IMG/VR virus record: IMGVR_UViG_2740892209_000015
DNA: 23,002 nucleotides
Source of the DNA: a virus
Taxonomy: Duplodnaviria > Heunggongvirae > Uroviricota > Caudoviricetes
Reading direction: 5' to 3' (one strand)
Shown here: piece after piece, positions 1 to 23,002 of the stretch
How positions within the stretch are numbered: the stretch's first letter is position 1
How the letters are laid out: every line of letters starts with the position of its first letter
The notes under the pieces: model-generated
Told to the model about the DNA's origin: nothing
Databases searched by the model: none
Seen by the model: the letters and a program-made list of their open reading frames with translations, nothing else
Position numbers and translations under genes: made by a program

Positions 1-435
1 TTACTTTAGATATTGTGCAGACAAATTAGGATCCCATTCATTTTCGTCAAAATCATCAAAGTGATGAATTTGTGATCTCCAGTCTCGATAATCTAAAAAT
101 TTCTGGGCGGTTACGCTTATTTTATCAAGTGTGAGTTCATCCTGAATTGAAAGAAGAAGTTCATCAAATTTCATCTCATTAATCTGTTTTGGCATCCAGT
201 GATGCTTCATCAGAATAAGGTGAACCAGAGCCTTTTTCCCATTCAACTGATTATAGGGAGTGCCGAATTTCTTCCGGTGCTCATGTAAGACAAGGTCCAA
301 AAGAGTAAGTAATGTTGCCCTTGATTCAACTTTGCTTATTTCGACTGATGACACTACCCCACTGATTTCAATGCCCCGATACTTTCCAACATTTTCACAG
401 TGGGATTTGTACAGCGTATAGATATTACCGGACAT
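1..435 (-). CDS. Hypothetical protein (144 aa), AT-rich moron-like gene in the P22-like prophage arm
   Basis: Complete ORF with stop at 1-3 (TAA on minus strand). Visibly AT-rich relative to neighbours and transcribed opposite to the flanking phage genes. No family recognised. Confidence 0.45.
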   Translation of the reverse strand: MSGNIYTLYKSHCENVGKYRGIEISGVVSSVEISKVESRATLLTLLDLVLHEHRKKFGTPYNQLNGKKALVHLILMKHHWMPKQINEMKFDELLLSIQDELTLDKISVTAQKFLDYRDWRSQIHHFDDFDENEWDPNLSAQYLK

Positions 436-979
436 TTCTTTTCCTTTTACGTTGTTGGGGATAACCAGATTAACCGAATCCTTGTTGTTGGGGAATAACT
501 AGGTCCACCTCGCCTGATGTGGCTAAAAGCAGGCACATAACAGCTAAGTATTTTCAACCAGAGAGAATCCTTAGCGTTGTGGTGAATGCGGCTCAGCGCA
601 CGCGGGTTAAGGTTGAGGCTGACAGTCGACCTTCTGTGGATACCCACCCGCCTGGTGTGCAACCTTCGCCAGGCACCGGGAGGCACCCGGCACCACAACT
701 TTATGCTGTGTGTAGTCTTGGCGGTACCAGCTTGTACCCTTGCTTCCGGCTGGTACCGTCCTTTTTACAAAACAGAGAAGAGCATCACCGGACGACGGGC
801 TCATAACCCAATCCATCCGGGCGGCTGCCACCGCAGGTGTTCTTCTCTGTTTTGTGGAGAAACTAACCGCCCCTACGGGGGCATTTATGGAAATGTAATT
901 GACTCAATAATCGCCGGACGGTGAGGGCTTCCTTTTACCCGAATTCAGCGCGGTGCAGCGCATATACGTGGAGAACAAA

Positions 980-1516
980 ATGTCATTTATTAAAACTTTT
1001 TCCGGGAAGCATTTTTATTATGACAGGATAAATAAAGACGACATCGTTATTAACGATATCGCGGTTTCCCTTTCAAATATCTGTCGCTTTGCAGGACATC
1101 TTTCACACTTCTACAGTGTCGCCCAACATGCGGTGCTTTGCAGCCAGCTGGTGCCACAGGAATTTGCTTTTGAAGCTTTAATGCATGATGCAACAGAAGC
1201 ATATTGCCAGGACATCCCCGCACCACTGAAACGACTTCTTCCTGACTATAAACGGATGGAAGAAAAAATAGACGCCGTAATCCGTGAGAAATACGGGTTA
1301 CCTCCTGTTATGAGCACGCCAGTGAAATATGCCGATCTCATTATGCTGGCAACCGAACGCCGCGATCTCGGGCTTGATGATGGCTCTTTCTGGCCTGTAC
1401 TGGAAGGTATCCCGGCAACAGAGATGTTCAAAGTGATTCCACAGGCACCGGGCCATGCCTACGGGATGTTTATGGAACGTTTTAACGAGTTATCGGAGTT
1501 ACGCAAATGCGCATGA
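980..1516 (+). CDS. HD-domain phosphohydrolase, YfbR-like 5'-deoxynucleotidase family (178 aa)
   Basis: H...HD metal-binding motifs (SVAQHAV, LMHDATEAY) and YfbR-like layout. GGAGAA Shine-Dalgarno 4-5 nt upstream of the ATG at 980; the ATG at 953 lacks an RBS. Confidence 0.75.
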   Translation: MSFIKTFSGKHFYYDRINKDDIVINDIAVSLSNICRFAGHLSHFYSVAQHAVLCSQLVPQEFAFEALMHDATEAYCQDIPAPLKRLLPDYKRMEEKIDAVIREKYGLPPVMSTPVKYADLIMLATERRDLGLDDGSFWPVLEGIPATEMFKVIPQAPGHAYGMFMERFNELSELRKCA

Positions 1517-1869
1517 ATGTTTTCGAAATGGAAGGGTTTCTTCGTGGGAGATGTGTACCGCGAGATCTGAAAGTGAATGAAACAGATGCTGAATACCTGG
1601 TGCGTAAATTCGATGCGCTTGAAGCTAAATGTGCAGCACAGGAAAACAAAGTAATACCAGTGTCAACTGAACTGCCACCAGCAAATGAAAGTGTTTTGTT
1701 ATTCGATGCTAACGGAGAAGGCTGGCTAATTGGCTGGCGTTCTCTCTGGTACACCTGGGGACAAAAAGAAACCGGAGAATGGCAGTGGACATTTCAGGTC
1801 GGGGATCTTGAAAACGTCAATATCACTCACTGGGCAGTAATGCCAAAAGCACCGGAGGCTGGAGCATAA
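1507..1869 (+). CDS. Phage protein, DUF551-like (120 aa)
   Basis: Trp-rich C-terminal region (GWLIGW...HWAVMP) typical of DUF551 phage proteins. Stop overlaps the next start (TAATG). Confidence 0.6.
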   Translation: MRMNVFEMEGFLRGRCVPRDLKVNETDAEYLVRKFDALEAKCAAQENKVIPVSTELPPANESVLLFDANGEGWLIGWRSLWYTWGQKETGEWQWTFQVGDLENVNITHWAVMPKAPEAGA

Positions 1870-2174
1870 TGACCACTTTTACCGACAAAGAACTGATTAA
1901 AGAAATTAAAGAGCGTATCAGCAGCCTTGACGTGCGAGACGATATTGAGCGCCGTGCTTATGAAATCGCACTCCTATCTCTGGAAGTAGAACCAGATGAA
2001 CGCGAAGCTTATGAATTATTCATGGAAAAGCGTTTCGGTGACTTAGTAGATCGTCGGAGAGCAAAAAACGGCGATAACGAATACATGGCATGGGATATGA
2101 CTCTCGGTTGGATCGTCTGGCAGCAACGAGCTGGTATCCATTTTTCAACAATGTCACAACAAGAGGTGAAATAA
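1869..2174 (+). CDS. Hypothetical phage protein (101 aa)
   Basis: GGAGG-like RBS upstream. Stop and start overlap the neighbouring genes (TAATG at both ends), indicating an operon with xis-int. Confidence 0.55.
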   Translation: MTTFTDKELIKEIKERISSLDVRDDIERRAYEIALLSLEVEPDEREAYELFMEKRFGDLVDRRRAKNGDNEYMAWDMTLGWIVWQQRAGIHFSTMSQQEVK

Positions 2175-2524
2175 TGGAGCCATACAGCCTCACACTCGAT
2201 GAGGCCTGTCATTTTCTCAAGATATCCAGACCGACTGCCATTAACTGGATACGCACAGGGCGTCTTCAGGCAACACGCAAAGATCCCACTAAGAATAAAT
2301 CTCCTTACCTCACAACACGACAAGCCTGCATTGCGGCTCTTCAGTCTCCGCTGCATACTGTCCAGGTGAGCGCGGGTGATGGCATAACAGAGGAAAGAAA
2401 ATGTCACTCTTCCGCAGAGGTGAAATATGGTACGCCAGTTTCACATTGCCGAACGGTAAAAGATTTAAACAGTCTCTTGGAACAAAGGACAAAAGGCAGG
2501 CGACAGAACTCCATGACAAGCTAA
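2174..2524 (+). CDS. xis: Excisionase, P22 Xis-like (116 aa)
   Basis: [40 protein letters not shown]... resembles P22-type excisionase. GAGGTGA RBS. 3' end overlaps the int start, as in P22. Confidence 0.8.
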
Positions 2525-3564
2525 AGGCTGAAGCATGGCGGGTCAGCAAACTTGGTGAAATACCTGATATAACGTTCGAGGAAGCGTGTGTCAGGTGGCT
2601 TGAAGAGAAAGCACATAAAAAATCACTGGACGATGACAAAAGCCGGATCGGATTCTGGCTTCAACATTTCGCAGGAATGCAACTAAGAGACATTACTGAA
2701 TCAAAAATTTATTCAGCAATGCAGAAAATGACGAACCGGCGTCATGAGGAAAACTGGAAACTCAGGGCAGAAGCATGCAGAAAAAAAGGGAAACCTGTTC
2801 CAGAATACACGCCAAAACCGGCGTCCGTTGCAACGAAGGCTACGCATCTTTCATTTATAAAGGCCCTACTAAGAGCCGCAGAGCGTGAATGGAAAATGCT
2901 GGATAAGGCACCAATTATTAAAGTGCCTCAACCAAAGAATAAACGGATCCGCTGGCTGGAGCCCCATGAAGCACAAAGGCTGATTGATGAATGTCCGGAG
3001 CCATTAAAGTCTGTTGTTGAATTTGCACTGGCAACAGGCTTAAGACGCTCGAACATCATCAACCTTGAATGGCAACAAATAGATATGCAGCGCCGGGTGG
3101 CATGGATAAACCCGGAAGAGAGTAAATCAAACCGCGCAATTGGCGTTGCGCTGAATGATACTGCATGTCGCGTATTGAAAAAACAAATCGGGAATCATCA
3201 CCGTTGGGTATTTGTGTACAAGGAAAGCTGTACCAAACCAGACGGAACGAAAGCGCCAACAGTAAGGAAGATGCGGTATGACGCAAACACAGCCTGGAAA
3301 GCGGCGCTGAGACGGGCTGGTATTGATGATTTCAGATTTCACGACTTGAGACACACCTGGGCAAGTTGGCTGGTTCAAGCCGGAGTCCCGTTGTCAGTGT
3401 TACAGGAAATGGGAGGCTGGGAGTCTATCGAAATGGTTCGTCGATATGCTCACCTTGCACCTAATCACCTTACCGAACACGCACGGCAAATAGACTCGAT
3501 CCTGAACCCATCGGTCCCAAATTTGTCCCAGTCAAAAAATAAGGAAGGTACTAATGATGTGTAA
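2401..3564 (+). CDS. int: Tyrosine integrase, P22 / DLP12 IntD-like lambdoid family (387 aa)
   Basis: N-terminus [21 protein letters not shown]... and C-terminal catalytic HxxR ([10 protein letters not shown]) and Tyr (VRRYAHL) motifs. Reads toward a thrW-like att core immediately downstream. Confidence 0.9.
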
Positions 3565-3578
3565 CTTATTGATTTAAA

Positions 3579-3597
3579 TGGTGCGATAATAGGAACA
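3579..3597. repeat. Degenerate direct repeat of the thrW 3' end (att core, junction between the two elements)
   Basis: AATGGTGCGATAATAGGA here versus AATGGTGCCGATAATAGGA at 21557-21575 (one indel). Lies 15 nt after the int stop. Confidence 0.7.
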
Positions 3598-3656
3598 ATA
3601 CACATAGGCGATAAGCTTTGTTTTTGTTGCCTTTTTTATTGTTCATTTTTTATAGA

Positions 3657-3681
3657 TACCCCCAAAAGTACCCCCATATCT
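3657..3681. repeat. TACCCCCA-type direct repeat, candidate integrase arm-type site (copy 1)
   Basis: ATACCCCCAAAAGTACCCCCAT; near-identical copy at 21425-21450 in the same orientation, each just inside one island boundary. Confidence 0.5.
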
Positions 3682-3795
3682 TTTTCCGCCCCTGAAATTT
3701 GGTTGTTATTCATACAGCATATCAGGCGGTAACGCTCTCCCTTTAACCCACTTATTGTATGATAGTGCTATCCCACAATAAGGAATCAGCCAGCC

Positions 3796-4155
3796 ATGAG
3801 AATGACCAGCCGTAAAAAAGAGATACTCAGTTATTTTGAGCCGGATAACCTAGAATGGGTGACAGGTGAGATTGGTGCGCCGCCGTTCGATGTGTCGGGC
3901 GTGGCCTACCTGCTTCATGGCATGGTGTCGTTCGATAAGCGCCACCAGCTCGAATCAACCCGGCGCACACTGGAAAGCATGGTTGCTGGTGGACTGCTTG
4001 AGCGGGTGACAGTGTATGAATCGCGTCAGGTACGGCGCGGCGGTGAGACTAACGCAACGGTCGTGCGCTACGGTTTACCCGGTCACTGCGCTGTTATGCG
4101 CGATACTGGCGGCGCTGATAACGCAATATCAGGCGAATACATGCGGGTCAGTTAA
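3796..4155 (+). CDS. Hypothetical protein (119 aa)
   Basis: ORF with AAGGAA upstream of the ATG. Convergent 8-nt overlap with the downstream minus-strand gene. No family recognised. Confidence 0.45.
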   Translation: MRMTSRKKEILSYFEPDNLEWVTGEIGAPPFDVSGVAYLLHGMVSFDKRHQLESTRRTLESMVAGGLLERVTVYESRQVRRGGETNATVVRYGLPGHCAVMRDTGGADNAISGEYMRVS

Positions 4156-4690
4156 GAGCCTGCAATCTGTCGTTAATGTTGTTCAGGTCGTAAACCCGGC
4201 GTTCAATATCCAGCATCAGGAAATCGTGGATCTCGGCCTGTTCAGGATTATCAGACTCTCTGGCCTGTAAGAGCAATTCATTGTAACCATGCAAACCACC
4301 CGAATTTTCCGCCGGGGTAGTGCCCTTCCCGCGCAAACAGCTAACAGGCTGGATACTGGTATCATGTGTTTGCTTCTCCAGCACAACAAGGCAATCCCAC
4401 CAGTCGCCAAAGTCATACGTGTAAACCAGCTTGTCACCCTCATTCTGGAGCGCCGCCCATAGTGGCGTGATTGCCGCGTTACCCATGCTTTCATCCTCAC
4501 CCCATACGCGATACTCGCTACCTGGATCACCTTTACGCCCTTTCTCGAACATATACAGGTGTTCGTCATTCCAGCCAAAAGCTAACTGGATCACGGCATG
4601 AAGTTTACTAAAGGGGATTTGCTCTGGAACCAGCACACGCCGCCATATTGGTGGTTTGCTGTCTCGGATGGTTATCTTTATCTGGTACAT
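4148..4690 (-). CDS. PRiA4b ORF-3-like family protein (180 aa)
   Basis: N-terminal signature IKITIRDSKPPIWRRVLVP...LHAVIQLAFGWNDEHLYMF matches the pRiA4b ORF-3-like domain as I recall it. Confidence 0.65.
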   Translation of the reverse strand: MYQIKITIRDSKPPIWRRVLVPEQIPFSKLHAVIQLAFGWNDEHLYMFEKGRKGDPGSEYRVWGEDESMGNAAITPLWAALQNEGDKLVYTYDFGDWWDCLVVLEKQTHDTSIQPVSCLRGKGTTPAENSGGLHGYNELLLQARESDNPEQAEIHDFLMLDIERRVYDLNNINDRLQALN

Positions 4691-4733
4691 GCGTCGTGAA
4701 CCAATAGTGTACGTTTAGGTGGGTATTTTTCTG

Positions 4734-5168
4734 CTACTGACCAGGATAGAGCTGATGTGCCGGGTCAAGCCAGACAATATGGAATACATTACCGATGAAA
4801 AATCCATGTATGCGACCATATTCATTGCGCGATATGGCAAATTGATAAGGTGTATAACTCTGAAACTGTTCATTCAAATGCTGAAATCCCTTAGGTTCAG
4901 ATGTAGTTTGCCAATCAATCGGATGTGACTTCAACGAACCACCGCGATCGGTGGTGAACTCTCGTTCAGTCATAGTGGAAAGGTCTTTGAGGCGGTCTAA
5001 CACCTTGCAAAAATAAACAGGATTCTGAGCGCTGAAAGTAAATTTCTCATGCGCCGCATCGATATACCGAAAAGAAAAGTTGATGGTCGTTATGCCTGAA
5101 CCTGTTCCCCCAGGCACTATTTTTGTTTGCGAGGGTGCAATCTTCGACGCCCTGATTCTTTTCGCCAT
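4734..5168 (-). CDS. Hypothetical protein (144 aa), candidate toxin partner of the upstream Panacea-domain protein
   Basis: Start codon 2 nt after the stop of the upstream gene (tight coupling). No family recognised. Confidence 0.55.
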   Translation of the reverse strand: MAKRIRASKIAPSQTKIVPGGTGSGITTINFSFRYIDAAHEKFTFSAQNPVYFCKVLDRLKDLSTMTEREFTTDRGGSLKSHPIDWQTTSEPKGFQHLNEQFQSYTPYQFAISRNEYGRIHGFFIGNVFHIVWLDPAHQLYPGQ

Positions 5169-5170
5169 AT

Positions 5171-5626
5171 TTAGGAAGCCATCGAACGATAAAACTCAGC
5201 CGTTACACTTTTATCAATAACATTCTTGCACGGCGCATCTGATGGAACCCCTTCACGGGCCTCCAGCCACGGCTTTTCTTGGTGCGTCATCTGCTCCAGC
5301 TCATAAGCTGTATAACCGCCAAATACCTCATAGATTTCCTTTAGATGCTTTGACACATTCGCAGGTAACTCAGGGCAGGCAATCTCTTCGTCTATTGAGC
5401 GCCATTTGTAATCTGCAAATCTGGTATACAAATCTCTGGCTACAGGGCCATGTACCCATGCTTCAAACTTGTCAGCAACCAGTTCTTCGCCATCATTCAG
5501 CGCCATGAACCAAGCATCAGCATAGAACACCATTTTTTGCAGTTTCAGCGGGGTCATAACATCCCCATGCTCTTGAGCAAAGCAAAGCAGGTAATCCGCT
5601 ACGCTGTTAAGGGTTGTAACTGCCAT
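5171..5626 (-). CDS. Panacea-domain (DUF4065, SocA-like) protein, putative antitoxin (151 aa from the internal start)
   Basis: KLQKMVFYADAWFMALN...FEAWVHGPV...LYTRF matches the Panacea/DUF4065 signature. AGGAG RBS 7-8 nt before the ATG at 5626; the longer ORF starting at 5857 has no RBS. Confidence 0.65.
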   Translation of the reverse strand: MAVTTLNSVADYLLCFAQEHGDVMTPLKLQKMVFYADAWFMALNDGEELVADKFEAWVHGPVARDLYTRFADYKWRSIDEEIACPELPANVSKHLKEIYEVFGGYTAYELEQMTHQEKPWLEAREGVPSDAPCKNVIDKSVTAEFYRSMAS

Positions 5627-5947
5627 TATCCAATCTCCTGCCGTATGTTTTCGTCTATAACTGTCCACTACCGTTAATAATCGCATATAACCACGGGTAT
5701 TGCCCATCGTAAAATGCCATTTAAAGATTCTGCGTGATGGCTCACCATCCACCGCGCAAGATACCCGGTGCGTTTGGCTGATAATCCGCAATTTGGTTGA
5801 AACCGTCCTGGAAACCTCAAGTTTGGAAACCAGCGACTTGCATCGTAGCTTTGCCATTCGGCGGTCATAGTTACTGCTATATCCCTTTATTGGCGAGACC
5901 TGCGAGAGGTTTTGTTGTTCGAATATATAAAGGTGAATAAAGGTAAT

Positions 5948-6133
5948 CTACCTGCGCGGCGCAGGCTTCTTCCACTGGTAGGCGGGTGATCGCATCATTT
6001 CGCGAAATTTGTCACGCCGGGCTATATTGGCATTAACTGAGCGTTCTATCTCCCGTTGATCTGCCGGGGTTAGCTGGTGGCCTTCGTGCTCCAGTTTGGC
6101 GGTGGTCAATAAAGCTATTTCGCGTGGTGTCAT
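5948..6133 (-). CDS. Hypothetical small protein (61 aa)
   Basis: AGAGGG RBS-like sequence upstream of the ATG; basic C-terminus. No family recognised. Confidence 0.4.
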   Translation of the reverse strand: MTPREIALLTTAKLEHEGHQLTPADQREIERSVNANIARRDKFREMMRSPAYQWKKPAPRR

Positions 6134-6429
6134 ACGTCATACCCTCTGGAAGGATGAAACACGCCCGGATTAAATTTCATTTTTCGCGGGTATAAAAAAC
6201 GATGGGGCGGGCAGTCCCGGATAGTCAGGGCTGTAGAGATTTGACTACCCCCTCCCCACTGGATTCAGGTTACTGCTATTCCGTTAAGCGCTGCTTACGG
6301 GGATAGCTGCGTTGTGATTTTGACCATTCAGGTCGCCGCTATTTCCTCACCGATTGGGTGCTACGCGCGCGCGTACTTGTCCCGAAATACCAGAAACCGC
6401 CAGCCAGAGGATGATTTCCCTCTGGTGGT

Positions 6430-6711
6430 CTACCTTTGCCTCTTGCCGCCATTTAACCGGAAGGCGTTACCGTTCGGTTGCGCTATCCCCATGCGGTGTT
6501 GCGTTTCGGTAACAGCTTTATGCAGGTCGCCAAATTCCTCAACCTTCACGGGCGGGCGCTTCACGTTCTCCAGACACGTTTCACGGCGGCGCTTTATCCA
6601 TTCCCGATCATCGTCCTCGCTGCATAACAGCATGACTTCCATCCATCGTGCGGCAGCTCTCCGGTATAGCCCTTTTGACTCCAGCTCTTCAGCTTTCCTG
6701 TCCCTTATCAT
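6430..6711 (-). CDS. PerC-family transcriptional activator-like protein (93 aa)
   Basis: AEELESKGLYRRAAARWMEVM resembles the PerC family core. GAGAGG RBS and a TATAAT hexamer lie immediately upstream, abutting the left iteron cluster. Confidence 0.6.
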   Translation of the reverse strand: MIRDRKAEELESKGLYRRAAARWMEVMLLCSEDDDREWIKRRRETCLENVKRPPVKVEEFGDLHKAVTETQHRMGIAQPNGNAFRLNGGKRQR

Positions 6712-6740
6712 TTCTGCCTCTCAGATTATATAGATAAGCA

Positions 6741-6875
6741 AAAAGGTGTTGGTTCAGTTGGTTCAGTTGGTTCAATTTGTAAAGATCGTTGTTTTTATTA
6801 TGTTTTTTCTAAAATATTGAACCAACATCAACTCATTTTGAACCAACACAGCCCAGCTCTGAACCAACAACACAG
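6741..6875. repeat. Iteron cluster L (origin-like): 3 tandem GTTGGTTCA, AT-rich spacer, 3 inverted TGAACCAAC
   Basis: 6741-6785 is a perfect 45-bp inverted repeat of 12982-13026. Tandem 9-mers at 6748-6774; inverted copies at about 6818, 6839 and 6860; AT-rich core 6786-6816. Confidence 0.85.
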
Positions 6876-6970
6876 CGATAGCTTTGTGATTGGCCCGTTA
6901 TTTTCTGGCTGATATTTGATCGTATAACAGTGTTATACAGTGATATACTGTATGGATATTACTCACTGAT

Positions 6971-7426
6971 ATGGTCTTTGCAATGAGCAAATCTAATCTG
7001 GTCGCGTTCCGCATCCCATCTGAATTGCAGGATGAGTTTAATCGGTCTGTTCTCGCTTCTGGAGGGGATAAAACCTCCTGGCTTGTTGATGCGATTCGCA
7101 TGAAGCTGGGACAGCCGGAAAAGTCTATTGATTCACGAATGCTTGGGCTGGTGGAGCGCATGGAAAAAGCTGCTGCGTCGCTTATTGCCGGAAAGCCGAA
7201 CATCCCACCAAAGCCATATAACGAAACGGCAGTTATAAAGATCATTGCCGATACCATCCGACAGGGATTTGATAATGGGCGTGTGATAGCTGAACGGATC
7301 AATGAAGCAGGCTATCAAACAAAAGCTGGTAAAGCGTGGGATAAAGATATTTACAGCGCGTGGAAGCGTCAGGGAAGCAATGCTGAAAAGTTAAAAGCGG
7401 TGATTGATTGTAAGGTCAGCGTATAA
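6971..7426 (+). CDS. Ribbon-helix-helix (Arc/CopG-like) DNA-binding protein with a C-terminal recombinase-like HTH region (147-151 aa)
   Basis: N-terminal SKSNLVAFRIPSELQDEF is an RHH beta-strand/helix signature. C-terminal VIAERINEAGYQTKAGKAWDKDIYSAWKR resembles the DNA-binding motif of serine-recombinase 'recombinase' domains. Start is ambiguous (6971 or 6983). Confidence 0.6.
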   Translation: MVFAMSKSNLVAFRIPSELQDEFNRSVLASGGDKTSWLVDAIRMKLGQPEKSIDSRMLGLVERMEKAAASLIAGKPNIPPKPYNETAVIKIIADTIRQGFDNGRVIAERINEAGYQTKAGKAWDKDIYSAWKRQGSNAEKLKAVIDCKVSV

Positions 7427-7505
7427 ACATGAGTGCCCATTGGAAAGCTGCTTGGGCCAATACCTTTATACACCAGCAGGTGGTGACGATAGGTGAGGAT
7501 CAGGA

Positions 7506-7727
7506 ATGAAAGGCAGAACGCCACACATTGAACATCAAGCCAACCACTTCTCGGATGTTCGCAATGAGATGATTGCCATTCGCGGTGATATGCACGGCTT
7601 GGAGCGTCGAATTATTGATAAGATTGATGAAAATAGAGATAAGGCCAGTGAAAATCAAAAGTGGATCATCGGCCTGTTGATTTTATCAATTCTTATCCCG
7701 CTACTTATCGCATTGGTCACAAAATGA
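7506..7727 (+). CDS. Small membrane protein (73 aa), coiled-coil plus C-terminal TM helix, XhlA-like topology
   Basis: GGTGAGGA RBS. C-terminal WIIGLLILSILIPLLIALV hydrophobic helix after a charged helical region. Confidence 0.55.
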   Translation: MKGRTPHIEHQANHFSDVRNEMIAIRGDMHGLERRIIDKIDENRDKASENQKWIIGLLILSILIPLLIALVTK

Positions 7728-8251
7728 ATATCCAATGTGTATGCTGTCGATGCTACGCGCGCGTACTTGTCGCAAAATATCAGGCAAAGGCCAGATTCAG
7801 AATGTCGTGATAACCACCAGCACAACATGAGATGTCATGTAACGCGATTTATCACGTCAGATACATGTGATTGGTGTACCCGCATAAAACATTGTCATAG
7901 CGCGTCCTGTGCGCATATACGCCGATAATCAACACATCACCACCACTCTGTCTCATGTAGAGAACAGTTTTATGGTATCCCCCCGCCATCGTGTGCATAC
8001 TGGTCGGACGTAGTTGCAAAATTTTTTGCAACTGATACCCCTCGCACGCGTACTTGTCTCGAAATTGGTGTTTTGCTGTGGCAGTGATATCAGAAAAATC
8101 TTCCTGTTTCACATAAAGCGGATATGTGCGCACTGTAACGGCCCCATCAACGGGGATCGGATTTGAAATCCCGACCCAAGCTATGTACCAAATGCCATGT
8201 CTTGGATATATGATGATTGCCATTCTAAACAACGCTAAAGGGAGGGTTGGT

Positions 8252-8650
8252 GTGAATCAATTGAAGCGATTGGTTGTCTCCGGTTTATTATTTGCTTCTT
8301 TTGGAGCGAACGCTGAATGCTGGATTATTGGTGATCTGAAAGGACAAGAAGCCTCAAGTTCAGATGGGTATAACTATAAGTTATCATCTATACCAGATAC
8401 CTTTCATTTGGTAATAAGTAAAGAGAAGGCGGATCTTATCTTGGCAAAAGATGGTATAGGTGGAGGTATTGATTATTACCCGCTATCTCCGAATGCCATG
8501 ATGGGAAGAAGCTATCGAGATGGTCAACTGACGCTTGTCACATGGGCAATCTCAAATGACGGAAAAGTGATCCATACACGAACAATTAGTCGATCTGATA
8601 TAGGCTCATTTACAGGCTCATTTGTCGGCAATGTTAAAGGCAAGTGTTAA
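8252..8650 (+). CDS. Secreted/periplasmic protein with N-terminal signal peptide (132 aa, GTG start)
   Basis: AGGGAGGG RBS 5 nt before GTG at 8252. N-terminus KRLVVSGLLFASFGANA followed by a polar mature region. AT-rich. Convergent with the 701-aa gene. Confidence 0.55.
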   Translation: MNQLKRLVVSGLLFASFGANAECWIIGDLKGQEASSSDGYNYKLSSIPDTFHLVISKEKADLILAKDGIGGGIDYYPLSPNAMMGRSYRDGQLTLVTWAISNDGKVIHTRTISRSDIGSFTGSFVGNVKGKC

Positions 8651-8711
8651 TGTTCATAACTATTTGAAAAAATACTAATTACTATTATAACCAACCATCC
8701 ATGGCCATCTG

Positions 8712-10817
8712 TTATTGAGCTTCCTTTTGCGATGCTTGTGCTGCTGTGGTCAGTGATTGTGTGACCGTACTGATCGCTCTGTCATATGCTGTGCTACCTT
8801 TTGGCGTATTTGCCAGACGTAACAAGGCATTTCGTATAACAGGGCTTTCGTATGCCTTCGCTGCTCCGCCTACGACACCAGCAGCAGGAACAACAAACGC
8901 AGCCGTTTTTAGCATCCCCGCTAATACTGCTGCGTTTATGATGCCACCACCAACTAACAATCCATAAAGCTGCTGACCATTTAAGTTTTGAACGTTCGCT
9001 TTTGCCGCGTGTCTTGTATCGTTGAGGTATTTAATAACGCCGTCCAGTTCCTTTCCATGTATGCCTTTAAAGAAAGTTGCTGATTGCTTCCTGTTCCGGT
9101 GTAACGCATTAATAAACTTCTCAACACTGATATTTCCAGACGGATCAGTCGCCTTATCTACAGCATTCTGAACTATGGCTGCTCGTGCGTTTTGCCTACC
9201 ATTGTCATCCAGAAGCCTGTAAAGCTGAGAACGTTCTGATGGGCTTTGGCTAAAAACAAGTTTTGTTACATCCTCAGGCGTGGCCTTGCCGCTGGCTATT
9301 GCCTTTTGAACGCGCGTTCTTCCCATCATGTCATTGAATTTAGACCATGAGCGATCAACCCTTGCCATATTAATAGCTTCGTCTGCTCCAAGATTTTTGG
9401 CTACGGCTTTTTTCATATCCGCCGTATATGCCTTGTAGATAATATCGCTGGCTTTCTGGAGCGTATCTTTATCAACAGTGTCAGATGACGCCATAAATCG
9501 CTTTCGAAGATCGGTTCTGTTTTCCCTCGCCAGACGCAGGTCATTTGGTCCGCTGGTGATATCGTCTTTAAATTGCTGCAAGACTTTTACCGCGGCTCTA
9601 TCCTGAGATTTGCCCGGGCGGCTTAACACGGCAATCTGATTGTCGATAGCTTTTACCGTGTTTGAGAGATCGACAGGGGTATCCCCCATAGCGTCAATTA
9701 TGCGGTTATATCGCTTTCCTGCTGCCTCAATGAATTTTTGTTGCCCTTTAGTCGCAGATTCATAAAGCTGTTTATCAGAAATGCCACCCAGACCATCGCT
9801 AAATGTTCTGACTAAATTTTCTCGTGCTTGTTGTTGATTCAGCCGATTCTTACCGGTTCCAAAAAAAGGAACTCTTTCGCCTAATGTCTGAGCCTGACTC
9901 TGCATAAAGGTTTTATCTTTCAGCATGTCACTGGTCATTAACGGCAGATTTCTTTCCGATGCAAAGTCGACAGCAGCCTTTGCTTCAGGCGACATATCAC
10001 CACGAACAGCCCTCGAAACCGCACTCGCTGTATTTTCCAGCCCCTTACCAATACCACCAATGCCAGCAGAAATTACCGTTTGTAACGGATCAATATCTTC
10101 TCCACCAGCGAGGCTGGTGGCTCCCTGTAGTGCTAAATCTGTAGCTGCTGATTTCCCTATGGCCCCCAGCACCGTTCCGGCCCTGCCCGCTGGTGTAAAC
10201 GCCAGCGCATTAGCCAGAAACGATGCCACGTCTTGCGGCGATAAACCCGGCTTGTTCAGAGCATAATCACCGGATGGCAGGGAAACGATAGTGTTACCCT
10301 TCTCATCCTGCCTTAATTTCGCTCCCATGCTCTGAAGAATCTTTTCCTGAGATGCGTCAGAGCCGAAAAGTTGAGACCATCGAGCTTTTAGAGCATCCAT
10401 GCTGAGTGAGGTTAACTCTGGGGCAAGGTCGACATTTTGCAGTCTCTCCATCTCTGGAGTCATTCGGCTTTCGCCTGTTATAGCATCGCGCATCGCAGCC
10501 CCAAGACTGGCTCCCTGTTCTGCTGAACGCTCAAGCCCCTCTCTTTGCTGAGTAGCTAACTTTGCATACCCTGACGCAATAGAATTATCAGATGATGTAT
10601 GTTGAATATTTTGAGTTGCTGATTGGGATCGGTCTATTTCATTCGTTGATGGTAGTGGATAGGCAGCATAAAAAGCCTGCTTAGCCTGCTCTACACTTTC
10701 TCCGGCTTGCGGGGCAACGACTTCATTGAAGTATTGCTCCTGAGCCTGCGCTTTTTGTTCTGGTGCTAACGCCTGATACTGTGGAGAGGCGATAACATCT
10801 TTCCATGCTTTAGCCAT
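8712..10817 (-). CDS. Large uncharacterised protein (701 aa); A/Q/K-rich, predicted helical, C-terminal hydrophobic hairpin
   Basis: Long ORF with GGGGTGA RBS, start overlapping the upstream stop (TAATG). Two adjacent hydrophobic stretches near the C-terminus (LYGLLVGGGIINAAVLAGML / AAFVVPAAGVVGGAA). No domain recognised. Confidence 0.8.
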   Translation of the reverse strand: MAKAWKDVIASPQYQALAPEQKAQAQEQYFNEVVAPQAGESVEQAKQAFYAAYPLPSTNEIDRSQSATQNIQHTSSDNSIASGYAKLATQQREGLERSAEQGASLGAAMRDAITGESRMTPEMERLQNVDLAPELTSLSMDALKARWSQLFGSDASQEKILQSMGAKLRQDEKGNTIVSLPSGDYALNKPGLSPQDVASFLANALAFTPAGRAGTVLGAIGKSAATDLALQGATSLAGGEDIDPLQTVISAGIGGIGKGLENTASAVSRAVRGDMSPEAKAAVDFASERNLPLMTSDMLKDKTFMQSQAQTLGERVPFFGTGKNRLNQQQARENLVRTFSDGLGGISDKQLYESATKGQQKFIEAAGKRYNRIIDAMGDTPVDLSNTVKAIDNQIAVLSRPGKSQDRAAVKVLQQFKDDITSGPNDLRLARENRTDLRKRFMASSDTVDKDTLQKASDIIYKAYTADMKKAVAKNLGADEAINMARVDRSWSKFNDMMGRTRVQKAIASGKATPEDVTKLVFSQSPSERSQLYRLLDDNGRQNARAAIVQNAVDKATDPSGNISVEKFINALHRNRKQSATFFKGIHGKELDGVIKYLNDTRHAAKANVQNLNGQQLYGLLVGGGIINAAVLAGMLKTAAFVVPAAGVVGGAAKAYESPVIRNALLRLANTPKGSTAYDRAISTVTQSLTTAAQASQKEAQ

Positions 10818-12283
10818 TAATCACCCCATAGTGAAGAAAAGTTACTGCTGGCTGCTGGCTGTGATACCTGCTCAGATTGCGGCAATGTCTGCGACGAAGA
10901 AGAAGTTCCTCTGTCAACTGCTGAAATAACCCGCAAAGCATCATAAGTTCGACCAGAAGCAGCTTTCAGCGAATTGAACTGGTTTTCCATCTTCCGGCGC
11001 TTGGTATCAATGGTTTTTGTGGAGTCGCCAGGCTGAGGGAAATACATTTGATAATATTTTGACATTTCAGCAGGTGCGATAGCTGCCCCTGTTTCCTGAC
11101 GGAGTATTGCCATTATTGCGTCATTAGCATTAACAACGTATTGCTGCTCTGCTGGGCTGAGCGTTAAGTTAGCCAGCGTCCCATTACCCAAAGCATTATT
11201 AATGATCGCCACTCGCTGTGGGCTAAGCTGGTCTTTCAGTGTATCTATTGAATCAAGAGCATCCCTAACCCTGTATGCAAATCCAGCAGCTTTTTTAGCC
11301 CCTTCTGGCGACTTTTCCATGATCTTTTGGGCTGTTGGCAAAGCTATTGGACGAAACCCATCTCCAGATATTGGCTGGTTTAGTTTTCCCTGCTCTTCAC
11401 TTCCGTCTGTGTAGTATTTTGTGACAGTGCCATCATCGTTTTCTCTAACACTCATTAATTTTTTGGTGTTTGTATTAATTCCAGCCGCTGCCGCAAATGC
11501 CGCCGCCCCCTCTGGATCAGCCTTTAACATTTGCGCGTACTGATTGTAATTCTGCATTGCTGCTGTTGGTGCATATGCTGACGTTAACGCATTTGCTCGG
11601 CTAATATCCTGCCCTCTCGCCTGAAGTGCTTCACCAGCTTTATTGCTGCGAATCGTCTCTGCCAACTCGCCACGCTCAATATCCCGACCCTCCATTCGAT
11701 CTTTGATATCGAAGTACTTCTCATGACCGAGAGAAAACAGCGCCAGATTACCTGCGAAATGCTGGAAGCCCTGCGGGTCATTAACCTGCATTTCAGCAAT
11801 AGTTTCTGGAGGGATACCTAAACGACGCATCTCCTGCTCATTATCCATCATGAACCTGCCAAATGCGCCCGGACCAAGCGATGAGGCTACCTGTGCTTTA
11901 AGCGCCAGATTGCCATAATCATCCCTTTGAGCATCATCGACATAACTCATCCCTTTACGGACTTCCTCAAACTCTTCGGGGAATGCTGTAATAAGATTAC
12001 GCATCTGCTCCCTGTCGCCGGACGCATAAGCATCTGCATAACCTTTCTGGAATGCCGCTTTACGCTCCTGCTGTTGCTGCTGCTTATAAATGTCAGCAAC
12101 TCCAGCCAGACCACGAAGGCCTGTCAGAGCAACGTTATTTGCACCTGATCGAGCCAGTTCATTGTTTTCGCGGATCAGACCAAGCGTTGCGTTAATGTCG
12201 CTTGCCTTTGGCGCATTCTCGTTTTGCGCACCAATGCCAGCCAGAAAACCACCAGAATTAATACCCTGTTGCCACGTAGCCAT
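10817..12283 (-). CDS. Large uncharacterised protein (~488 aa); poly-Q stretch, A/G/Q-rich
   Basis: Long ORF. ATG at 12283 is 4 nt after the stop of the 57-aa ORF; the track's GTG at 12295 is the alternative start. No domain recognised. Confidence 0.75.
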   Translation of the reverse strand: MATWQQGINSGGFLAGIGAQNENAPKASDINATLGLIRENNELARSGANNVALTGLRGLAGVADIYKQQQQQERKAAFQKGYADAYASGDREQMRNLITAFPEEFEEVRKGMSYVDDAQRDDYGNLALKAQVASSLGPGAFGRFMMDNEQEMRRLGIPPETIAEMQVNDPQGFQHFAGNLALFSLGHEKYFDIKDRMEGRDIERGELAETIRSNKAGEALQARGQDISRANALTSAYAPTAAMQNYNQYAQMLKADPEGAAAFAAAAGINTNTKKLMSVRENDDGTVTKYYTDGSEEQGKLNQPISGDGFRPIALPTAQKIMEKSPEGAKKAAGFAYRVRDALDSIDTLKDQLSPQRVAIINNALGNGTLANLTLSPAEQQYVVNANDAIMAILRQETGAAIAPAEMSKYYQMYFPQPGDSTKTIDTKRRKMENQFNSLKAASGRTYDALRVISAVDRGTSSSSQTLPQSEQVSQPAASSNFSSLWGD

Positions 12284-12287
12284 AAAT

Positions 12288-12461
12288 TTACCCACGTCCA
12301 GTTAAAGTGTAAGCCAGCGCCTTATCCATTAATCCCCGAGCAATTTCGTGGATCGTTGGCGCAACTCCTACCTCTGATTTTTTACGCTGCTCCTCCTGAA
12401 TTTTCTTTATCGCTTCCATTTGCTTCTCACTTATCAATACCGGCTTTACTGAAATAGCCAT
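12288..12461 (-). CDS. Small protein (57 aa), possible RHH-like DNA-binding protein; first gene of the operon
   Basis: Below the ORF-track size cutoff; found manually. AAGGGGG RBS 5 nt upstream of the ATG. Sequence MAISVKPVLISEKQMEAIKKIQEEQRKKSEVGVAPTIHEIARGLMDKALAYTLTGRG. Confidence 0.5.
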   Translation of the reverse strand: MAISVKPVLISEKQMEAIKKIQEEQRKKSEVGVAPTIHEIARGLMDKALAYTLTGRG

Positions 12462-12475
12462 AACGCCCCCTTAGA

Positions 12476-12495
12476 ACTGTATAAAACAACAGTTA
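12476..12495. promoter_or_regulatory. LexA-box-like palindrome (CTGT-N8-ACAG) overlapping a TATAAT -10 element upstream of the 57/488/701 operon
   Basis: AACTGTATAAAACAACAGTT on the plus strand. The minus-strand TATAAT (plus 12495-12500) lies directly adjacent, about 35 nt upstream of the ATG. Confidence 0.45.
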
Positions 12496-12554
12496 TTATA
12501 GTTTCACAAATCGCAATATTCATCATCGTAATTGCAAAATATGAAACAAACAGC

Positions 12555-12590
12555 ACAAAAAAATGCCACCGCTCAGTAGCTGGTGGCATC
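12555..12590 (-). terminator. Rho-independent terminator (minus strand) between the iteron cluster and the cargo operon
   Basis: Plus strand shows an A7 run followed by hairpin TGCCACC-N11-GGTGGCA. On the minus strand this is a GC-rich hairpin followed by a U-run. Confidence 0.55.
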
Positions 12591-12904
12591 GTTCTGTGTG
12601 TCAGGTTTTGACAGGTTTTTTATGGACTCTAAAAACTATATTTATGGTGTCGCATTACTCTTCACGGCAGGCGCTTTTCAGTTCTGCCCTTGCTTCTGGC
12701 TCCATTGGTAATTTGATTCGCGATCAGCTATGCGGATGGTTTGCTGAACAGGCATAACAACTTCTCAGGGGCTGTTTTCTGAACTACGAAAATTTCGTAT
12801 TGCTCACTTTCAAAACGTCACGCCCTTGTACACAGGATTTTACGAAAGTCTCGTAAAACACTCTCTGATGCCAGCCAGGTGTTGTGCGCATCAATTCAGT
12901 CACA

Positions 12905-13026
12905 TTGTGTTGGTTCAAAATACCGTGTTGTTGGTTCAGTGTTGGTTCAATAAAAAGAATAAAATCCTTATAAAACAATACTCTTTACAAATTGAACCAA
13001 CTGAACCAACTGAACCAACACCTTTT
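12905..13026. repeat. Iteron cluster R (origin-like), inverted copy of cluster L; 22 nt downstream of the primase stop
   Basis: 12982-13026 is a perfect 45-bp inverted repeat of 6741-6785. Additional GTTGGTTCA copies at about 12908, 12930 and 12941; AT-rich core between. Confidence 0.85.
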
Positions 13027-13044
13027 CTACGCACATGAATAAGC

Positions 13045-15801
13045 TCATTCTTCAGATGAGTTGTAATCTCCTGGCTGGTAATTGAGTACATAAACGTTTA
13101 TTTGTCGTCCCTGAATACGTGGTGATTTTCTTTGGTATCCACGACCGCTGTTTGGTGGGGTTAGCATCCCGGCTTTTTTCAACACTTCAGCAAACTGTTT
13201 TGCGTTGAAACCACATGCGATCTCCTTTTCAAATGTGGCCGGGAATGTGTAGAAAATCATTGGACTTTCGTCATGTTCTCCACGCTGACGGTATCCGGCT
13301 AAATCTTTGATGGGCAAATCTGCCGGGCTGTATGGAAATGGTGCAAAACGGCTAAGCCCATAGGCATTAAGAAATGCCTCCGTTTGTTCAATAATCTGCT
13401 GATGCTCTTTGTTACCTGTGCCGAACTCGCGCAACCATGCGTTATAGCTGTGCTGTATCGCATCACGGCATGTCTGAGCATCCCAGCCTGTTACAACCTC
13501 GCCTAACAACAATGCGGCCTCCAGAATGGCAAATCGCGCGGCTACACGGTGAACCTGCTCACCATAATCGGATGGGATCAGGCTTCTCCATCTGCTTTCG
13601 CAATCACGAACAGTTTTAATAGCCTGTTGCTGGTGGTCTGCCAGCCATTTAATCCACTCACGCCCGGCTGCGCCATGGTGATGCTGGTAAGCGTCTTTCA
13701 GTGCGTCTGCGTGCTGTTTTCCGTTCTGGTAATCGTGAAAGCGTACTGCTTTACTCAACGGAATATTCAGCAGTCGCACCAGTTGCCCGGCTTTGGTTTT
13801 TCGCCCGGAAGTAGCGATAAATGTTTCTAAATCCATTTCTCCGGTGCTGATTGCCACTGTACGCCAGCGTTTTAGATCCCGGTTTCCACCATCTTTAGCG
13901 CCTTGCAGTTTCCCTACACCGTTAAATAACGCATAGGCAGACTGTGAAACGCTGACAGGATCAGCGCCCTGACCAACTTCATCAAGCGGCATTAATCCGT
14001 CATTGTGGGCGGCGGCCTCATTTGCCAGCCCCAGCGCGGTTCCGTACCACGTCAGCCGCAGTAAATCAGGGTTGCCGTATAAGCTGCTCGCCACGTTTGC
14101 CGTGGTGGTCTTACCCGCGCTCGACTGCTCATAGAAATGAATGCCGAACCCGTCAGCGCCCACCAGCCCAATCAATGGCGCTGCCAGTGCTGCGCCGATC
14201 CCGGTCATCATTGAATAGTTACCAAAGGCCAGACGCGCCACGTTATCACGCCAGCTTTTCGCGCTCCCTGAGACGGTATATCCGGCTGCGGCTGAGCTTC
14301 TCCCGCTGAACAGCACAGGATTTTCAGGTGTTCCGATGATTTCCCCATCAGGCATGATGTACGCTCCGCATTGCCAGCCAGTGGCATGAGCAACACGCCA
14401 CAATTCACGAGAGCCACTGCGTTGTAGCCAGTCTGCCAGTATTGCTCTGAGGCTGCTTTTGGTCGTGACATTTACCCCACCAGCTTTAAGTGTGCGCCAT
14501 CCTTCACGTTCACCAATATCAGCCAGTGGAATGGCAGCGGTTGTCGGCGTTTCAGAACCAAACGACAGCCAGCGAAGAATGAGATACTGGTCTTTATCGT
14601 CTCTGCCAGTACCGATAACGCTTAACGGAGAACATAACCAGCTTTCGTTATTGATGATTTCTCCACTCTGGCTGTCAGCTCTCGGAGATACCCAATAAAT
14701 ACCATCCTCGCGGCTTTCTATTCTTGGTTTCAGTGGGTCGGTATCCATAACCTTAAAATCGCTTCCCTCAATGGTCTGTGGCTCCTGTTTCACGCCATTA
14801 CCCTGTGGTTGGTACATTGACTTATTGAACGCTTCTGTGGCGCATTTAATGCCGTGTTTTTGGTGGTAATCATTCCAGTCTGCTTTGTGATCTGTCGGGG
14901 GTAATGCCACCCATCCAGAAACAGATAAAGCTGCTTTTTCTGCTGCTATTCTCCCCGTGTTTTGTCTTCCTTCGCTGTGGTCGTTATCCGCAGCAATGAT
15001 GATTTGTGCTGAAGGAAATTTATCCCGCAGTACCTGGGCGACATATAACAGGTTCCCGGCATCAATCGCCGCCACTGTCAGCGCCTCTGGACGAATTAAA
15101 TGGACAGATAATGCCGTTGCCAGCCCTTCTGCGATTAAGATGCTCTGTGTTGTTTCTGGTGCGTTTATGGCGTGATATGCCCCTCGCTTTGCTGAACCTG
15201 TCAGGAGTCTTTTTTCACCATGTGAGGTAATAGTCTGTGCTGCTGTGACTGCGCCGGATTTATCCACCAGCGCCAGCAACAGAGATCCATCGGGCAACAC
15301 GGGGAATGTAAAATCACCTACCCCTTTCGCAACCAGATAATCAGATTTGCCGTTTACAGCCTTTCTGCGCATGTCATCAAACTGACGGGAAAACGTATCC
15401 CGTCTTTGTTGTTCGTCCTTCTCTGCCCTTTTCAGGCGCTCCTGTTCGCGTCGCTGGCGCTCGGTTTCCAGTTGTTCCCGTTTCTGGCTGGTGGCTTCTG
15501 GTGTTTCCGTTGTCCGGTAATCAATACCCAGAACATCAGCGGCAAGAAGCGCCGCCTCTGTTGTGTCGCAGTTATTTACGCGTTTAATTAAATCCAGCCC
15601 ATCACCAGCGCCGCACTGATTACAGATGAAGCTACCGCGCCCGTTGTCATCGAACCGGAATCGATCTTTGCCCCCACATGCAGGGCAGGGAGCATGACGG
15701 CGCGGAGAGTCAGGGACATTTATGTTCAGGCAGCCCAGCACATGAGGCCAGTTGTTTTCAGACGCACTGATAACCTGACGGATAAGATCAATGTTTCGCA
15801 T
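13045..15801 (-). CDS. Replicative primase / replication initiation protein (918 aa): N-terminal zinc ribbon, TOPRIM-like domain, C-terminal NTPase-like region; P4 alpha / PICI Pri-Rep analogue
   Basis: CPACGG...CNQCG zinc ribbon. TOPRIM-like acidic motifs (LIAEGLATA; IIAADNDHSEG). ACGGGGG RBS. Iteron cluster lies immediately 3' of the gene. Confidence 0.8.
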   Translation of the reverse strand: MRNIDLIRQVISASENNWPHVLGCLNINVPDSPRRHAPCPACGGKDRFRFDDNGRGSFICNQCGAGDGLDLIKRVNNCDTTEAALLAADVLGIDYRTTETPEATSQKREQLETERQRREQERLKRAEKDEQQRRDTFSRQFDDMRRKAVNGKSDYLVAKGVGDFTFPVLPDGSLLLALVDKSGAVTAAQTITSHGEKRLLTGSAKRGAYHAINAPETTQSILIAEGLATALSVHLIRPEALTVAAIDAGNLLYVAQVLRDKFPSAQIIIAADNDHSEGRQNTGRIAAEKAALSVSGWVALPPTDHKADWNDYHQKHGIKCATEAFNKSMYQPQGNGVKQEPQTIEGSDFKVMDTDPLKPRIESREDGIYWVSPRADSQSGEIINNESWLCSPLSVIGTGRDDKDQYLILRWLSFGSETPTTAAIPLADIGEREGWRTLKAGGVNVTTKSSLRAILADWLQRSGSRELWRVAHATGWQCGAYIMPDGEIIGTPENPVLFSGRSSAAAGYTVSGSAKSWRDNVARLAFGNYSMMTGIGAALAAPLIGLVGADGFGIHFYEQSSAGKTTTANVASSLYGNPDLLRLTWYGTALGLANEAAAHNDGLMPLDEVGQGADPVSVSQSAYALFNGVGKLQGAKDGGNRDLKRWRTVAISTGEMDLETFIATSGRKTKAGQLVRLLNIPLSKAVRFHDYQNGKQHADALKDAYQHHHGAAGREWIKWLADHQQQAIKTVRDCESRWRSLIPSDYGEQVHRVAARFAILEAALLLGEVVTGWDAQTCRDAIQHSYNAWLREFGTGNKEHQQIIEQTEAFLNAYGLSRFAPFPYSPADLPIKDLAGYRQRGEHDESPMIFYTFPATFEKEIACGFNAKQFAEVLKKAGMLTPPNSGRGYQRKSPRIQGRQINVYVLNYQPGDYNSSEE

Positions 15802-15813
15802 TCTGGCCCCCGT

Positions 15814-16416
15814 TTAGTGCGTCACTGGTGCTTCTGGGATGCCGTTTTCGTTTAGTTCGGCAATAAAGCTGTTGTGAAGATCGGCAAGCACTTCTCGCCC
15901 AAACGAAGTGAGTGTTCCCTGTTCAACATCGAACATGTTGCTGTAAAAAATGATGGCATTCTTTGTTCCGACATCAACACCATATTTCTCGATCATTGCG
16001 CCCTCAATGTTGTTTGCCATAGCGAGGCGCTCTGCTACTGGATACAGCGGCATGGCGACGATGCCATTGGAATAAACAGAAACCACGGAATGATTGCCAC
16101 TGTCATCAATAATGCTGACGGTGCCGTTTTCCTTTCTCATTTCATTGATGAATGCTGTTGCTATCAGCCAGCGCCACATAATCACGTGATGCTGTGATGT
16201 GTAATCGAAATATCCCTGGTTGCCGCCACTGGCAATAGCGAGATGTATAAACATGCCTTCATCTGGTTTATCGTCATAATCCCCGGCATCCAGACGATTT
16301 ACGGCATCAATATATGAGACGGTCTCAACGCGTTCTGTCATGCCATCGTTGCTGCGGTACATGATGTTTACGCCGTCAGGCGTTGCTTCTGCATGGAAAG
16401 TTAAGAAATTATTCAT
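15814..16416 (-). CDS. Hypothetical protein (200 aa from the internal ATG)
   Basis: ATG at 16416 overlaps the upstream stop by 8 nt; RBS-like GAGG upstream. The track's longer N-terminal extension lacks an RBS. Confidence 0.55.
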   Translation of the reverse strand: MNNFLTFHAEATPDGVNIMYRSNDGMTERVETVSYIDAVNRLDAGDYDDKPDEGMFIHLAIASGGNQGYFDYTSQHHVIMWRWLIATAFINEMRKENGTVSIIDDSGNHSVVSVYSNGIVAMPLYPVAERLAMANNIEGAMIEKYGVDVGTKNAIIFYSNMFDVEQGTLTSFGREVLADLHNSFIAELNENGIPEAPVTH

Positions 16417-16630
16417 GTTTCGCCTCGCCTGAATGATTCTGTAACTCATATTTGCCCAACAATTCGTCCGCTTCCTGAATAGCTTCTGGTACGCCATTGA
16501 GCAGTGACATAACCGCGCCAATCATTAACTTGTCTCTGTTGCTGGGGCTGGCCCCTTCAAGCCAGAACCCTAAAACAGTCTGAACCTGTTCGATGCGACA
16601 TTGCGCTTCAATGAGCTGGATGTTGGTCAT
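16409..16630 (-). CDS. Hypothetical small protein (73 aa)
   Basis: GGAGAG RBS; ATGA start/stop overlap with the upstream gene. Confidence 0.55.
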   Translation of the reverse strand: MTNIQLIEAQCRIEQVQTVLGFWLEGASPSNRDKLMIGAVMSLLNGVPEAIQEADELLGKYELQNHSGEAKHE

Positions 16631-16890
16631 TTCGCACTCTCCACATCGATTAAACCGAGATCTATCAGGGAGGTAACTTTTTGTAGCCAGCTATTGATTA
16701 CTGTCGCCTGTTCCCCTCCCACCGAGGGAACAATCTCATTCATCACATGAACCAGACCTGTGCGCGCTCTGGTAAGCCGTTCAGTCGCGCAATCTGCGGG
16801 AGTGAATGTGTCTGGATATGGCTCTTCACGGCTCAGCAATGATTCAATTTCCAGCTCACACGGATGACGATAAATTAAGTTGATATTCAT
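16627..16890 (-). CDS. Hypothetical small protein (87 aa)
   Basis: GGGGGTGA RBS; ATGA overlap with the upstream gene. Confidence 0.55.
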   Translation of the reverse strand: MNINLIYRHPCELEIESLLSREEPYPDTFTPADCATERLTRARTGLVHVMNEIVPSVGGEQATVINSWLQKVTSLIDLGLIDVESAK

Positions 16891-17081
16891 TTTTCACCCC
16901 CAAGAATTACCAGCTCGGCACGGGCATCGTTAACCAAAGATGAGCACGCTTTAATCGCATCCACGACATCAGCAGCGTCCATTTCTTCAGCCGAAAGACT
17001 GACAGCAACCAGGACAGCCGCTGCTTGCTCGATTAATTGAAGTGCGGACGTAAGGCGAGGGGTATTAATTGAGTTATTCAT
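16887..17081 (-). CDS. Hypothetical small protein (64 aa from the internal ATG)
   Basis: ATG at 17081 with ACGGGGG RBS, overlapping the upstream stop by 8 nt. Confidence 0.5.
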   Translation of the reverse strand: MNNSINTPRLTSALQLIEQAAAVLVAVSLSAEEMDAADVVDAIKACSSLVNDARAELVILGGEK

Positions 17082-17292
17082 TGGTTGCCCCCGTTTTGCA
17101 TGGCATTTGTCCACCTTCCAGCAGGAAATGAACGTCACGAACGGCGAGATCCAATATCGCGAGTAACGCCTTCAGTCTTTCGTCTCGTGAGGGAGAGTTG
17201 CTCACCAGAATGTCGTTAATCACTTCTGTCAGTGTGATGATCTGGCTTGTGCGTTCGAGGGGATCCATATGCACATCGTAGGTTTTAATCAT
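17074..17292 (-). CDS. Hypothetical small protein (72 aa)
   Basis: ATG at 17292 preceded by GGAGGTGG, overlapping the stop of the 64-aa ORF (ATGATTAA). In frame with the long 342-aa track ORF but most likely an independent gene. Confidence 0.5.
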   Translation of the reverse strand: MIKTYDVHMDPLERTSQIITLTEVINDILVSNSPSRDERLKALLAILDLAVRDVHFLLEGGQMPCKTGATNE

Positions 17293-17479
17293 GTGCCACC
17301 TCCATGCGGATACGACCAGCAAAAAAGCAGACGTGATCGCGCACCAGAGAACGGCGAGCATCGCGTTCAGACTCGGCAGCAATATGATGAATTTTGGCGG
17401 TAATTGTCGGGCAATCGCGGCGAACTGCGGCGATAATCCAGATAAATTGCGGTTTTGGGGTAGGGGTAGTAGCCAGCAT
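17285..17479 (-). CDS. Hypothetical small protein (64 aa)
   Basis: Strong AAGGAGG RBS 7 nt upstream of the ATG at 17479. Different frame from the long track ORF that covers it. Confidence 0.5.
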   Translation of the reverse strand: MLATTPTPKPQFIWIIAAVRRDCPTITAKIHHIAAESERDARRSLVRDHVCFFAGRIRMEVAHD

Positions 17480-17641
17480 GTGGCAGCCTCCTTGATTGAT
17501 GGTTTATAGCCACCGCCCAAGAGACCAATCTTGCTGGCGGTGGACTGTACGGAGTTGGCCTTACTGGCAATCAAGGAAACCAGCCTACCCGAAGGTAGCC
17601 CCATACAGCCCACCATTGATAAGGTGTGCGTGTGCGCCGAT

Positions 17642-17664
17642 ACAAAAAAAGACGCTGGCGCGTC
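17642..17664 (-). terminator. Candidate intrinsic terminator (minus strand) inside the long track ORF
   Basis: On the minus strand: hairpin GACGC-GCCA-GCGTC followed by a U7 run. Confidence 0.45.
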
Positions 17665-18102
17665 ATGTATCGCCTCGATTGTCAGCGGGAGGCCAATCCC
17701 GGCACCCGTTTTATGAGGTGCCTTATAACCATAAACCGTGTTGCCGCATAACGGCAAGCTCTTTTTTATGGACTCCGAAAACTCAGTATTGGAAGCACCA
17801 GATGCACAGTACATCGCGCTCATTTCGTTAACGTCACGCACGTGGACGAATGTTTTTGTGGAGTCACTACACGAGCGGAAGACATCATCTACGACCAGAA
17901 ATTTTCTGGCGCAGCCGCTGACCTTCTCAATGCTAATATCATCGCCCGAGATTTCTGGTATGGTTAAGGCATCCGTTCCGACCACCAGCAAATGATAAAC
18001 TTTGCTTGCATCTGCTGTATTAATGCCTGACTTTGCCGTCATATTGCTGGATTTTGGCGACATACCTGCCAGTGAAAATGTCTTCTTCTGGACGGTTAGC
18101 AT
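17642..18102 (-). CDS. Hypothetical protein, N-terminal ~150 codons of the long track ORF; 3' end unresolved
   Basis: ATG at 18102 with GGAGG RBS, 3 nt after the stop of the upstream gene. The first ~150 aa look protein-like, then composition degenerates. No in-frame stop before 17074. Confidence 0.35.
17741..17767 (+). terminator. Candidate intrinsic terminator (plus strand), implying a short antisense transcript
   Basis: Hairpin TTGCCG-CATAA-CGGCAA followed by GCTC and a T6 run on the plus strand. Confidence 0.4.
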
Positions 18103-18278
18103 TTGTTAACCTCCGCGAACTCCTTCATGAAACGTGCCAGCGGTTGTACGCATGGCGATTGATACCCGTCGCGATAAAACGTCACTCGGTTGTGAGACAC
18201 GCTTTCGACAGTAACGAGTGCTCCGTGGGCATCTTTGTAGCGTTTTTGTGGTTGTGGTGTTCCTGTTGGCTTAGACAT
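18096..18278 (-). CDS. Hypothetical small protein (60 aa from the internal ATG)
   Basis: ATG at 18278 preceded by GGAGGTGG, overlapping the stop of the AntA-like gene by 8 nt. Confidence 0.5.
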   Translation of the reverse strand: MSKPTGTPQPQKRYKDAHGALVTVESVSHNRVTFYRDGYQSPCVQPLARFMKEFAEVNKC

Positions 18279-19104
18279 TGACCACCTCCAGACGCTTGGC
18301 GAGCCAGCGTTGCGACAGGCGGGTGAGTTCTCCTTTGCGCTGCTCATATTCCATGCCCATATCAATTAACGTGATATTGGTGCTTTCGAGATATGAGAGG
18401 TGCTCAAGCTGTTCTGCGTTCATATGGTCGCGAGGTTCGCCAGAATAGCCATTTATCCGCGCCCACTGCTTAGCAGTTAGCCCACCAAGAACGATACGAG
18501 AAATCATATTGCTCTCGTTTGTGTAGTGGTGTTGCTGCGTCGTTTTCCCCTGCTCGGCACGGGCCATATTCAGCGCATCGCACATTGGCTTAAAGTTGTT
18601 TGCGGCACTAATACGGGCTTTTAGCTGGCGACGATAGCGGGCGGCGATTTCAGGCACGCTACGCTGTAATTCTTCCTCGCACTGGATGAAATAACGACGG
18701 ATAGCGCGACCCTGATCATTGCGTTCGATCATTGCCAGTTCTTTCGCCATTCCGACACTTAACAGATAGTCTTTGCCGGGTCTGCCAGACTGCTTAATCT
18801 TGCTGTAAGCCGCGCCATTCGGGCTTTTCCCCAAATTTGGGGAAATTGTTTTATGGACTGAGTAATCGTGCCCAATGGTGAAGTCATATTCAGAGATGCG
18901 ATCAGTGATCCATGTAGAGAAGTCTTTTCCCACGCCCAACGCTTTGTGTAACGCTTTTGCGCTAACAATATTGGTTTCACGCCCACCGATATGACCAGGA
19001 ATAACCGGGACAATTGCGGCAAATTCATTACCGTTAATTGTGCCCAGAGAGGCGTTCAGATGAGGGGCAGCCTCAGAAATTAATCTGCTTTTTTCGATGT
19101 TCAT
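18271..19104 (-). CDS. Phage antirepressor-like protein, AntA/KilAC-type domains (277 aa)
   Basis: SAKALHKALGVGKDFSTWITDRI...DY resembles the AntA N-terminal antirepressor domain. GGAG RBS. Confidence 0.6.
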   Translation of the reverse strand: MNIEKSRLISEAAPHLNASLGTINGNEFAAIVPVIPGHIGGRETNIVSAKALHKALGVGKDFSTWITDRISEYDFTIGHDYSVHKTISPNLGKSPNGAAYSKIKQSGRPGKDYLLSVGMAKELAMIERNDQGRAIRRYFIQCEEELQRSVPEIAARYRRQLKARISAANNFKPMCDALNMARAEQGKTTQQHHYTNESNMISRIVLGGLTAKQWARINGYSGEPRDHMNAEQLEHLSYLESTNITLIDMGMEYEQRKGELTRLSQRWLAKRLEVVNV

Positions 19105-19116
19105 TTTCAGTCTCCG

Positions 19117-19548
19117 TTAGGCGGCGTTAAACGCGTCCGGGTAGAGTTTCAGAATGTCGGCAATTTCCTGCTGAGAAAGTCCGTTGTGATCATTTATGTT
19201 CGCAAGATGGTTAATATGAGTGATCACTTTCAGAACATCACCACGGCAGGAGAAACGGTAGCGAAGGTGTGTTCCGATACCATCAGGATTCTTTTCGTCG
19301 ATACGCTCCAGAGTGATTCCAAGCTGGCGTTCTAACTCTGTTGCATAGTTACGACCAGAAGACAGACGGCAGTAGCGAAGAATGTCATTTTCTGTCCATC
19401 CCTCTATACCAGTACGCAGCATATAGACTCTGGCACGATGCTTTTTCGGTGTGCGCTTTGGTGCTTGAAGGGATTTTGTAAGGGGCGTAACATCAGATAC
19501 ACGAATATCTGAATTAGCCGCCTGTAATGGGCGGTTTTTCTTTTCCAT
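19117..19548 (-). CDS. Hypothetical protein (143 aa), possibly DNA-binding
   Basis: GAGGTGG RBS; start overlaps the alpA stop (TGATG). Basic N-terminus. Confidence 0.5.
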   Translation of the reverse strand: MEKKNRPLQAANSDIRVSDVTPLTKSLQAPKRTPKKHRARVYMLRTGIEGWTENDILRYCRLSSGRNYATELERQLGITLERIDEKNPDGIGTHLRYRFSCRGDVLKVITHINHLANINDHNGLSQQEIADILKLYPDAFNAA

Positions 19549-19751
19549 CAGGCCACCTCGTCTCTAGATTCTAATATACACTTCTCAATCCATTCATCTA
19601 TTTCAGACTCAACAAAAGCAATTGCCCGACTTCCAATTTTTACCTGTTTAGGGAACCTCCCCTGACTAATAAGACGATAAATCCATGCTTTGCTATAACC
19701 AGTTCGCCTTTGAACTTCAGAGAGACGAATTAATGAATTGTAATTAGCCAT
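19548..19751 (-). CDS. alpA: AlpA/Vis-family small HTH regulator (67 aa)
   Basis: MANYNSLIRLSEVQRRTGYSKAWIYRLISQGRFPKQVKIGSRAIAFVESEIDEWI is the AlpA-family pattern. Next to int, as in P4-like and CP4-57-like islands. Confidence 0.8.
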   Translation of the reverse strand: MANYNSLIRLSEVQRRTGYSKAWIYRLISQGRFPKQVKIGSRAIAFVESEIDEWIEKCILESRDEVA

Positions 19752-20178
19752 TTATTAATATCCTGTACTAATGACGCAATAACCCCCTCCTGCAACGAAT
19801 GGCGAGAGTTTTATTTGCGTCAAATGTCGAATACGCCAAAGACCACAATATGAAAAACATATTGCGGTCTTTTATAAAAGATAGTCAGATTGTTTTGGTT
19901 TGTTTGCTCCACAAGGGTAGAGCTACCCTGCATTTCGGCAGGATCACGCTATTAGGCGTGACATCCAGTAGTTTTAAAGAACAATTGCGCTTTGTCAGCG
20001 CCAAAGCCTGTTAAAGAACATTCCGCTTTTCAGCAGCGTAGAAGGCTCAATACACCTTCGTTTATAAAAGAGCGATTGCCCTTCTCCAGGGCTAACTGTT
20101 AAATAGCAATCCTCTGTGAGTTTTTATCAATCTACTCCCCTATACTTTAGTAAACCTCTGTATACTTGTCCAGTTGTT

Positions 20179-21393
20179 TCATGCGTGTTTTTCAAACACC
20201 ATATGCACCACATTTCCGCCATGCTCGAGAGAATCCATATAGTCGGCATACCATTGAAGCATCTCCCGCCGTCCATCCAGATATTGCGCATGGTTGTATG
20301 TGCCACGAATTGAGTTCTTATCAACGTGAGCGAGCTGCGTTTCTATCCACGCGGTGTTATAGCCCTGCTCATGCAAAATCGTGCTCATAGTGTGTCGGAA
20401 CCCATGACCAGTTACACGTCCAGCGTAGCCAATGCGCTTAAACACTTGGTTTATGCTGGCCTCACTCATTGTTTTCCTTGGATCATTGCGCCCGGGAAAC
20501 ATAAGAGGGTAATTGCCTGTTATTTCTCTAATCTTCCCAATAAGCGAAAGAGCCTGCTCAGACAATGGCACAATATGAGGCCGCCGCATTTTCATACGTG
20601 AAGCGGGTATCTCCCATATAGCCTTGTTGAAATCAATTTCATCCCATGATGCGCCACGTAGTTCGCCAGTTCGCAAGCCGGTGATAATCAGTAGACGAGC
20701 CGCCATAACAACCAATGCGCTTCCTGAGTAACTGGACAATGCCTTGAAAAAATCAGGTAATTCTTTGGTCGTAAGGAAAGGGTAATGATTAGATTCATGG
20801 CCTTGCATCGCGCTAGTAAGGTCTGGTGCAGGGTTATACTCTGCGCGACCAGTGACTATTGCATAGCGGAAAACTTCCCCGCACCGCTGCCTCACTTTTT
20901 TGGCTTTTTCTGTCGCACCGCGCCCCTCGATGCGCCGCAGCACATTCAGAAGTTCAAGTGGTTTGATTTCGGCGATTGGTTTTTTGCCAATGTAAGGGAA
21001 CACATCTTTGTTGAAGGCTTCGAGGATGTCTGAAGCATAACCAGCAGACCATTTTTTTAATTTGCTGCTGTGCCACTCAAGGGCAATATCTTTGAAGGTG
21101 TTGTTTAACTGCGTTTCCCGGGCAATCTTTTCCTCTCGTTTCGCTTCCATCGGATCGATACCACCAGCGATACCTCTTTTCGCATCTTCACGTTTTGCCC
21201 GAGCATCGGCTAGAGTAACCTCAGGATACACACCTAGTGCCAATAGCTTCTCTTTACCAGCTACACGATATTTAAGTCGCCAGTATTTACCTCCATTAGG
21301 TTTTACCAAGAGATACAAACCGCCACCATCGGCCAGCTTGTAAGCCTTCTCTTTTGGCTTGGCTGTGTCTATTTGACGGGCATTGAGTTTCAC
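20179..21393 (-). CDS. int: P4-family tyrosine integrase (404 aa)
   Basis: N-terminal MKLNARQIDTAKPKEKAYKLADGGGLYLLV and C-terminal GHGFRHT...YNHAQYLD(G)RREMLQWYAD match the P4/IntS integrase family. Immediately adjacent to the tRNA. Confidence 0.9.
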   Translation of the reverse strand: MKLNARQIDTAKPKEKAYKLADGGGLYLLVKPNGGKYWRLKYRVAGKEKLLALGVYPEVTLADARAKREDAKRGIAGGIDPMEAKREEKIARETQLNNTFKDIALEWHSSKLKKWSAGYASDILEAFNKDVFPYIGKKPIAEIKPLELLNVLRRIEGRGATEKAKKVRQRCGEVFRYAIVTGRAEYNPAPDLTSAMQGHESNHYPFLTTKELPDFFKALSSYSGSALVVMAARLLIITGLRTGELRGASWDEIDFNKAIWEIPASRMKMRRPHIVPLSEQALSLIGKIREITGNYPLMFPGRNDPRKTMSEASINQVFKRIGYAGRVTGHGFRHTMSTILHEQGYNTAWIETQLAHVDKNSIRGTYNHAQYLDGRREMLQWYADYMDSLEHGGNVVHMVFEKHA

Positions 21394-21424
21394 TTGGGGG
21401 TACCTCCACTAAACCGAACAGCAA

Positions 21425-21450
21425 ATACCCCCATAAGTACCCCCATCTGA
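21425..21450. repeat. TACCCCCA-type direct repeat, candidate integrase arm-type site (copy 2)
   Basis: AATACCCCCATAAGTACCCCCAT, matching 3657-3681. GACTTTAGTAGAC also occurs twice nearby (21470-21482 and 21526-21538). Confidence 0.5.
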
Positions 21451-21558
21451 CCGTAGATTTTGAGGGACTTTAGTAGACGTCAAAAGACGAACGGGGCTTT
21501 AATACGCGGATTATAAGGGGTTTTGAAAGACTTTAGTAGACTTGGGGAGATGTTTGAA

Positions 21559-21634
21559 TGGTGCCGATAATAGGAGTCGAACCTACGACCTTCGCATTAC
21601 GAATGCGCTGCTCTACCAACTGAGCTATATCGGC
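21559..21634 (-). tRNA. thrW: tRNA-Thr (anticodon CGU)
   Basis: Reverse complement reads GCCGATATAGCTCAGTTGGTAGAGCAGCGCATTCGTAATGCGAAGGTCGTAGGTTCGACTCCTATTATCGGCACCA, 76 nt, with CGT in the anticodon loop and 3' CCA. Confidence 0.93.
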
Positions 21635-21748
21635 CCTGAAAGGACATGTTCACGAACGTGAATCACGGTGGACAAGGTTAAAACTAACCGGGCGATGCGT
21701 CAATGGCCTTGTGAATCAAATGGCTACTTTTGCATCACCCGGTTTTAT

Positions 21749-23002
21749 TTACGCACGAATGGTGTAATCACCAATGCCGATCCACTTATAAGTGGTCAGT
21801 GCTTCCAGCCCCATTGGGCCGCGCGCGTGGAGTTTTTGTGTGCTTACCGCAACTTCCGCCCCCAGTCCAAACTGGCCGCCGTCGGTAAAACGCGTAGAGG
21901 CGTTAACGTAAACAGCGGAGGAATCCACTTCGTTAACAAAACGCTGGGCGTTGCGCATATCGCGGGTCAGGATCGCATCGGAGTGTTGCGTGCCGTGTTC
22001 ACGAATATGGGCAATGGCGTCATCCAGATCGCTAACGATTTTGACGTTCAAATCTAATGACAGAAACTCATCGTCATACTCTTCGGCTTTAACAGCCACC
22101 ACCTTCGCGGGGCCTGCCTGCAACTGCGCCAGCGCGGCTGCATCAGCGTGTAACGTCACGCCGCTTTCCGCCATTTGTTTGCTTAATGCGGGCAGGAAGC
22201 TATCTGCGATGTTTTTATTTACCAGCAACGTTTCTACCGTATTACATGTGCTCGGTCGCTGAGTTTTCGCGTTGACGATCACTTTTAATGCTTCAGCGAT
22301 CTCTGCGCTTTCATCAACGTAAATATGGCATACGCCTATACCGCCTGTGATCACCGGGATTGTCGACTGCTCGCGGCACAGTTTATGCAAACCAGCCCCA
22401 CCGCGCGGGATCAGCATGTCGATGTATTTATCCATACGCAGCATTTCACTGACCAGCGCACGGTCAGGATTATCAATTGCCTGCACGGCACCCGCCGGTA
22501 AGCCGCAGGATTTCAGGGCGTCCTGAATCACCGCTACCGTTGCAGCGTTAGTGCGACAGGTTTCTTTGCCGCCGCGCAGGATCACCGCGTTACCGGTTTT
22601 CAGGCACAGGGAAGCAACATCAACCGTCACGTTCGGGCGCGCTTCATAAATCACGCCAATCACCCCCAGCGGTACGCGACGACGCTCAAGACGCAGGCCG
22701 CTGTCCAGTACGCCGCCATCGATTACCTGCCCTACCGGATCGGCGAGATTGCACACCTGGCGCACATCGTCGGCAATGTCTTTCAGCCGTGCGGGCGTCA
22801 GTGCCAGACGGTCAAGCATCGCTTCGCTAAGGCCATTGGCACGCGCGTCTGCAACATCCTGCGCGTTAGCGTTGAGGATACTTTCGCTTTGTGCTTCCAG
22901 TTCATCGGCGATTTTTTCCAGCACACGATTTTTTTCGCGGCTGGAGAGTTGCGCTAATTTATACGAGGCTTGCTTCGCGGCAATGCCCATTTGTTCCAGC
23001 AT
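21749..23002 (-). CDS. proA: Gamma-glutamyl phosphate reductase (417 aa); start codon at the window edge
   Basis: Full-length match by recall to E. coli ProA ([40 protein letters not shown]...). Confidence 0.95.

Follow-up and report, generated by a model that had tools for sequence, protein, structure and literature searches.

An EcCIMP1-type island at thrW beside an SfIV-like prophage: a probable array of two successive integrations into one tRNA gene

The thrW gene is a busy integration site in Escherichia coli and Shigella, which serves serotype-converting phages as well as the vat island, CP4-6 and EcCIMP1. EcCIMP1, from E. coli MP1, is a phage-inducible chromosomal island (Pick, Stadel & Raivio 2025, PMC11773190), for which a thrW site, TCCTATTATC repeats, Kapi1- and AlpA-dependent excision, and transduction have been reported. 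Its helper-induced excision (dependent on AlpA and Int), circularisation and transduction were demonstrated experimentally, and its boundaries were defined by Sanger sequencing (PMC11773190). The demonstrated helper, Kapi1, is a Lederbergvirus, i.e., a P22-like podovirus, and is integrated elsewhere (PMC11773190). The phages SfI, SfII, SfIV and SfV belong to the cos myoviruses, and in SfX a podovirus body goes with the same thrW attP core.

Here we describe the anatomy of a related locus, the island-free, island-only and reverse-order configurations in which its parts occur in other genomes, and its homology to EcCIMP1 and to the attP of P4. The locus lies in the window, by which we mean the whole stretch of 23,002 nucleotides analyzed. 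It very probably represents a two-element array at thrW that arose from two successive site-specific integrations, of an SfIV/P22-type prophage and then of an EcCIMP1-type satellite. The prophage, the chromosomal flank and the predicted recombination sites are as follows:

1-2524, plus strand: prophage early-left region, 98.6% identical to SfIV DNA (genes assigned by Pfam), including a DUF551 protein (Pfam)
1-435, minus strand: ECs1072-family gene of that region
953-1516, plus strand: YfdR-like HD hydrolase (Pfam)
2090-2524, plus strand: xis, product 87% identical to P22 Xis
2401-3564, plus strand: P22-type tyrosine integrase, 387 aa, with identities of 100% (SfIV Int) and 89.9% (P22 Int) (Pfam Phage_integrase)
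3562-3578: last 17 nt of the prophage int-side arm, TAACTTATTGATTTAAA
3579-3594, minus strand: displaced thrW 3' fragment (16/17 nt, one C missing), the distal att site of the island
3657 and 3669 (3657-3676), plus strand: two tandem putative arm-type Int sites TACCCCCA with a 12-bp period, in the island arm far from int
21395-21402: fifth, inverted copy of TACCCCCA, upstream of and 1 nt from the GTG start of the island int (21391-21393)
21426 and 21438 (21426-21445), plus strand: two tandem putative arm-type Int sites TACCCCCA, 114 bp from the core
21559-21634, minus strand: tRNA-Thr(CGT), the intact thrW, adjoining proA
21749-23002, minus strand: proA, chromosomal flank

The island spans about 3585-21565 (18.0 kb), and the published boundaries of EcCIMP1 map to these positions of the window. 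Its backbone is 95-98.6% identical to EcCIMP1 of MP1 in DNA and 98-100% in proteins; it includes int, alpA, an antirepressor gene, ash, the primase gene and PerC, and the site is of the EcCIMP1 type as well, i.e., thrW beside proA with flanking TCCTATTATC direct repeats. The interior of the island contains the following features:

3796-6711: accessory region, including a 119-aa protein
4148-4690, minus strand: PRiA4_ORF3 (Pfam), 95% identical to the EcCIMP1 protein
4734-5857, minus strand: 144-aa protein and Panacea-domain protein (Pfam)
6430-6711, minus strand: PerC (Pfam), 98.9% identical to EcCIMP1 PerC
6741-6873: repeat cluster 1, three tandem GTTGGTTCA and three spaced TGAACCAAC, conserved in MP1, F8 and L009
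8712-12461, minus strand: ejection-protein cassette
8712-10817, minus strand: P22 gp16-like gene, product 30% identical to P22 gp16
10817-12295, minus strand: P22 gp20-like gene, product 56% identical to P22 gp20
12288-12461, minus strand: 57-aa ORF of the cassette
12906-13026: repeat cluster 2, opposite in orientation to cluster 1 and 19 nt beyond the primase stop codon
13045-15801, minus strand: primase-helicase with zinc ribbon, Toprim and DUF927 (Pfam), 99.6% identical to the EcCIMP1 primase
17074-18102: 'ash' ORF (Pfam Phage_ASH)
17533-17620, minus strand: C4 antisense RNA inside the 'ash' ORF (Rfam, 79.2 bits, above the gathering score)
17645-17721, minus strand: isrK RNA inside the 'ash' ORF (Rfam, 65 bits, above the gathering score)
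18271-19104, minus strand: AntA antirepressor (Pfam), 97.8% identical to EcCIMP1 AntA
within 18271-19751, minus strand: 143-aa protein
19548-19751, minus strand: AlpA regulator (Pfam), 100% identical to EcCIMP1 AlpA
20179-21393, minus strand: P4-type integrase, 404 aa, with Arm-DNA-bind_3, Phage_int_M and Phage_integrase domains (Pfam)

Judged by sequence comparison, the island is a variant of EcCIMP1 and hence a phage satellite, as the first-pass annotation had already named it; the term is used because the island is nearly identical to an element whose excision, circularisation and transduction were shown. By analogy, its own mobilisation would be helper-dependent. The P22-like 'DNA transfer' cassette downstream of the primase gene is present too, in the form of divergent alleles without gp14 and gp7, both of which occur in fuller variants of the cassette elsewhere. 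Its assignment is based on Pfam Inj_translocase (1.6e-84) and full-length matches to phrog_917 and phrog_770. A literature search for satellites encoding ejection proteins returned nothing specific; EcCIMP1 surfaced separately. The stretch 4693-5945, which holds the Panacea pair, has no DNA match in MP1, and PADLOC gave no defence-system match for ten cargo and ejection proteins. A scan of 6000-13200 for promoters and terminators was uninformative: shuffled sequence contained more promoter-like sites than the region itself, and a single terminator-like site (stem 12580-12565, minus strand) was located some 465 nt past the stop codon of the primase gene, in the interval that separates this gene from the ejection-protein operon.

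Only 3.5 kb of the prophage falls inside the window, and this stretch, which includes the orf30-34 cluster common to SfIV and SfV, is 98.6% identical to the DNA of Shigella phage SfIV. The gtr end and the structural genes are located beyond the window, and the identity as SfIV-like is read from the visible 3.5 kb. The earlier description as a P22-like prophage holds only for int and xis, both of which belong to the P22 family; the visible 3.5 kb as a whole is closest to SfIV, a myovirus. It had also been suggested that this prophage is a candidate helper, in which case the array would be a functional satellite-helper pair. We find no support for this suggestion and consider it improbable. It is true that lambdoid phages are mosaic, that SfX joins this attP core to a podovirus body, and that the structural genes of the prophage sit outside the analyzed stretch. 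However, the phages closest to the visible stretch are cos myoviruses, whereas the sole virion-related genes of the island are P22-type gp20 and gp16; P22-type ejection proteins would be of no use to a myovirus, which makes the neighbour an unlikely helper. In addition, the proven helper of EcCIMP1, Kapi1, is integrated at another site and has a P4-type Int. Finally, in three of the four other tandem-junction strains inspected (MP1, CP131 and P15-25) the neighbour is only a decayed P22-type prophage remnant; the fourth, ARS-C101, still has 9 kb or more of prophage genes. The prophage in this window may be a remnant, too.

The second candidate partner is a P2-like helper, exploited by the island as by a classical P4-like satellite (P4, NC_001609). 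We regard this as very unlikely, despite several similarities. The island Int is 42% identical to P4 Int over the full length (compared to 99.5% for EcCIMP1 Int and 49% for Kapi1 Int), in agreement with the earlier statement that a P4-family int adjoins the intact thrW. AlpA is 39% identical to P4 ORF88/Vis, the primase domain (the N-terminal 360 aa) is 33% identical to P4 alpha, C4-type RNA and isrK are present, and the two repeat clusters are arranged as P4 ori and crr, with cluster 2, just after the primase gene, in the position that crr occupies relative to the P4 alpha gene. Conversely, no homologue of P4 sid, psu, delta, epsilon, cI, gop, beta or cII was detected in the island by BLASTP or Pfam, and for sid, psu and delta, the capsid-hijacking and helper-control genes that characterize P4-like satellites sensu Moura de Sousa & Rocha, there was neither a BLASTP match nor a hit to Pfam Psu or Ogr_Delta. 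The helicase part belongs to DUF927 and is not homologous to that of P4 alpha. Furthermore, P4 targets leuX and the island thrW, the island carries P22-type ejection-protein genes, and its near-identical relative EcCIMP1 is mobilised by a P22-like podovirus (PMC11773190).

The similarity to P4 extends to the attachment site, where the P4-type integrase is accompanied by arm-type repeats in attP and by a core at the tRNA 3' end. The motif TACCCCCA occurs five times in the window, compared to 0.35 expected, and all copies are at the island ends. The 22-nt units ATACCCCCA(A/T)AAGTACCCCCAT are 95% identical, and their positions are kept in five related islands of other strains. In sequence and copy number, and also in orientation and spacing from the core, the motif agrees with the arm repeats annotated in P4 attP (TGCCCCCA), and the rebuilt island attP aligns nearly gap-free to the annotated P4 attP: the offsets in the island and in P4 are 15 and 11 for the inverted site, 46/58 and 40/52 for the tandem pair, 179 and 173 for the core, and 258/270 and 249/261 for the other tandem pair. 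The pair at 3657-3676 is colinear with P4 repeats at 4151-4174, and the int-side layout (21395-21445) is that of P4 repeats 3915-3926 and 3942-3965, 113 bp from the P4 core. These comparisons support the assignment of TACCCCCA as predicted arm-type Int sites, which had been proposed before for the same-orientation repeats inside both ends. The inverted fifth copy was absent from the earlier annotation.

The att repeat of the island is the 3'-terminal 17 nt of thrW (21559-21575, TGGTGCCGATAATAGGA), and the left copy (3579-3594, TGGTGC-GATAATAGGA) matches it at 16 of 17 nt, with one C missing. A 19-bp copy with an indel had been reported; the copy is real, and its last three bases (ACA, 3595-3597) are island DNA without a match to the tRNA end. 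The copy begins 14 nt past the stop codon of the 387-aa P22-type integrase, homology to SfIV ends at 3594, and island-only strains match the window starting from 3561/3562. The 17 nt to the left of the tRNA copy, which are common to island-only strains, were considered as a prophage remnant, and this was rejected: they represent near-native thrW-downstream sequence that is also carried by the SfIV int-side arm, and a near-identical counterpart of TAACTTATTGATTTAAA is located downstream of thrW in native chromosomes (junction table; K-12 CP4-6 end).

The 46-bp block of identity with SfIV and P22 maps to 21559-21604, and the annotated P22 attP core ATGCGAAGGTCGTAGGTTCGACT (23 bp) corresponds to 21575-21597, entirely on the thrW side of the island. 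Thus, the earlier view that both elements used the same attB is correct only as regards the gene: the P22-type core and the island repeat (21559-21575) are adjacent thrW segments that share one base. A contiguous attR, in which the int-side arm is joined to the 46-bp core, is not present; 3579-3594 is the only part of this block that still adjoins int.

The deletion-bearing copy (TGGTGC-GATAATAGGA followed by ACAAT) is found beside four left flanks, namely the SfIV arm, native DNA, the vat-island arm and the F8 flank. Because the same one-base deletion is present in every flank examined, it appears to belong to the island attP, which would place strand exchange within the terminal 7-8 nt of the tRNA; excision of the island would therefore restore an intact thrW. 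Alternatively, the islands could have inherited the deletion from a common ancestor, with their flanks replaced later by homologous recombination.

The configurations found in other genomes carry the inference of two separate integrations. A synthetic query representing the predicted island-free junction (int, arm, thrW, proA) is contiguous at 100% identity over 841 nt in STLEFF_47 and G12, and at coverage of at least 80% this junction is present in 1219 of 5426 genomes. Island-only genomes exist among E. coli as well, and comparison with strains lacking one element, which the first-pass annotation had called for, thus succeeded in both directions and agrees with its placement of a P4-type-integrase island between thrW and a prophage with a P22-type integrase. 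In isolate 38M23CPO015, the island occupies an otherwise native thrW site, and the order is reversed, with a 46-nt thrW fragment and an SfIV-type gtr-side arm between the island and thrW. In silico removal of either element therefore yields a naturally occurring junction and, given the reverse order and the island-only genomes, the newest element would be the one beside the tRNA. The opposite order for this window, with the prophage integrating second into the 16-nt remnant, was rejected, the remnant being devoid of the annotated P22-type core. Few genomes have the exact tandem junction (6 at coverage of at least 80% and about 12 with partial matches), and none of the 5426 complete E. coli genomes matches the whole window, the best match covering 80%. 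That the match at 3579-3597 is fortuitous, or that the 18 kb are prophage cargo and not a separate element, is refuted to near certainty: the thrW repeat is short and imperfect, but the exact 10-mer GATAATAGGA occurs in the window only at the two boundaries (3585 and 21566; 0.03 chance matches expected), the 18-kb unit exists without the prophage and the prophage junction without the unit, and the boundaries coincide with those of EcCIMP1 defined by Sanger sequencing.

Under the reading of two successive integrations, the following history can be proposed: (i) a lambdoid prophage with an SfIV/P22-type int-xis-attP module would have integrated by a crossover within the central part of thrW, with the tRNA 3' half regenerated from the 46-bp block of the prophage and int left beside an intact tRNA; (ii) the 18-kb EcCIMP1-type satellite would then have entered the regenerated thrW via its P4-type integrase, using a short core located at the very 3' terminus of the tRNA, while the prophage int-side arm and 16 nt of the tRNA were displaced by 18 kb. 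The island Int would bind the TACCCCCA sites on both arms and the core around AATGGTGC / GATAATAGGA. The insertion probably locks the prophage in, because its int-side arm and crossover core are now 18 kb apart and it could not excise alone.

A more general and quite tentative idea is that EcCIMP1-type islands act as 'prophage lockers' at thrW, cutting attR exactly between the int-side arm and the 23-bp crossover core. If so, the prophage would excise only after the satellite leaves, or within a composite of about 57 kb, which is oversized, and the opposite order of arrival would leave both elements intact. This would explain the mostly decayed P22-type prophages beside EcCIMP1-type islands, and the presence of the tandem junction in only about 18 of 331 island-bearing genomes, though 22% of genomes have a P22-type int at thrW.

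The array is real, yet largely ordinary; current concepts are unchanged, and the annotation of a recently described satellite family is refined. The window provides a clean, resolved case in which two integrase families use adjacent segments of one tRNA gene and all intermediates occur naturally. It also ties the EcCIMP1 family to P4 via attP architecture, RNA immunity and replication repeats, a connection absent from the original description, and suggests a testable asymmetry: the phage excision site would be disabled by a satellite that comes second, whereas no such effect would follow when the phage comes second.

With respect to known systems, the closest parallel to such locking is in helper-embedded PICIs (PMC10111431), which likewise reside within a functional part of a prophage, with function returning only after satellite excision. 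Those PICIs target a late gene of their own helper, whereas here the target would be the prophage attR, reached via the shared tRNA, and the prophage is probably not the helper. With the integration modules of SfI, SfII, SfIV, SfV, SfX and P22, the prophage shares an int-side arm that is identical as far as the end of the tRNA, and the 46-bp core in common with thrW; the difference is that only 16 nt of the 46-bp block are located beside int and the rest is 18 kb away with thrW. Compared to EcCIMP1 (19.96 kb), the island lacks the second AlpA gene (alpA_1), has gained the Panacea-domain gene pair, and carries a replaced ejection cassette, in which the gp20-like protein is 27% identical to that of EcCIMP1 and no similarity is detectable for the gp16-like protein. 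The neighbour of EcCIMP1 is the vat island, and that of the present island is an intact-looking SfIV-type int-xis region. The two islands share the gene order int, alpA, antA, DUF4222, ash, primase, ejection-protein cassette, PerC and PRiA4, and in MP1, as here, the island occupies the thrW-proximal position of its array; the MP1 array terminates in a P22-type int fragment.

Using an island-free query, in which the int end and arm of the neighbouring prophage (to 3578) were joined to thrW (from 21559), we found this junction contiguous in STLEFF_47 and G12 (100% identity over 841 nt) and, at ≥80% coverage, in 1219 of 5426 genomes. Hence, the island was inserted precisely into a thrW gene that a prophage already occupied. 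The other single-element configuration was found as well: the island occurs alone in F8, with another left neighbour, and in isolate 38M23CPO015, with the native paoD/yagP flank. The tandem array claimed in the first-pass annotation, i.e., an island with a P4-type integrase between thrW and a prophage with a P22-type int, thus stands, and comparison with strains that have only one of the elements bears it out; the observation was correct, and its core interpretation right. The exact window junction is rare, being present in 6 genomes at ≥80% coverage and, in part, in about twelve more. In 38M23CPO015, the thrW-side end of the island meets a 46-nt piece of thrW and, beyond it, a gtr-side arm of SfIV type (96.6%, 177 nt), an arrangement that, judged from the sequence, would represent the order of arrival opposite to that in the window; the most recent element is the one nearest the tRNA. 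MP1, the host of the satellite EcCIMP1, carries a triple array (P22-type int fragment, vat island, EcCIMP1, thrW). Tandem arrays in tRNA genes are common. E. coli LR-06 offers another kind at thrW (6579-7789 of that locus): past the same SfIV-like int and arm lies a thrW fragment of 49 nt, and beyond it another site-specific integrase, belonging to an element with a cut site nearer the 5' end of the tRNA; this array also bears an odd 112-nt “tRNA-Ser” annotation.

Features at and beside the island boundaries are as follows:

3657-3676: tandem pair of TACCCCCA
21395-21402: inverted single copy of TACCCCCA, directly upstream of the integrase start codon, 1 nt from it
21426-21445: tandem pair of TACCCCCA
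21559-21634, minus strand: tRNA-Thr(CGT), thrW, the only tRNA found by ARAGORN
21749-23002: proA, adjoining thrW

The plus-strand sequence from 21559 is TGGTGCCGATAATAGGAGTCG, which corresponds to the tRNA 3' end in reverse complement. The 19-bp displaced copy with one indel described earlier is real, matching at 16 of 17 nt as TGGTGC-GATAATAGGA at 3579-3594 with one C absent, but its last three bases are non-matching island DNA; past 3594, the sequence diverges from the tRNA flank (ACAAT vs GTCGA). The match is not fortuitous: exact matches to the 10-mer GATAATAGGA are confined to the left copy and the tRNA end, with 0.03 expected. The repeats inside both island ends number five copies of TACCCCCA, including the inverted one, versus 0.35 expected. 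The observation is stronger than was initially stated. The published EcCIMP1 boundaries correspond to window positions 3585-21565, and TCCTATTATC flanks EcCIMP1 on both sides (PMC11773190).

The displaced copy is constant in seven strains, (A)ATGGTGC-GATAATAGGA followed by ACAA, and its left flanks vary (SfIV arm, native DNA, vat-island arm, F8 flank). We infer that the missing C is part of the island's attP and that strand exchange takes place in the terminal tRNA nucleotides AATGGTGC, which would let excision restore thrW. Alternatively, the constant deletion could reflect common descent, with the flanks subsequently replaced by recombination. The island circle is predicted to carry the junction ...GATGTTTGAATGGTGC(C)GATAATAGGAACAATACAC..., with the extra C present or absent according to the position of the crossover. 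A different island in E. coli ARS-C101 (8870-8980 of that locus), with cargo including a DUF2213 protein and located beside an SfIV-type int, shares both the att copy with the deletion and the TACCCCCAAAAGTACCCCCA arm repeats; the att/arm module is therefore common to islands with unrelated cargo.

Across window positions 1-3594, identity to Shigella phage SfIV is 98.6%, with SfII and SfV also close, and this homology ends at 3594, within the attP core. The prophage integrase (387 aa) matches SfIV Int at 100% identity and P22 Int at 89.9%, and its Xis shows 87% identity with P22 Xis. Accordingly, “P22-like prophage” holds for the integration module only, whereas the visible 3.5 kb is 98.6% SfIV, the other prophage genes lying outside the window. 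SfI and SfIV share the arrangement int, int-side arm, 46-bp core, gtr-side arm, gtrA, and the core is the reverse complement of the 3' part of thrW; one 46-bp core has been reported for SfI, SfII, SfIV, SfV, SfX and P22. It should be noted that the 17 nt just past the thrW 3' end (window 3562-3578) are near-identical in native chromosomes and in the SfIV/P22 int-side arm, and the phage-host identity therefore exceeds the published core; nearly the same 17 nt are found at the K-12 CP4-6 boundary (about 3746-3766 of that locus).

The P22 attP core, as annotated in the P22 record, is ATGCGAAGGTCGTAGGTTCGACT, and its window equivalent is 21575-21597. The island repeat (21559-21575) adjoins this core, with one base in common. 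The two elements share an attB, as had been proposed, only at the level of the gene; the target segments are adjacent and different. The prophage int and its int-side arm are now 18 kb away from the core that the prophage integrase cuts, and the 16-nt remnant beside int has no P22-type core; because of this separation, the prophage attR should be inactive while the island is present, i.e., non-functional until the island excises. Excision via the intact core would take the island along, roughly 57 kb versus the 39.8-kb SfIV genome. In the reverse order (38M23CPO015), the att sites of both elements remain contiguous. Of the four tandem strains inspected, three have a decayed P22-type element (cut by IS1 in CP131, a 204-nt int remnant in P15-25, an int fragment in MP1), and ARS-C101 still has prophage genes over at least 9 kb; the decayed neighbours are consistent with a split attR. 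A P22-type int is the left neighbour in about 18 of 331 island-bearing genomes and is found at thrW in 22% of all genomes, a scarcity in keeping with a split attR that is only suggestive, these being raw counts uncorrected for phylogeny.

EcCIMP1, an island of 19,963 bp in E. coli MP1, occupies tRNA-Thr between proA and yagU; it excises and circularises only in the presence of the P22-like phage Kapi1, requires its own Int and AlpA and is transduced by Kapi1 (PMC11773190). The island in the window belongs to this satellite family, published in 2025: the backbone shows 95-98.6% DNA identity to the MP1 chromosome, and the proteins are near-identical (Int 99.5%, AlpA 100%, primase 99.6%, AntA 97.8%, PerC 98.9%). 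Leftward from thrW, it encodes the P4-type integrase, AlpA, a 143-aa protein, the AntA antirepressor, a DUF4222 protein and an “ash” ORF; then several small ORFs, a zinc-ribbon/Toprim/DUF927 primase-helicase, a 57-aa ORF and homologues, matching at full length, of the P22 ejection proteins gp20 and gp16; and, leftmost, three plus-strand ORFs without assignment, PerC, a Panacea-domain pair, PRiA4_ORF3 and a 119-aa ORF. The int-alpA-antA module was found in 331 of 5426 complete E. coli genomes and the ejection-protein cassette in 298, both at ≥80% coverage. The features discussed below are:

4734-5857, minus strand: Panacea (SocA-like antitoxin) protein and 144-aa ORF
6741-6873 and 12906-13026: repeat clusters, inverted to each other
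8712-12461, minus strand: ejection cassette, gp20 and gp16 only, with a small 53-57 aa ORF ahead
17533-17620, minus strand: C4 antisense RNA (Rfam)
17645-17721, minus strand: isrK RNA (Rfam)

The Panacea protein and the 144-aa ORF form an apparent toxin-antitoxin-like pair, also present in F8, in a segment without a DNA match in EcCIMP1 of MP1; PADLOC gave no match for the pair.

Along its full length, the island Int shares 42% identity with P4 Int; the primase domain is 33% identical to P4 alpha and AlpA 39% identical to P4 ORF88. The att site is the clearest P4 likeness. When rebuilt as 21380-21575 plus 3595-3700, the island attP aligns with P4 attP almost without gaps (52% identity), with all sites at matching offsets. 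According to the GenBank annotation, the P4 arm repeats (TGCCCCCA) comprise a single inverted copy that overlaps the start of int, a tandem pair on the int side 113 bp from the core and a tandem pair on the other side 54 bp from the core; this site-for-site alignment supports the initial guess that the island repeats are arm-type sites. The Rfam matches to C4 and isrK fall within the “ash” ORF and suggest a P4/P1-type RNA immunity region, and part of this ORF is possibly not a real gene. The ORF is 342 aa long and annotated as “ash family protein”; the MP1 annotation has a truncated ash gene and an Icd-like gene in this region. Pfam searches, and BLASTP against P4 proteins, detected no homologue of sid, psu, delta, epsilon, cI, gop, beta or cII in the island. 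The island has a chassis resembling that of P4 for integration, replication and immunity; strictly speaking, it is not a P4-like satellite.

The exception to near-identity with EcCIMP1 is the ejection cassette. The gp20-like protein is 27% identical to its MP1 counterpart, and the gp16-like protein has no detected similarity to its own; compared with a fuller cassette (L009, 12013-16849), which additionally encodes gp14 and gp7 homologues, the identities are 82% and 99%, and compared with P22, 56% (N-terminal part) and 30%. Another fuller cassette spans L011 13480-18826. EcCIMP1-type satellites bring their own P22-type ejection proteins, in some members gp14, gp7, gp20 and gp16, with alleles far apart between islands (27% identity down to none detectable); identities to Kapi1 are 83% for gp14, 57% for gp7, 26% for gp20 and 24% for gp16. 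These proteins might be carried in the helper's virions, or they might account for the superinfection immunity described for EcCIMP1, a trait to which its authors could assign no known defence system (PMC11773190).

All 12 exact copies of TGAACCAAC in the window lie in the two inverted clusters of ~130 bp, each with three tandem GTTGGTTCA and three spaced TGAACCAAC; the 55-nt cluster arms are 95% complementary. The clusters enclose the sole part of the island strongly divergent from EcCIMP1, namely the ejection cassette and the three ORFs without assignment. One cluster, 19 nt past the primase stop codon, occupies the same place as P4 crr relative to alpha. The clusters may be (i) P4-style ori/crr repeats bound by the primase, (ii) shared operators for two convergent operons, or (iii) recombination sites for cassette exchange. 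Neither iterons nor a replication origin are mentioned in the description of EcCIMP1 (PMC11773190).

The further claim, that the neighbour is a candidate helper, found no positive evidence. Kapi1, the proven helper of EcCIMP1, belongs to Lederbergvirus and is integrated at another site; its Int is P4-type and 49% identical to that of the island. The virion-related genes of the island are specific to P22-type podoviruses, and the visible part of the neighbour is nearest to myoviruses (SfI, SfII, SfIV and SfV being cos phages with contractile tails, SfX and Sf6 podoviruses). On the other hand, a Kapi1-like prophage is present in only 2 of 21 EcCIMP1 strains, and the structural genes of the neighbour lie outside the window. 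The neighbouring prophage is unlikely to be the island's helper.

New here are the homology of the island attP to P4 attP, the adjacent, non-identical thrW targets and the split attR, along with the C4 and isrK RNAs and the repeat clusters enclosing a variable ejection-protein cassette. The arrangement in the window is similar in spirit to that of the helper-embedded PICIs, which interrupt a prophage late gene (PMC10111431).

Follow-up and report, generated by a model that had tools for sequence, protein, structure and literature searches.

A Panacea gene and its tightly linked partner in an Escherichia coli satellite-like island: a candidate toxin with a predicted RelE-like fold

A Panacea gene followed at once by a small ORF that RefSeq calls a 'hypothetical protein' raises two questions: whether the two genes form a toxin-antitoxin (TA) module, and what kind of protein the partner is. 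We analysed such a pair, here called panA and panT, in a 23,002-nt stretch of DNA (the window) that is E. coli chromosome; the full region recurs at 99.9% identity in 23 of 5,426 complete E. coli genomes. The reading we favour, with moderate confidence, is a type II PanAT module with a RelE-like RNase toxin.

Gene layout and the Panacea protein

Both ORFs are present on the minus strand in the ORF list of the window (Table 1), and RefSeq names the first product (WP_001371753.1) 'Panacea domain-containing protein' and the second WP_032283080.1. Two features noted in an earlier, sequence-only reading hold on closer analysis. The 144-aa ORF does start 2 nt after the Panacea gene, and the Panacea (DUF4065) signature passed a profile search, PanA scoring 65.8 bits against PF13274 (SocA_Panacea; cut-off 25.7, E = 8.4e-18, residues 29–120). 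PanA also matches phrog_1281 (E = 8.5e-36). It contains an HGPV motif (AWVHGPVARD) in which, across 30 PanA proteins of the subfamily, G60 and P61 never vary and V62 is kept in at least 90%; the GPV motif matters for neutralisation by PanA (Kurata et al. 2022, PMC8832971). The protein carries no extra N-terminal domain. Classical autoregulation is not evident, since PanA lacks a DNA-binding domain.

A longer panA reading of 228 aa from an ATG at 5857 is also in the ORF list. We take the 151-aa protein as the conserved form because there are relatives in which the stop-to-stop frame holds only ~160 codons. No Shine-Dalgarno sequence of its own is evident for panT upstream of 5168, which together with the 2-nt junction suggests that the two genes are translationally coupled. 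A consensus scan gave no strong sigma-70 match on the minus strand of the leader, so the promoter placed there is a presumed one. Neither a sigma-70 promoter nor a terminator delimiting the operon was found by that scan, and no Rfam family lies inside the cassette.

Table 1. Coordinates of the panA-panT cassette and neighbouring features in the window
Feature	Position	Strand	Source
panA, standalone Panacea (DUF4065) protein, putative antitoxin, 151 aa	5171..5626	-	RefSeq WP_001371753.1
panT, putative toxin, 144 aa, predicted RelE/YafQ-like (BECR) fold	4734..5168	-	RefSeq WP_032283080.1
Gene junction: panA stop TAA 5171-5173, 2-nt spacer 5169-5170, panT ATG 5166-5168	5166..5173	-	sequence
Shine-Dalgarno AGGAG, 8 nt before panA ATG	5635..5639	-	sequence
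Cassette-specific leader upstream of panA, 319 nt, presumed promoter; direct repeats TGGAAACC (x2) and ATAAAGGT (x2)	5627..5945	-	segment missing in strain 98195
Whole PanAT cassette, 1.25-kb insertion/deletion polymorphism between PRiA4_ORF3 start codon and 61-aa ORF stop codon	4693..5945	-	alignment with E. coli 98195
PRiA4_ORF3 (PF07929, E = 6e-42), 43 nt downstream of panT, same strand	4148-4690	-	
119-aa ORF without family, convergent with PRiA4_ORF3, 8-nt overlap	3796-4155	+	
attR, degenerate 18-nt direct repeat of thrW 3' end (AATGGTGC-GATAATAGGA)	3577..3594		compared with 21557-21575 in tRNA-Thr

The same domain occurs in SocA, and PanA gives a partial match to the NCBIfam SocA equivalog NF047745 (E = 4e-16). 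PanA could on this basis be a SocA-like proteolytic adaptor (type VI) that delivers PanT to ClpXP. We regard this as very improbable: the match reaches 59.2 bits against a cut-off of 190, which places PanA outside the equivalog, and PanT is unrelated to SocB.

Conservation of the pair and its island setting

We compared 84 loci from Enterobacterales, other Gammaproteobacteria, many cyanobacteria, Chlamydiae, Chloroflexia and Bacteroidota. A Panacea gene lay directly upstream and on the same strand for all 83 partner genes with upstream DNA; the two loci that show no upstream Panacea gene are cut at a contig edge. Loci with the pair come from Enterobacterales, other Gammaproteobacteria, cyanobacteria, Chlamydiae and Chloroflexia. 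In every case the two genes are closely spaced: Enterobacterales have a 2-nt gap, and most cyanobacteria an overlap of ~20 nt. The pairing is not due to chance. Genes flanking the pair are unrelated between phyla, and PRiA4_ORF3, the next gene in the window, accompanies it in a single further locus; what is conserved is thus the two genes and no more. A three-gene operon with PRiA4_ORF3 is rejected on the same recurrence and on the cassette indel, which excludes that gene. Kurata et al. (2022) define a PanAT module by a partner within 100 nt, an architecture shared by two or more species, and conservation that does not extend to a longer operon. The window pair falls within this definition, with its 2-nt gap, 83 of 83 partners and flanks that are not conserved. 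In one uncultured Chloroflexia MAG (CAVSHN010000008.1), two complete PanA-PanT pairs stand in tandem (locus L082, 2522-3432 and 3575-4556).

In E. coli strain 98195 the same flanks enclose ~115 bp of unrelated DNA where the cassette (4693-5945) would be. The pair thus behaves as a self-contained 1.25-kb cassette, and this, together with its strict cross-phylum conservation, supports the TA-like coupling proposed from the sequence alone. PRiA4_ORF3 and the 119-aa ORF stay in E. coli strains without the cassette and therefore count as island backbone. An Atlantibacter sp. MAG (locus L006, 2030-4406) has flanks (61-aa ORF, PRiA4_ORF3 and 119-aa ORF) that match the window strongly, PRiA4_ORF3 with E = 6e-126; the PanT between these conserved flanks is only 69% identical to that of the window. 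The Atlantibacter slot suggests either replacement of the cassette or its fast divergence.

The host island (~18 kb) extends from attR (3577-3594) to the tRNA-Thr gene thrW (21559-21634), and homology with other E. coli genomes carrying it begins at 3561-3569. Among its products are an integrase, an AntA/B antirepressor, an Ash-family protein, a zinc-ribbon-Toprim-DUF927 primase, P22-type injectosome proteins and PerC. It lacks capsid, tail and terminase genes; the absence of capsid and tail genes is why we call it satellite-like. The panT stop codon lies ~1.1 kb from attR, at the variable end of the island, in line with the earlier placement of the pair in the att-proximal accessory region.

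Several other features of the island were recorded. Two large P22-type ejection/injectosome genes occupy 8712-12295 (-), with PF16928 Inj_translocase at E = 2e-84 and the RefSeq names 'injection protein' and 'phage DNA ejection protein'; the related island in strain PF9285 has a different ejection set that includes a lytic transglycosylase. A C4 antisense RNA (Rfam, 79 bits; 17533-17620, -) and an isrK Hfq-binding RNA (65 bits; 17645-17721, -) are adjacent. They overlap the 342-aa frame listed for the Ash-family gene, ~0.5 kb downstream of the AntA/AntB antirepressor gene, and the region resembles a P1/P7-type immI (c4-ant) immunity module in a satellite-like island. A motif A(A/G)(A/G)TACCCCCAT occurs near both island ends, at 3660-3680 (ACCCCCAAAAGTACCCCCAT, near attR) and 21423-21446 (AAATACCCCCAT AAGTACCCCCAT, near the integrase); the integrase may bind these repeats as arm-type sites. 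A second tyrosine integrase gene (2401-3564, +) ends 13 nt before attR. Because the DNA to the left of attR is absent from other island-bearing genomes, the attR repeat seems to have been the target of a tandem insertion by another element.

Predicted fold and conserved residues of PanT

PanT is a conserved, genuine gene. A word-index search returned 209 homologues at E ≤ 1e-3, and an exhaustive search at the same threshold returned 1,277 cluster representatives at 50% identity. Tblastn against 50,697 phage records gave no match to PanT, phage relatives being reached only by profile methods. No Pfam family matched PanT, and the Pfam models covering RelE, ParE, HigB, YoeB and YafQ (ParE_toxin, HigB-like, Gp49) detected none of 136 diverse relatives even at E ≤ 10. 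Searches of PDB sequences with phmmer and with the PanT family profile returned noise only. Alignment of the family by hhalign to single sequences of YafQ, YoeB, RelE and HigB gave nothing significant; HigB showed a suggestive local match (LKSHPI against YKLHPL) below significance, a lead rather than evidence. All 136 relatives matched PHROG 8366 significantly (E ≤ 0.01) and NCBIfam NF046006 (MAG6450_fam) below threshold, in both cases over the C-terminal core that PanT has in common with these two families, neither of which has an assigned function. With 30.3 bits against the NF046006 cut-off of 40, window PanT is a distant relative of the MAG6450 family and not a member. The literature mentions MAG6450 itself solely as a conserved hypothetical protein of Mycoplasma agalactiae.

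Database entries for the family are often annotated as C-terminal fragments of 61 or 89 aa (Salmonella and Klebsiella; protein clusters of P0017, P0008 and P0027), and one form of 61 aa appears on 93 contigs. In the one Salmonella case checked, S. enterica DABKDE010000005.1 (locus L088, 2833-3270), the short homologue is not an inactivated toxin: the annotated start is wrong, and a full 145-aa panT frame is intact, 2 nt after the Panacea stop. Another short homologue is explained as a contig-edge fragment. Miscalled panT starts create an apparent 170-nt gap, so that neighbourhood-based TA searches would reject the pair.

An AlphaFold2 model of PanT built from 56 homologues was confident (pLDDT 84, pTM 0.74). 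Its topology comprises β1 (30-32), α1 (50-63), α2 (68-73), a 33-residue insert, β2 (107-111), β3 (119-125) and β4 (128-135), preceded by a Lys/Arg-rich disordered tail of ~28 residues. The model thus contains the BECR core, namely a β-strand, two helices and a three-stranded antiparallel sheet, and superposes on solved RelE-type toxins. Foldseek ranked HigB, RelE and YoeB highest, with weak E-values. The predicted fold of PanT is that of the RelE/ParE superfamily (BECR). RelE, HigB, YoeB and YafQ, mRNA interferases with this fold, differ from PanT in being ~50 residues shorter, without its N-terminal basic tail and 33-residue insert with H82, and in their antitoxins, which are RelB, HigA, YefM or DinJ and not Panacea.

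Residues W133, D135 and H138 do not vary among 136 PanT representatives, and conservation reaches at least 90% for H82, R119, R59, Q109 and Y52. In the smaller set of 56 closer homologues Y141 is likewise invariant, as are W86, T89 and F95 within the insert (74-106). This pattern, judged from the alignments, is enzyme-like, and in the model the placement of H82, R119, D135, H138 and Y141 in the secondary structure is consistent with catalysis. Clustering of H82, R119 and H138 in space is deduced from their order and secondary-structure placement. As no RelE-type sequence profile detects any of the 136 members, the RNase assignment draws on predicted fold and conserved residues.

A similar residue pattern is known from the effector NsnC of the anti-phage system Menshen (NsnABC). 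Its PB-BECR1 domain belongs to the Barnase/EndoU/Colicin/RelE superfamily, has YafQ as the closest structure and carries an H-R-H triad where YafQ has H-D-H (PMC12065111). H82, R119 and H138 of PanT fit this description by order and secondary-structure placement. The resemblance extends from the YafQ-like BECR fold and the H-R-H pattern to a weak, recurrent sequence similarity: the C-terminal 75 residues of the PADLOC NsnC model are matched by 49 of the 136 PanT relatives (best E = 1.4e-5), window PanT itself being marginal (E = 0.027). PanT differs from NsnC in having 144 aa without the inactive-PIN N-terminal domain, and its neighbours are panA and PRiA4_ORF3, not NsnA (ParB-DUF262) or NsnB (ABC ATPase). 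The locus is therefore not a Menshen system, as only the effector domain is similar. No PADLOC defence model matches the PanA-PanT pair as a system.

The superfamily also holds proteins that do not cleave RNA. PanT could be inert or act as a non-nuclease member of the RelE/ParE fold, either a ParE-like gyrase poison or a non-cleaving RNA- or ribosome-binding factor. We consider this improbable. Both structure searches place RNase-type toxins (RelE, HigB, YoeB and YafQ) above ParE; a ParE-like poison would not be expected to keep His, Arg, His and Asp nearly invariant; and the resemblance to NsnC, with its H-R-H BECR RNase domain, likewise argues for a nuclease. The partner, described from sequence alone as lacking a recognisable family, can accordingly be placed: it has the predicted RelE/ParE-superfamily fold, matches to PHROG 8366 and MAG6450_fam, and a remote homologue in a published PanT cluster, as set out below. 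Its proposal as a candidate novel toxin survives in part, as a candidate toxin tightly coupled to Panacea in a pair conserved across phyla; neither the fold nor the kind of toxin is new.

Relation to published Panacea systems, and a possible role

Kurata et al. (2022, PNAS) predicted 1,268 PanA-partner pairs in 88 clusters. The window pair resembles these PanAT modules in its standalone Panacea gene placed first, a small toxin gene within a few nt, cross-phylum conservation and association with mobile elements. Within the available part of that work, RelE/ParE-like partners are given for clusters T14, T28, T48 and T59, and the largest cluster, T1, consists of 'hypothetical proteins', labelled 'mRNase' in Table S1, with members from Mollicutes. 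The accessible portion of the supplements (Dataset S1) lists neither WP_032283080 nor WP_001371753, nor the accessions of four relatives, and the two window proteins are likewise absent from the portion of the NetFlax supplement that was available. One T1 member, orf161 of Salmonella phage Emek (YP_006560566.1), lies directly after a Panacea gene and is the archetype of phrog_8366 (E = 9e-66). The PanT family profile aligns to it with an hhalign probability of 96.9% (E = 1.4e-10, 111 columns), and the common motifs are FSFxY, RLxxLS and (I/V)WLDxxxxLY. Since PanT is thus remotely homologous to a T1 'mRNase' member, the combination of Panacea with a RelE-like toxin had already been described in silico. 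On these profile comparisons, window PanT is a member of, or sister group to, an already predicted PanT superfamily. Identity of the family with cluster T27, which in the available listing includes Nostoc carneum NIES-2107 with a gap of -29, is unlikely: the Nostoc pair overlaps by 20 nt from a GTG, has no start codon at -29, and one listed T27 member is annotated as a P-loop protein.

Tests of T1 members in E. coli were mixed. The Clostridium cadaveris protein was toxic and its own PanA failed to neutralise it, and phage Emek orf161 and a member from an E. coli MOD1 prophage were non-toxic (Kurata et al. 2022). By analogy with these relatives, toxicity of window PanT cannot be assumed. The tested phage proteins are, however, only ~23% identical to window PanT. 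Four phage relatives have E, A/P, V and F at the positions of H82, R119, H121 and H138, and share RHxLG and LYKH motifs of their own. Because of the other residues at H82, R119 and H138, the phage T1 relatives are poor proxies for the window subfamily. We do not claim that they are inactive; the residue differences offer a testable explanation for their lack of toxicity.

For the type II module that we favour, the following mechanism is proposed. PanA would bind PanT directly and keep it inactive. Translational coupling at the 2-nt junction probably keeps the ratio of the two proteins fixed. There are precedents: PanAT pairs form complexes (Kurata et al. 2022), and a standalone Panacea protein can neutralise its toxin directly (NetFlax, Ernits et al. 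2023). PanT would act as an endoribonuclease of RelE/HigB/YafQ (BECR) fold that cuts RNA, most probably mRNA on the ribosome, with catalysis by H82, R119 and H138 and probable help from D135, Y141, R59 and Q109. This cutting would stop translation. If PanA were lost or inactivated, as might happen when a phage infects or the cassette is lost, the RNase would be released.

In the main alternative, the pair might be a conditional two-component effector, for instance for phage defence or abortive infection, and not an addiction TA. PanT would then be harmless alone or when bound by PanA, and become active only once Panacea detects a cue, for instance a phage protein, perhaps while still bound. 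The non-toxicity of two of the three tested T1 members points this way, as do the position of the cassette as variable cargo near attR of a satellite-like island and the match of part of the PanT family to the C-terminal part of the NsnC model. No defence phenotype is known for the PanT family, however, and no PADLOC model exists for the pair; the behaviour of the non-toxic relatives may not carry over, as their residues at the putative catalytic positions are different. We therefore think this reading rather unlikely, and it overlaps with the TA module and RNase toxin favoured here rather than excluding them.

Cyanophages that carry an orphan PanA of the subfamily beside decayed PanT remnants also speak for a conditional effector. 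Cylindrospermopsis raciborskii virus RM-2018a (MH636380.1; locus L090, 1483-2118) and phage Cr-LKS4 (OQ625504.1; locus L095, 1495-2124) each encode an intact PanA, 65-68% identical to cyanobacterial PanAs of the PanT-partner subfamily and situated beside phage-borne CRISPR arrays. Their PanT is an unannotated N-terminal stub of 64 residues in one phage and ~20 in the other, without the catalytic core. Such a combination would be expected if the toxin were harmful and the antitoxin useful to the phage, which lends circumstantial support to the TA and RNase reading as well, and the orphan PanA could be kept as counter-defence. Extending this, PanT with its H-R-H residues may be an active, phage-triggered RNase that serves as swappable defence cargo of satellites and islands, and that phages counter by taking PanA and dropping the toxin. 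We offer this as a tentative possibility. If true, this would be the first case of a PanAT family whose antitoxin occurs naturally as an orphan encoded by phages, and would provide an evolutionary link between TA toxins and the Menshen effector domain.

Window PanT probably represents a subfamily of putative RelE-like RNase toxins, outside Pfam, that is paired with Panacea, on the evidence of the predicted structure; the kind of pairing was already predicted in the literature, and the understanding of Panacea systems is unchanged by this pair. The family is widespread, with ~1,300 clusters at 50% identity, and especially common in cyanobacteria. As annotators often miss the gene or miscall its start, censuses of TA and defence systems probably underestimate its numbers. 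The contrast at H82, R119 and H138 with the non-toxic phage relatives provides a direct, testable explanation of the T1 results. If confirmed, the pair would be an experimentally tractable E. coli example of the RelE-like ('mRNase') PanAT branch, which has so far been mixed or negative in tests.

Follow-up and report, generated by a model that had tools for sequence, protein, structure and literature searches.

PICIs, a widespread type of satellite, mobilise virulence and defence genes. The PICI/SaPI origin is defined by its position immediately 3' of pri-rep and by opposed iteron sets around an AT-rich region (PMC6092414, PMC9371898), and a single iteron/AT-rich unit next to pri-rep serves as a hallmark of the class in the published descriptions of PICI origins that were consulted. 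For EcCICFT073, a plasmid maintenance assay demonstrated that pri-rep together with ori supports autonomous replication (PMC6092414). EcCIMP1 of E. coli MP1, an allele other than the one analysed here, has been shown to be induced and transferred by the helper phage Kapi1, and its authors suspect that its ejection module serves helper exploitation (PMC11773190). A term search of the text of that paper found an origin or an inverted repeat discussed nowhere (PMC11773190). Here, we describe a 23,002-nt stretch of viral DNA (the window) with two iteron units, A and B, which are probably the two units of an EcCIMP1-type PICI origin, split in this case by a helper-related module.

The whole PICI is ~18 kb long (3579..21578, no strand assigned), as delimited by the att cores, the tRNA-Thr gene and comparison with EcCIMP1. 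Copies of the att core AATGGTGC(C)GATAATAGGA stand at ~3579-3596 and ~21559-21578, and the latter overlaps the 3' end of tRNA-Thr(CGT) (21559-21634). The integrase (20179-21393), AlpA (19548-19751), AntA/B (18271-19104) and Ash (17074-18102) genes are all on the minus strand, as are the gene for Pri, a 918-aa primase-helicase-initiator (13045..15801), and that for a PerC-family regulator directly outside B (6430..6711; PF06069, 1.2e-30). The element is identified as a PICI because the integrase, AlpA, AntA/B, Ash, a TOPRIM-DUF927 Pri and PerC are found together at tRNA-Thr next to proA. It also has the characteristics of Gram-negative PICIs: int, alpA and pri-rep are present, transcription is unidirectional, the length falls within 10-20 kb, the att site is specific, and genes for capsid or lysis are lacking. 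EcCIMP1 likewise occupies the tRNA-Thr site between proA and yagU, carries int, AlpA, AntA/B, Ash, Pri and PerC at 93-99% DNA identity, and has DNA-transfer-like genes downstream of the primase. The flanks of the island in the window are 96-99% identical to EcCIMP1 in MP1. The PerC regulator of the window matches EcCIMP1_025 by position and family, and its flank is 96% identical to MP1. Both origin units, B included, are present in EcCIMP1, where they lie 8.4 kb apart.

The two units of the window share an inverted repeat of 45 bp: the letters at 12982-13026 are the exact reverse complement of those at 6741-6785, as the preliminary description stated and as sequence reading and a repeat finder both confirm. 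By our own estimate, a perfect inverted repeat of this length would arise by chance in 23 kb with a probability of about 1e-19. The repeat finder extends the inverted match to 55 nt at 95% (6741-6795/12972-13026), and additional inverted matches (I2 and I10) cover the inner iteron copies, so that the inverted relationship takes in the entire clusters of ~130 bp. The iteron-origin architecture that had been proposed for each cluster also holds: three TTGGTTCAR 9-mers in tandem are separated by an AT-rich spacer of 44 nt from three copies in the opposite orientation. Unit B (6741..6870) has its tandem 9-mers at 6749-6775 (+) and its inner iterons at 6818, 6839 and 6860 (-), spaced 21+21. Unit A (12906..13026), relative to which B is inverted, has inner iterons at 12910, 12931 and 12942 (+), spaced 21+11, and its tandem 9-mers at 12993-13019 (-), beyond the spacer; neither unit is assigned a strand. 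Owing to the unlike spacing of their inner copies, A and B are paralogous rather than identical, and their spacers, both 44 nt long and 84% AT, differ in sequence. The 8-mer TTGGTTCA is present in 14 copies in the window against 1.03 expected, a number reached in 0 of 100 shuffles, and 12 of the 14 fall inside the two clusters (left: 6749/6758/6767 (+) and 6818/6839/6860 (-); right: 12910/12931/12942 (+) and 12993/13002/13011 (-)).

Unit A is located 3' of the primase-helicase gene, with 18 nt between the end of the arm and the Pri stop codon (13045-13047); the 22 nt given in the preliminary description needs correcting to this value. A unit follows the Pri stop at a distance of 18-60 nt in about 140 related loci. 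Since its position 3' of pri and its opposed iterons fit the published definition, A shows the canonical PICI/SaPI ori layout. Two opposed iteron sets around an AT-rich region, with three copies per side, are found in both units; A is next to pri-rep, but B on its own is not, being about 6.0-6.2 kb distant.

Comparison with relatives revealed a compact and a split form of this origin. Back-to-back fusion of A and B, giving one double origin of ~255-310 bp, is seen in about 25 relatives; in split relatives, the distance between the units is 4.8-13.8 kb and their inverted orientation never changes. Each of the seven islands that were read end to end carries both units. About 17 loci display one unit, but all of them end at most 10 kb downstream of Pri without an island terminus and are therefore scored neither way, which leaves a 'single-unit' class of relatives unproven; in complete islands of similar types, B is 12.6-13.8 kb away. 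Among complete E. coli genomes, about 640 out of 5426 carry the cluster sequence; Leclercia, Cedecea, Enterobacter, Erwinia, Pantoea and Serratia harbour related elements.

Unit B of the window has its orthologue in one relative in the distal half of a fused double origin (L190; 86% over 133 bp), and B retains its spacer length, AT content and iteron phasing in relatives whose primases are 66-100% identical. Its spacer measures 44 nt in effectively all 18 split elements, with 77-84% AT and a diverged spacer sequence, and the one element that reads 53 nt does so only because its third tandem copy is mutated. Judged by these alignments, B is an old paralogue of A under constraint and no recent copy, and the perfect 45 bp is a conserved arm common to two old paralogues, not as the terminus of a mobile element. 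Recent duplication as the source of the 45-bp identity is ruled out, A and B being distinct lineages that are conserved in distant relatives.

Most of the DNA bracketed by the units encodes full-length homologues of gp20 and gp16, two ejection proteins of P22. The gp20 homologue (10817..12295, -; Inj_translocase, PF16928 1.6e-84; phrog_917 2.8e-144) has megablast matches in P22-like phages, and the gp16 homologue (8712..10817, -; 701 aa), a DNA transfer/ejection protein that matches phrog_770 over its full length (2.1e-161), has megablast matches annotated 'DNA transfer protein'. The module is headed by a small conserved ORF, c57 (12288..12461, -), which tblastn maps place downstream of the origin in most relatives. 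At the B-proximal end (6971..8650, mixed strands) are small ORFs without assigned function, c151 (6971-7426, +), c73 (7506-7727, +), c126 (7852-8232, -) and c174 (8126-8650, +), and this part varies most among close relatives. The preliminary description had the clusters enclose accessory genes; genes are indeed enclosed, but most of the segment is a gp20/gp16-like ejection module rather than generic cargo. PADLOC gave no defence-system match among the 10 ORFs in and around the bracketed segment, and defence-system cargo was rejected on this result.

In MP1, the inter-unit module of 8.4 kb encodes DUF2824, gp7-like, gp20-like and transglycosylase proteins, and only 17% is alignable between it and the module of about 6.0-6.2 kb in the window. 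Across 8 E. coli-type elements, the Pri 3' ends are 98.7-99.8% identical, whereas the DNA between the units ranges from 6.0 to 8.4 kb in length and is only 13-100% alignable; the bracketed DNA is mosaic between conserved anchors. The expectation that related islands would vary in cargo and conserve the repeats was borne out, in that the segment differs and the clusters and their outer flanks are kept. In two fused-origin relatives (L200 and L202), the gp20/gp16-like module lies outside the origin pair.

Pri, which is assigned to the PHROG DNA primase phrog_1139, has an N-terminal zinc ribbon and Toprim_3 domain that resemble those of P4 alpha by Pfam and by direct comparison, and its helicase is DUF927, SaPI Rep-like by Pfam; residues 402-813 match the solved SaPI 'pathogenicity island protein' 8TCH (E=1e-11). 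The last ~58-60 aa (roughly 13048-13224) covary with the iteron. Five alternative iterons exist among relatives (AGACAACA, GTGGTTCA, ACGGGTTA, TCGGTTCA and CGGGTTCA), accompanied by changes that are concentrated in the last ~58 Pri residues. Among pairs with helicase domains at least 85% identical, C-terminal identity averages 82% with the same iteron versus 51% with a different one. The same altered C-terminal patch occurs in two different Pri backbones that use GTGGTTCA, and in double origins the group's own iteron is present in both halves. This covariation fits primase binding; some of it could stem from block inheritance, as the Pri C-terminus adjoins A. In L245, where the origin unit is 5 kb from pri, the C-terminus is too diverged for an unlinked covariation comparison. 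A profile search of the PDB with the C-terminal domain returned no match.

From these sequence relationships we infer that Pri binds the units and that B may have a role in replication. The C-terminal domain of Pri would read the TTGGTTCAR iterons on both sides of the 44-nt AT-rich stretch, and Pri would melt this stretch in A and load itself, probably as two hexamers. Unit B, with its full origin geometry, would be a second Pri-binding unit belonging to the same origin system as A, and in the window lineage, where the gp20/gp16-like module lies between A and B, this origin would be split over about 6.0-6.2 kb. Most likely, B works together with A in cis, providing a second site for initiation or Pri loading, and may be likened to P4 crr together with ori or to the auxiliary iteron loci of iteron plasmids.

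It is also conceivable, although we regard it as unlikely, that A and B constitute an obligatory two-site origin for a SaPI-type self-loading helicase, in which Pri assemblies would loop over 0-14 kb and the pair may aid a concatemer switch and delimit the cassette that is exchanged to suit different helpers. A requirement for both sites in cis during replication is hinted at, indirectly, by the retention of both units in the seven complete islands. The switch under this scheme would lead from theta replication to concatemers, as needed for headful packaging by P22-like helpers, of which Kapi1, the helper of EcCIMP1, is presumably one. It could run via recombination between the arms behind the fork, as in the yeast 2-micron plasmid. 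An obligatory two-site origin would also be the PICI counterpart of P4 ori/crr, arisen with an unrelated initiator domain.

Iteron plasmids possess loci, such as P1 incA and F incC, that titrate or handcuff the initiator. By the same token, B might be mainly a Pri-responsive regulatory site, either as an operator of PerC/c151 or as a copy-number control that titrates or handcuffs Pri, a view to which we give a rather low probability. It draws on the setting of B, a divergent intergenic region with PerC on the left and c151 on the right, whereas A lies in a co-directional read-through region. The edge of B (6741) is 29 nt and its first iteron 38 nt upstream of the PerC start codon, and the latter spacing is common to the window, MP1, strain 165 and several IMG/VR loci. 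Furthermore, the fused B-halves of four relatives (L177, L182, L186 and L201) have a GC-rich stretch and no AT-rich spacer before the outer tandem repeats, so that B there resembles a site of binding rather than of melting. Nevertheless, the PerC linkage is no general rule, as B lies at the island end with no PerC alongside in L207, EC2001 and LR-33, and an invariant 44-nt spacer of ~80% AT with phased inner iterons would be superfluous for a simple operator or titration site. A scan with a strict consensus detected a sigma-70 promoter at neither unit, and the sole signal of the promoter/terminator scan was a terminator-like hairpin at 12580-12565 on the minus strand. With B in a divergent region, A in a co-directional one and the promoter scan empty, the earlier suggestion that the clusters are shared operators of two convergent operons finds no support.

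More doubtful is the idea that the units are homology anchors through which co-resident satellites swap the helper-specific module, with little replication role for B. The contrast in the 8 E. coli-type elements between nearly identical Pri 3' ends and a variably alignable inter-unit segment is in keeping with such exchange, as are the B unit of L176, which resembles a recombinant with its breakpoint inside the unit, and the occurrence of the Pri-A-module-B-PerC block in an island whose integrase and att site differ, where it carries an Abi gene. However, the homology between the window and MP1 runs ~600 bp past A (to about 12313), which places the breakpoints away from the unit. Anchoring alone would also leave the AT spacer length, the inverted orientation and the fused double origins unexplained, and mosaicism of a helper module is expected in satellites anyway.

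That the repeats mark a mobile or invertible segment (a composite transposon, an invertase switch or a cassette) is extremely improbable and, as a transposon or invertible segment, rejected: a perfect 45-bp inverted repeat does stand at both sides, but the 9-nt outer flanks (AGATAAGCA and CTACGCACA) contain no target-site duplication, the bracketed DNA encodes no transposase, invertase or recombinase, the 'termini' are fused in relatives with nothing between them, and a search for a synthetic inverted junction gave 0 matches in 637 E. coli genomes, 115 of which have the native junction at >=80% coverage. The preliminary description had likewise seen no transposon-like termini or target-site duplications. 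As to its suggestion that the clusters are recombination targets, the bracketed DNA is mosaic among relatives, and inversion between the arms was seen in none of the 637 genomes.

We retain, as the most probable, the interpretation of A and B as two units of one PICI origin. On this reading, the EcCIMP1-type family has a two-unit origin, fused or up to 14 kb apart, with the same orientation, geometry and initiator match. A search of the openly accessible literature yielded nothing relevant on a second origin, or on a dual or bipartite one, in PICIs or satellites, and the split layout, with about 6 kb of helper-related ejection genes between the origin halves, is not described in the papers searched. 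If B is needed in cis, the family would offer a natural system for long-range origin communication by a self-loading helicase, and would change both the annotation of satellite origins and the design of minimal PICI replicons for delivery vectors. The specificity groups of iteron and Pri C-terminus additionally provide a set of predicted orthogonal initiator-origin pairs.

Among known systems, the PICI/SaPI origins of EcCICFT073 and SaPI1/SaPI5 resemble A in lying immediately 3' of pri-rep (PMC6092414, PMC9371898). They share with the present units 6-12 short iterons in two opposed sets around an AT-rich centre, and their initiator, like Pri, is a DUF927-type helicase, a sequence homologue of 8TCH. 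In this class, a self-loading Rep helicase recognises the iterons by a C-terminal winged-helix domain; the C-terminal region of Pri tracks iteron specificity, and its single-sequence AlphaFold model is of low confidence (pLDDT 49.6). The difference is that the published descriptions consulted mention a single unit, whereas two units are present here, either fused or up to 13.8 kb apart.

The parallel with P4 ori/crr that was drawn in the preliminary description stands in its layout but not in its initiator. In P4 as here, the 8-9-mer of one initiator forms two clusters that are separated by kilobases, one of which immediately follows the primase gene, and P4 alpha and Pri share an N-terminal zinc-ribbon/Toprim primase (33% identity, E=6e-42), the only homologous part. 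The helicase/origin-binding half of alpha is D5_N/DUF5906/Pox_D5 whereas that of Pri is DUF927, and no similarity was detected between the two C-termini (hhalign probability 0.5%). Membership of Pri in the P4 alpha family was rejected for the helicase/origin-binding half, given DUF927, the 8TCH match and the lack of a C-terminal match. The sites also differ, as crr of P4 comprises two direct repeats of 120 bp and its ori, which has additional type-2 repeats, is found upstream of the alpha operon, whereas here the units are inverted paralogues that are both downstream of pri and can be fused. P4 ori/crr is therefore to be read as a functional analogy only. Iteron plasmids (P1 incA, F incC and the distant R6K origins) carry extra initiator iterons outside the minimal origin, which act in cis or in trans via initiator pairing. 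Their auxiliary loci are not known to have an AT-rich unwinding region flanked by inverted iterons, and the initiators of P1/F/R6K-type plasmids are RepA-type winged-helix proteins and not helicases. In the present system, by contrast, an AT-rich core lies within inverted iterons and the initiator is a helicase.

Chance would give 1.03 copies of the 8-mer TTGGTTCA in the window; there are 14, a count reached in 0 of 100 shuffles, and 12 of the 14 copies are grouped in two clusters: unit A (12906-13026), directly 3' of the primase-helicase gene pri, and unit B (6741-6870), before PerC. Both have the iteron-origin layout that the preliminary description had proposed; in each, the spacer between the three tandem 9-mers and the three inverted copies measures 44 nt and is 84% AT. 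Its exact inverted 45-bp pair (6741-6785 against the reverse complement of 12982-13026) was likewise recovered by sequence reading and with a repeat finder; the match grows to 55 nt at 95%, additional inverted matches taking in the inner repeats. Two details are corrected here: the distance from the right arm to the primase stop codon is 18 nt rather than 22 nt, and the inner copies differ, being spaced 21+21 in the left cluster and 21+11 in the right.

The SaPI origin shares its layout with the PICI origin; a C-terminal winged-helix domain reads the iterons, and the loading of two hexamers has been proposed (PMC9371898). Residues 402-813 of Pri (13045-15801, minus strand) are similar (E=1e-11) to 8TCH, a SaPI protein of solved structure labelled 'pathogenicity island protein'. 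An A-like unit lies 18-60 nt past the Pri stop in about 140 related loci, drawn from many Enterobacterales and gathered by iteron pattern or by Pri homology. Some relatives carry another motif after pri (AGACAACA, GTGGTTCA, ACGGGTTA, TCGGTTCA or CGGGTTCA, each in ~10-12 copies), and their Pri differs from the TTGGTTCA-type protein mainly in the last ~58 residues. For pairs with helicase domains at least 85% identical, which are not independent of one another, mean C-terminal identity is 82% where the iteron is shared versus 51% where it differs. The variable patch covers about residues 880-905, and the same altered patch occurs in two different Pri backbones, both using GTGGTTCA. Because the DNA for the Pri C-terminus adjoins unit A, some of this covariation may stem from block inheritance. 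We regard A as the island's origin, and reading of the iterons by the Pri C-terminus, as well supported, with direct binding by Pri a prediction. In distant relatives with a Pri 52% identical (L245, ~4575-4700; also L246, L248 and L249), no iteron cluster follows pri; one complete A-type unit of the TCGGTTCA iteron, with three tandem copies, a 44-nt AT spacer and inner copies spaced 11+21, is found between the integrase gene, which it follows directly, and alpA. Thus, the origin unit is not tied to the site 3' of pri across the wider family.

Unit A was aligned with the reverse complement of unit B from 18 split elements, in which the units lie kilobases apart (Pri 66-100% identical). All A units have the 11+21 inner spacing and an A-type spacer, and all B units the 21+21(22) spacing and a B-type spacer; the tandem triple and ATTTGTAAAGA are common to both. 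The window's perfect 45 bp therefore represent a conserved arm. The B spacer is 44 nt long and 77-84% AT in effectively all split elements, while its sequence has diverged. Judged from the alignment, B is an old, constrained paralogue of A. A decayed island remnant in E. coli UTME-6 (L252) has only h119, PRiA4, h61, PerC, unit B and an AlpA-like gene left, Pri, unit A and the integrase having been lost.

In about 25 relatives A and B are fused back to back right after pri as one ~255-310-bp double origin, with the tandem triples pointing outward and the group's own iteron in both halves; the window's B has its orthologue in the distal half of one of these, L190 (86% over 133 bp). In split elements 4.8-13.8 kb separate the two units, whose relative orientation never changes. 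About 17 loci were first scored as single-unit, and none of them includes an island terminus; in complete E. coli islands of comparable type, the B-A distances are 12.6 kb (EC2001, with B ~240 bp from the island end) and 13.8 kb (LR-33). All seven islands read end to end carry two units, split in the window, CP53, MP1, strain 165, EC2001 and LR-33 and compact in 19AR0656. The place of B differs between types: the E. coli thrW and yicC types have it before PerC, L207, EC2001 and LR-33 at the island end, and the compact types beside A. In E. coli 19AR0656 (L255, 20346-22946) the fused double origin is directly followed by tandem SSB gene copies, three partial and one full, with a period of about 713 bp, an unusual local amplification.

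B is likely also bound by Pri, because it is conserved, it has the same iterons, and in each specificity group its iteron changes in step with Pri. We prefer to read B as a second initiation or Pri-loading site that would act in cis with A, in a cooperation tolerating variable distance but keeping a fixed orientation. As a whole, the statement that A is the origin, that Pri reads the iterons and that B is a second unit in cis with A seems somewhat favoured, and any specific role for B less so. The suggestion of an origin plus a cis region is supported for A, which has the position and layout of PICI and SaPI origins; the cis role of B is something we infer. A pure origin role for B is countered by the GC-rich stretch that replaces the AT spacer in some fused B-halves; that B is a regulatory or copy-control site we consider unlikely.

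The DNA between the units, a cargo module in the preliminary description, is not generic cargo; it holds full-length homologues of the P22 ejection proteins gp20 (10817-12295; Pfam Inj_translocase, phrog_917) and gp16 (8712-10817; phrog_770), preceded by the small conserved ORF c57 and followed by four small ORFs without assigned function. No defence-system model matched in this segment. A terminator-like hairpin with a T-run (12565-12580, minus strand) lies between unit A and the c57/gp20-like operon and overlaps the start of a doubtful plus-strand ORF (12563-12757). A 28-nt direct repeat, CGCGCGCGTACTTGTCCCGAAATACCAG, occurs in copies 79-89% identical just downstream of perC (6366-6393) and twice within the segment (7756-7783 and 8043-8070); its source may be the remains of perC-like paralogues, since weak PerC-like and h61-like matches are found near B in relatives. 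Among eight E. coli-type elements with Pri 3' ends 98.7-99.8% identical, the segment measures 6.0-8.4 kb and is 13-100% alignable pairwise, as expected if cargo varies between conserved repeats. Two relatives (L200 and L202) have the gp20/gp16-like module outside the fused origin, so its bracketing is specific to certain lineages. E. coli strain 165 has the Pri-A-module-B-PerC block as in the window, but its island uses a different integrase and a different att site, which argues that this replication-plus-module block moves between integration backbones. That island (L254, 17197-27593) is inserted between yicC and dinD and has an Abi-family gene inside the bracketed segment.

B as a mere recombination anchor is more doubtful still. 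B of L176 does resemble a recombinant with its junction inside the unit, but on the A side homology between the window and MP1 continues ~600 bp beyond the unit, so the units are not sharp breakpoints. Transposon-type termini with target-site duplications, named in advance as evidence against the origin reading, were looked for; there is no such duplication at the bracketed segment and no recombinase within it. Among 637 E. coli genomes carrying these sequences, a synthetic arm-inversion junction had 0 matches, whereas the native PerC-B-c151 junction is present in 115 at 80% coverage or above. Together, these three absences rule out a mobile or invertible segment, and the A-type/B-type distinction held across the 18 split elements rules out the 45-bp repeat as a recent copy.

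The window contains an ~18-kb island at tRNA-Thr(CGT), adjoining proA, with att cores at ~3579-3596 and ~21559-21578 and genes for a P4-type integrase, AlpA, an AntA/B antirepressor, Ash, Pri (a 918-aa TOPRIM-DUF927 primase-helicase) and PerC. A 22-nt repeat near both ends (3656-3677 and 21425-21446), ATACCCCCA[A/T]AAGTACCCCCAT, each copy an internal direct repeat of ACCCCCA, probably represents arm-type integrase binding sites. At the accessory end, a SocA/Panacea-domain protein (5171-5857, minus strand) and a neighbouring 144-aa ORF (4734-5168, minus strand) look like a toxin-antitoxin pair; the pair (4734-5857) had no PADLOC match, and is present in L211 and L238 and missing from CP53 and MP1. 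A second tyrosine integrase (2401-3564, plus strand) and phage-like ORFs (DUF551; HD/YfbR-like protein) occupy window 1-3564, just outside the left att, which points to another element inserted in tandem at this tRNA-Thr site, left of the island.

Neither the type of origin nor the island family is new. At the locus of EcCIMP1, the PICI of E. coli MP1, the flanks share 93-99% identity with the window and both clusters are present, 8.4 kb apart. Its helper, Kapi1, is a P22-like phage. EcCIMP1 has the same gene set and location as the window's island and is induced and transferred by Kapi1; its authors consider the genes equivalent to the gp20/gp16-like module candidates for helper exploitation, and a term search of their paper gave no passage on an origin or on the inverted repeat (PMC11773190). 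The possible tandem element is comparable to the 'adjacent unclassified island' reported beside EcCIMP1. The two-unit origin with its compact and split forms is not described in the literature searched, which comprised papers readable without subscription. The parallel drawn earlier with ori and crr of satellite P4 stands as an analogy but not as a relationship. Only the N-terminal primase is common to Pri and the P4 initiator alpha (33% identity), the remainder of alpha being D5_N/DUF5906/Pox_D5, and their C-termini have no detectable similarity. The arrangement also differs: in P4, a pair of 120-bp direct repeats immediately 3' of alpha makes up crr, and 4.7 kb separate it from ori, on the other side of the operon (P4 record).

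Follow-up and report, generated by a model that had tools for sequence, protein, structure and literature searches.

The window (the whole stretch of 23,002 nucleotides analysed, viral sequence IMGVR_UViG_2740892209_000015) carries three uninterrupted and tightly coupled ORFs on the minus strand, which encode proteins of 57, 488 and 701 aa. The 57-aa gene heads the operon (12288-12461) and is preceded by the ribosome-binding site AAGGGGG. Its stop codon lies 4 nt from the ATG of the second gene (10817-12283), and the stop codon of the latter overlaps the start of the third gene (8712-10817) by 1 nt at position 10817 (TAATG), as in genes 20 and 16 of phage P22. These features bear out the initial annotation of a coupled three-gene operon in a phage satellite. 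The second ORF is listed as 492 aa from a GTG codon; homology favours the ATG at 12283, which gives the 488 aa estimated earlier, and the resulting N-terminus MATWQQGINSGG agrees with the starts of P22 and Kapi1 gp20. The large proteins contain 14% Ala, 7% Gln, 8% Gly and 5-7% Lys, in keeping with their earlier description as rich in these residues.

The operon is preceded by an expression platform (12462-12585, minus strand) composed of an intrinsic terminator, a conserved promoter region and the ribosome-binding site. The minus-strand terminator (12580-12565) closes the primase transcript ahead of the 57-aa gene. The promoter region includes a TATAAT box and two 15-bp TTTCA-N5-TGCAA sites, at 12532-12546 and 12502-12516. 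The island of strain E118 carries exactly the same platform, and the order of terminator, motif, TATAAT box and ribosome-binding site can be aligned over 21 loci from many genera. The 57-aa product is a conserved protein of the satellite backbone, and the best guess for its role is a dedicated regulator. The block of the 57-aa gene and the two large genes recurs in hundreds of E. coli genomes, which speaks against an ORF arrangement produced by chance.

Homologues of P22 gp20 and gp16

The 488-aa protein matches PF16928 (Inj_translocase) at residues 16-232 with 283 bits against the Pfam cut-off of 29.7 (E 1.6e-84) and, along its entire length, phrog_917 (2.8e-144). Pairwise identity is 56% with P22 gp20 (residues 1-239), 54% with Kapi1 gp20 (residues 1-212) and 51% with APSE P33 (residues 54-459). 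At the DNA level, the 5' end of the gene shares 86-91% identity with P22 and Kapi1. By family profile and by its coupling upstream of gene 16, the protein is a member of the P22 gp20 family. The alignments describe it as a mosaic, with the N-terminal ~240 aa being P22/Kapi1-like and the C-terminal half APSE-like.

Residues 19-700 of the 701-aa protein align to positions 3-667 of the 668 in phrog_770, 'DNA transfer protein' (2.1e-161). PF26808 (Phage_P22_gp16) is recorded for an identical protein; the local copy of Pfam lacked this family, and the Pfam scan therefore gave no match. Identity with P22 gp16 is 30% over 482 aa (E 1e-52), the hydrophobic region included. Identity rises to 67% with gp16 of Escherichia phage N7 and to 71% with a Salmonella homologue encoded in complete P22-like prophages. 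On these matches, the protein belongs to the P22 gp16 family, and the allele type of the island is one used by real phages.

One strongly hydrophobic region was found at residues 616-653 (Kyte-Doolittle >1.4), with K637 dividing its two stretches. The membrane hairpin of the initial annotation is thus retained, while its placement at the very end of the protein is not, as the region lies ~48 residues ahead of the C-terminus. It aligns to residues ~530-560 of P22 gp16 with conservation of the aligned glycine. The changes G532W and P546S, which confer escape from SieA, map to this part of P22 gp16 (PMC10883804). The hairpin therefore corresponds, by alignment, to the known membrane region of gp16 and is predicted to insert into the membrane.

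The two large proteins had been regarded as uncharacterised, and homology to phage structural proteins had been named as an argument against that reading. Such homology was found with high confidence for both (PF16928 and phrog_917 for gp20; PF26808 and phrog_770 for gp16), and among the roles listed earlier it singles out that of DNA-delivery or ejection-type proteins. Both protein families are already known; RefSeq names the large proteins 'phage DNA ejection protein' or 'injection protein'. The same families include gp20 and gp16 of P22 (Lederbergvirus) and gp12 and gp13 of Sf6. Further features common to the island and P22 are the order of the two genes, their 1-nt stop/start overlap, a hydrophobic region towards the C-terminus of gp16, mosaic variability and a small convergent ORF after gene 16. 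Unlike in P22, the gp20-gp16 pair is located behind a satellite-specific 57-aa gene and promoter and not in a phage late operon.

The convergent ORF (8126-8650, plus strand; 145 aa according to the gene callers) matches phrog_2651, a family of unknown function (2.9e-22), and its product has a signal-peptide-like N-terminus. It adjoins gp16 in all six places where an identical gp16 occurs and moves with the gp20-gp16 block. Its position and orientation match those of sieA, the P22 order being 20-16-<sieA. The product showed no similarity to P22 SieA (BLASTP E 1.9), and none to Kapi1_059 or the 103-aa ORF found in Salmonella prophages.

Island identity and boundaries

The att core GATAATAGGA is present in exactly two copies (3585-3594 and 21566-21575; 0.03 chance matches expected) and equals the published att core of EcCIMP1, TCCTATTATC. 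These 10-bp copies delimit a satellite of ~17.98 kb (3585-21575). The right-hand copy falls within thrW, the tRNA-Thr(CGT) gene at 21559-21634, which is adjoined by a proA-like gene at 21749-23002. The prophage end adjoining the island is SfIV-like and not demonstrably P22-like.

The island encodes an integrase, AlpA, AntA, DUF4222, Ash and a primase. The primase/replicase gene (13045-15801, minus strand; 918 aa with Zn-ribbon, Toprim and DUF927 domains in Pfam) is a backbone gene directly upstream of the module and is 99.4% identical to the EcCIMP1 primase gene at the DNA level. EcCIMP1-like phage-inducible chromosomal islands (PICIs) are defined by a size of about 15-20 kb and by the integrase-AlpA-(AntA, Ash)-DUF927 primase backbone; the island has this backbone and, outside the module, carries no virion or lysis genes. 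Families of sid, psu and delta were absent from the Pfam and PHROG scans of the island ORFs, and capsid, portal, terminase, tail, gp14 and gp7 genes were absent from the 18-kb satellite. Gene content and att core identify the element as an EcCIMP1-like PICI at thrW, and the earlier reading of a P4-like element is rejected. Similar to P4-like satellites, the island is integrative and possesses a Zn-ribbon/Toprim primase, an AlpA-type regulator, an Ash-family protein and a variable accessory region. It differs from them in having no sid, psu or delta and in its presumed helper type, which is P22-like and not P2-like.

Iteron clusters (GTTGGTTCA/TGAACCAAC x3) are found at 6748-6774 and at 12929-13019, the latter formed of tandem repeats directly downstream of the primase gene. 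The two clusters flank the operon, as noted initially. Judged by its position, the cluster at 12929-13019 is probably the origin of satellite replication.

EcCIMP1 of E. coli MP1 has the same thrW site next to proA, the same att core and the same integrase-AlpA-AntA-DUF4222-Ash-primase backbone. The two islands also have in common the small gene (87% identical), a PerC gene and a P22-type ejection module downstream of the primase. The cargo differs between the two islands. In the module slot, EcCIMP1 carries gp14-gp7-gp20-gp16, whereas the window island carries gp20-gp16 only. The gp20 proteins of the two islands share 27% identity over the N-terminal ~200 aa only. EcCIMP1 gp16, with 906 aa and a transglycosylase domain, is unlike the window gp16, and BLASTP found no similarity between the two.

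Distribution and exchange of delivery cassettes

The junction of gp20, the 57-aa gene and the primase gene was found in ~253 of the 5426 complete E. coli genomes. An identical 57aa-gp20-gp16 block recurs across islands that differ in integrase, insertion site and cargo; the operon is therefore a conserved core module and not cargo. This distinguishes it from the hotspot cargo of P4-like satellites and argues against the variable cargo slot proposed at first, the variable cargo region of the island being at ~3.6-8.1 kb.

Between island copies, dN/dS is 0.07-0.23 for gp20 and 0.12-0.15 for gp16. Both genes are intact, and the ratios point to purifying selection along their whole length. At synonymous sites they have diverged 4-20 times as much (dS) as the primase gene next to them, a sign of cassette exchange. 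In some genomes PGAP marks gp16 as a pseudogene; these flags are artefacts, the copies concerned being free of stop codons.

Related islands in many Enterobacterales retain the small gene and its conserved promoter, and the genes behind these encode P22 ejection proteins, internal virion proteins of T7 type or tape-measure proteins. The latter occur with or without an SLT domain and in some cases with a partner of ~108 aa. In other genera, the slot is filled by complete tape-measure proteins together with partner genes, or by four-gene sets of internal virion proteins. All three types of protein are ejected and form a conduit for DNA. A delivery-protein gene is present in 25 of the 31 loci with the small gene and in 2 of the 35 loci without it. 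Recurrent capsid, portal or terminase genes were not found in the related islands. A delivery module is missing from about half of the primase islands related to this one, so it is nonessential for the satellite life style.

Possible role in satellite genome delivery

In the favoured explanation, the module would supply alternative genome-delivery proteins for virions built by the helper, with the PLE-encoded tape measure of Vibrio as a precedent. This reading is given a probability of about 0.55. For EcCIMP1, experiments have established the P22-like phage vB_EcoP_Kapi1 as the helper that induces and transduces the island (Pick, Stadel and Raivio, ISME J 2025; PMC11773190). EcCIMP1 excises, replicates and is transferred only when its helper Kapi1 is induced, and the transduction is of low frequency only (PMC11773190). 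The EcCIMP1 alleles, as distinct from those of the window island, share 26% (gp20), 24% (gp16) and 83% (gp14) identity with Kapi1.

Under the proposed mechanism, lytic growth of a helper phage would lead to derepression, excision and replication of the island, and the 57aa-gp20-gp16 operon would be transcribed from the island's own regulated promoter. The island gp20 and gp16 would be loaded into helper-built procapsids, replacing or joining the ejection proteins of the helper, which would provide gp14, gp7 and all other parts. Upon infection of a new cell, the island gp20 would form the periplasmic tube and the hydrophobic hairpin of gp16 would insert into the inner membrane. The satellite DNA could then enter through a conduit containing the satellite's own variable, specificity-bearing parts.

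The Vibrio cholerae PLE encodes its own tape measure, tail assembly chaperone and baseplate hub, which are 20-41% identical to those of the helper (PMC11838301). The PLE versions were shown experimentally to be selectively incorporated in satellite virions (Seed laboratory preprint, PMC11838301). As with these PLE proteins (TMP/TAC/BhuB), the EcCIMP1 module is a satellite-encoded and strongly diverged counterpart of the component that the helper ejects for genome delivery (24-26% for EcCIMP1 against Kapi1), and relatives of the window island hold tape-measure proteins in the slot of the ejection module. The PLE helper is a myovirus, whereas the presumed helper type of the island is a podovirus. 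Furthermore, gp20 and gp16 are capsid-internal ejection proteins, unlike the tail components of PLE.

Alternatively, the island gp20 and gp16 may act against phages rather than for satellite delivery, which is considered unlikely. They could enter helper virions during assembly as poison subunits, making the progeny of the helper less infective; or, when expressed inside the resident cell, either they or the 145-aa periplasmic product of the convergent ORF could keep out the DNA of incoming P22-like phages. Satellites often disturb the assembly of helper virions, the alleles are far from those of the helper in the EcCIMP1-Kapi1 pair, as expected of a dominant-negative subunit, and ORF 8126-8650, at the sieA position, moves with the block. 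However, the Kapi1 titre released on induction is unchanged by EcCIMP1, and gp20 and gp16 are full-length and under purifying selection throughout, like working virion proteins. The tape-measure proteins with partners and the four-gene sets in the slot resemble a functional replacement kit and not decoys; PADLOC returned no matches, and the convergent ORF lacks similarity to SieA. The latter two results, together with membership of both large proteins in virion protein families and the core status of the block, also speak against the two further readings listed in the initial annotation, a toxin acting on membranes whose immunity gene would be the convergent one, and an anti-phage system, here a novel one, carried as cargo. 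The membrane-insertion hairpin of gp16 and the adjoining convergent gene would suit such a system; the hairpin is, however, a conserved feature of gp16 that aligns to the P22 protein, and this explanation appears highly improbable.

Pick et al. left EcCIMP1_017-019 as hypothetical proteins, maybe involved in packaging (PMC11773190). Redirection of helper packaging or head assembly to the satellite genome would fit the slot downstream of the primase, which is the position of packaging-redirection genes in characterised Gram-negative PICIs, and the label 'head morphogenesis' given to gp14 and gp16 homologues in some databases. This role is improbable for the window module, which lacks gp14, the sole non-virion assembly factor of the set, and in which the Pfam and PHROG scans found no terminase-like or scaffold-like domain. 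In P22, particles of mutants in gene 7, 16 or 20 can be purified on CsCl gradients while giving no plaques (PMC10883804); the defect is therefore in delivery and not in particle assembly. An inert remnant with no current function, left behind when the island recombined with a P22-like prophage, would suit the phage-derived segments of the mosaic cassette, including the gp20 5' end so close to P22 and Kapi1 DNA, as well as the missing gp14 and gp7 and the pseudogene flags of PGAP. Yet none of the copies examined has a broken ORF, those flagged included, and the low dN/dS is accompanied by retention of the block in hundreds of genomes and at several insertion sites. Different delivery cassettes have been repeatedly recruited behind the same promoter and small gene in many genera, and a remnant is hardly probable.

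If the module does serve genome delivery, the likely benefit would be entry that is independent of the helper alleles. Escape from SieA-type exclusion, which targets gp16 and gp20 and is expressed by the lysogens that the satellite must reach, would be a possible benefit, and escape from interference aimed at the delivery proteins of the helper another. P22-like ejection proteins as far apart as those of EcCIMP1 and Kapi1 can replace one another in assembly and injection (PMC10883804). SieA of types A and B excludes phages with very different ejection proteins (PMC10883804), so replacement of alleles may not suffice for escape. The absence of gp14 and gp7 from the window cassette counts against the delivery reading, as does the low frequency of EcCIMP1 transduction by Kapi1. 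In P22-like phages, SieA-escape mutations arise in gp16 and gp20, and of the three ejection proteins gp7 varies least (PMC10883804). The minimal cassette of the window consists of exactly gp20 and gp16.

Proteins of the operon

The operon consists of three minus-strand genes, which were re-read and confirmed as initially annotated, the 488-aa length of the second product included. ORF reading places the small gene (57 aa) at 12288-12461 and the third gene, a gp16 homologue of 701 aa, at 8712-10817. The second ORF is listed as 492 aa from a GTG codon; the ATG at 12283, set by homology, yields a gp20 homologue of 488 aa, and its N-terminus MATWQQGINSGG coincides in sequence comparison with the start of gp20 in phage P22 and in the P22-like phage Kapi1. 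Four nucleotides separate the stop of the small gene from the gp20 ATG, and gp20 and gp16 overlap by a single base (TAATG). A terminator at 12580-12565 and a TATAAT box are located upstream of the small gene.

In profile searches the 488-aa protein falls into Pfam PF16928, the 'injectosome' family including P22 gp20 (1.6e-84), and into PHROG 917, which covers it over the whole length. It shares 56% identity with P22 gp20 over residues 1-239, past which the two are unrelated; the C-terminal part is similar to gp20 (P33) of the APSE phages (51% over residues 54-459). The 701-aa protein is matched end to end by PHROG 770, 'DNA transfer protein' (2e-161), and shares 30% identity over 482 residues with P22 gp16 (E 1e-52) and 67% with gp16 of Escherichia phage N7. 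PF26808 'Phage_P22_gp16' is assigned to the identical protein in precomputed annotation. In Salmonella, a homologue of 71% identity is part of complete P22-like prophages with the gene order portal-scaffold-coat-4-10-26-14-7-20-16. The hydrophobic region of the 701-aa protein is single and strong (residues 616-653), and a lysine splits it into two stretches. This hairpin aligns with the region of P22 gp16 in which the substitutions G532W and P546S allow escape from the superinfection-exclusion protein SieA, and the glycine aligned there is conserved. The genes are already listed in RefSeq as 'phage DNA ejection protein' or 'injection protein'. The large proteins had been regarded as uncharacterised, and confident homology of both to phage structural proteins had been named as the finding that would speak against this; since such homology to the ejection proteins gp20 and gp16 was found, that description has to be given up.

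PGAP marks gp16 homologues of two related islands as pseudogenes ('incomplete; missing C-terminus'), namely those at 12001-14106 of locus L001 and 6813-8918 of locus L004 (RefSeq NZ_AP038814 and NZ_CP049196). The flags look like an artefact of the family model, because both frames are free of stop codons; they are full length and 97.6-99.95% identical to the window gene. Annotation is affected in that satellites with delivery genes are scored as 'incomplete prophages' and an intact gp16 is labelled a pseudogene.

Island type and exchange of the cassette

The 10-bp att core GATAATAGGA occurs exactly twice, at 3585-3594 and at 21566-21575, the latter within tRNA-Thr(CGT) (21559-21634). Between the copies lie genes for an integrase, AlpA, a 143-aa protein, AntA, DUF4222, Ash, several small ORFs and a Zn-ribbon/Toprim/DUF927 primase. 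Beyond the primase follow the operon, a convergent ORF and a region with PerC, a Panacea-domain protein and a PRiA4_ORF3 protein. The element has the same architecture, insertion site and att core (TCCTATTATC) as EcCIMP1, the PICI of E. coli MP1, and the primase genes are 99.4% identical in DNA. The sid, psu and delta genes were not found in the island, so the element is not P4-like, contrary to the initial proposal; its backbone, thrW site and att core are those of an EcCIMP1-type PICI. EcCIMP1 is excised, circularised and transduced only on induction of its helper vB_EcoP_Kapi1, a P22-like podophage (Pick, Stadel and Raivio 2025, PMC11773190). The genes of its module were treated by these authors as hypothetical and possibly involved in packaging (PMC11773190). 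A transcriptome paper on strain MP1 lists no values for individual genes of the module.

Islands of the EcCIMP1 type were the only places where the exact 701-aa protein turned up, each time with the order primase, 57 aa, gp20 (488 aa), gp16 (701 aa) and convergent 145-aa ORF. These islands differ in integrase, chromosomal site (thrW/proA; yicC-dinD) and distal cargo, and the gp20-57aa-primase junction is present in about 253 of 5426 complete E. coli genomes. The operon, assigned initially to a variable cargo slot, is thus part of the island core; the variable slot is about 3.6-8.1 kb of the window.

In EcCIMP1 itself, an 87%-identical small gene is followed by gp14 (DUF2824), gp7, gp20 and a 906-aa gp16 with a transglycosylase domain. 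Its gp20 shares 27% identity with that of the window over the N-terminal ~200 aa only, and the gp16 proteins show no BLASTP similarity. The islands of E. coli strain E118 and of the related locus L005 encode gp14-gp7-gp20-gp16, with gp16 97-98% identical to the window gene in DNA and gp20 90% identical from nucleotide 181 on. The E118 backbone is identical to the window up to codon ~50 of the small gene and divergent thereafter; homology to P22 and Kapi1 (86-91% DNA identity) starts about 9 nt before the gp20 ATG. Nineteen unique nucleotides lie between these two limits; the C-terminus of the 57-aa protein is therefore not a piece of gp7 that became fused to it. Comparison of island copies gives a dN/dS of 0.12-0.15 for gp16 and 0.07-0.23 for gp20, with dS values (0.05-0.28) far above those of the adjacent primase (0.013-0.022). 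The low dN/dS together with the high dS indicates purifying selection and a recombinational history separate from that of the primase.

Related cassettes and the role of the operon

Related islands were fetched by primase from species-representative genomes (77 loci). Among the 66 Enterobacterales loci (L005-L070), 31 contain the small gene; the module as a whole is missing from about half of the primase-related islands. Where the small gene occurs, it follows a conserved terminator, two 15-bp TTTCA-N5-TGCAA sites, a TATAAT box and a ribosome-binding site. In the window this stretch, small gene included, spans 12288-12585, and TTTCA-N5-TGCAA is not enriched past the two promoter copies. The content behind the small gene varies by lineage. 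P22 ejection proteins are found in Escherichia and Leclercia, and a ~108-aa protein with a tape-measure protein of 860-1245 aa (phrog_1538, 1107, 2854; Pfam TMP families) in Enterobacter, Klebsiella, Pantoea, Erwinia, Pluralibacter and others. Two Klebsiella species and one Leclercia encode internal virion proteins of the T7 type (PF24072 T7_gp14, an SLT-containing phrog_1044 protein, phrog_3003, phrog_684), and in a further class the tape-measure-like proteins carry SLT or other lytic domains (phrog_2013, 2276, 7694). Each of these cassette products is a virion constituent that leaves the particle before the DNA and makes up the route of the DNA across the envelope. A delivery-protein gene is present in 25 of the 31 loci with the small gene vs 2 of the 35 without it (Fisher's exact test, 2e-10, indicative only since the loci are related). 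In a Rosenbergiella island (L020), the same slot holds a 346-aa protein (15377-16417), which may be a baseplate-hub or tail protein of a phage and not a tape measure, recalling the baseplate hub encoded by PLEs, the Vibrio cholerae satellites.

A Pfam scan of 129 ORFs from eight islands returned integrase, primase, Ash, AntA, tape-measure, SLT and SSB families and flanking housekeeping families. Capsid, portal and terminase families were absent from the 25 families shown and from those recurring in at least two of the eight loci, a result compatible with isolated matches among single-member families below the top 25. The 57-aa protein is conserved, satellite-specific and tied to a cassette of any type, which favours a regulatory rather than a structural role. 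Its predicted fold, an extended N-terminus and two helices, is compatible with a ribbon-helix-helix protein; homology tests for this identity gave no support.

The best-supported reading of the operon is a genome-delivery module of the satellite. Upon helper induction, gp20 and gp16 would be produced and loaded into procapsids built by the helper; incorporated into virions, they would deliver the satellite DNA, with the benefit that its entry is freed from the helper's alleles. The EcCIMP1 proteins diverge from those of Kapi1 to different degrees (gp14 83%, gp7 57%, gp20 26% and gp16 24% identity). Ejection proteins as divergent as that can stand in for those of P22 in assembly and injection (Leavitt et al., PMC10883804). 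According to the same work, gp7 is the most conserved of the three ejection proteins and escape from SieA exclusion maps to gp16 and gp20 (PMC10883804). The minimal cassette of the window consists of exactly these two SieA-escape genes.

Other roles can be considered for the same genes. Interference or exclusion by the island proteins would agree with the contribution of EcCIMP1 to superinfection immunity, but the titre of Kapi1 is not lowered by EcCIMP1. A role in packaging is at odds with the behaviour of P22 particles without ejection proteins, which can be purified on CsCl gradients yet form no plaques. An inert remnant would hardly be expected to be intact, under selection and recurrent, as these genes are. 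The toxin or defence function suggested in the initial annotation found no support. NCBIfam and PADLOC gave zero matches for the three operon proteins and the neighbouring cargo ORFs.

The genome-delivery reading can be extended to a whole Enterobacterales PICI lineage, at a probability of about 0.4. The lineage would carry a plug-in delivery cassette (P22-type, T7-type, or partner and tape measure) matched to the helper morphotype, and hence form chimeric virions with a satellite-encoded conduit for DNA entry, the window representing the podophage version. In this extension gp20 and gp16 would be retained because they are what SieA-type exclusion acts on, enabling entry into helper lysogens that exclude the helper.

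Satellites had been regarded as stealing complete virions, with changes only to packaging and to the size of the capsid. Work of 2025 showed that Vibrio PLEs place their own tape measure in helper tails (Seed-laboratory preprint, PMC11838301). Every PLE codes for an alternative tape measure and an alternative tail assembly chaperone, joined in some by a baseplate hub; the proteins are 20-41% identical to those of the helper ICP1, are selectively incorporated into PLE virions and are required for efficient transduction (PMC11838301). Its authors stated that the benefit of own tail proteins is not understood, and noted tmp genes in other satellites too (PMC11838301); according to a December 2025 preprint, tape-measure genes are otherwise absent from satellites. 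A literature search on satellites with ejection, internal virion or tape-measure proteins yielded only Pick et al. 2025, the PLE preprint and an EPIP preprint, and no paper describing satellite-encoded podophage ejection proteins as such. The protein families are already known, as is the PICI type, described in 2025; what we newly infer is a module of satellite-borne ejection proteins within a wider pattern of helper-matched delivery cassettes. The locus suggests a PLE-like strategy for short-tailed phages by means of capsid-internal ejection proteins, and likewise an exchange of delivery cassettes, fitted to the helper, within one widespread PICI lineage of enterobacteria. P22-like phages offer excellent genetics, K+ efflux assays and SieA mutants. 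They would make a tractable system for the parasite's need of its own DNA-entry machinery and the sorting of foreign ejection proteins into procapsids.

Convergent ORF, cargo and neighbouring element

An ORF at 8126-8650 on the plus strand, called elsewhere as 145 aa, converges on gp16. It has a signal-peptide-like N-terminus (…LLFASFGANA/ECW), matches phrog_2651 (unknown function), occupies the position of sieA in P22 and is the constant companion of this gp16 allele. In sequence comparison the product showed no similarity to P22 SieA, Kapi1_059 or the 103-aa ORF after gp16 in Salmonella prophages. The ORF is a candidate source of the superinfection immunity that was reported for EcCIMP1.

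The variable cargo (3796-6133) includes a PRiA4_ORF3-family protein (4148-4690), an unannotated 144-aa ORF (4734-5168) and a SocA/Panacea-domain protein (5171-5857). The latter two genes overlap by a few bases in an operon-like manner and may form a toxin-antitoxin pair; PADLOC was empty for all three. A 28-nt repeat CGCGCGCGTACTTGTCCCGAAATACCAG recurs in three dispersed copies (79-100% identical) at 6366-6393, 7756-7783 and 8043-8070, between the PerC gene and the convergent ORF. A 9-nt iteron GTTGGTTCA forms arrays (x3 and complement) at 6748-6774 and 12929-13019, about 6 kb apart and flanking the delivery module; the array adjoining the primase gene is probably the origin.

Positions 1-3564 belong to a second mobile element, placed in tandem with the island where the thrW att site is duplicated. 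They cover the early-left, xis and int part of a prophage with 98.6% identity to SfIV, SfII and SfV, serotype-converting phages of Shigella, and encode a 387-aa integrase and YfdQ/YfdR-like proteins. Tested as a P22-like helper, the element proved to have an int/xis end of the SfIV/SfII/SfV kind and an integrase unrelated to that of Kapi1, a result with no bearing on the identity of the helper. Just inside each island end, at 3656-3677 and 21425-21446, stands a 22-nt direct repeat ATACCCCCAAAAGTACCCCCAT (95% identical), the copies of which may be arm-type binding sites of the integrase.

Follow-up and report, generated by a model that had tools for sequence, protein, structure and literature searches.

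The window, by which we mean the whole stretch of 23,002 nt analyzed here, carries an island of minus-strand genes next to a tRNA gene. Its genes and signals are as follows.

8712..10817, minus strand: homologue of the P22 gp16 ejection (DNA transfer) protein, 701 aa (phrog_770, 2.1e-161, full length)
10817..12295, minus strand: homologue of the P22 gp20 ejection protein (PF16928 Inj_translocase, 1.6e-84; phrog_917, 2.8e-144)
12288..12461, minus strand: p57, 57 aa, first gene of the operon and core gene of the satellite family
12466..12472, minus strand: Shine-Dalgarno sequence AAGGGGG of the 57-aa gene, read from the sequence
12475..12494, no strand assigned: predicted LexA (SOS) box, reading AACTGTATAAAACAACAGTT on the plus strand and AACTGTTGTTTTATACAGTT on the minus (coding) strand
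12495..12500, minus strand: putative -10 hexamer TATAAT, read from the sequence, directly adjoining the box
12518..12523, minus strand: weak -35-like hexamer ATGAAT (3/6 matches), 17 nt upstream of the -10, a presumptive assignment
12501..12517 and 12531..12547, no strand assigned: arms of an inverted repeat GTTTCA-N6-GCAAT that brackets the -35, candidate site of a second regulator
12556..12589, minus strand: intrinsic terminator closing the primase transcription unit, ATGCCACC...GGTGGCAT and then T7
12907..13021, no strand assigned: putative replication origin, GTTGGTTCA(A/G) in three direct and then three inverted copies around an A+T-rich core
13045..15801, minus strand: primase-helicase with matches to Zn ribbon, Toprim and DUF927 domains
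19548..19751, minus strand: AlpA-family regulator (PF05930, 7.4e-20)
20179..21393, minus strand: tyrosine integrase of the island (domain match)
21559..21634, minus strand: tRNA-Thr(CGT), the integration site (tRNA gene call)

Read along the minus strand from the right, the window presents tRNA-Thr, the integrase, AlpA, AntA/B and Ash-family genes, the primase, the iterons, the terminator and the promoter with the box. Gram-negative PICIs are laid out as int, alpA, pri-rep, an origin 3' of the replication gene and then helper-acting genes (PMC6092414). By the definition given in that work, the island possesses int, AlpA and a TOPRIM/DUF927 primase in the conserved order and all on the minus strand; the size taken for a PICI is about 12-15 kb. 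The original prediction compared the regulation with that of prophage morons; by its integrase, AlpA, primase, iterons and tRNA-Thr, the element is a PICI-type phage satellite and not a prophage with a moron. In PICIs the origin sits immediately 3' of the replication gene (PMC6092414), a position that the iterons of the window match, and the array at 12907-13021 is probably the replication origin of the satellite. In one respect the island departs from the PICI definition, as it carries homologues of the gp20 and gp16 ejection proteins, and we therefore name it 'PICI-type' and do not file it as a PICI member; the type element EcCICFT073 itself carries capsid and decoration homologues (PMC6092414). 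No att repeat of 17 nt or longer marking the left end of the island was found in the window.

E. coli TB354 has the same island, flanked there by yicC and dinD and not embedded in a prophage. An island of the same type constitutes the circular sequence NZ_CP148430.1 (L234; 12,152 bp), deposited as an E. coli plasmid, which contains int, AntA/B, an Icd-like gene, primase, a 100% identical p57 and PerC, and is devoid of gp20 and gp16. This record is probably an excised or episomal form of the satellite, and it is the one hint, an indirect one, that the island may be excised, replicated and packaged upon induction by a helper. Elsewhere in the window, Rfam profiles detected a C4 antisense RNA (79 bits) and an isrK sRNA (65 bits) at 17533-17620 and 17645-17721 on the minus strand, overlapping the 'Ash family' ORF, and in a sister island an Icd-like gene is annotated in the C4/isrK region. 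The arrangement resembles a P1-type immI module (C4, icd, ant) carried by a satellite. Left of the operon (positions 1-8000) are a second integrase (2401-3564, plus strand), a PRiA4_ORF3 protein (4148-4690) and a SocA/Panacea-domain protein (5171-5857), and three 28-nt direct repeats occur in this part and beyond it, at 6366, 7756 and 8043. This left part could belong to another element or be accessory DNA.

The operon downstream of the promoter had been described as one of unknown function; behind p57 it encodes the gp20 and gp16 homologues. Both proteins match their PHROG families, phrog_917 and phrog_770, over the full length and are members of them. The gp20-like protein scores 283 bits against PF16928 (cut-off 29.7), and the likely start of its gene is the ATG at 12283. 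The gp16-like product is named 'P22-gp16 family phage DNA ejection protein' in RefSeq; its identity to proteins of sequenced phages is at most 67% (phages N7 and HZ41), and it is 33-39% identical to those of Sf6 and the other P22-like phages listed. At the DNA level (8712-12295 compared), similarity to P22-like phages is limited to short stretches between the start of gp20 and the gp20/gp16 junction. A role of the operon in defence was considered and rejected, there being no PADLOC match.

The first gene of the operon is specific to these elements. No match to p57 was found in Pfam, PHROG, NCBIfam or PADLOC, no homologue was found by tblastn in 50,697 phage genomes, and neither a PDB profile search nor AF2 with Foldseek connected it with a known family. 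A full HMM search of 1.8 billion proteins yielded a p57 family of 55 clusters of small proteins (50-70 aa) with no link to a known family, and p57 is found only in satellites of this type. The predicted structure (AF2, pLDDT 76) has helices at residues 12-28 and 37-53 in a strand-helix-helix pattern. A ribbon-helix-helix (RHH) protein was tried as a candidate and set aside: the extended N-terminus and the two helices fit, and Pfam, NCBIfam, PDB profiles and Foldseek gave no RHH match, so that an RHH identity would be a guess from the structural model.

On the minus strand the TATAAT hexamer (12500-12495) is followed by the box (12494-12475), by CTAAGGGGGCGTT with the Shine-Dalgarno sequence and by the ATG at 12461, so that 13 nt separate the box from the p57 start codon. 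This order, a TATAAT abutting the box just upstream of the ribosome-binding site of the 57-aa gene, is the one originally proposed, and it holds on the minus strand. The palindrome had been placed at 12476-12500; its CTGT-N8-ACAG core is present at 12477-12492 (CTGTATAAAACAACAG), and the box starts one base further to the left, at 12475. The box adjoins a conserved TATAAT and precedes the Shine-Dalgarno sequence, a place where bound LexA would block RNA polymerase at a predicted promoter with a putative start site and a weak -35.

A scan of 12200-13200 for sigma-70 consensus promoters called none, the -35 matching at only 3 of 6 positions. We do not read this result as absence of a promoter, because the TATAAT is invariant and a terminator lies upstream; the weak -35 may mean that the promoter needs an activator, and LexA would then be one of two controls. 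A terminator-like hairpin with a T run is found at the same place in the relatives that have enough upstream sequence to compare. Since the box adjoins an invariant TATAAT just after a conserved terminator, the operon would form a separate transcription unit, whose only visible -10 is flanked by the box. The element GTTTCA-N6-GCAAT has two matches in the window, both at 12501-12547 and none elsewhere, and related elements are present in the relatives and in EcCICFT073; these repeats suggest a second regulator, either an activator or a repressor. Transcription from the promoter may accordingly require activation as well as release from LexA. A 22-nt direct repeat, TTTTTTATGGACTCTAAAAACT (91% identical), occurs at 12616-12637, just upstream of the terminator, and at 17762-17783, just upstream of isrK. 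A likeness between isrK and the sequence preceding the promoter was also considered, and it amounts to this 22-nt repeat only. In the intergenic region 12400-13100, Rfam gave only spurious miRNA matches, located on the iterons.

Nowhere else in the 23 kb is the CTGT-N8-ACAG pattern of the core at 12477-12492 matched exactly, and at least one match to the bare pattern occurs in 26 of 100 shuffles of the window. The core by itself is weak evidence; the full 20-mer is strong evidence. Six of its 20 positions depart from the idealised consensus, with CTG and CAG intact, and a search of the window with that consensus (TACTGTATATATATACAGTA) at three or fewer mismatches returned no match. As 6 mismatches are common to many real operators, we used the heterology index (HI) in place of a consensus search. 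The Lewis HI matrix was recovered by regression from 140 published sequence/HI pairs of candidate boxes of E. coli K-12 (PSOSP Table S1, PMC12527982), a procedure that is valid because HI is additive over positions. The resulting matrix is dyad-symmetric, and its fit is exact (rms error 2e-5; maximum leave-one-out error 8e-5).

With the recovered matrix, the box at 12475-12494 has an HI of 8.19. By exact convolution at the base composition of the window, an HI of 8.2 or lower has a probability of 2.1e-7 per position, which corresponds to 0.005 sites expected per 23-kb window and to about one per 4.6-Mb genome. One half-site is the consensus TACAG and the other AACAG, and in the imperfect one the preceding C at position 13 costs 2.5 HI units. 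LexA requires two dyad-symmetric CTG motifs exactly 10 bp apart, CTG-N10-CAG (PMC5999292), and this is the spacing found at 12477-12492. Published HI values include 4.31, 6.40, 6.98, 8.32, 8.80, 9.19, 12.09 and 3.34, and the binding class of the same table, which agrees with binding experiments in 24 of 24 cases, has its upper boundary at 13.6-13.9 (PSOSP Table S1, PMC12527982). We took an HI below about 13-15 as the mark of a LexA operator, a range within which the box clearly falls. The eight values are those of what we take to be recA (4.31), lexA operator 1 (6.40), uvrA/ssb (6.98), lexA operator 2 (8.32), uvrD (8.80), ruvA (9.19), polB (12.09) and dinD (3.34), and with these names the box lies between lexA operator 1 and lexA operator 2 or uvrD. 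The proposed fit to E. coli SOS boxes is thus borne out by HI scoring, with a value typical of a LexA operator of normal strength, and the reading of the box as a LexA operator is well supported in silico. Two weaker LexA-like sites were observed: one at 11269-11288 (HI 10.47; 0.03 expected by chance per window), within the gp20-like coding sequence and also present in locus L002, and one at 20156-20175 (HI 12.9; 0.15 expected per window), at the end of the integrase gene.

Related loci, 151 in number, were collected from genomes, IMG/VR and metagenomes through an alignment of p57 homologues. They have in common a module of primase, terminator, promoter, a motif starting with CTGTAT two bases after the -10, Shine-Dalgarno sequence and p57. 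Most of 105 distinct relatives have TATAAT, or a sequence close to it, as the -10, and TATAAT is invariant in all 30 close haplotypes. These 30 haplotypes (49 loci), defined by a p57 identity of at least 79%, also have invariant CTGT and ATACAG: none of the 8 CTGT/ACAG columns varies, against 59 of 112 flanking columns. The four central spacer bases (TGTT or ATCG) and both outer bases vary among them. The Fisher test on half-site conservation used loci preselected by the CTGT-N8-ACAG pattern, and its value depends entirely on the fact that every locus whose p57 is at least 79% identical has the box and fits that pattern. Conserved half-sites with a drifting spacer and drifting flanks are the pattern expected of a LexA site. 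Four sequence types of the box occur in the relatives, all with the correct spacing and with HI values of 7.4-12.4; among them are CTGTATAAAATAACAG in Pantoea and Lonsdalea (HI 7.37) and CTGTATAAATAAACAG in Pantoea coffeiphila (HI 8.22). The 91-nt segment with promoter and box was found in 480 of 5426 complete E. coli genomes (about 9%).

A shorter form of the motif occurs in about half of the more distant relatives. When 94 distinct loci were classified, 28 had a LexA-competent box, 46 had TATAAT-NN-CTGTATAAATATCAGG and 20 had other sequences. The second form is a near-perfect LexA box with one base of the right arm missing (CTG-N9-CAG), and by the spacing rule (PMC5999292) it should not be a canonical LexA site. 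This form, which as CTGTATAAATATCAG is the one that relatives carry most often, was seen in Serratia, Rahnella, Erwinia, Pantoea and Chimaeribacter; examples (L036, L051 and L009, among loci L003-L152) precede the p57 start codon by roughly 20-45 nt. The N9 motif is more conserved than its flanks and is therefore under constraint; since it is one base short and nevertheless conserved, across the wider family this stretch must be constrained by something besides canonical LexA binding. In a tree of primase C-termini the N10 forms are scattered among N9 forms, and the most basal branches carry N9. Such scatter points to repeated conversion or exchange of promoter modules and, together with the frequency of N9, makes LexA control a trait of lineages and not a constant of the family. 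It is mainly because of the N9 form that our confidence in the LexA reading is not higher.

An independent LexA-grade box is found in the PICI type element, EcCICFT073, a model PICI of E. coli that has been studied by experiment. In EcCICFT073 the sequence AACTGGATGAACATCCAGTT is a perfect dyad with an HI of 6.81 (L153, 5410-5429; NC_004431.1, about 1385409-1385428) and is the sole site with an HI of 13 or lower in that island. A TATAAT ends 4 nt ahead of it, and 33 nt beyond it begins a 68-aa gene, with the capsid (c1499) and decoration (c1500) homologues further downstream. The promoter, which follows the primase, the origin and a few genes, has TTTCA/GCAAT repeats of the same kind as in the window. 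CTG-N10-CAG is kept in 80 of 81 EcCICFT073-related IMG/VR loci, with HI values of 5.4-9.6 and changes at tolerated positions only; the remaining locus has a one-base insertion. The spacer of this box is unrelated to that of the window box, so that LexA-grade boxes occupy equivalent functional positions in two satellite lineages. A comparison of p57 with the 68-aa protein did not support homology (hhalign probability 4%). In the EcCICFT073 papers (PMC6092414, PMC6739421) mention of LexA is confined to the title of a SaPI paper that they cite, and no LexA site is mentioned.

The N9 loci bear most directly on the possibility that the stretch is a family-wide promoter-proximal motif (CTGTAT, an A/T run and CAG) that is recognized by a satellite or helper factor or serves as the initial transcribed sequence, the LexA fit in the E. 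coli lineage being a by-product without LexA control. The presence of the N9 form in 46 of 94 distinct loci, its conservation relative to its flanks with a spacing that a canonical LexA site cannot have (PMC5999292), and its occurrence on the most basal branches of the primase tree are in line with this view. On the other hand, the E. coli box CTGTTGTTTTATACAG and the type B box CTGTATCGTTATACAG have many inner positions that do not agree with the N9 motif and keep the bases and the spacing that LexA needs, the four separate N10 types all end in ACAG, and a LexA-grade box recurs in EcCICFT073 around an unrelated spacer. An HI of 8.2 or lower would arise as a by-product with a probability of only 2e-7 per position. 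A non-LexA factor explains the N9 loci and not the window lineage, because the conserved bases there are those of LexA and the rest of the N9 motif is lost; we consider a mere by-product unlikely. It is likewise unlikely that LexA can bind the box with little physiological effect, trimming basal expression of an operon driven by read-through or by an activator that depends on the helper or on AlpA and works via the GTTTCA/GCAAT repeats. Such an arrangement would agree with the weak -35 and the lack of a called consensus promoter, with the conserved repeats that bracket the -35 in both the window and EcCICFT073, and with the induction of Gram-negative PICIs, which proceeds via helper-induced AlpA and not via SOS (PMC6092414); satellites also need expression after helper infection, when the SOS signal may be absent. 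Read-through is opposed by the terminator directly upstream, and the box, being under purifying selection in two satellite lineages, should matter.

Two further explanations fare worse. The palindrome could act as a hairpin of the 5'-leader RNA, affecting stability or translation, instead of as a DNA operator, and when fully transcribed it does form a 6-bp stem of -8 kcal/mol. This stem has a z-score of no more than -1.4; transcription that starts 6-8 nt past the -10 would miss the left arm, and no structure remains (z = +0.4); N9 relatives form none; and the changes in relatives are not compensatory and respect the LexA half-sites. We therefore reject the hairpin as very improbable, its stem being not significant, lost with a normal start site and absent from the N9 relatives. 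A chance match without function, which the occurrence of the bare pattern in 26% of the shuffles might suggest, is the least probable of all: only 0.005 sites of this HI are expected, the site is exactly at the -10 hexamer, and it is conserved in 480 E. coli genomes as well as in metagenomic relatives. Score, position and conservation effectively refute it.

We thus favor, with a probability of roughly 0.7, a functional LexA operator as the explanation of the palindrome; the operator would act on the promoter of the operon that comes after the origin in a PICI-type satellite integrated at tRNA-Thr. In an undamaged cell, a LexA dimer on 12475-12494 would cover the stretch from the edge of the -10 through the expected transcription start and keep the operon of p57, gp20-like and gp16-like genes off. 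DNA damage would activate RecA and cause LexA to cleave itself, leaving the promoter free, and the same SOS signal would induce SOS-sensitive P22-like helper prophages. The satellite versions of gp20 and gp16 would in this way be made during assembly of the helper capsid (procapsid). In this scheme we infer LexA binding at the box, the TATAAT as the active -10, loading of the products into helper virions and a second factor at the GTTTCA/GCAAT repeats.

The cargo found behind p57 in the relatives consists mostly of helper DNA-delivery proteins: P22-type ejection proteins in 21 distinct loci, tape-measure proteins in 11, SLT-domain internal virion proteins in 14, and baseplate hub and SLT proteins in 17. 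Some sister islands have the whole P22 14-7-20-16 module in this place (DUF2824, P22_gp7). Loci L005, L013, L021, L036, L051, L066 and L101 exemplify such cargo (14-7-20-16 module, TMP_3 tape-measure, SLT-domain and baseplate hub proteins), and the ORFs checked next to it in these loci included no further structural genes. It can tentatively be speculated that enterobacterial PICI-type satellites possess a post-origin slot, made of a conserved promoter, p57 and cargo, for their own versions of the helper proteins that carry DNA across the envelope, that this slot is wired to LexA in several lineages, including those of the window and EcCICFT073, and that it would re-equip helper particles with the injection machinery of the satellite; we hold this as a possibility and not as the expected outcome. 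In P22, the mutations by which mutants evade superinfection exclusion by SieA have been mapped to C-terminal parts of gp16 and gp20 (PMC10883804), and gp20 and gp16, the two SieA-escape proteins, are the ones kept by the window island. A possible gain, which we offer as a hypothesis, is that re-equipped particles evade SieA-type exclusion and enter recipients that already have a helper prophage. The broader pattern suggested by the sequences is thus that of LexA boxes in two Gram-negative PICI lineages together with a slot for DNA-delivery proteins.

If LexA gates the operon, Gram-negative PICIs and staphylococcal SaPIs would share a second, SOS-dependent control of virion-directed genes, and this SOS control would operate apart from the AlpA switch, which depends on the helper; the PICI papers searched make no mention of it. 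Gating by LexA, if true, would also provide a simple handle on the role of the satellite ejection proteins, by means of mitomycin C and lexA alleles. The gp20 and gp16 alleles of satellites could affect which cells are entered by satellites and by the defence and virulence genes they carry. In the literature covered, which did not include subscription journals, we found no report of LexA control in Gram-negative PICIs and nothing on satellites carrying ejection or tape-measure proteins.

Among known elements, EcCICFT073 resembles the window island in its int, alpA, primase, origin, promoter with GCAAT/TTTCA repeats, TATAAT, LexA-grade box, small gene and homologues of helper structural proteins. 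It differs in the box itself (CTGGATGAACATCCAG, HI 6.81) and in its cargo of capsid and decoration homologues for lambdoid helpers. Chromosomal SOS operators of E. coli, such as lexA operator 2, uvrD and dinD, are like the window box 20-bp imperfect CTG-N10-CAG palindromes that overlap a promoter, a predicted one in the case of the window, and the HI values are comparable (8.19 for the window box versus 8.32, 8.80 and 3.34, the gene names being assumed as above). The chromosomal operators govern repair functions, whereas the window box belongs to a mobile element and to virion-type proteins.

Colicin operons, the tum antirepressor of coliphage 186 and the Gifsy antirepressors all borrow the host LexA to time genes of mobile elements to DNA damage, and in colicin promoters the LexA box is likewise located just downstream of the -10. 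The products in those systems are toxins or antirepressors that trigger induction, whereas those of the window operon are structural DNA-delivery proteins. In addition, the induction switch of the window element (AlpA) is separate from the operon with the LexA box. The 14-7-20-16 module of P22 is represented by gp20 and gp16 homologues in the window and by the full set in sister islands. In P22 the ejection genes are late genes within the long late operon of a complete phage, whereas in the window they stand alone behind a satellite-specific gene and a predicted LexA box, in an element that has no capsid, tail or lysis genes.

Operon I of the SaPIs, the pathogenicity islands of Staphylococcus aureus, is under LexA control according to Ubeda et al. 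(2007, Mol Microbiol 65:41), as cited in PMC6092414. Going by that citation, it is, like the window operon, a satellite operon that follows the primase/rep gene and the origin and whose products act on helper virion production. The hosts of SaPIs are Gram-positive and have a LexA motif other than that of E. coli. The two operons also differ in content, which in the SaPIs comprises terS, capsid-size and interference genes and in the window ejection proteins. The original prediction likened the regulation to that of colicin operons; SaPI operon I fits better, being a LexA-controlled post-origin operon of a satellite, and by analogy it is the closest counterpart of the window operon. In both, repression by host LexA would time expression to the SOS induction of the helper prophage, which for the SaPIs, as cited, is an experimental result and for the window a prediction.

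Follow-up and report, generated by a model that had tools for sequence, protein, structure and literature searches.

In the P2 satellite P4, the Rho-dependent terminator timm responds to RNA pairing as well as to translation, and the CI RNA is processed by RNase P and PNPase. The P4 gene eta, which has kil nested within it, is translated from the late promoter, and this translation keeps immunity-specific termination from occurring (Forti 1999, as cited in PMC10111431). In the immI region of P1/P7, c4 is followed by icd and a coupled ant gene. For Gifsy-1, it was reported that the IsrK read-through transcript yields an RNA of about 80 nt after processing, that the overlying ORF is conserved in its nucleotides, not in its amino acids, and that the short IsrK acts by trans-activation (PMC4825925). 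EcCIMP1 is a functional E. coli satellite (PICI) that is mobilised by the P22-like phage Kapi1 and whose alpA is induced by the helper. Its authors annotate an "Ash family protein", remark on its strong conservation and regard the packaging mechanism of EcCIMP1 as unresolved (PMC11773190). A search of the text of that paper found neither "small RNA" nor "pac site".

The window, i.e., the whole stretch of 23,002 nt analysed here (IMG/VR record IMGVR_UViG_2740892209_000015), is a phage satellite (PICI) of the EcCIMP1 family inserted at tRNA-Thr/proA. The att core TCCTATTATC is present at 3585 and at 21566, and tRNA-Thr occupies 21559-21634. As in EcCIMP1, the integration site is tRNA-Thr next to proA, the att core is the same and the genes follow each other in the order int, alpA, antirepressor, DUF4222, ash, icd, primase and ejection-protein genes. 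The modules in common with EcCIMP1 of strain MP1 (regulatory and replication) are 93-98.6% identical. The two elements differ in their ejection-protein and accessory modules and in the immunity cassette, which has another specificity and another spacer class. About 480 complete E. coli genomes contain at least 80% of the region.

The locus of interest is a 342-aa ORF on the minus strand (17074..18102) that starts with an ATG at 18102 and ends with a TAA at 17076-17074. Upstream of it, an AntA/AntB-family gene is located (18271-19104). An earlier note on this DNA had correctly described the ORF as lacking a stop for about 1 kb and had taken it for a probable artefact. Its ATG overlaps the stop codon of the upstream DUF4222 gene (ATGCTAA), and a GGAGG motif is found 9 nt 5' of this ATG. 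The composite frame reads through a putative promoter, isrK, C4, the downstream targets, an icd-like gene and a 72-aa gene. This ORF is the satellite's version of P4 eta; it does not result from an error in sequencing and is no protein gene of the usual kind. The region is probably an immunity and early-control module built like the PLE/seqA/cI/seqC/eta-kil module of P4, whose organisation it resembles, and equipped with a translated read-through frame.

Two RNAs with matches in Rfam are embedded in the ORF and read on the same strand. The first one is an IsrK-type leader (17645..17721, minus strand; RF01394, 65 bits, E = 4.4e-12), the equivalent of P4 seqA and P1 a1/b1. It comprises the targets a1 (AUUGGCCU, 17697-17690, minus strand) and b1 (CAAUCGAGG, 17681-17673, minus strand) and an intrinsic terminator, also on the minus strand, in which a GACGC-GCCA-GCGTC hairpin (17664-17651) precedes U7, i.e., T7 in the DNA (17650-17644). 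The hairpin plus U7 that had been noticed earlier within the ORF is the 3' end of this RNA, and the long frame indeed reads it as DAPASFFV. The second one is a C4/CI-type immunity RNA (17533..17620, minus strand) that matches RF01695 over its full length with 79.2 bits (E = 2.7e-14) at a gathering score of 45 bits; the P4 cI region reaches 74.9 bits under the same model. It contains the loop b' (UUUCCUUGAUUG, 17579-17568, minus strand) and the single-stranded a' (AAGGCCAAC, 17562-17554, minus strand). The downstream targets, equivalent to P4 seqC and P1 a2/b2, can be read directly in the sequence (17487..17529, minus strand): a2 (AUUGGUCU) extends from 17529 to 17522 and b2 (CAAUCAAGGAGG) from 17498 to 17487, both on the minus strand. 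The icd ribosome-binding site is part of b2, which is complementary to the C4 loop.

The calculated pairing between these segments is on average stronger for cognate than for non-cognate partners. The window's own duplexes were calculated at -36.8 kcal/mol for the isrK target with the cognate C4 core and at -31.8 kcal/mol for C4 with the downstream target. Cognate pairs reach a mean of -36 kcal/mol, whether C4 is combined with isrK or with the downstream target; for non-cognate pairs the means are -25 and -28 kcal/mol, respectively. At least 47 different loop variants exist among the loci, and the C4 loops covary with both targets, so that the triples are visible by eye in an alignment (A1), in which the covariation of C4 loop and b2 spans four specificity types. 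In the minimum-energy fold of the leader, a1/b1 are paired with C4 (z = -4.25). The combination of isrK and C4 directly upstream of icd/kil was found in 78 of 80 loci from many Enterobacterales genera. The regulatory RNAs of the region are encoded on the sense strand and would pair in trans or in cis with targets on the sense strand. A consensus scan for terminators yielded two sites compared to 1.7 +/- 1.3 in shuffled sequences and is on its own no better than chance, in contrast to the Rfam covariance models. Both the regulatory RNA that had been suspected inside the ORF and the proposed likeness to P4-style, termination-based immunity control in the operon leading to the primase were borne out, the latter by the same isrK and C4 matches inside P4 eta.

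Directly upstream of the leader, a putative IsrK promoter corresponding to P4 PLE was found (17728..17757, minus strand). It is composed of a -35 box TTGCCG (17757-17752), an 18-nt spacer and a -10 box TATGGT (17733-17728), and an A-tract lies at 17768-17762. The predicted +1 is the G at 17721, separated from the -10 box by 6 nt. With 8 of 12 positions agreeing with the consensus, this sequence stays below the threshold of a simple scan. Both hexamers and their spacing are kept in 78 loci and in P4 PLE, and it is the homology to PLE that suggests a promoter function for TTGCCG-18-TATGGT. On the opposite strand, a scan detected a hairpin followed by a T-run (17741..17767, plus strand), which overlaps the -35 box and the spacer. 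The earlier note had interpreted it as the terminator of a short antisense transcript and had alternatively considered a frameshift or sequencing error. According to such an explanation, either genes were fused by an error or a short plus-strand RNA ending at 17741-17767 controls the region; the hairpin and its T-run do exist, and the nested ORFs have ribosome-binding sites of their own. However, the stem is not kept in relatives while the promoter hexamers it overlaps are conserved, and for this reason the antisense terminator and the short antisense RNA were rejected. P4-type loci carry a sense-strand T-run instead of an A-run at this position, the scan found no plus-strand promoter-like site nearby, and the characterised RNAs of the IsrK/C4 family are sense-strand RNAs. 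The hairpin is probably fortuitous. An error is contradicted by the identical or near-identical frame in independent complete genomes, among them the experimentally studied EcCIMP1 of MP1, whose ORF comprises 355 aa. The comparison with homologous islands that had been suggested revealed no interrupting stop: The frame is intact, with 342 or 355 aa, in every relative read (L001-L004, L014, L094). Taken together, an error or an antisense RNA is extremely improbable as the explanation of this locus.

The long ORF contains two further genes. The first one (17285..17479, minus strand), located in another frame behind AAGGAGG, encodes a 64-aa icd/kil-like protein (NCBIfam phage_ICD_like, 3.8e-20) with 44% identity to P4 Kil. 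It is also annotated by PGAP and corresponds to the nested 64-aa ORF that had been predicted. The long ORF reads icd in its +1 frame. This is the exception: In 70 of 78 loci icd is in frame with the long ORF, and it is out of frame in the window and 8 relatives. All 9 loci of the window's type have 1 nt less in front of the icd ATG and a +1 frame of icd without a stop, whereas the in-frame relatives do carry a stop in this frame. The second gene (17074..17292, minus strand), preceded by GGAGGTGG, encodes 72 aa. The long ORF owes its C-terminus, the last 72 codons, to this next gene, which is joined to it because it shares the +1 frame. The 72-aa ORF, which had likewise been recognised earlier together with its ribosome-binding site, is a real gene: Loci of Leclercia, Symbiopectobacterium and Buttiauxella contain homologues with 41-52% amino-acid identity at this place, and PGAP annotates it on its own in strain DJH_137. 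It is coupled to icd, as its ATG overlaps the stop codon of the 64-aa ORF (ATGATTAA). The start of icd lies in the most C-rich and G-poor stretch of the long ORF (17400..17502, minus strand; 18-22 C and 9-13 G per 60 nt), which may be a Rho-loading site comparable to timm of P4.

Is the long frame translated, or is it open by chance? It could be a pure annotation artefact created by conserved RNAs, an antisense fragment and an alternative icd frame, with only the separate small genes being translated. A forward frame without stops from the isrK +1 to the end of C4 was detected in 77 of 78 Enterobacterales loci from many genera, whereas control frames are open across isrK-C4 at about 0.09 per frame. 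Per locus, 1.08 forward frames are open over this stretch compared to 0.28 for the three reverse frames (78 loci). Conserved RNA sequence that lacks stops there by coincidence could account for part of this openness, and over isrK-C4 it is the RNA that dictates the amino acids: Between the window and the Ec050 type, indels of +1 and +38 shift about 37 nt out of frame. Yet, the indels preserve the frame as a whole. Between isrK hairpin 2 and C4, 10 different distances occur. Eight of these length classes, to which 68 of 70 loci belong, agree in being 2 modulo 3; the sub-distances themselves vary modulo 3, but compensate each other. Moreover, the +1 frame of icd is free of stops only in those loci that use it, the start of the long ORF is coupled to the upstream gene, and P4 eta was reported to be translated and to have a regulatory effect (PMC10111431).

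The N-terminal part provides the other points in favour of an artefact, together with PGAP, which calls the long ORF a pseudogene in some genomes. The first 111 aa have no match in Pfam or NCBIfam, and no homologue of them was found in 80 loci of other species apart from a trivial antisense match to phage gene 3 (see below). None of the 31 substitutions in this segment creates a stop, which is by a rough estimate statistically unremarkable. They are distributed 13/6/12 over the codon positions, and the resulting dN/dS of about 0.6, which is informative for this segment only since the neighbouring genes had too few substitutions, is compatible with or without a functional peptide. Weighing both sides, we regard a mere artefact, as which the ORF had been viewed earlier, as improbable. 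The long ORF is probably a selected, translated read-through frame, and over most of its length translation matters, not the peptide.

The opposite view would be that the ORF encodes a genuine multi-domain protein of an "Ash/Bro network", i.e., a regulatory polypeptide, and that its coding sequence simply happens to contain the RNAs. Pfam indeed has a Phage_ASH family, which was placed in the Bro domain network (PMC10111431), PGAP entries of 355 aa are named "ash family protein", and the authors of EcCIMP1 mention that this protein is strongly conserved. The Phage_ASH match comprises residues 124-220 of the window ORF (1.7e-13) and residues 22-146 of P4 Eta. In both cases it is exactly the isrK-to-C4 stretch, and it coincides with the same RNA stretch in the ORFs of MP1, Ec1115 and P1-like elements. 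Within isrK-C4, variation follows RNA pairing, not codons. Outside Phage_ASH, the parts of the ORF are unrelated between loci. A conserved protein of about 340 aa across the whole span, which according to the earlier note would speak against its interpretation, exists only among close relatives with at least 88% nucleotide identity. Beyond these, such a protein was rejected as distant ORFs vary between 168 and 429 aa and have an unrelated N-terminal part. The C-terminal partner varies, too: In most loci it is an in-frame Kil, in the window an out-of-frame icd plus the unrelated 72-aa gene. Therefore, a genuine Ash protein is very unlikely, and the name "Ash family protein" (Pfam PF10554, PGAP) denotes what results when the seqA/IsrK and CI/C4 RNAs are read as codons. 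The annotation of the same locus by PGAP varies by genome between a 355-aa protein, a truncated pseudogene and an oversized Icd-like protein. Recognition of the RNA module would correct the annotation in thousands of Enterobacterales genomes. In summary, all features that the earlier note had located were found where it had placed them, and the nested gene, the RNA and the likeness to P4 have stood, while the artefact or error and the antisense transcript have not.

The N-terminal third of the read-through frame contains a further component. Antisense to the ORF, a fragment of about 110 nt of a P22-type small-terminase gene (gene 3) is located at 17848..17959 (plus strand). Its identity to gene 3 amounts to 91% for E. 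coli Lederbergviruses (nt 268-374) and to 86% for P22, and the flanking sequence is not homologous. In alignment A2, the homology sets in with base 1 of the P22 pac site, a 22-mer annotated at 4-25 of AF527608.1; its equivalent in the window is GAATGTTTTTGTGGAGTCACTA (17848-17869, plus strand). Since its first position coincides with that of the pac site, the fragment may be the packaging signal of the satellite, a proposal that we put forward with somewhat less than even confidence. The 17-nt pac core deviates from the published P22 pseudo-pac pattern by 2 mismatches in the window and by 1 in EcCIMP1 of MP1, while P22 and IME10 conform to it without a mismatch. The pattern was not regarded as decisive for the presence of a pac site: About 16 matches of equal quality, i.e., with at most 2 mismatches, are found by chance in the window. 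Kapi1 was rejected as the source of the fragment because it shows no similarity to the fragment and has a small terminase of a different, 142-aa type.

If the proposal is true, the fragment supplies the packaging signal for EcCIMP1-family satellites that the 2025 EcCIMP1 paper left open. It would explain the very low transfer by Kapi1, whose small terminase is unlike the fragment, and predict phages such as IME10, Dewey, Louie and E212 as efficient helpers. The captured P22-type pac fragment thus represents a concrete hypothesis for EcCIMP1-type packaging and the identity of the helper. More tentatively still, and with clear reservations, both aspects of the ORF can be combined: Its N-terminal third would not be usefully protein-coding and would carry a captured pac on the opposite strand as the packaging signal of the EcCIMP1 family, and the single open frame that spans pac, the internal promoter, both immunity RNAs and, out of frame, a toxin-like gene would serve the translational override of the satellite's own immunity.

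By analogy with P4, P1 and Gifsy-1, the module would act as follows. In the quiescent state, the constitutive internal promoter would yield the 77-nt IsrK leader, and most transcripts would end at the hairpin plus U7. Read-through transcripts would be processed into the stable C4/CI RNA, whose two exposed segments are predicted to pair with a1/b1 in the leader and with a2/b2 over the icd ribosome-binding site. This pairing would block icd translation, and transcription would terminate before the replication genes, probably with the help of Rho in the C-rich start of icd. For the induced state, P4 eta is the model. Helper-activated transcripts of the alpA operon would bring ribosomes from DUF4222 into the long ORF via ATGCTAA. 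By translating promoter, IsrK, terminator, C4, targets and icd, they would keep the RNAs from folding and pairing and would exclude Rho, and the intrinsic IsrK terminator would be overridden as well. As ribosomes crossing the RNAs would prevent folding, pairing and Rho action, transcription would reach the primase gene regardless of immunity. It appears that the P4 solution, a translated frame over the immunity RNAs by which induced transcripts escape immunity, has been kept by selection across many genera and tolerates a variant in which this frame overlaps icd/kil out of frame.

Among the described systems, P4 has the most in common with the window. Each of them has a long ORF matching Phage_ASH in which the two Rfam RNAs follow each other in identical order, conserved promoter hexamers directly 5' of the leader, a Kil/Icd-like gene behind an RNA-targeted ribosome-binding site, and an operon leading to the primase. 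In both, the start of the long ORF overlaps the stop of the gene before it, in P4 by ATGA with orf88. Thus, a C4/CI RNA, a target in the leader, a target over the icd ribosome-binding site and a coupled long open ORF are all present in the window. In contrast to P4, where kil is nested in the same frame as eta, the long ORF of the window is +1 to icd and continues into the next gene. Its N-terminal extension comprises 381 nt including the gene-3 fragment, compared to 75 nt in P4, and its upstream partner is DUF4222 instead of an alpA/vis homologue. According to the Rfam coordinates, IsrK and C4 are separated by 24 nt in the window (17645 to 17620), but by 107 nt in P4. Furthermore, the window is a PICI that exploits P22-like phages, whereas P4 depends on P2.

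With P1/P7 immI, the window shares a C4 RNA with two exposed segments whose targets are duplicated, upstream as well as over the icd ribosome-binding site. The stretch from isrK via C4 to the start of icd (17738-17438) is 87% identical to P1-like plasmids, and the spacer is short in both. However, in P1 icd is followed by the antirepressor gene ant, whereas in the window c4 and icd are present, but the 72-aa ORF, small ORFs and the primase gene follow, and the AntA/AntB-family gene is located upstream of the long ORF. The module would gate the replication genes of the satellite instead of an antirepressor. The isrK-orf45-anrP region of Gifsy-1 likewise comprises an IsrK sRNA with its own terminator and an ORF across the RNA that is coupled to a downstream gene (PMC4825925). 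This downstream gene is an antirepressor/Rha-type regulator in Gifsy-1 and icd-like in the window; the Rha-linked layout was found in a lambdoid relative (L008), not in the window. All in all, the long ORF with its immunity RNAs is known biology plus a few new twists: a frame that is +1 to icd and fused to the next 72-aa gene, and an antisense fragment of a P22-type gene 3.

The long ORF (342 aa) runs on the minus strand from the ATG at 18102, which overlaps the stop codon of the upstream DUF4222 gene as ATGCTAA, to the TAA at 17076-17074. It spans a hairpin, GACGC-GCCA-GCGTC, followed by T7 (17664-17644, minus strand), a 64-aa ORF preceded by AAGGAGG (17479-17285, minus strand) and, in frame with the long ORF, a 72-aa ORF preceded by GGAGGTGG (17292-17074, minus strand), whose start overlaps the stop of the 64-aa ORF (ATGATTAA). 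Another hairpin with a T-run lies on the plus strand at 17741-17767. All ORFs, hairpins and RBSs listed in the earlier note are present. A simple terminator scan returned two sites compared to 1.7 +/- 1.3 in shuffles, i.e. no excess, and the significance of the listed features comes only from RNA-family, homology and conservation evidence. The 64-aa ORF encodes an Icd-like protein (NCBIfam phage_ICD_like, 3.8e-20; PGAP annotation). The 72-aa ORF is a real gene, judged by homologues with 41-52% identity that occupy its position in three further genera.

Two RNAs, counted at the Rfam gathering threshold, lie wholly inside the long ORF on the same strand: the leader RNA isrK (RF01394; 17721-17645; 65 bits, E = 4.4e-12) and the C4 antisense RNA (RF01695; 17620-17533; 79.2 bits, E = 2.7e-14). 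The hairpin with U7 that had been read as a terminator is real and forms the 3' end of IsrK (Rfam). When an Icd/Kil alignment was scanned against one genome per species, 80 loci were obtained, 78 of them with isrK and C4 directly upstream of icd/kil. In an alignment of four immunity types, the C4 loop and single-stranded segment change jointly with both targets: CCTTGATTG/CAATCGAGG/CAATCAAGG in the window, CCTTGTAC/GTACGAGG/GTACAAGG in Ec050, CCTTCAGA with TCTGAAGG twice in AF18 and CTATACAG with CTGTATAG twice in Ec1115. Across 83 unique loci with at least 47 C4 loop variants, the mean energy of C4-target duplexes is -36 kcal/mol for cognate pairs and, for non-cognate ones, -25 (leader target) and -28 kcal/mol (downstream target). 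In the fold of the window leader, a1/b1 pairs with C4 (z = -4.25). By covariation, the IsrK/C4 RNAs are functional. The cassette from isrK through C4 to the icd start (17438-17738) is a mosaic; it shares 87% identity with the immI region of P1-like plasmids and 82-84% with lambdoid/Stx prophages, in which a Rha-family gene comes next (related loci L007 and L008). As in both groups, the window IsrK-C4 spacer is short (~28 nt). In EcCIMP1 of MP1 and most P4-like loci, the spacer measures 66 nt and holds an additional hairpin that apparently covaries and, in some loci, a TATAAT-like motif.

Upstream of the IsrK +1, all loci including P4 contain CTTGC (-35), 17-18 nt, TAT(G/A)GT or TACAGT (-10), 6 nt and G. 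On the minus strand of the window, this conserved motif has its -35 box at 17757-17752 and its -10 box at 17733-17728. The plus-strand hairpin, which had been taken as the terminator of a short antisense transcript, coincides with the -35 box and spacer. The promoter hexamers are conserved, whereas the stem of this hairpin is interrupted in some relatives, such as TTGCCGACTATCGCCAA, or missing entirely. P4-type loci carry a T-run instead of the window A-run at the matching position, so there is no conserved plus-strand terminator. Terminator and antisense transcript were rejected.

The earlier note also considered the long ORF an artefact or the product of an error. This reading is wrong: a stop-free forward frame from the isrK +1 to the C4 end is kept in 77 of 78 loci, with 1.08 open forward frames per locus compared to 0.28 among the three reverse frames (78 loci). 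Between IsrK hairpin 2 and the C4 ATGGT motif, ten different distances occur among 70 loci, and eight length classes covering 68 of them (83, 86, 113, 125, 128, 131, 161 and 170 nt) all leave a remainder of 2 when divided by 3. Its two component distances differ modulo 3 yet compensate. Likewise, the window differs from Ec050-type relatives by +1 and +38 nt, and the frame is open in both. Since RNA alone has no reason to hold its length modulo 3, this indicates that a continuous translated frame is under selection and that the long ORF is no accident.

The suggested analogy to P4 immunity holds: in P4, the same RNAs, isrK and C4 (cI RNA), lie in the same order inside a long ORF matching Phage_ASH. 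P4 Eta has 199 aa, its ATG overlaps the orf88 stop as ATGA, and Phage_ASH matches residues 22-146. The last 65 codons are kil, whose product is 44% identical to the Icd-like protein of the window. Relatives of P4 CI and seqA can be recognised with the Rfam C4 and isrK models, the constitutive PLE promoter sits inside eta, and kil is a truncated eta (PMC10111431). In the window, Pfam Phage_ASH matches long-ORF residues 124-220 (nt ~17733-17443), exactly the IsrK-to-C4 stretch. Phage_ASH or "ash family protein" (PF10554) coincides with translated IsrK-C4 RNA (window 17443-17733 and relatives), an annotation lesson from this locus. What PGAP presents as a 355-aa protein in one genome is a truncated pseudogene or a 241-aa "Icd-like" protein in others; in some genomes (e.g. 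AR_0085) a feature at this locus is called "nicotinic acetylcholine receptor subunit beta". In Gifsy-1, STnc1160/orf45', a ~80-nt processed species downstream of IsrK in Salmonella (PMC4825925), is probably the C4 homologue; searching the text of this paper for phage P1, icd and similar terms brought up no connection with C4.

In 70 of 78 loci, the long frame is the icd/kil frame, the nesting found in P4. The window and eight relatives, whose Icd proteins are 70% to 100% identical, have GGAGGCTGCCACATG or a same-length variant before the icd ATG, one nucleotide less than in the GCT/ATC versions. In these nine loci the long ORF reads icd in the +1 frame without any +1 stop; in-frame relatives have one in icd, usually at nt 40-43. 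Because the 72-aa gene, starting at ATGATTAA, shares this +1 frame, the long ORF is fused to this gene and ends at the same stop codon. The locus has three modest novelties: the eta-type frame overlaps icd out of frame, it is fused to the gene that follows, and a P22-type pac fragment is embedded in it.

This fragment, ~110 nt of small-terminase gene 3 on the plus strand (17848-17954, to ~17959 in an alignment with P22-type gene 3), occupies the centre of the N-terminal third (18102-17770). The latter has no family match in Pfam or NCBIfam and no distant homologue in other-species loci. It diverges faster than its neighbours (9.3% vs 1.5-4.6%, window vs MP1), with substitutions by codon position of 13/6/12 and dN/dS ~0.6. 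The fragment shares 91% identity with nt 268-374 of gene 3 in E. coli Lederbergviruses (IME10, Dewey, Louie, E212) and 86% with P22. Homology begins exactly with base 1 of the P22 pac 22-mer (annotated 4-25 of AF527608.1), GAAGATTTATCTGAAGTCGTTA in P22, GAAGGTTTTTCTGACGTCACAT in IME10 and GAATGTTTTTGTGGAGTCACTA in the window; the flanks are unrelated. Downstream of the 22-mer, all differences between window and IME10 fall, in a by-eye reading of the alignment, on third codon positions in the gene-3 frame. EcCIMP1 of MP1 and all E. coli relatives carry the fragment; other-species loci lack it, and so does Kapi1, which has a small terminase of another type (142 aa). P22 and IME10 match the pseudo-pac pattern (PMC10996546) fully, MP1 has one mismatch and the window two. 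Because two-mismatch matches also arise by chance, a functional pac site is plausible but unproven. The fragment may be the packaging signal of the satellite and a predictor of true helpers.

The satellite is an ~18 kb EcCIMP1-family PICI (window 3585-21575; att core GATAATAGGA at 3585 and 21566) adjoining tRNA-Thr (21559-21634) and proA. Mobilisation of EcCIMP1, the PICI of E. coli MP1, by the P22-like phage Kapi1 occurs at very low frequency (PMC11773190). Gene order matches EcCIMP1, and regulatory and replication modules are 93-98.6% identical; roughly 8177-12313 (P22 gp14/7/20/16-like ejection-protein genes) and some accessory genes have no megablast-level match to it. At least 80% of the studied region is found in ~480 complete E. 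coli genomes. The interval from the 72-aa gene to the primase holds small ORFs arranged in a chain (16627-17138 and 15814-16630, minus strand), without family assignment except for a weak chaperone-like Pfam match (E = 0.005) of a 64-aa ORF at 16887-17081. Their start/stop overlaps of 4-8 nt (ATGAATAA and ATGA types) suggest one translationally coupled unit.

From the RNAs, targets, promoter motif, frame conservation, coupling and gene identities observed here, a mechanism can be proposed by analogy to P4, P1 and Gifsy-1. IsrK/C4 would be made constitutively and then processed. C4 pairing would block icd translation, causing termination before the primase. The candidate Rho-utilisation site, analogous to P4 timm, is the tract at 17400-17502 (minus strand), the most C-rich and G-poor stretch of the region, which spans the icd RBS and the first ~25 codons. 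After helper induction, the long ORF would be translated on alpA-operon transcripts, and immunity overridden. The selected continuous frame fits the P4 eta mechanism: according to the passage of PMC10111431 that cites Forti et al. (1999), termination is averted when eta is translated from the late promoter.
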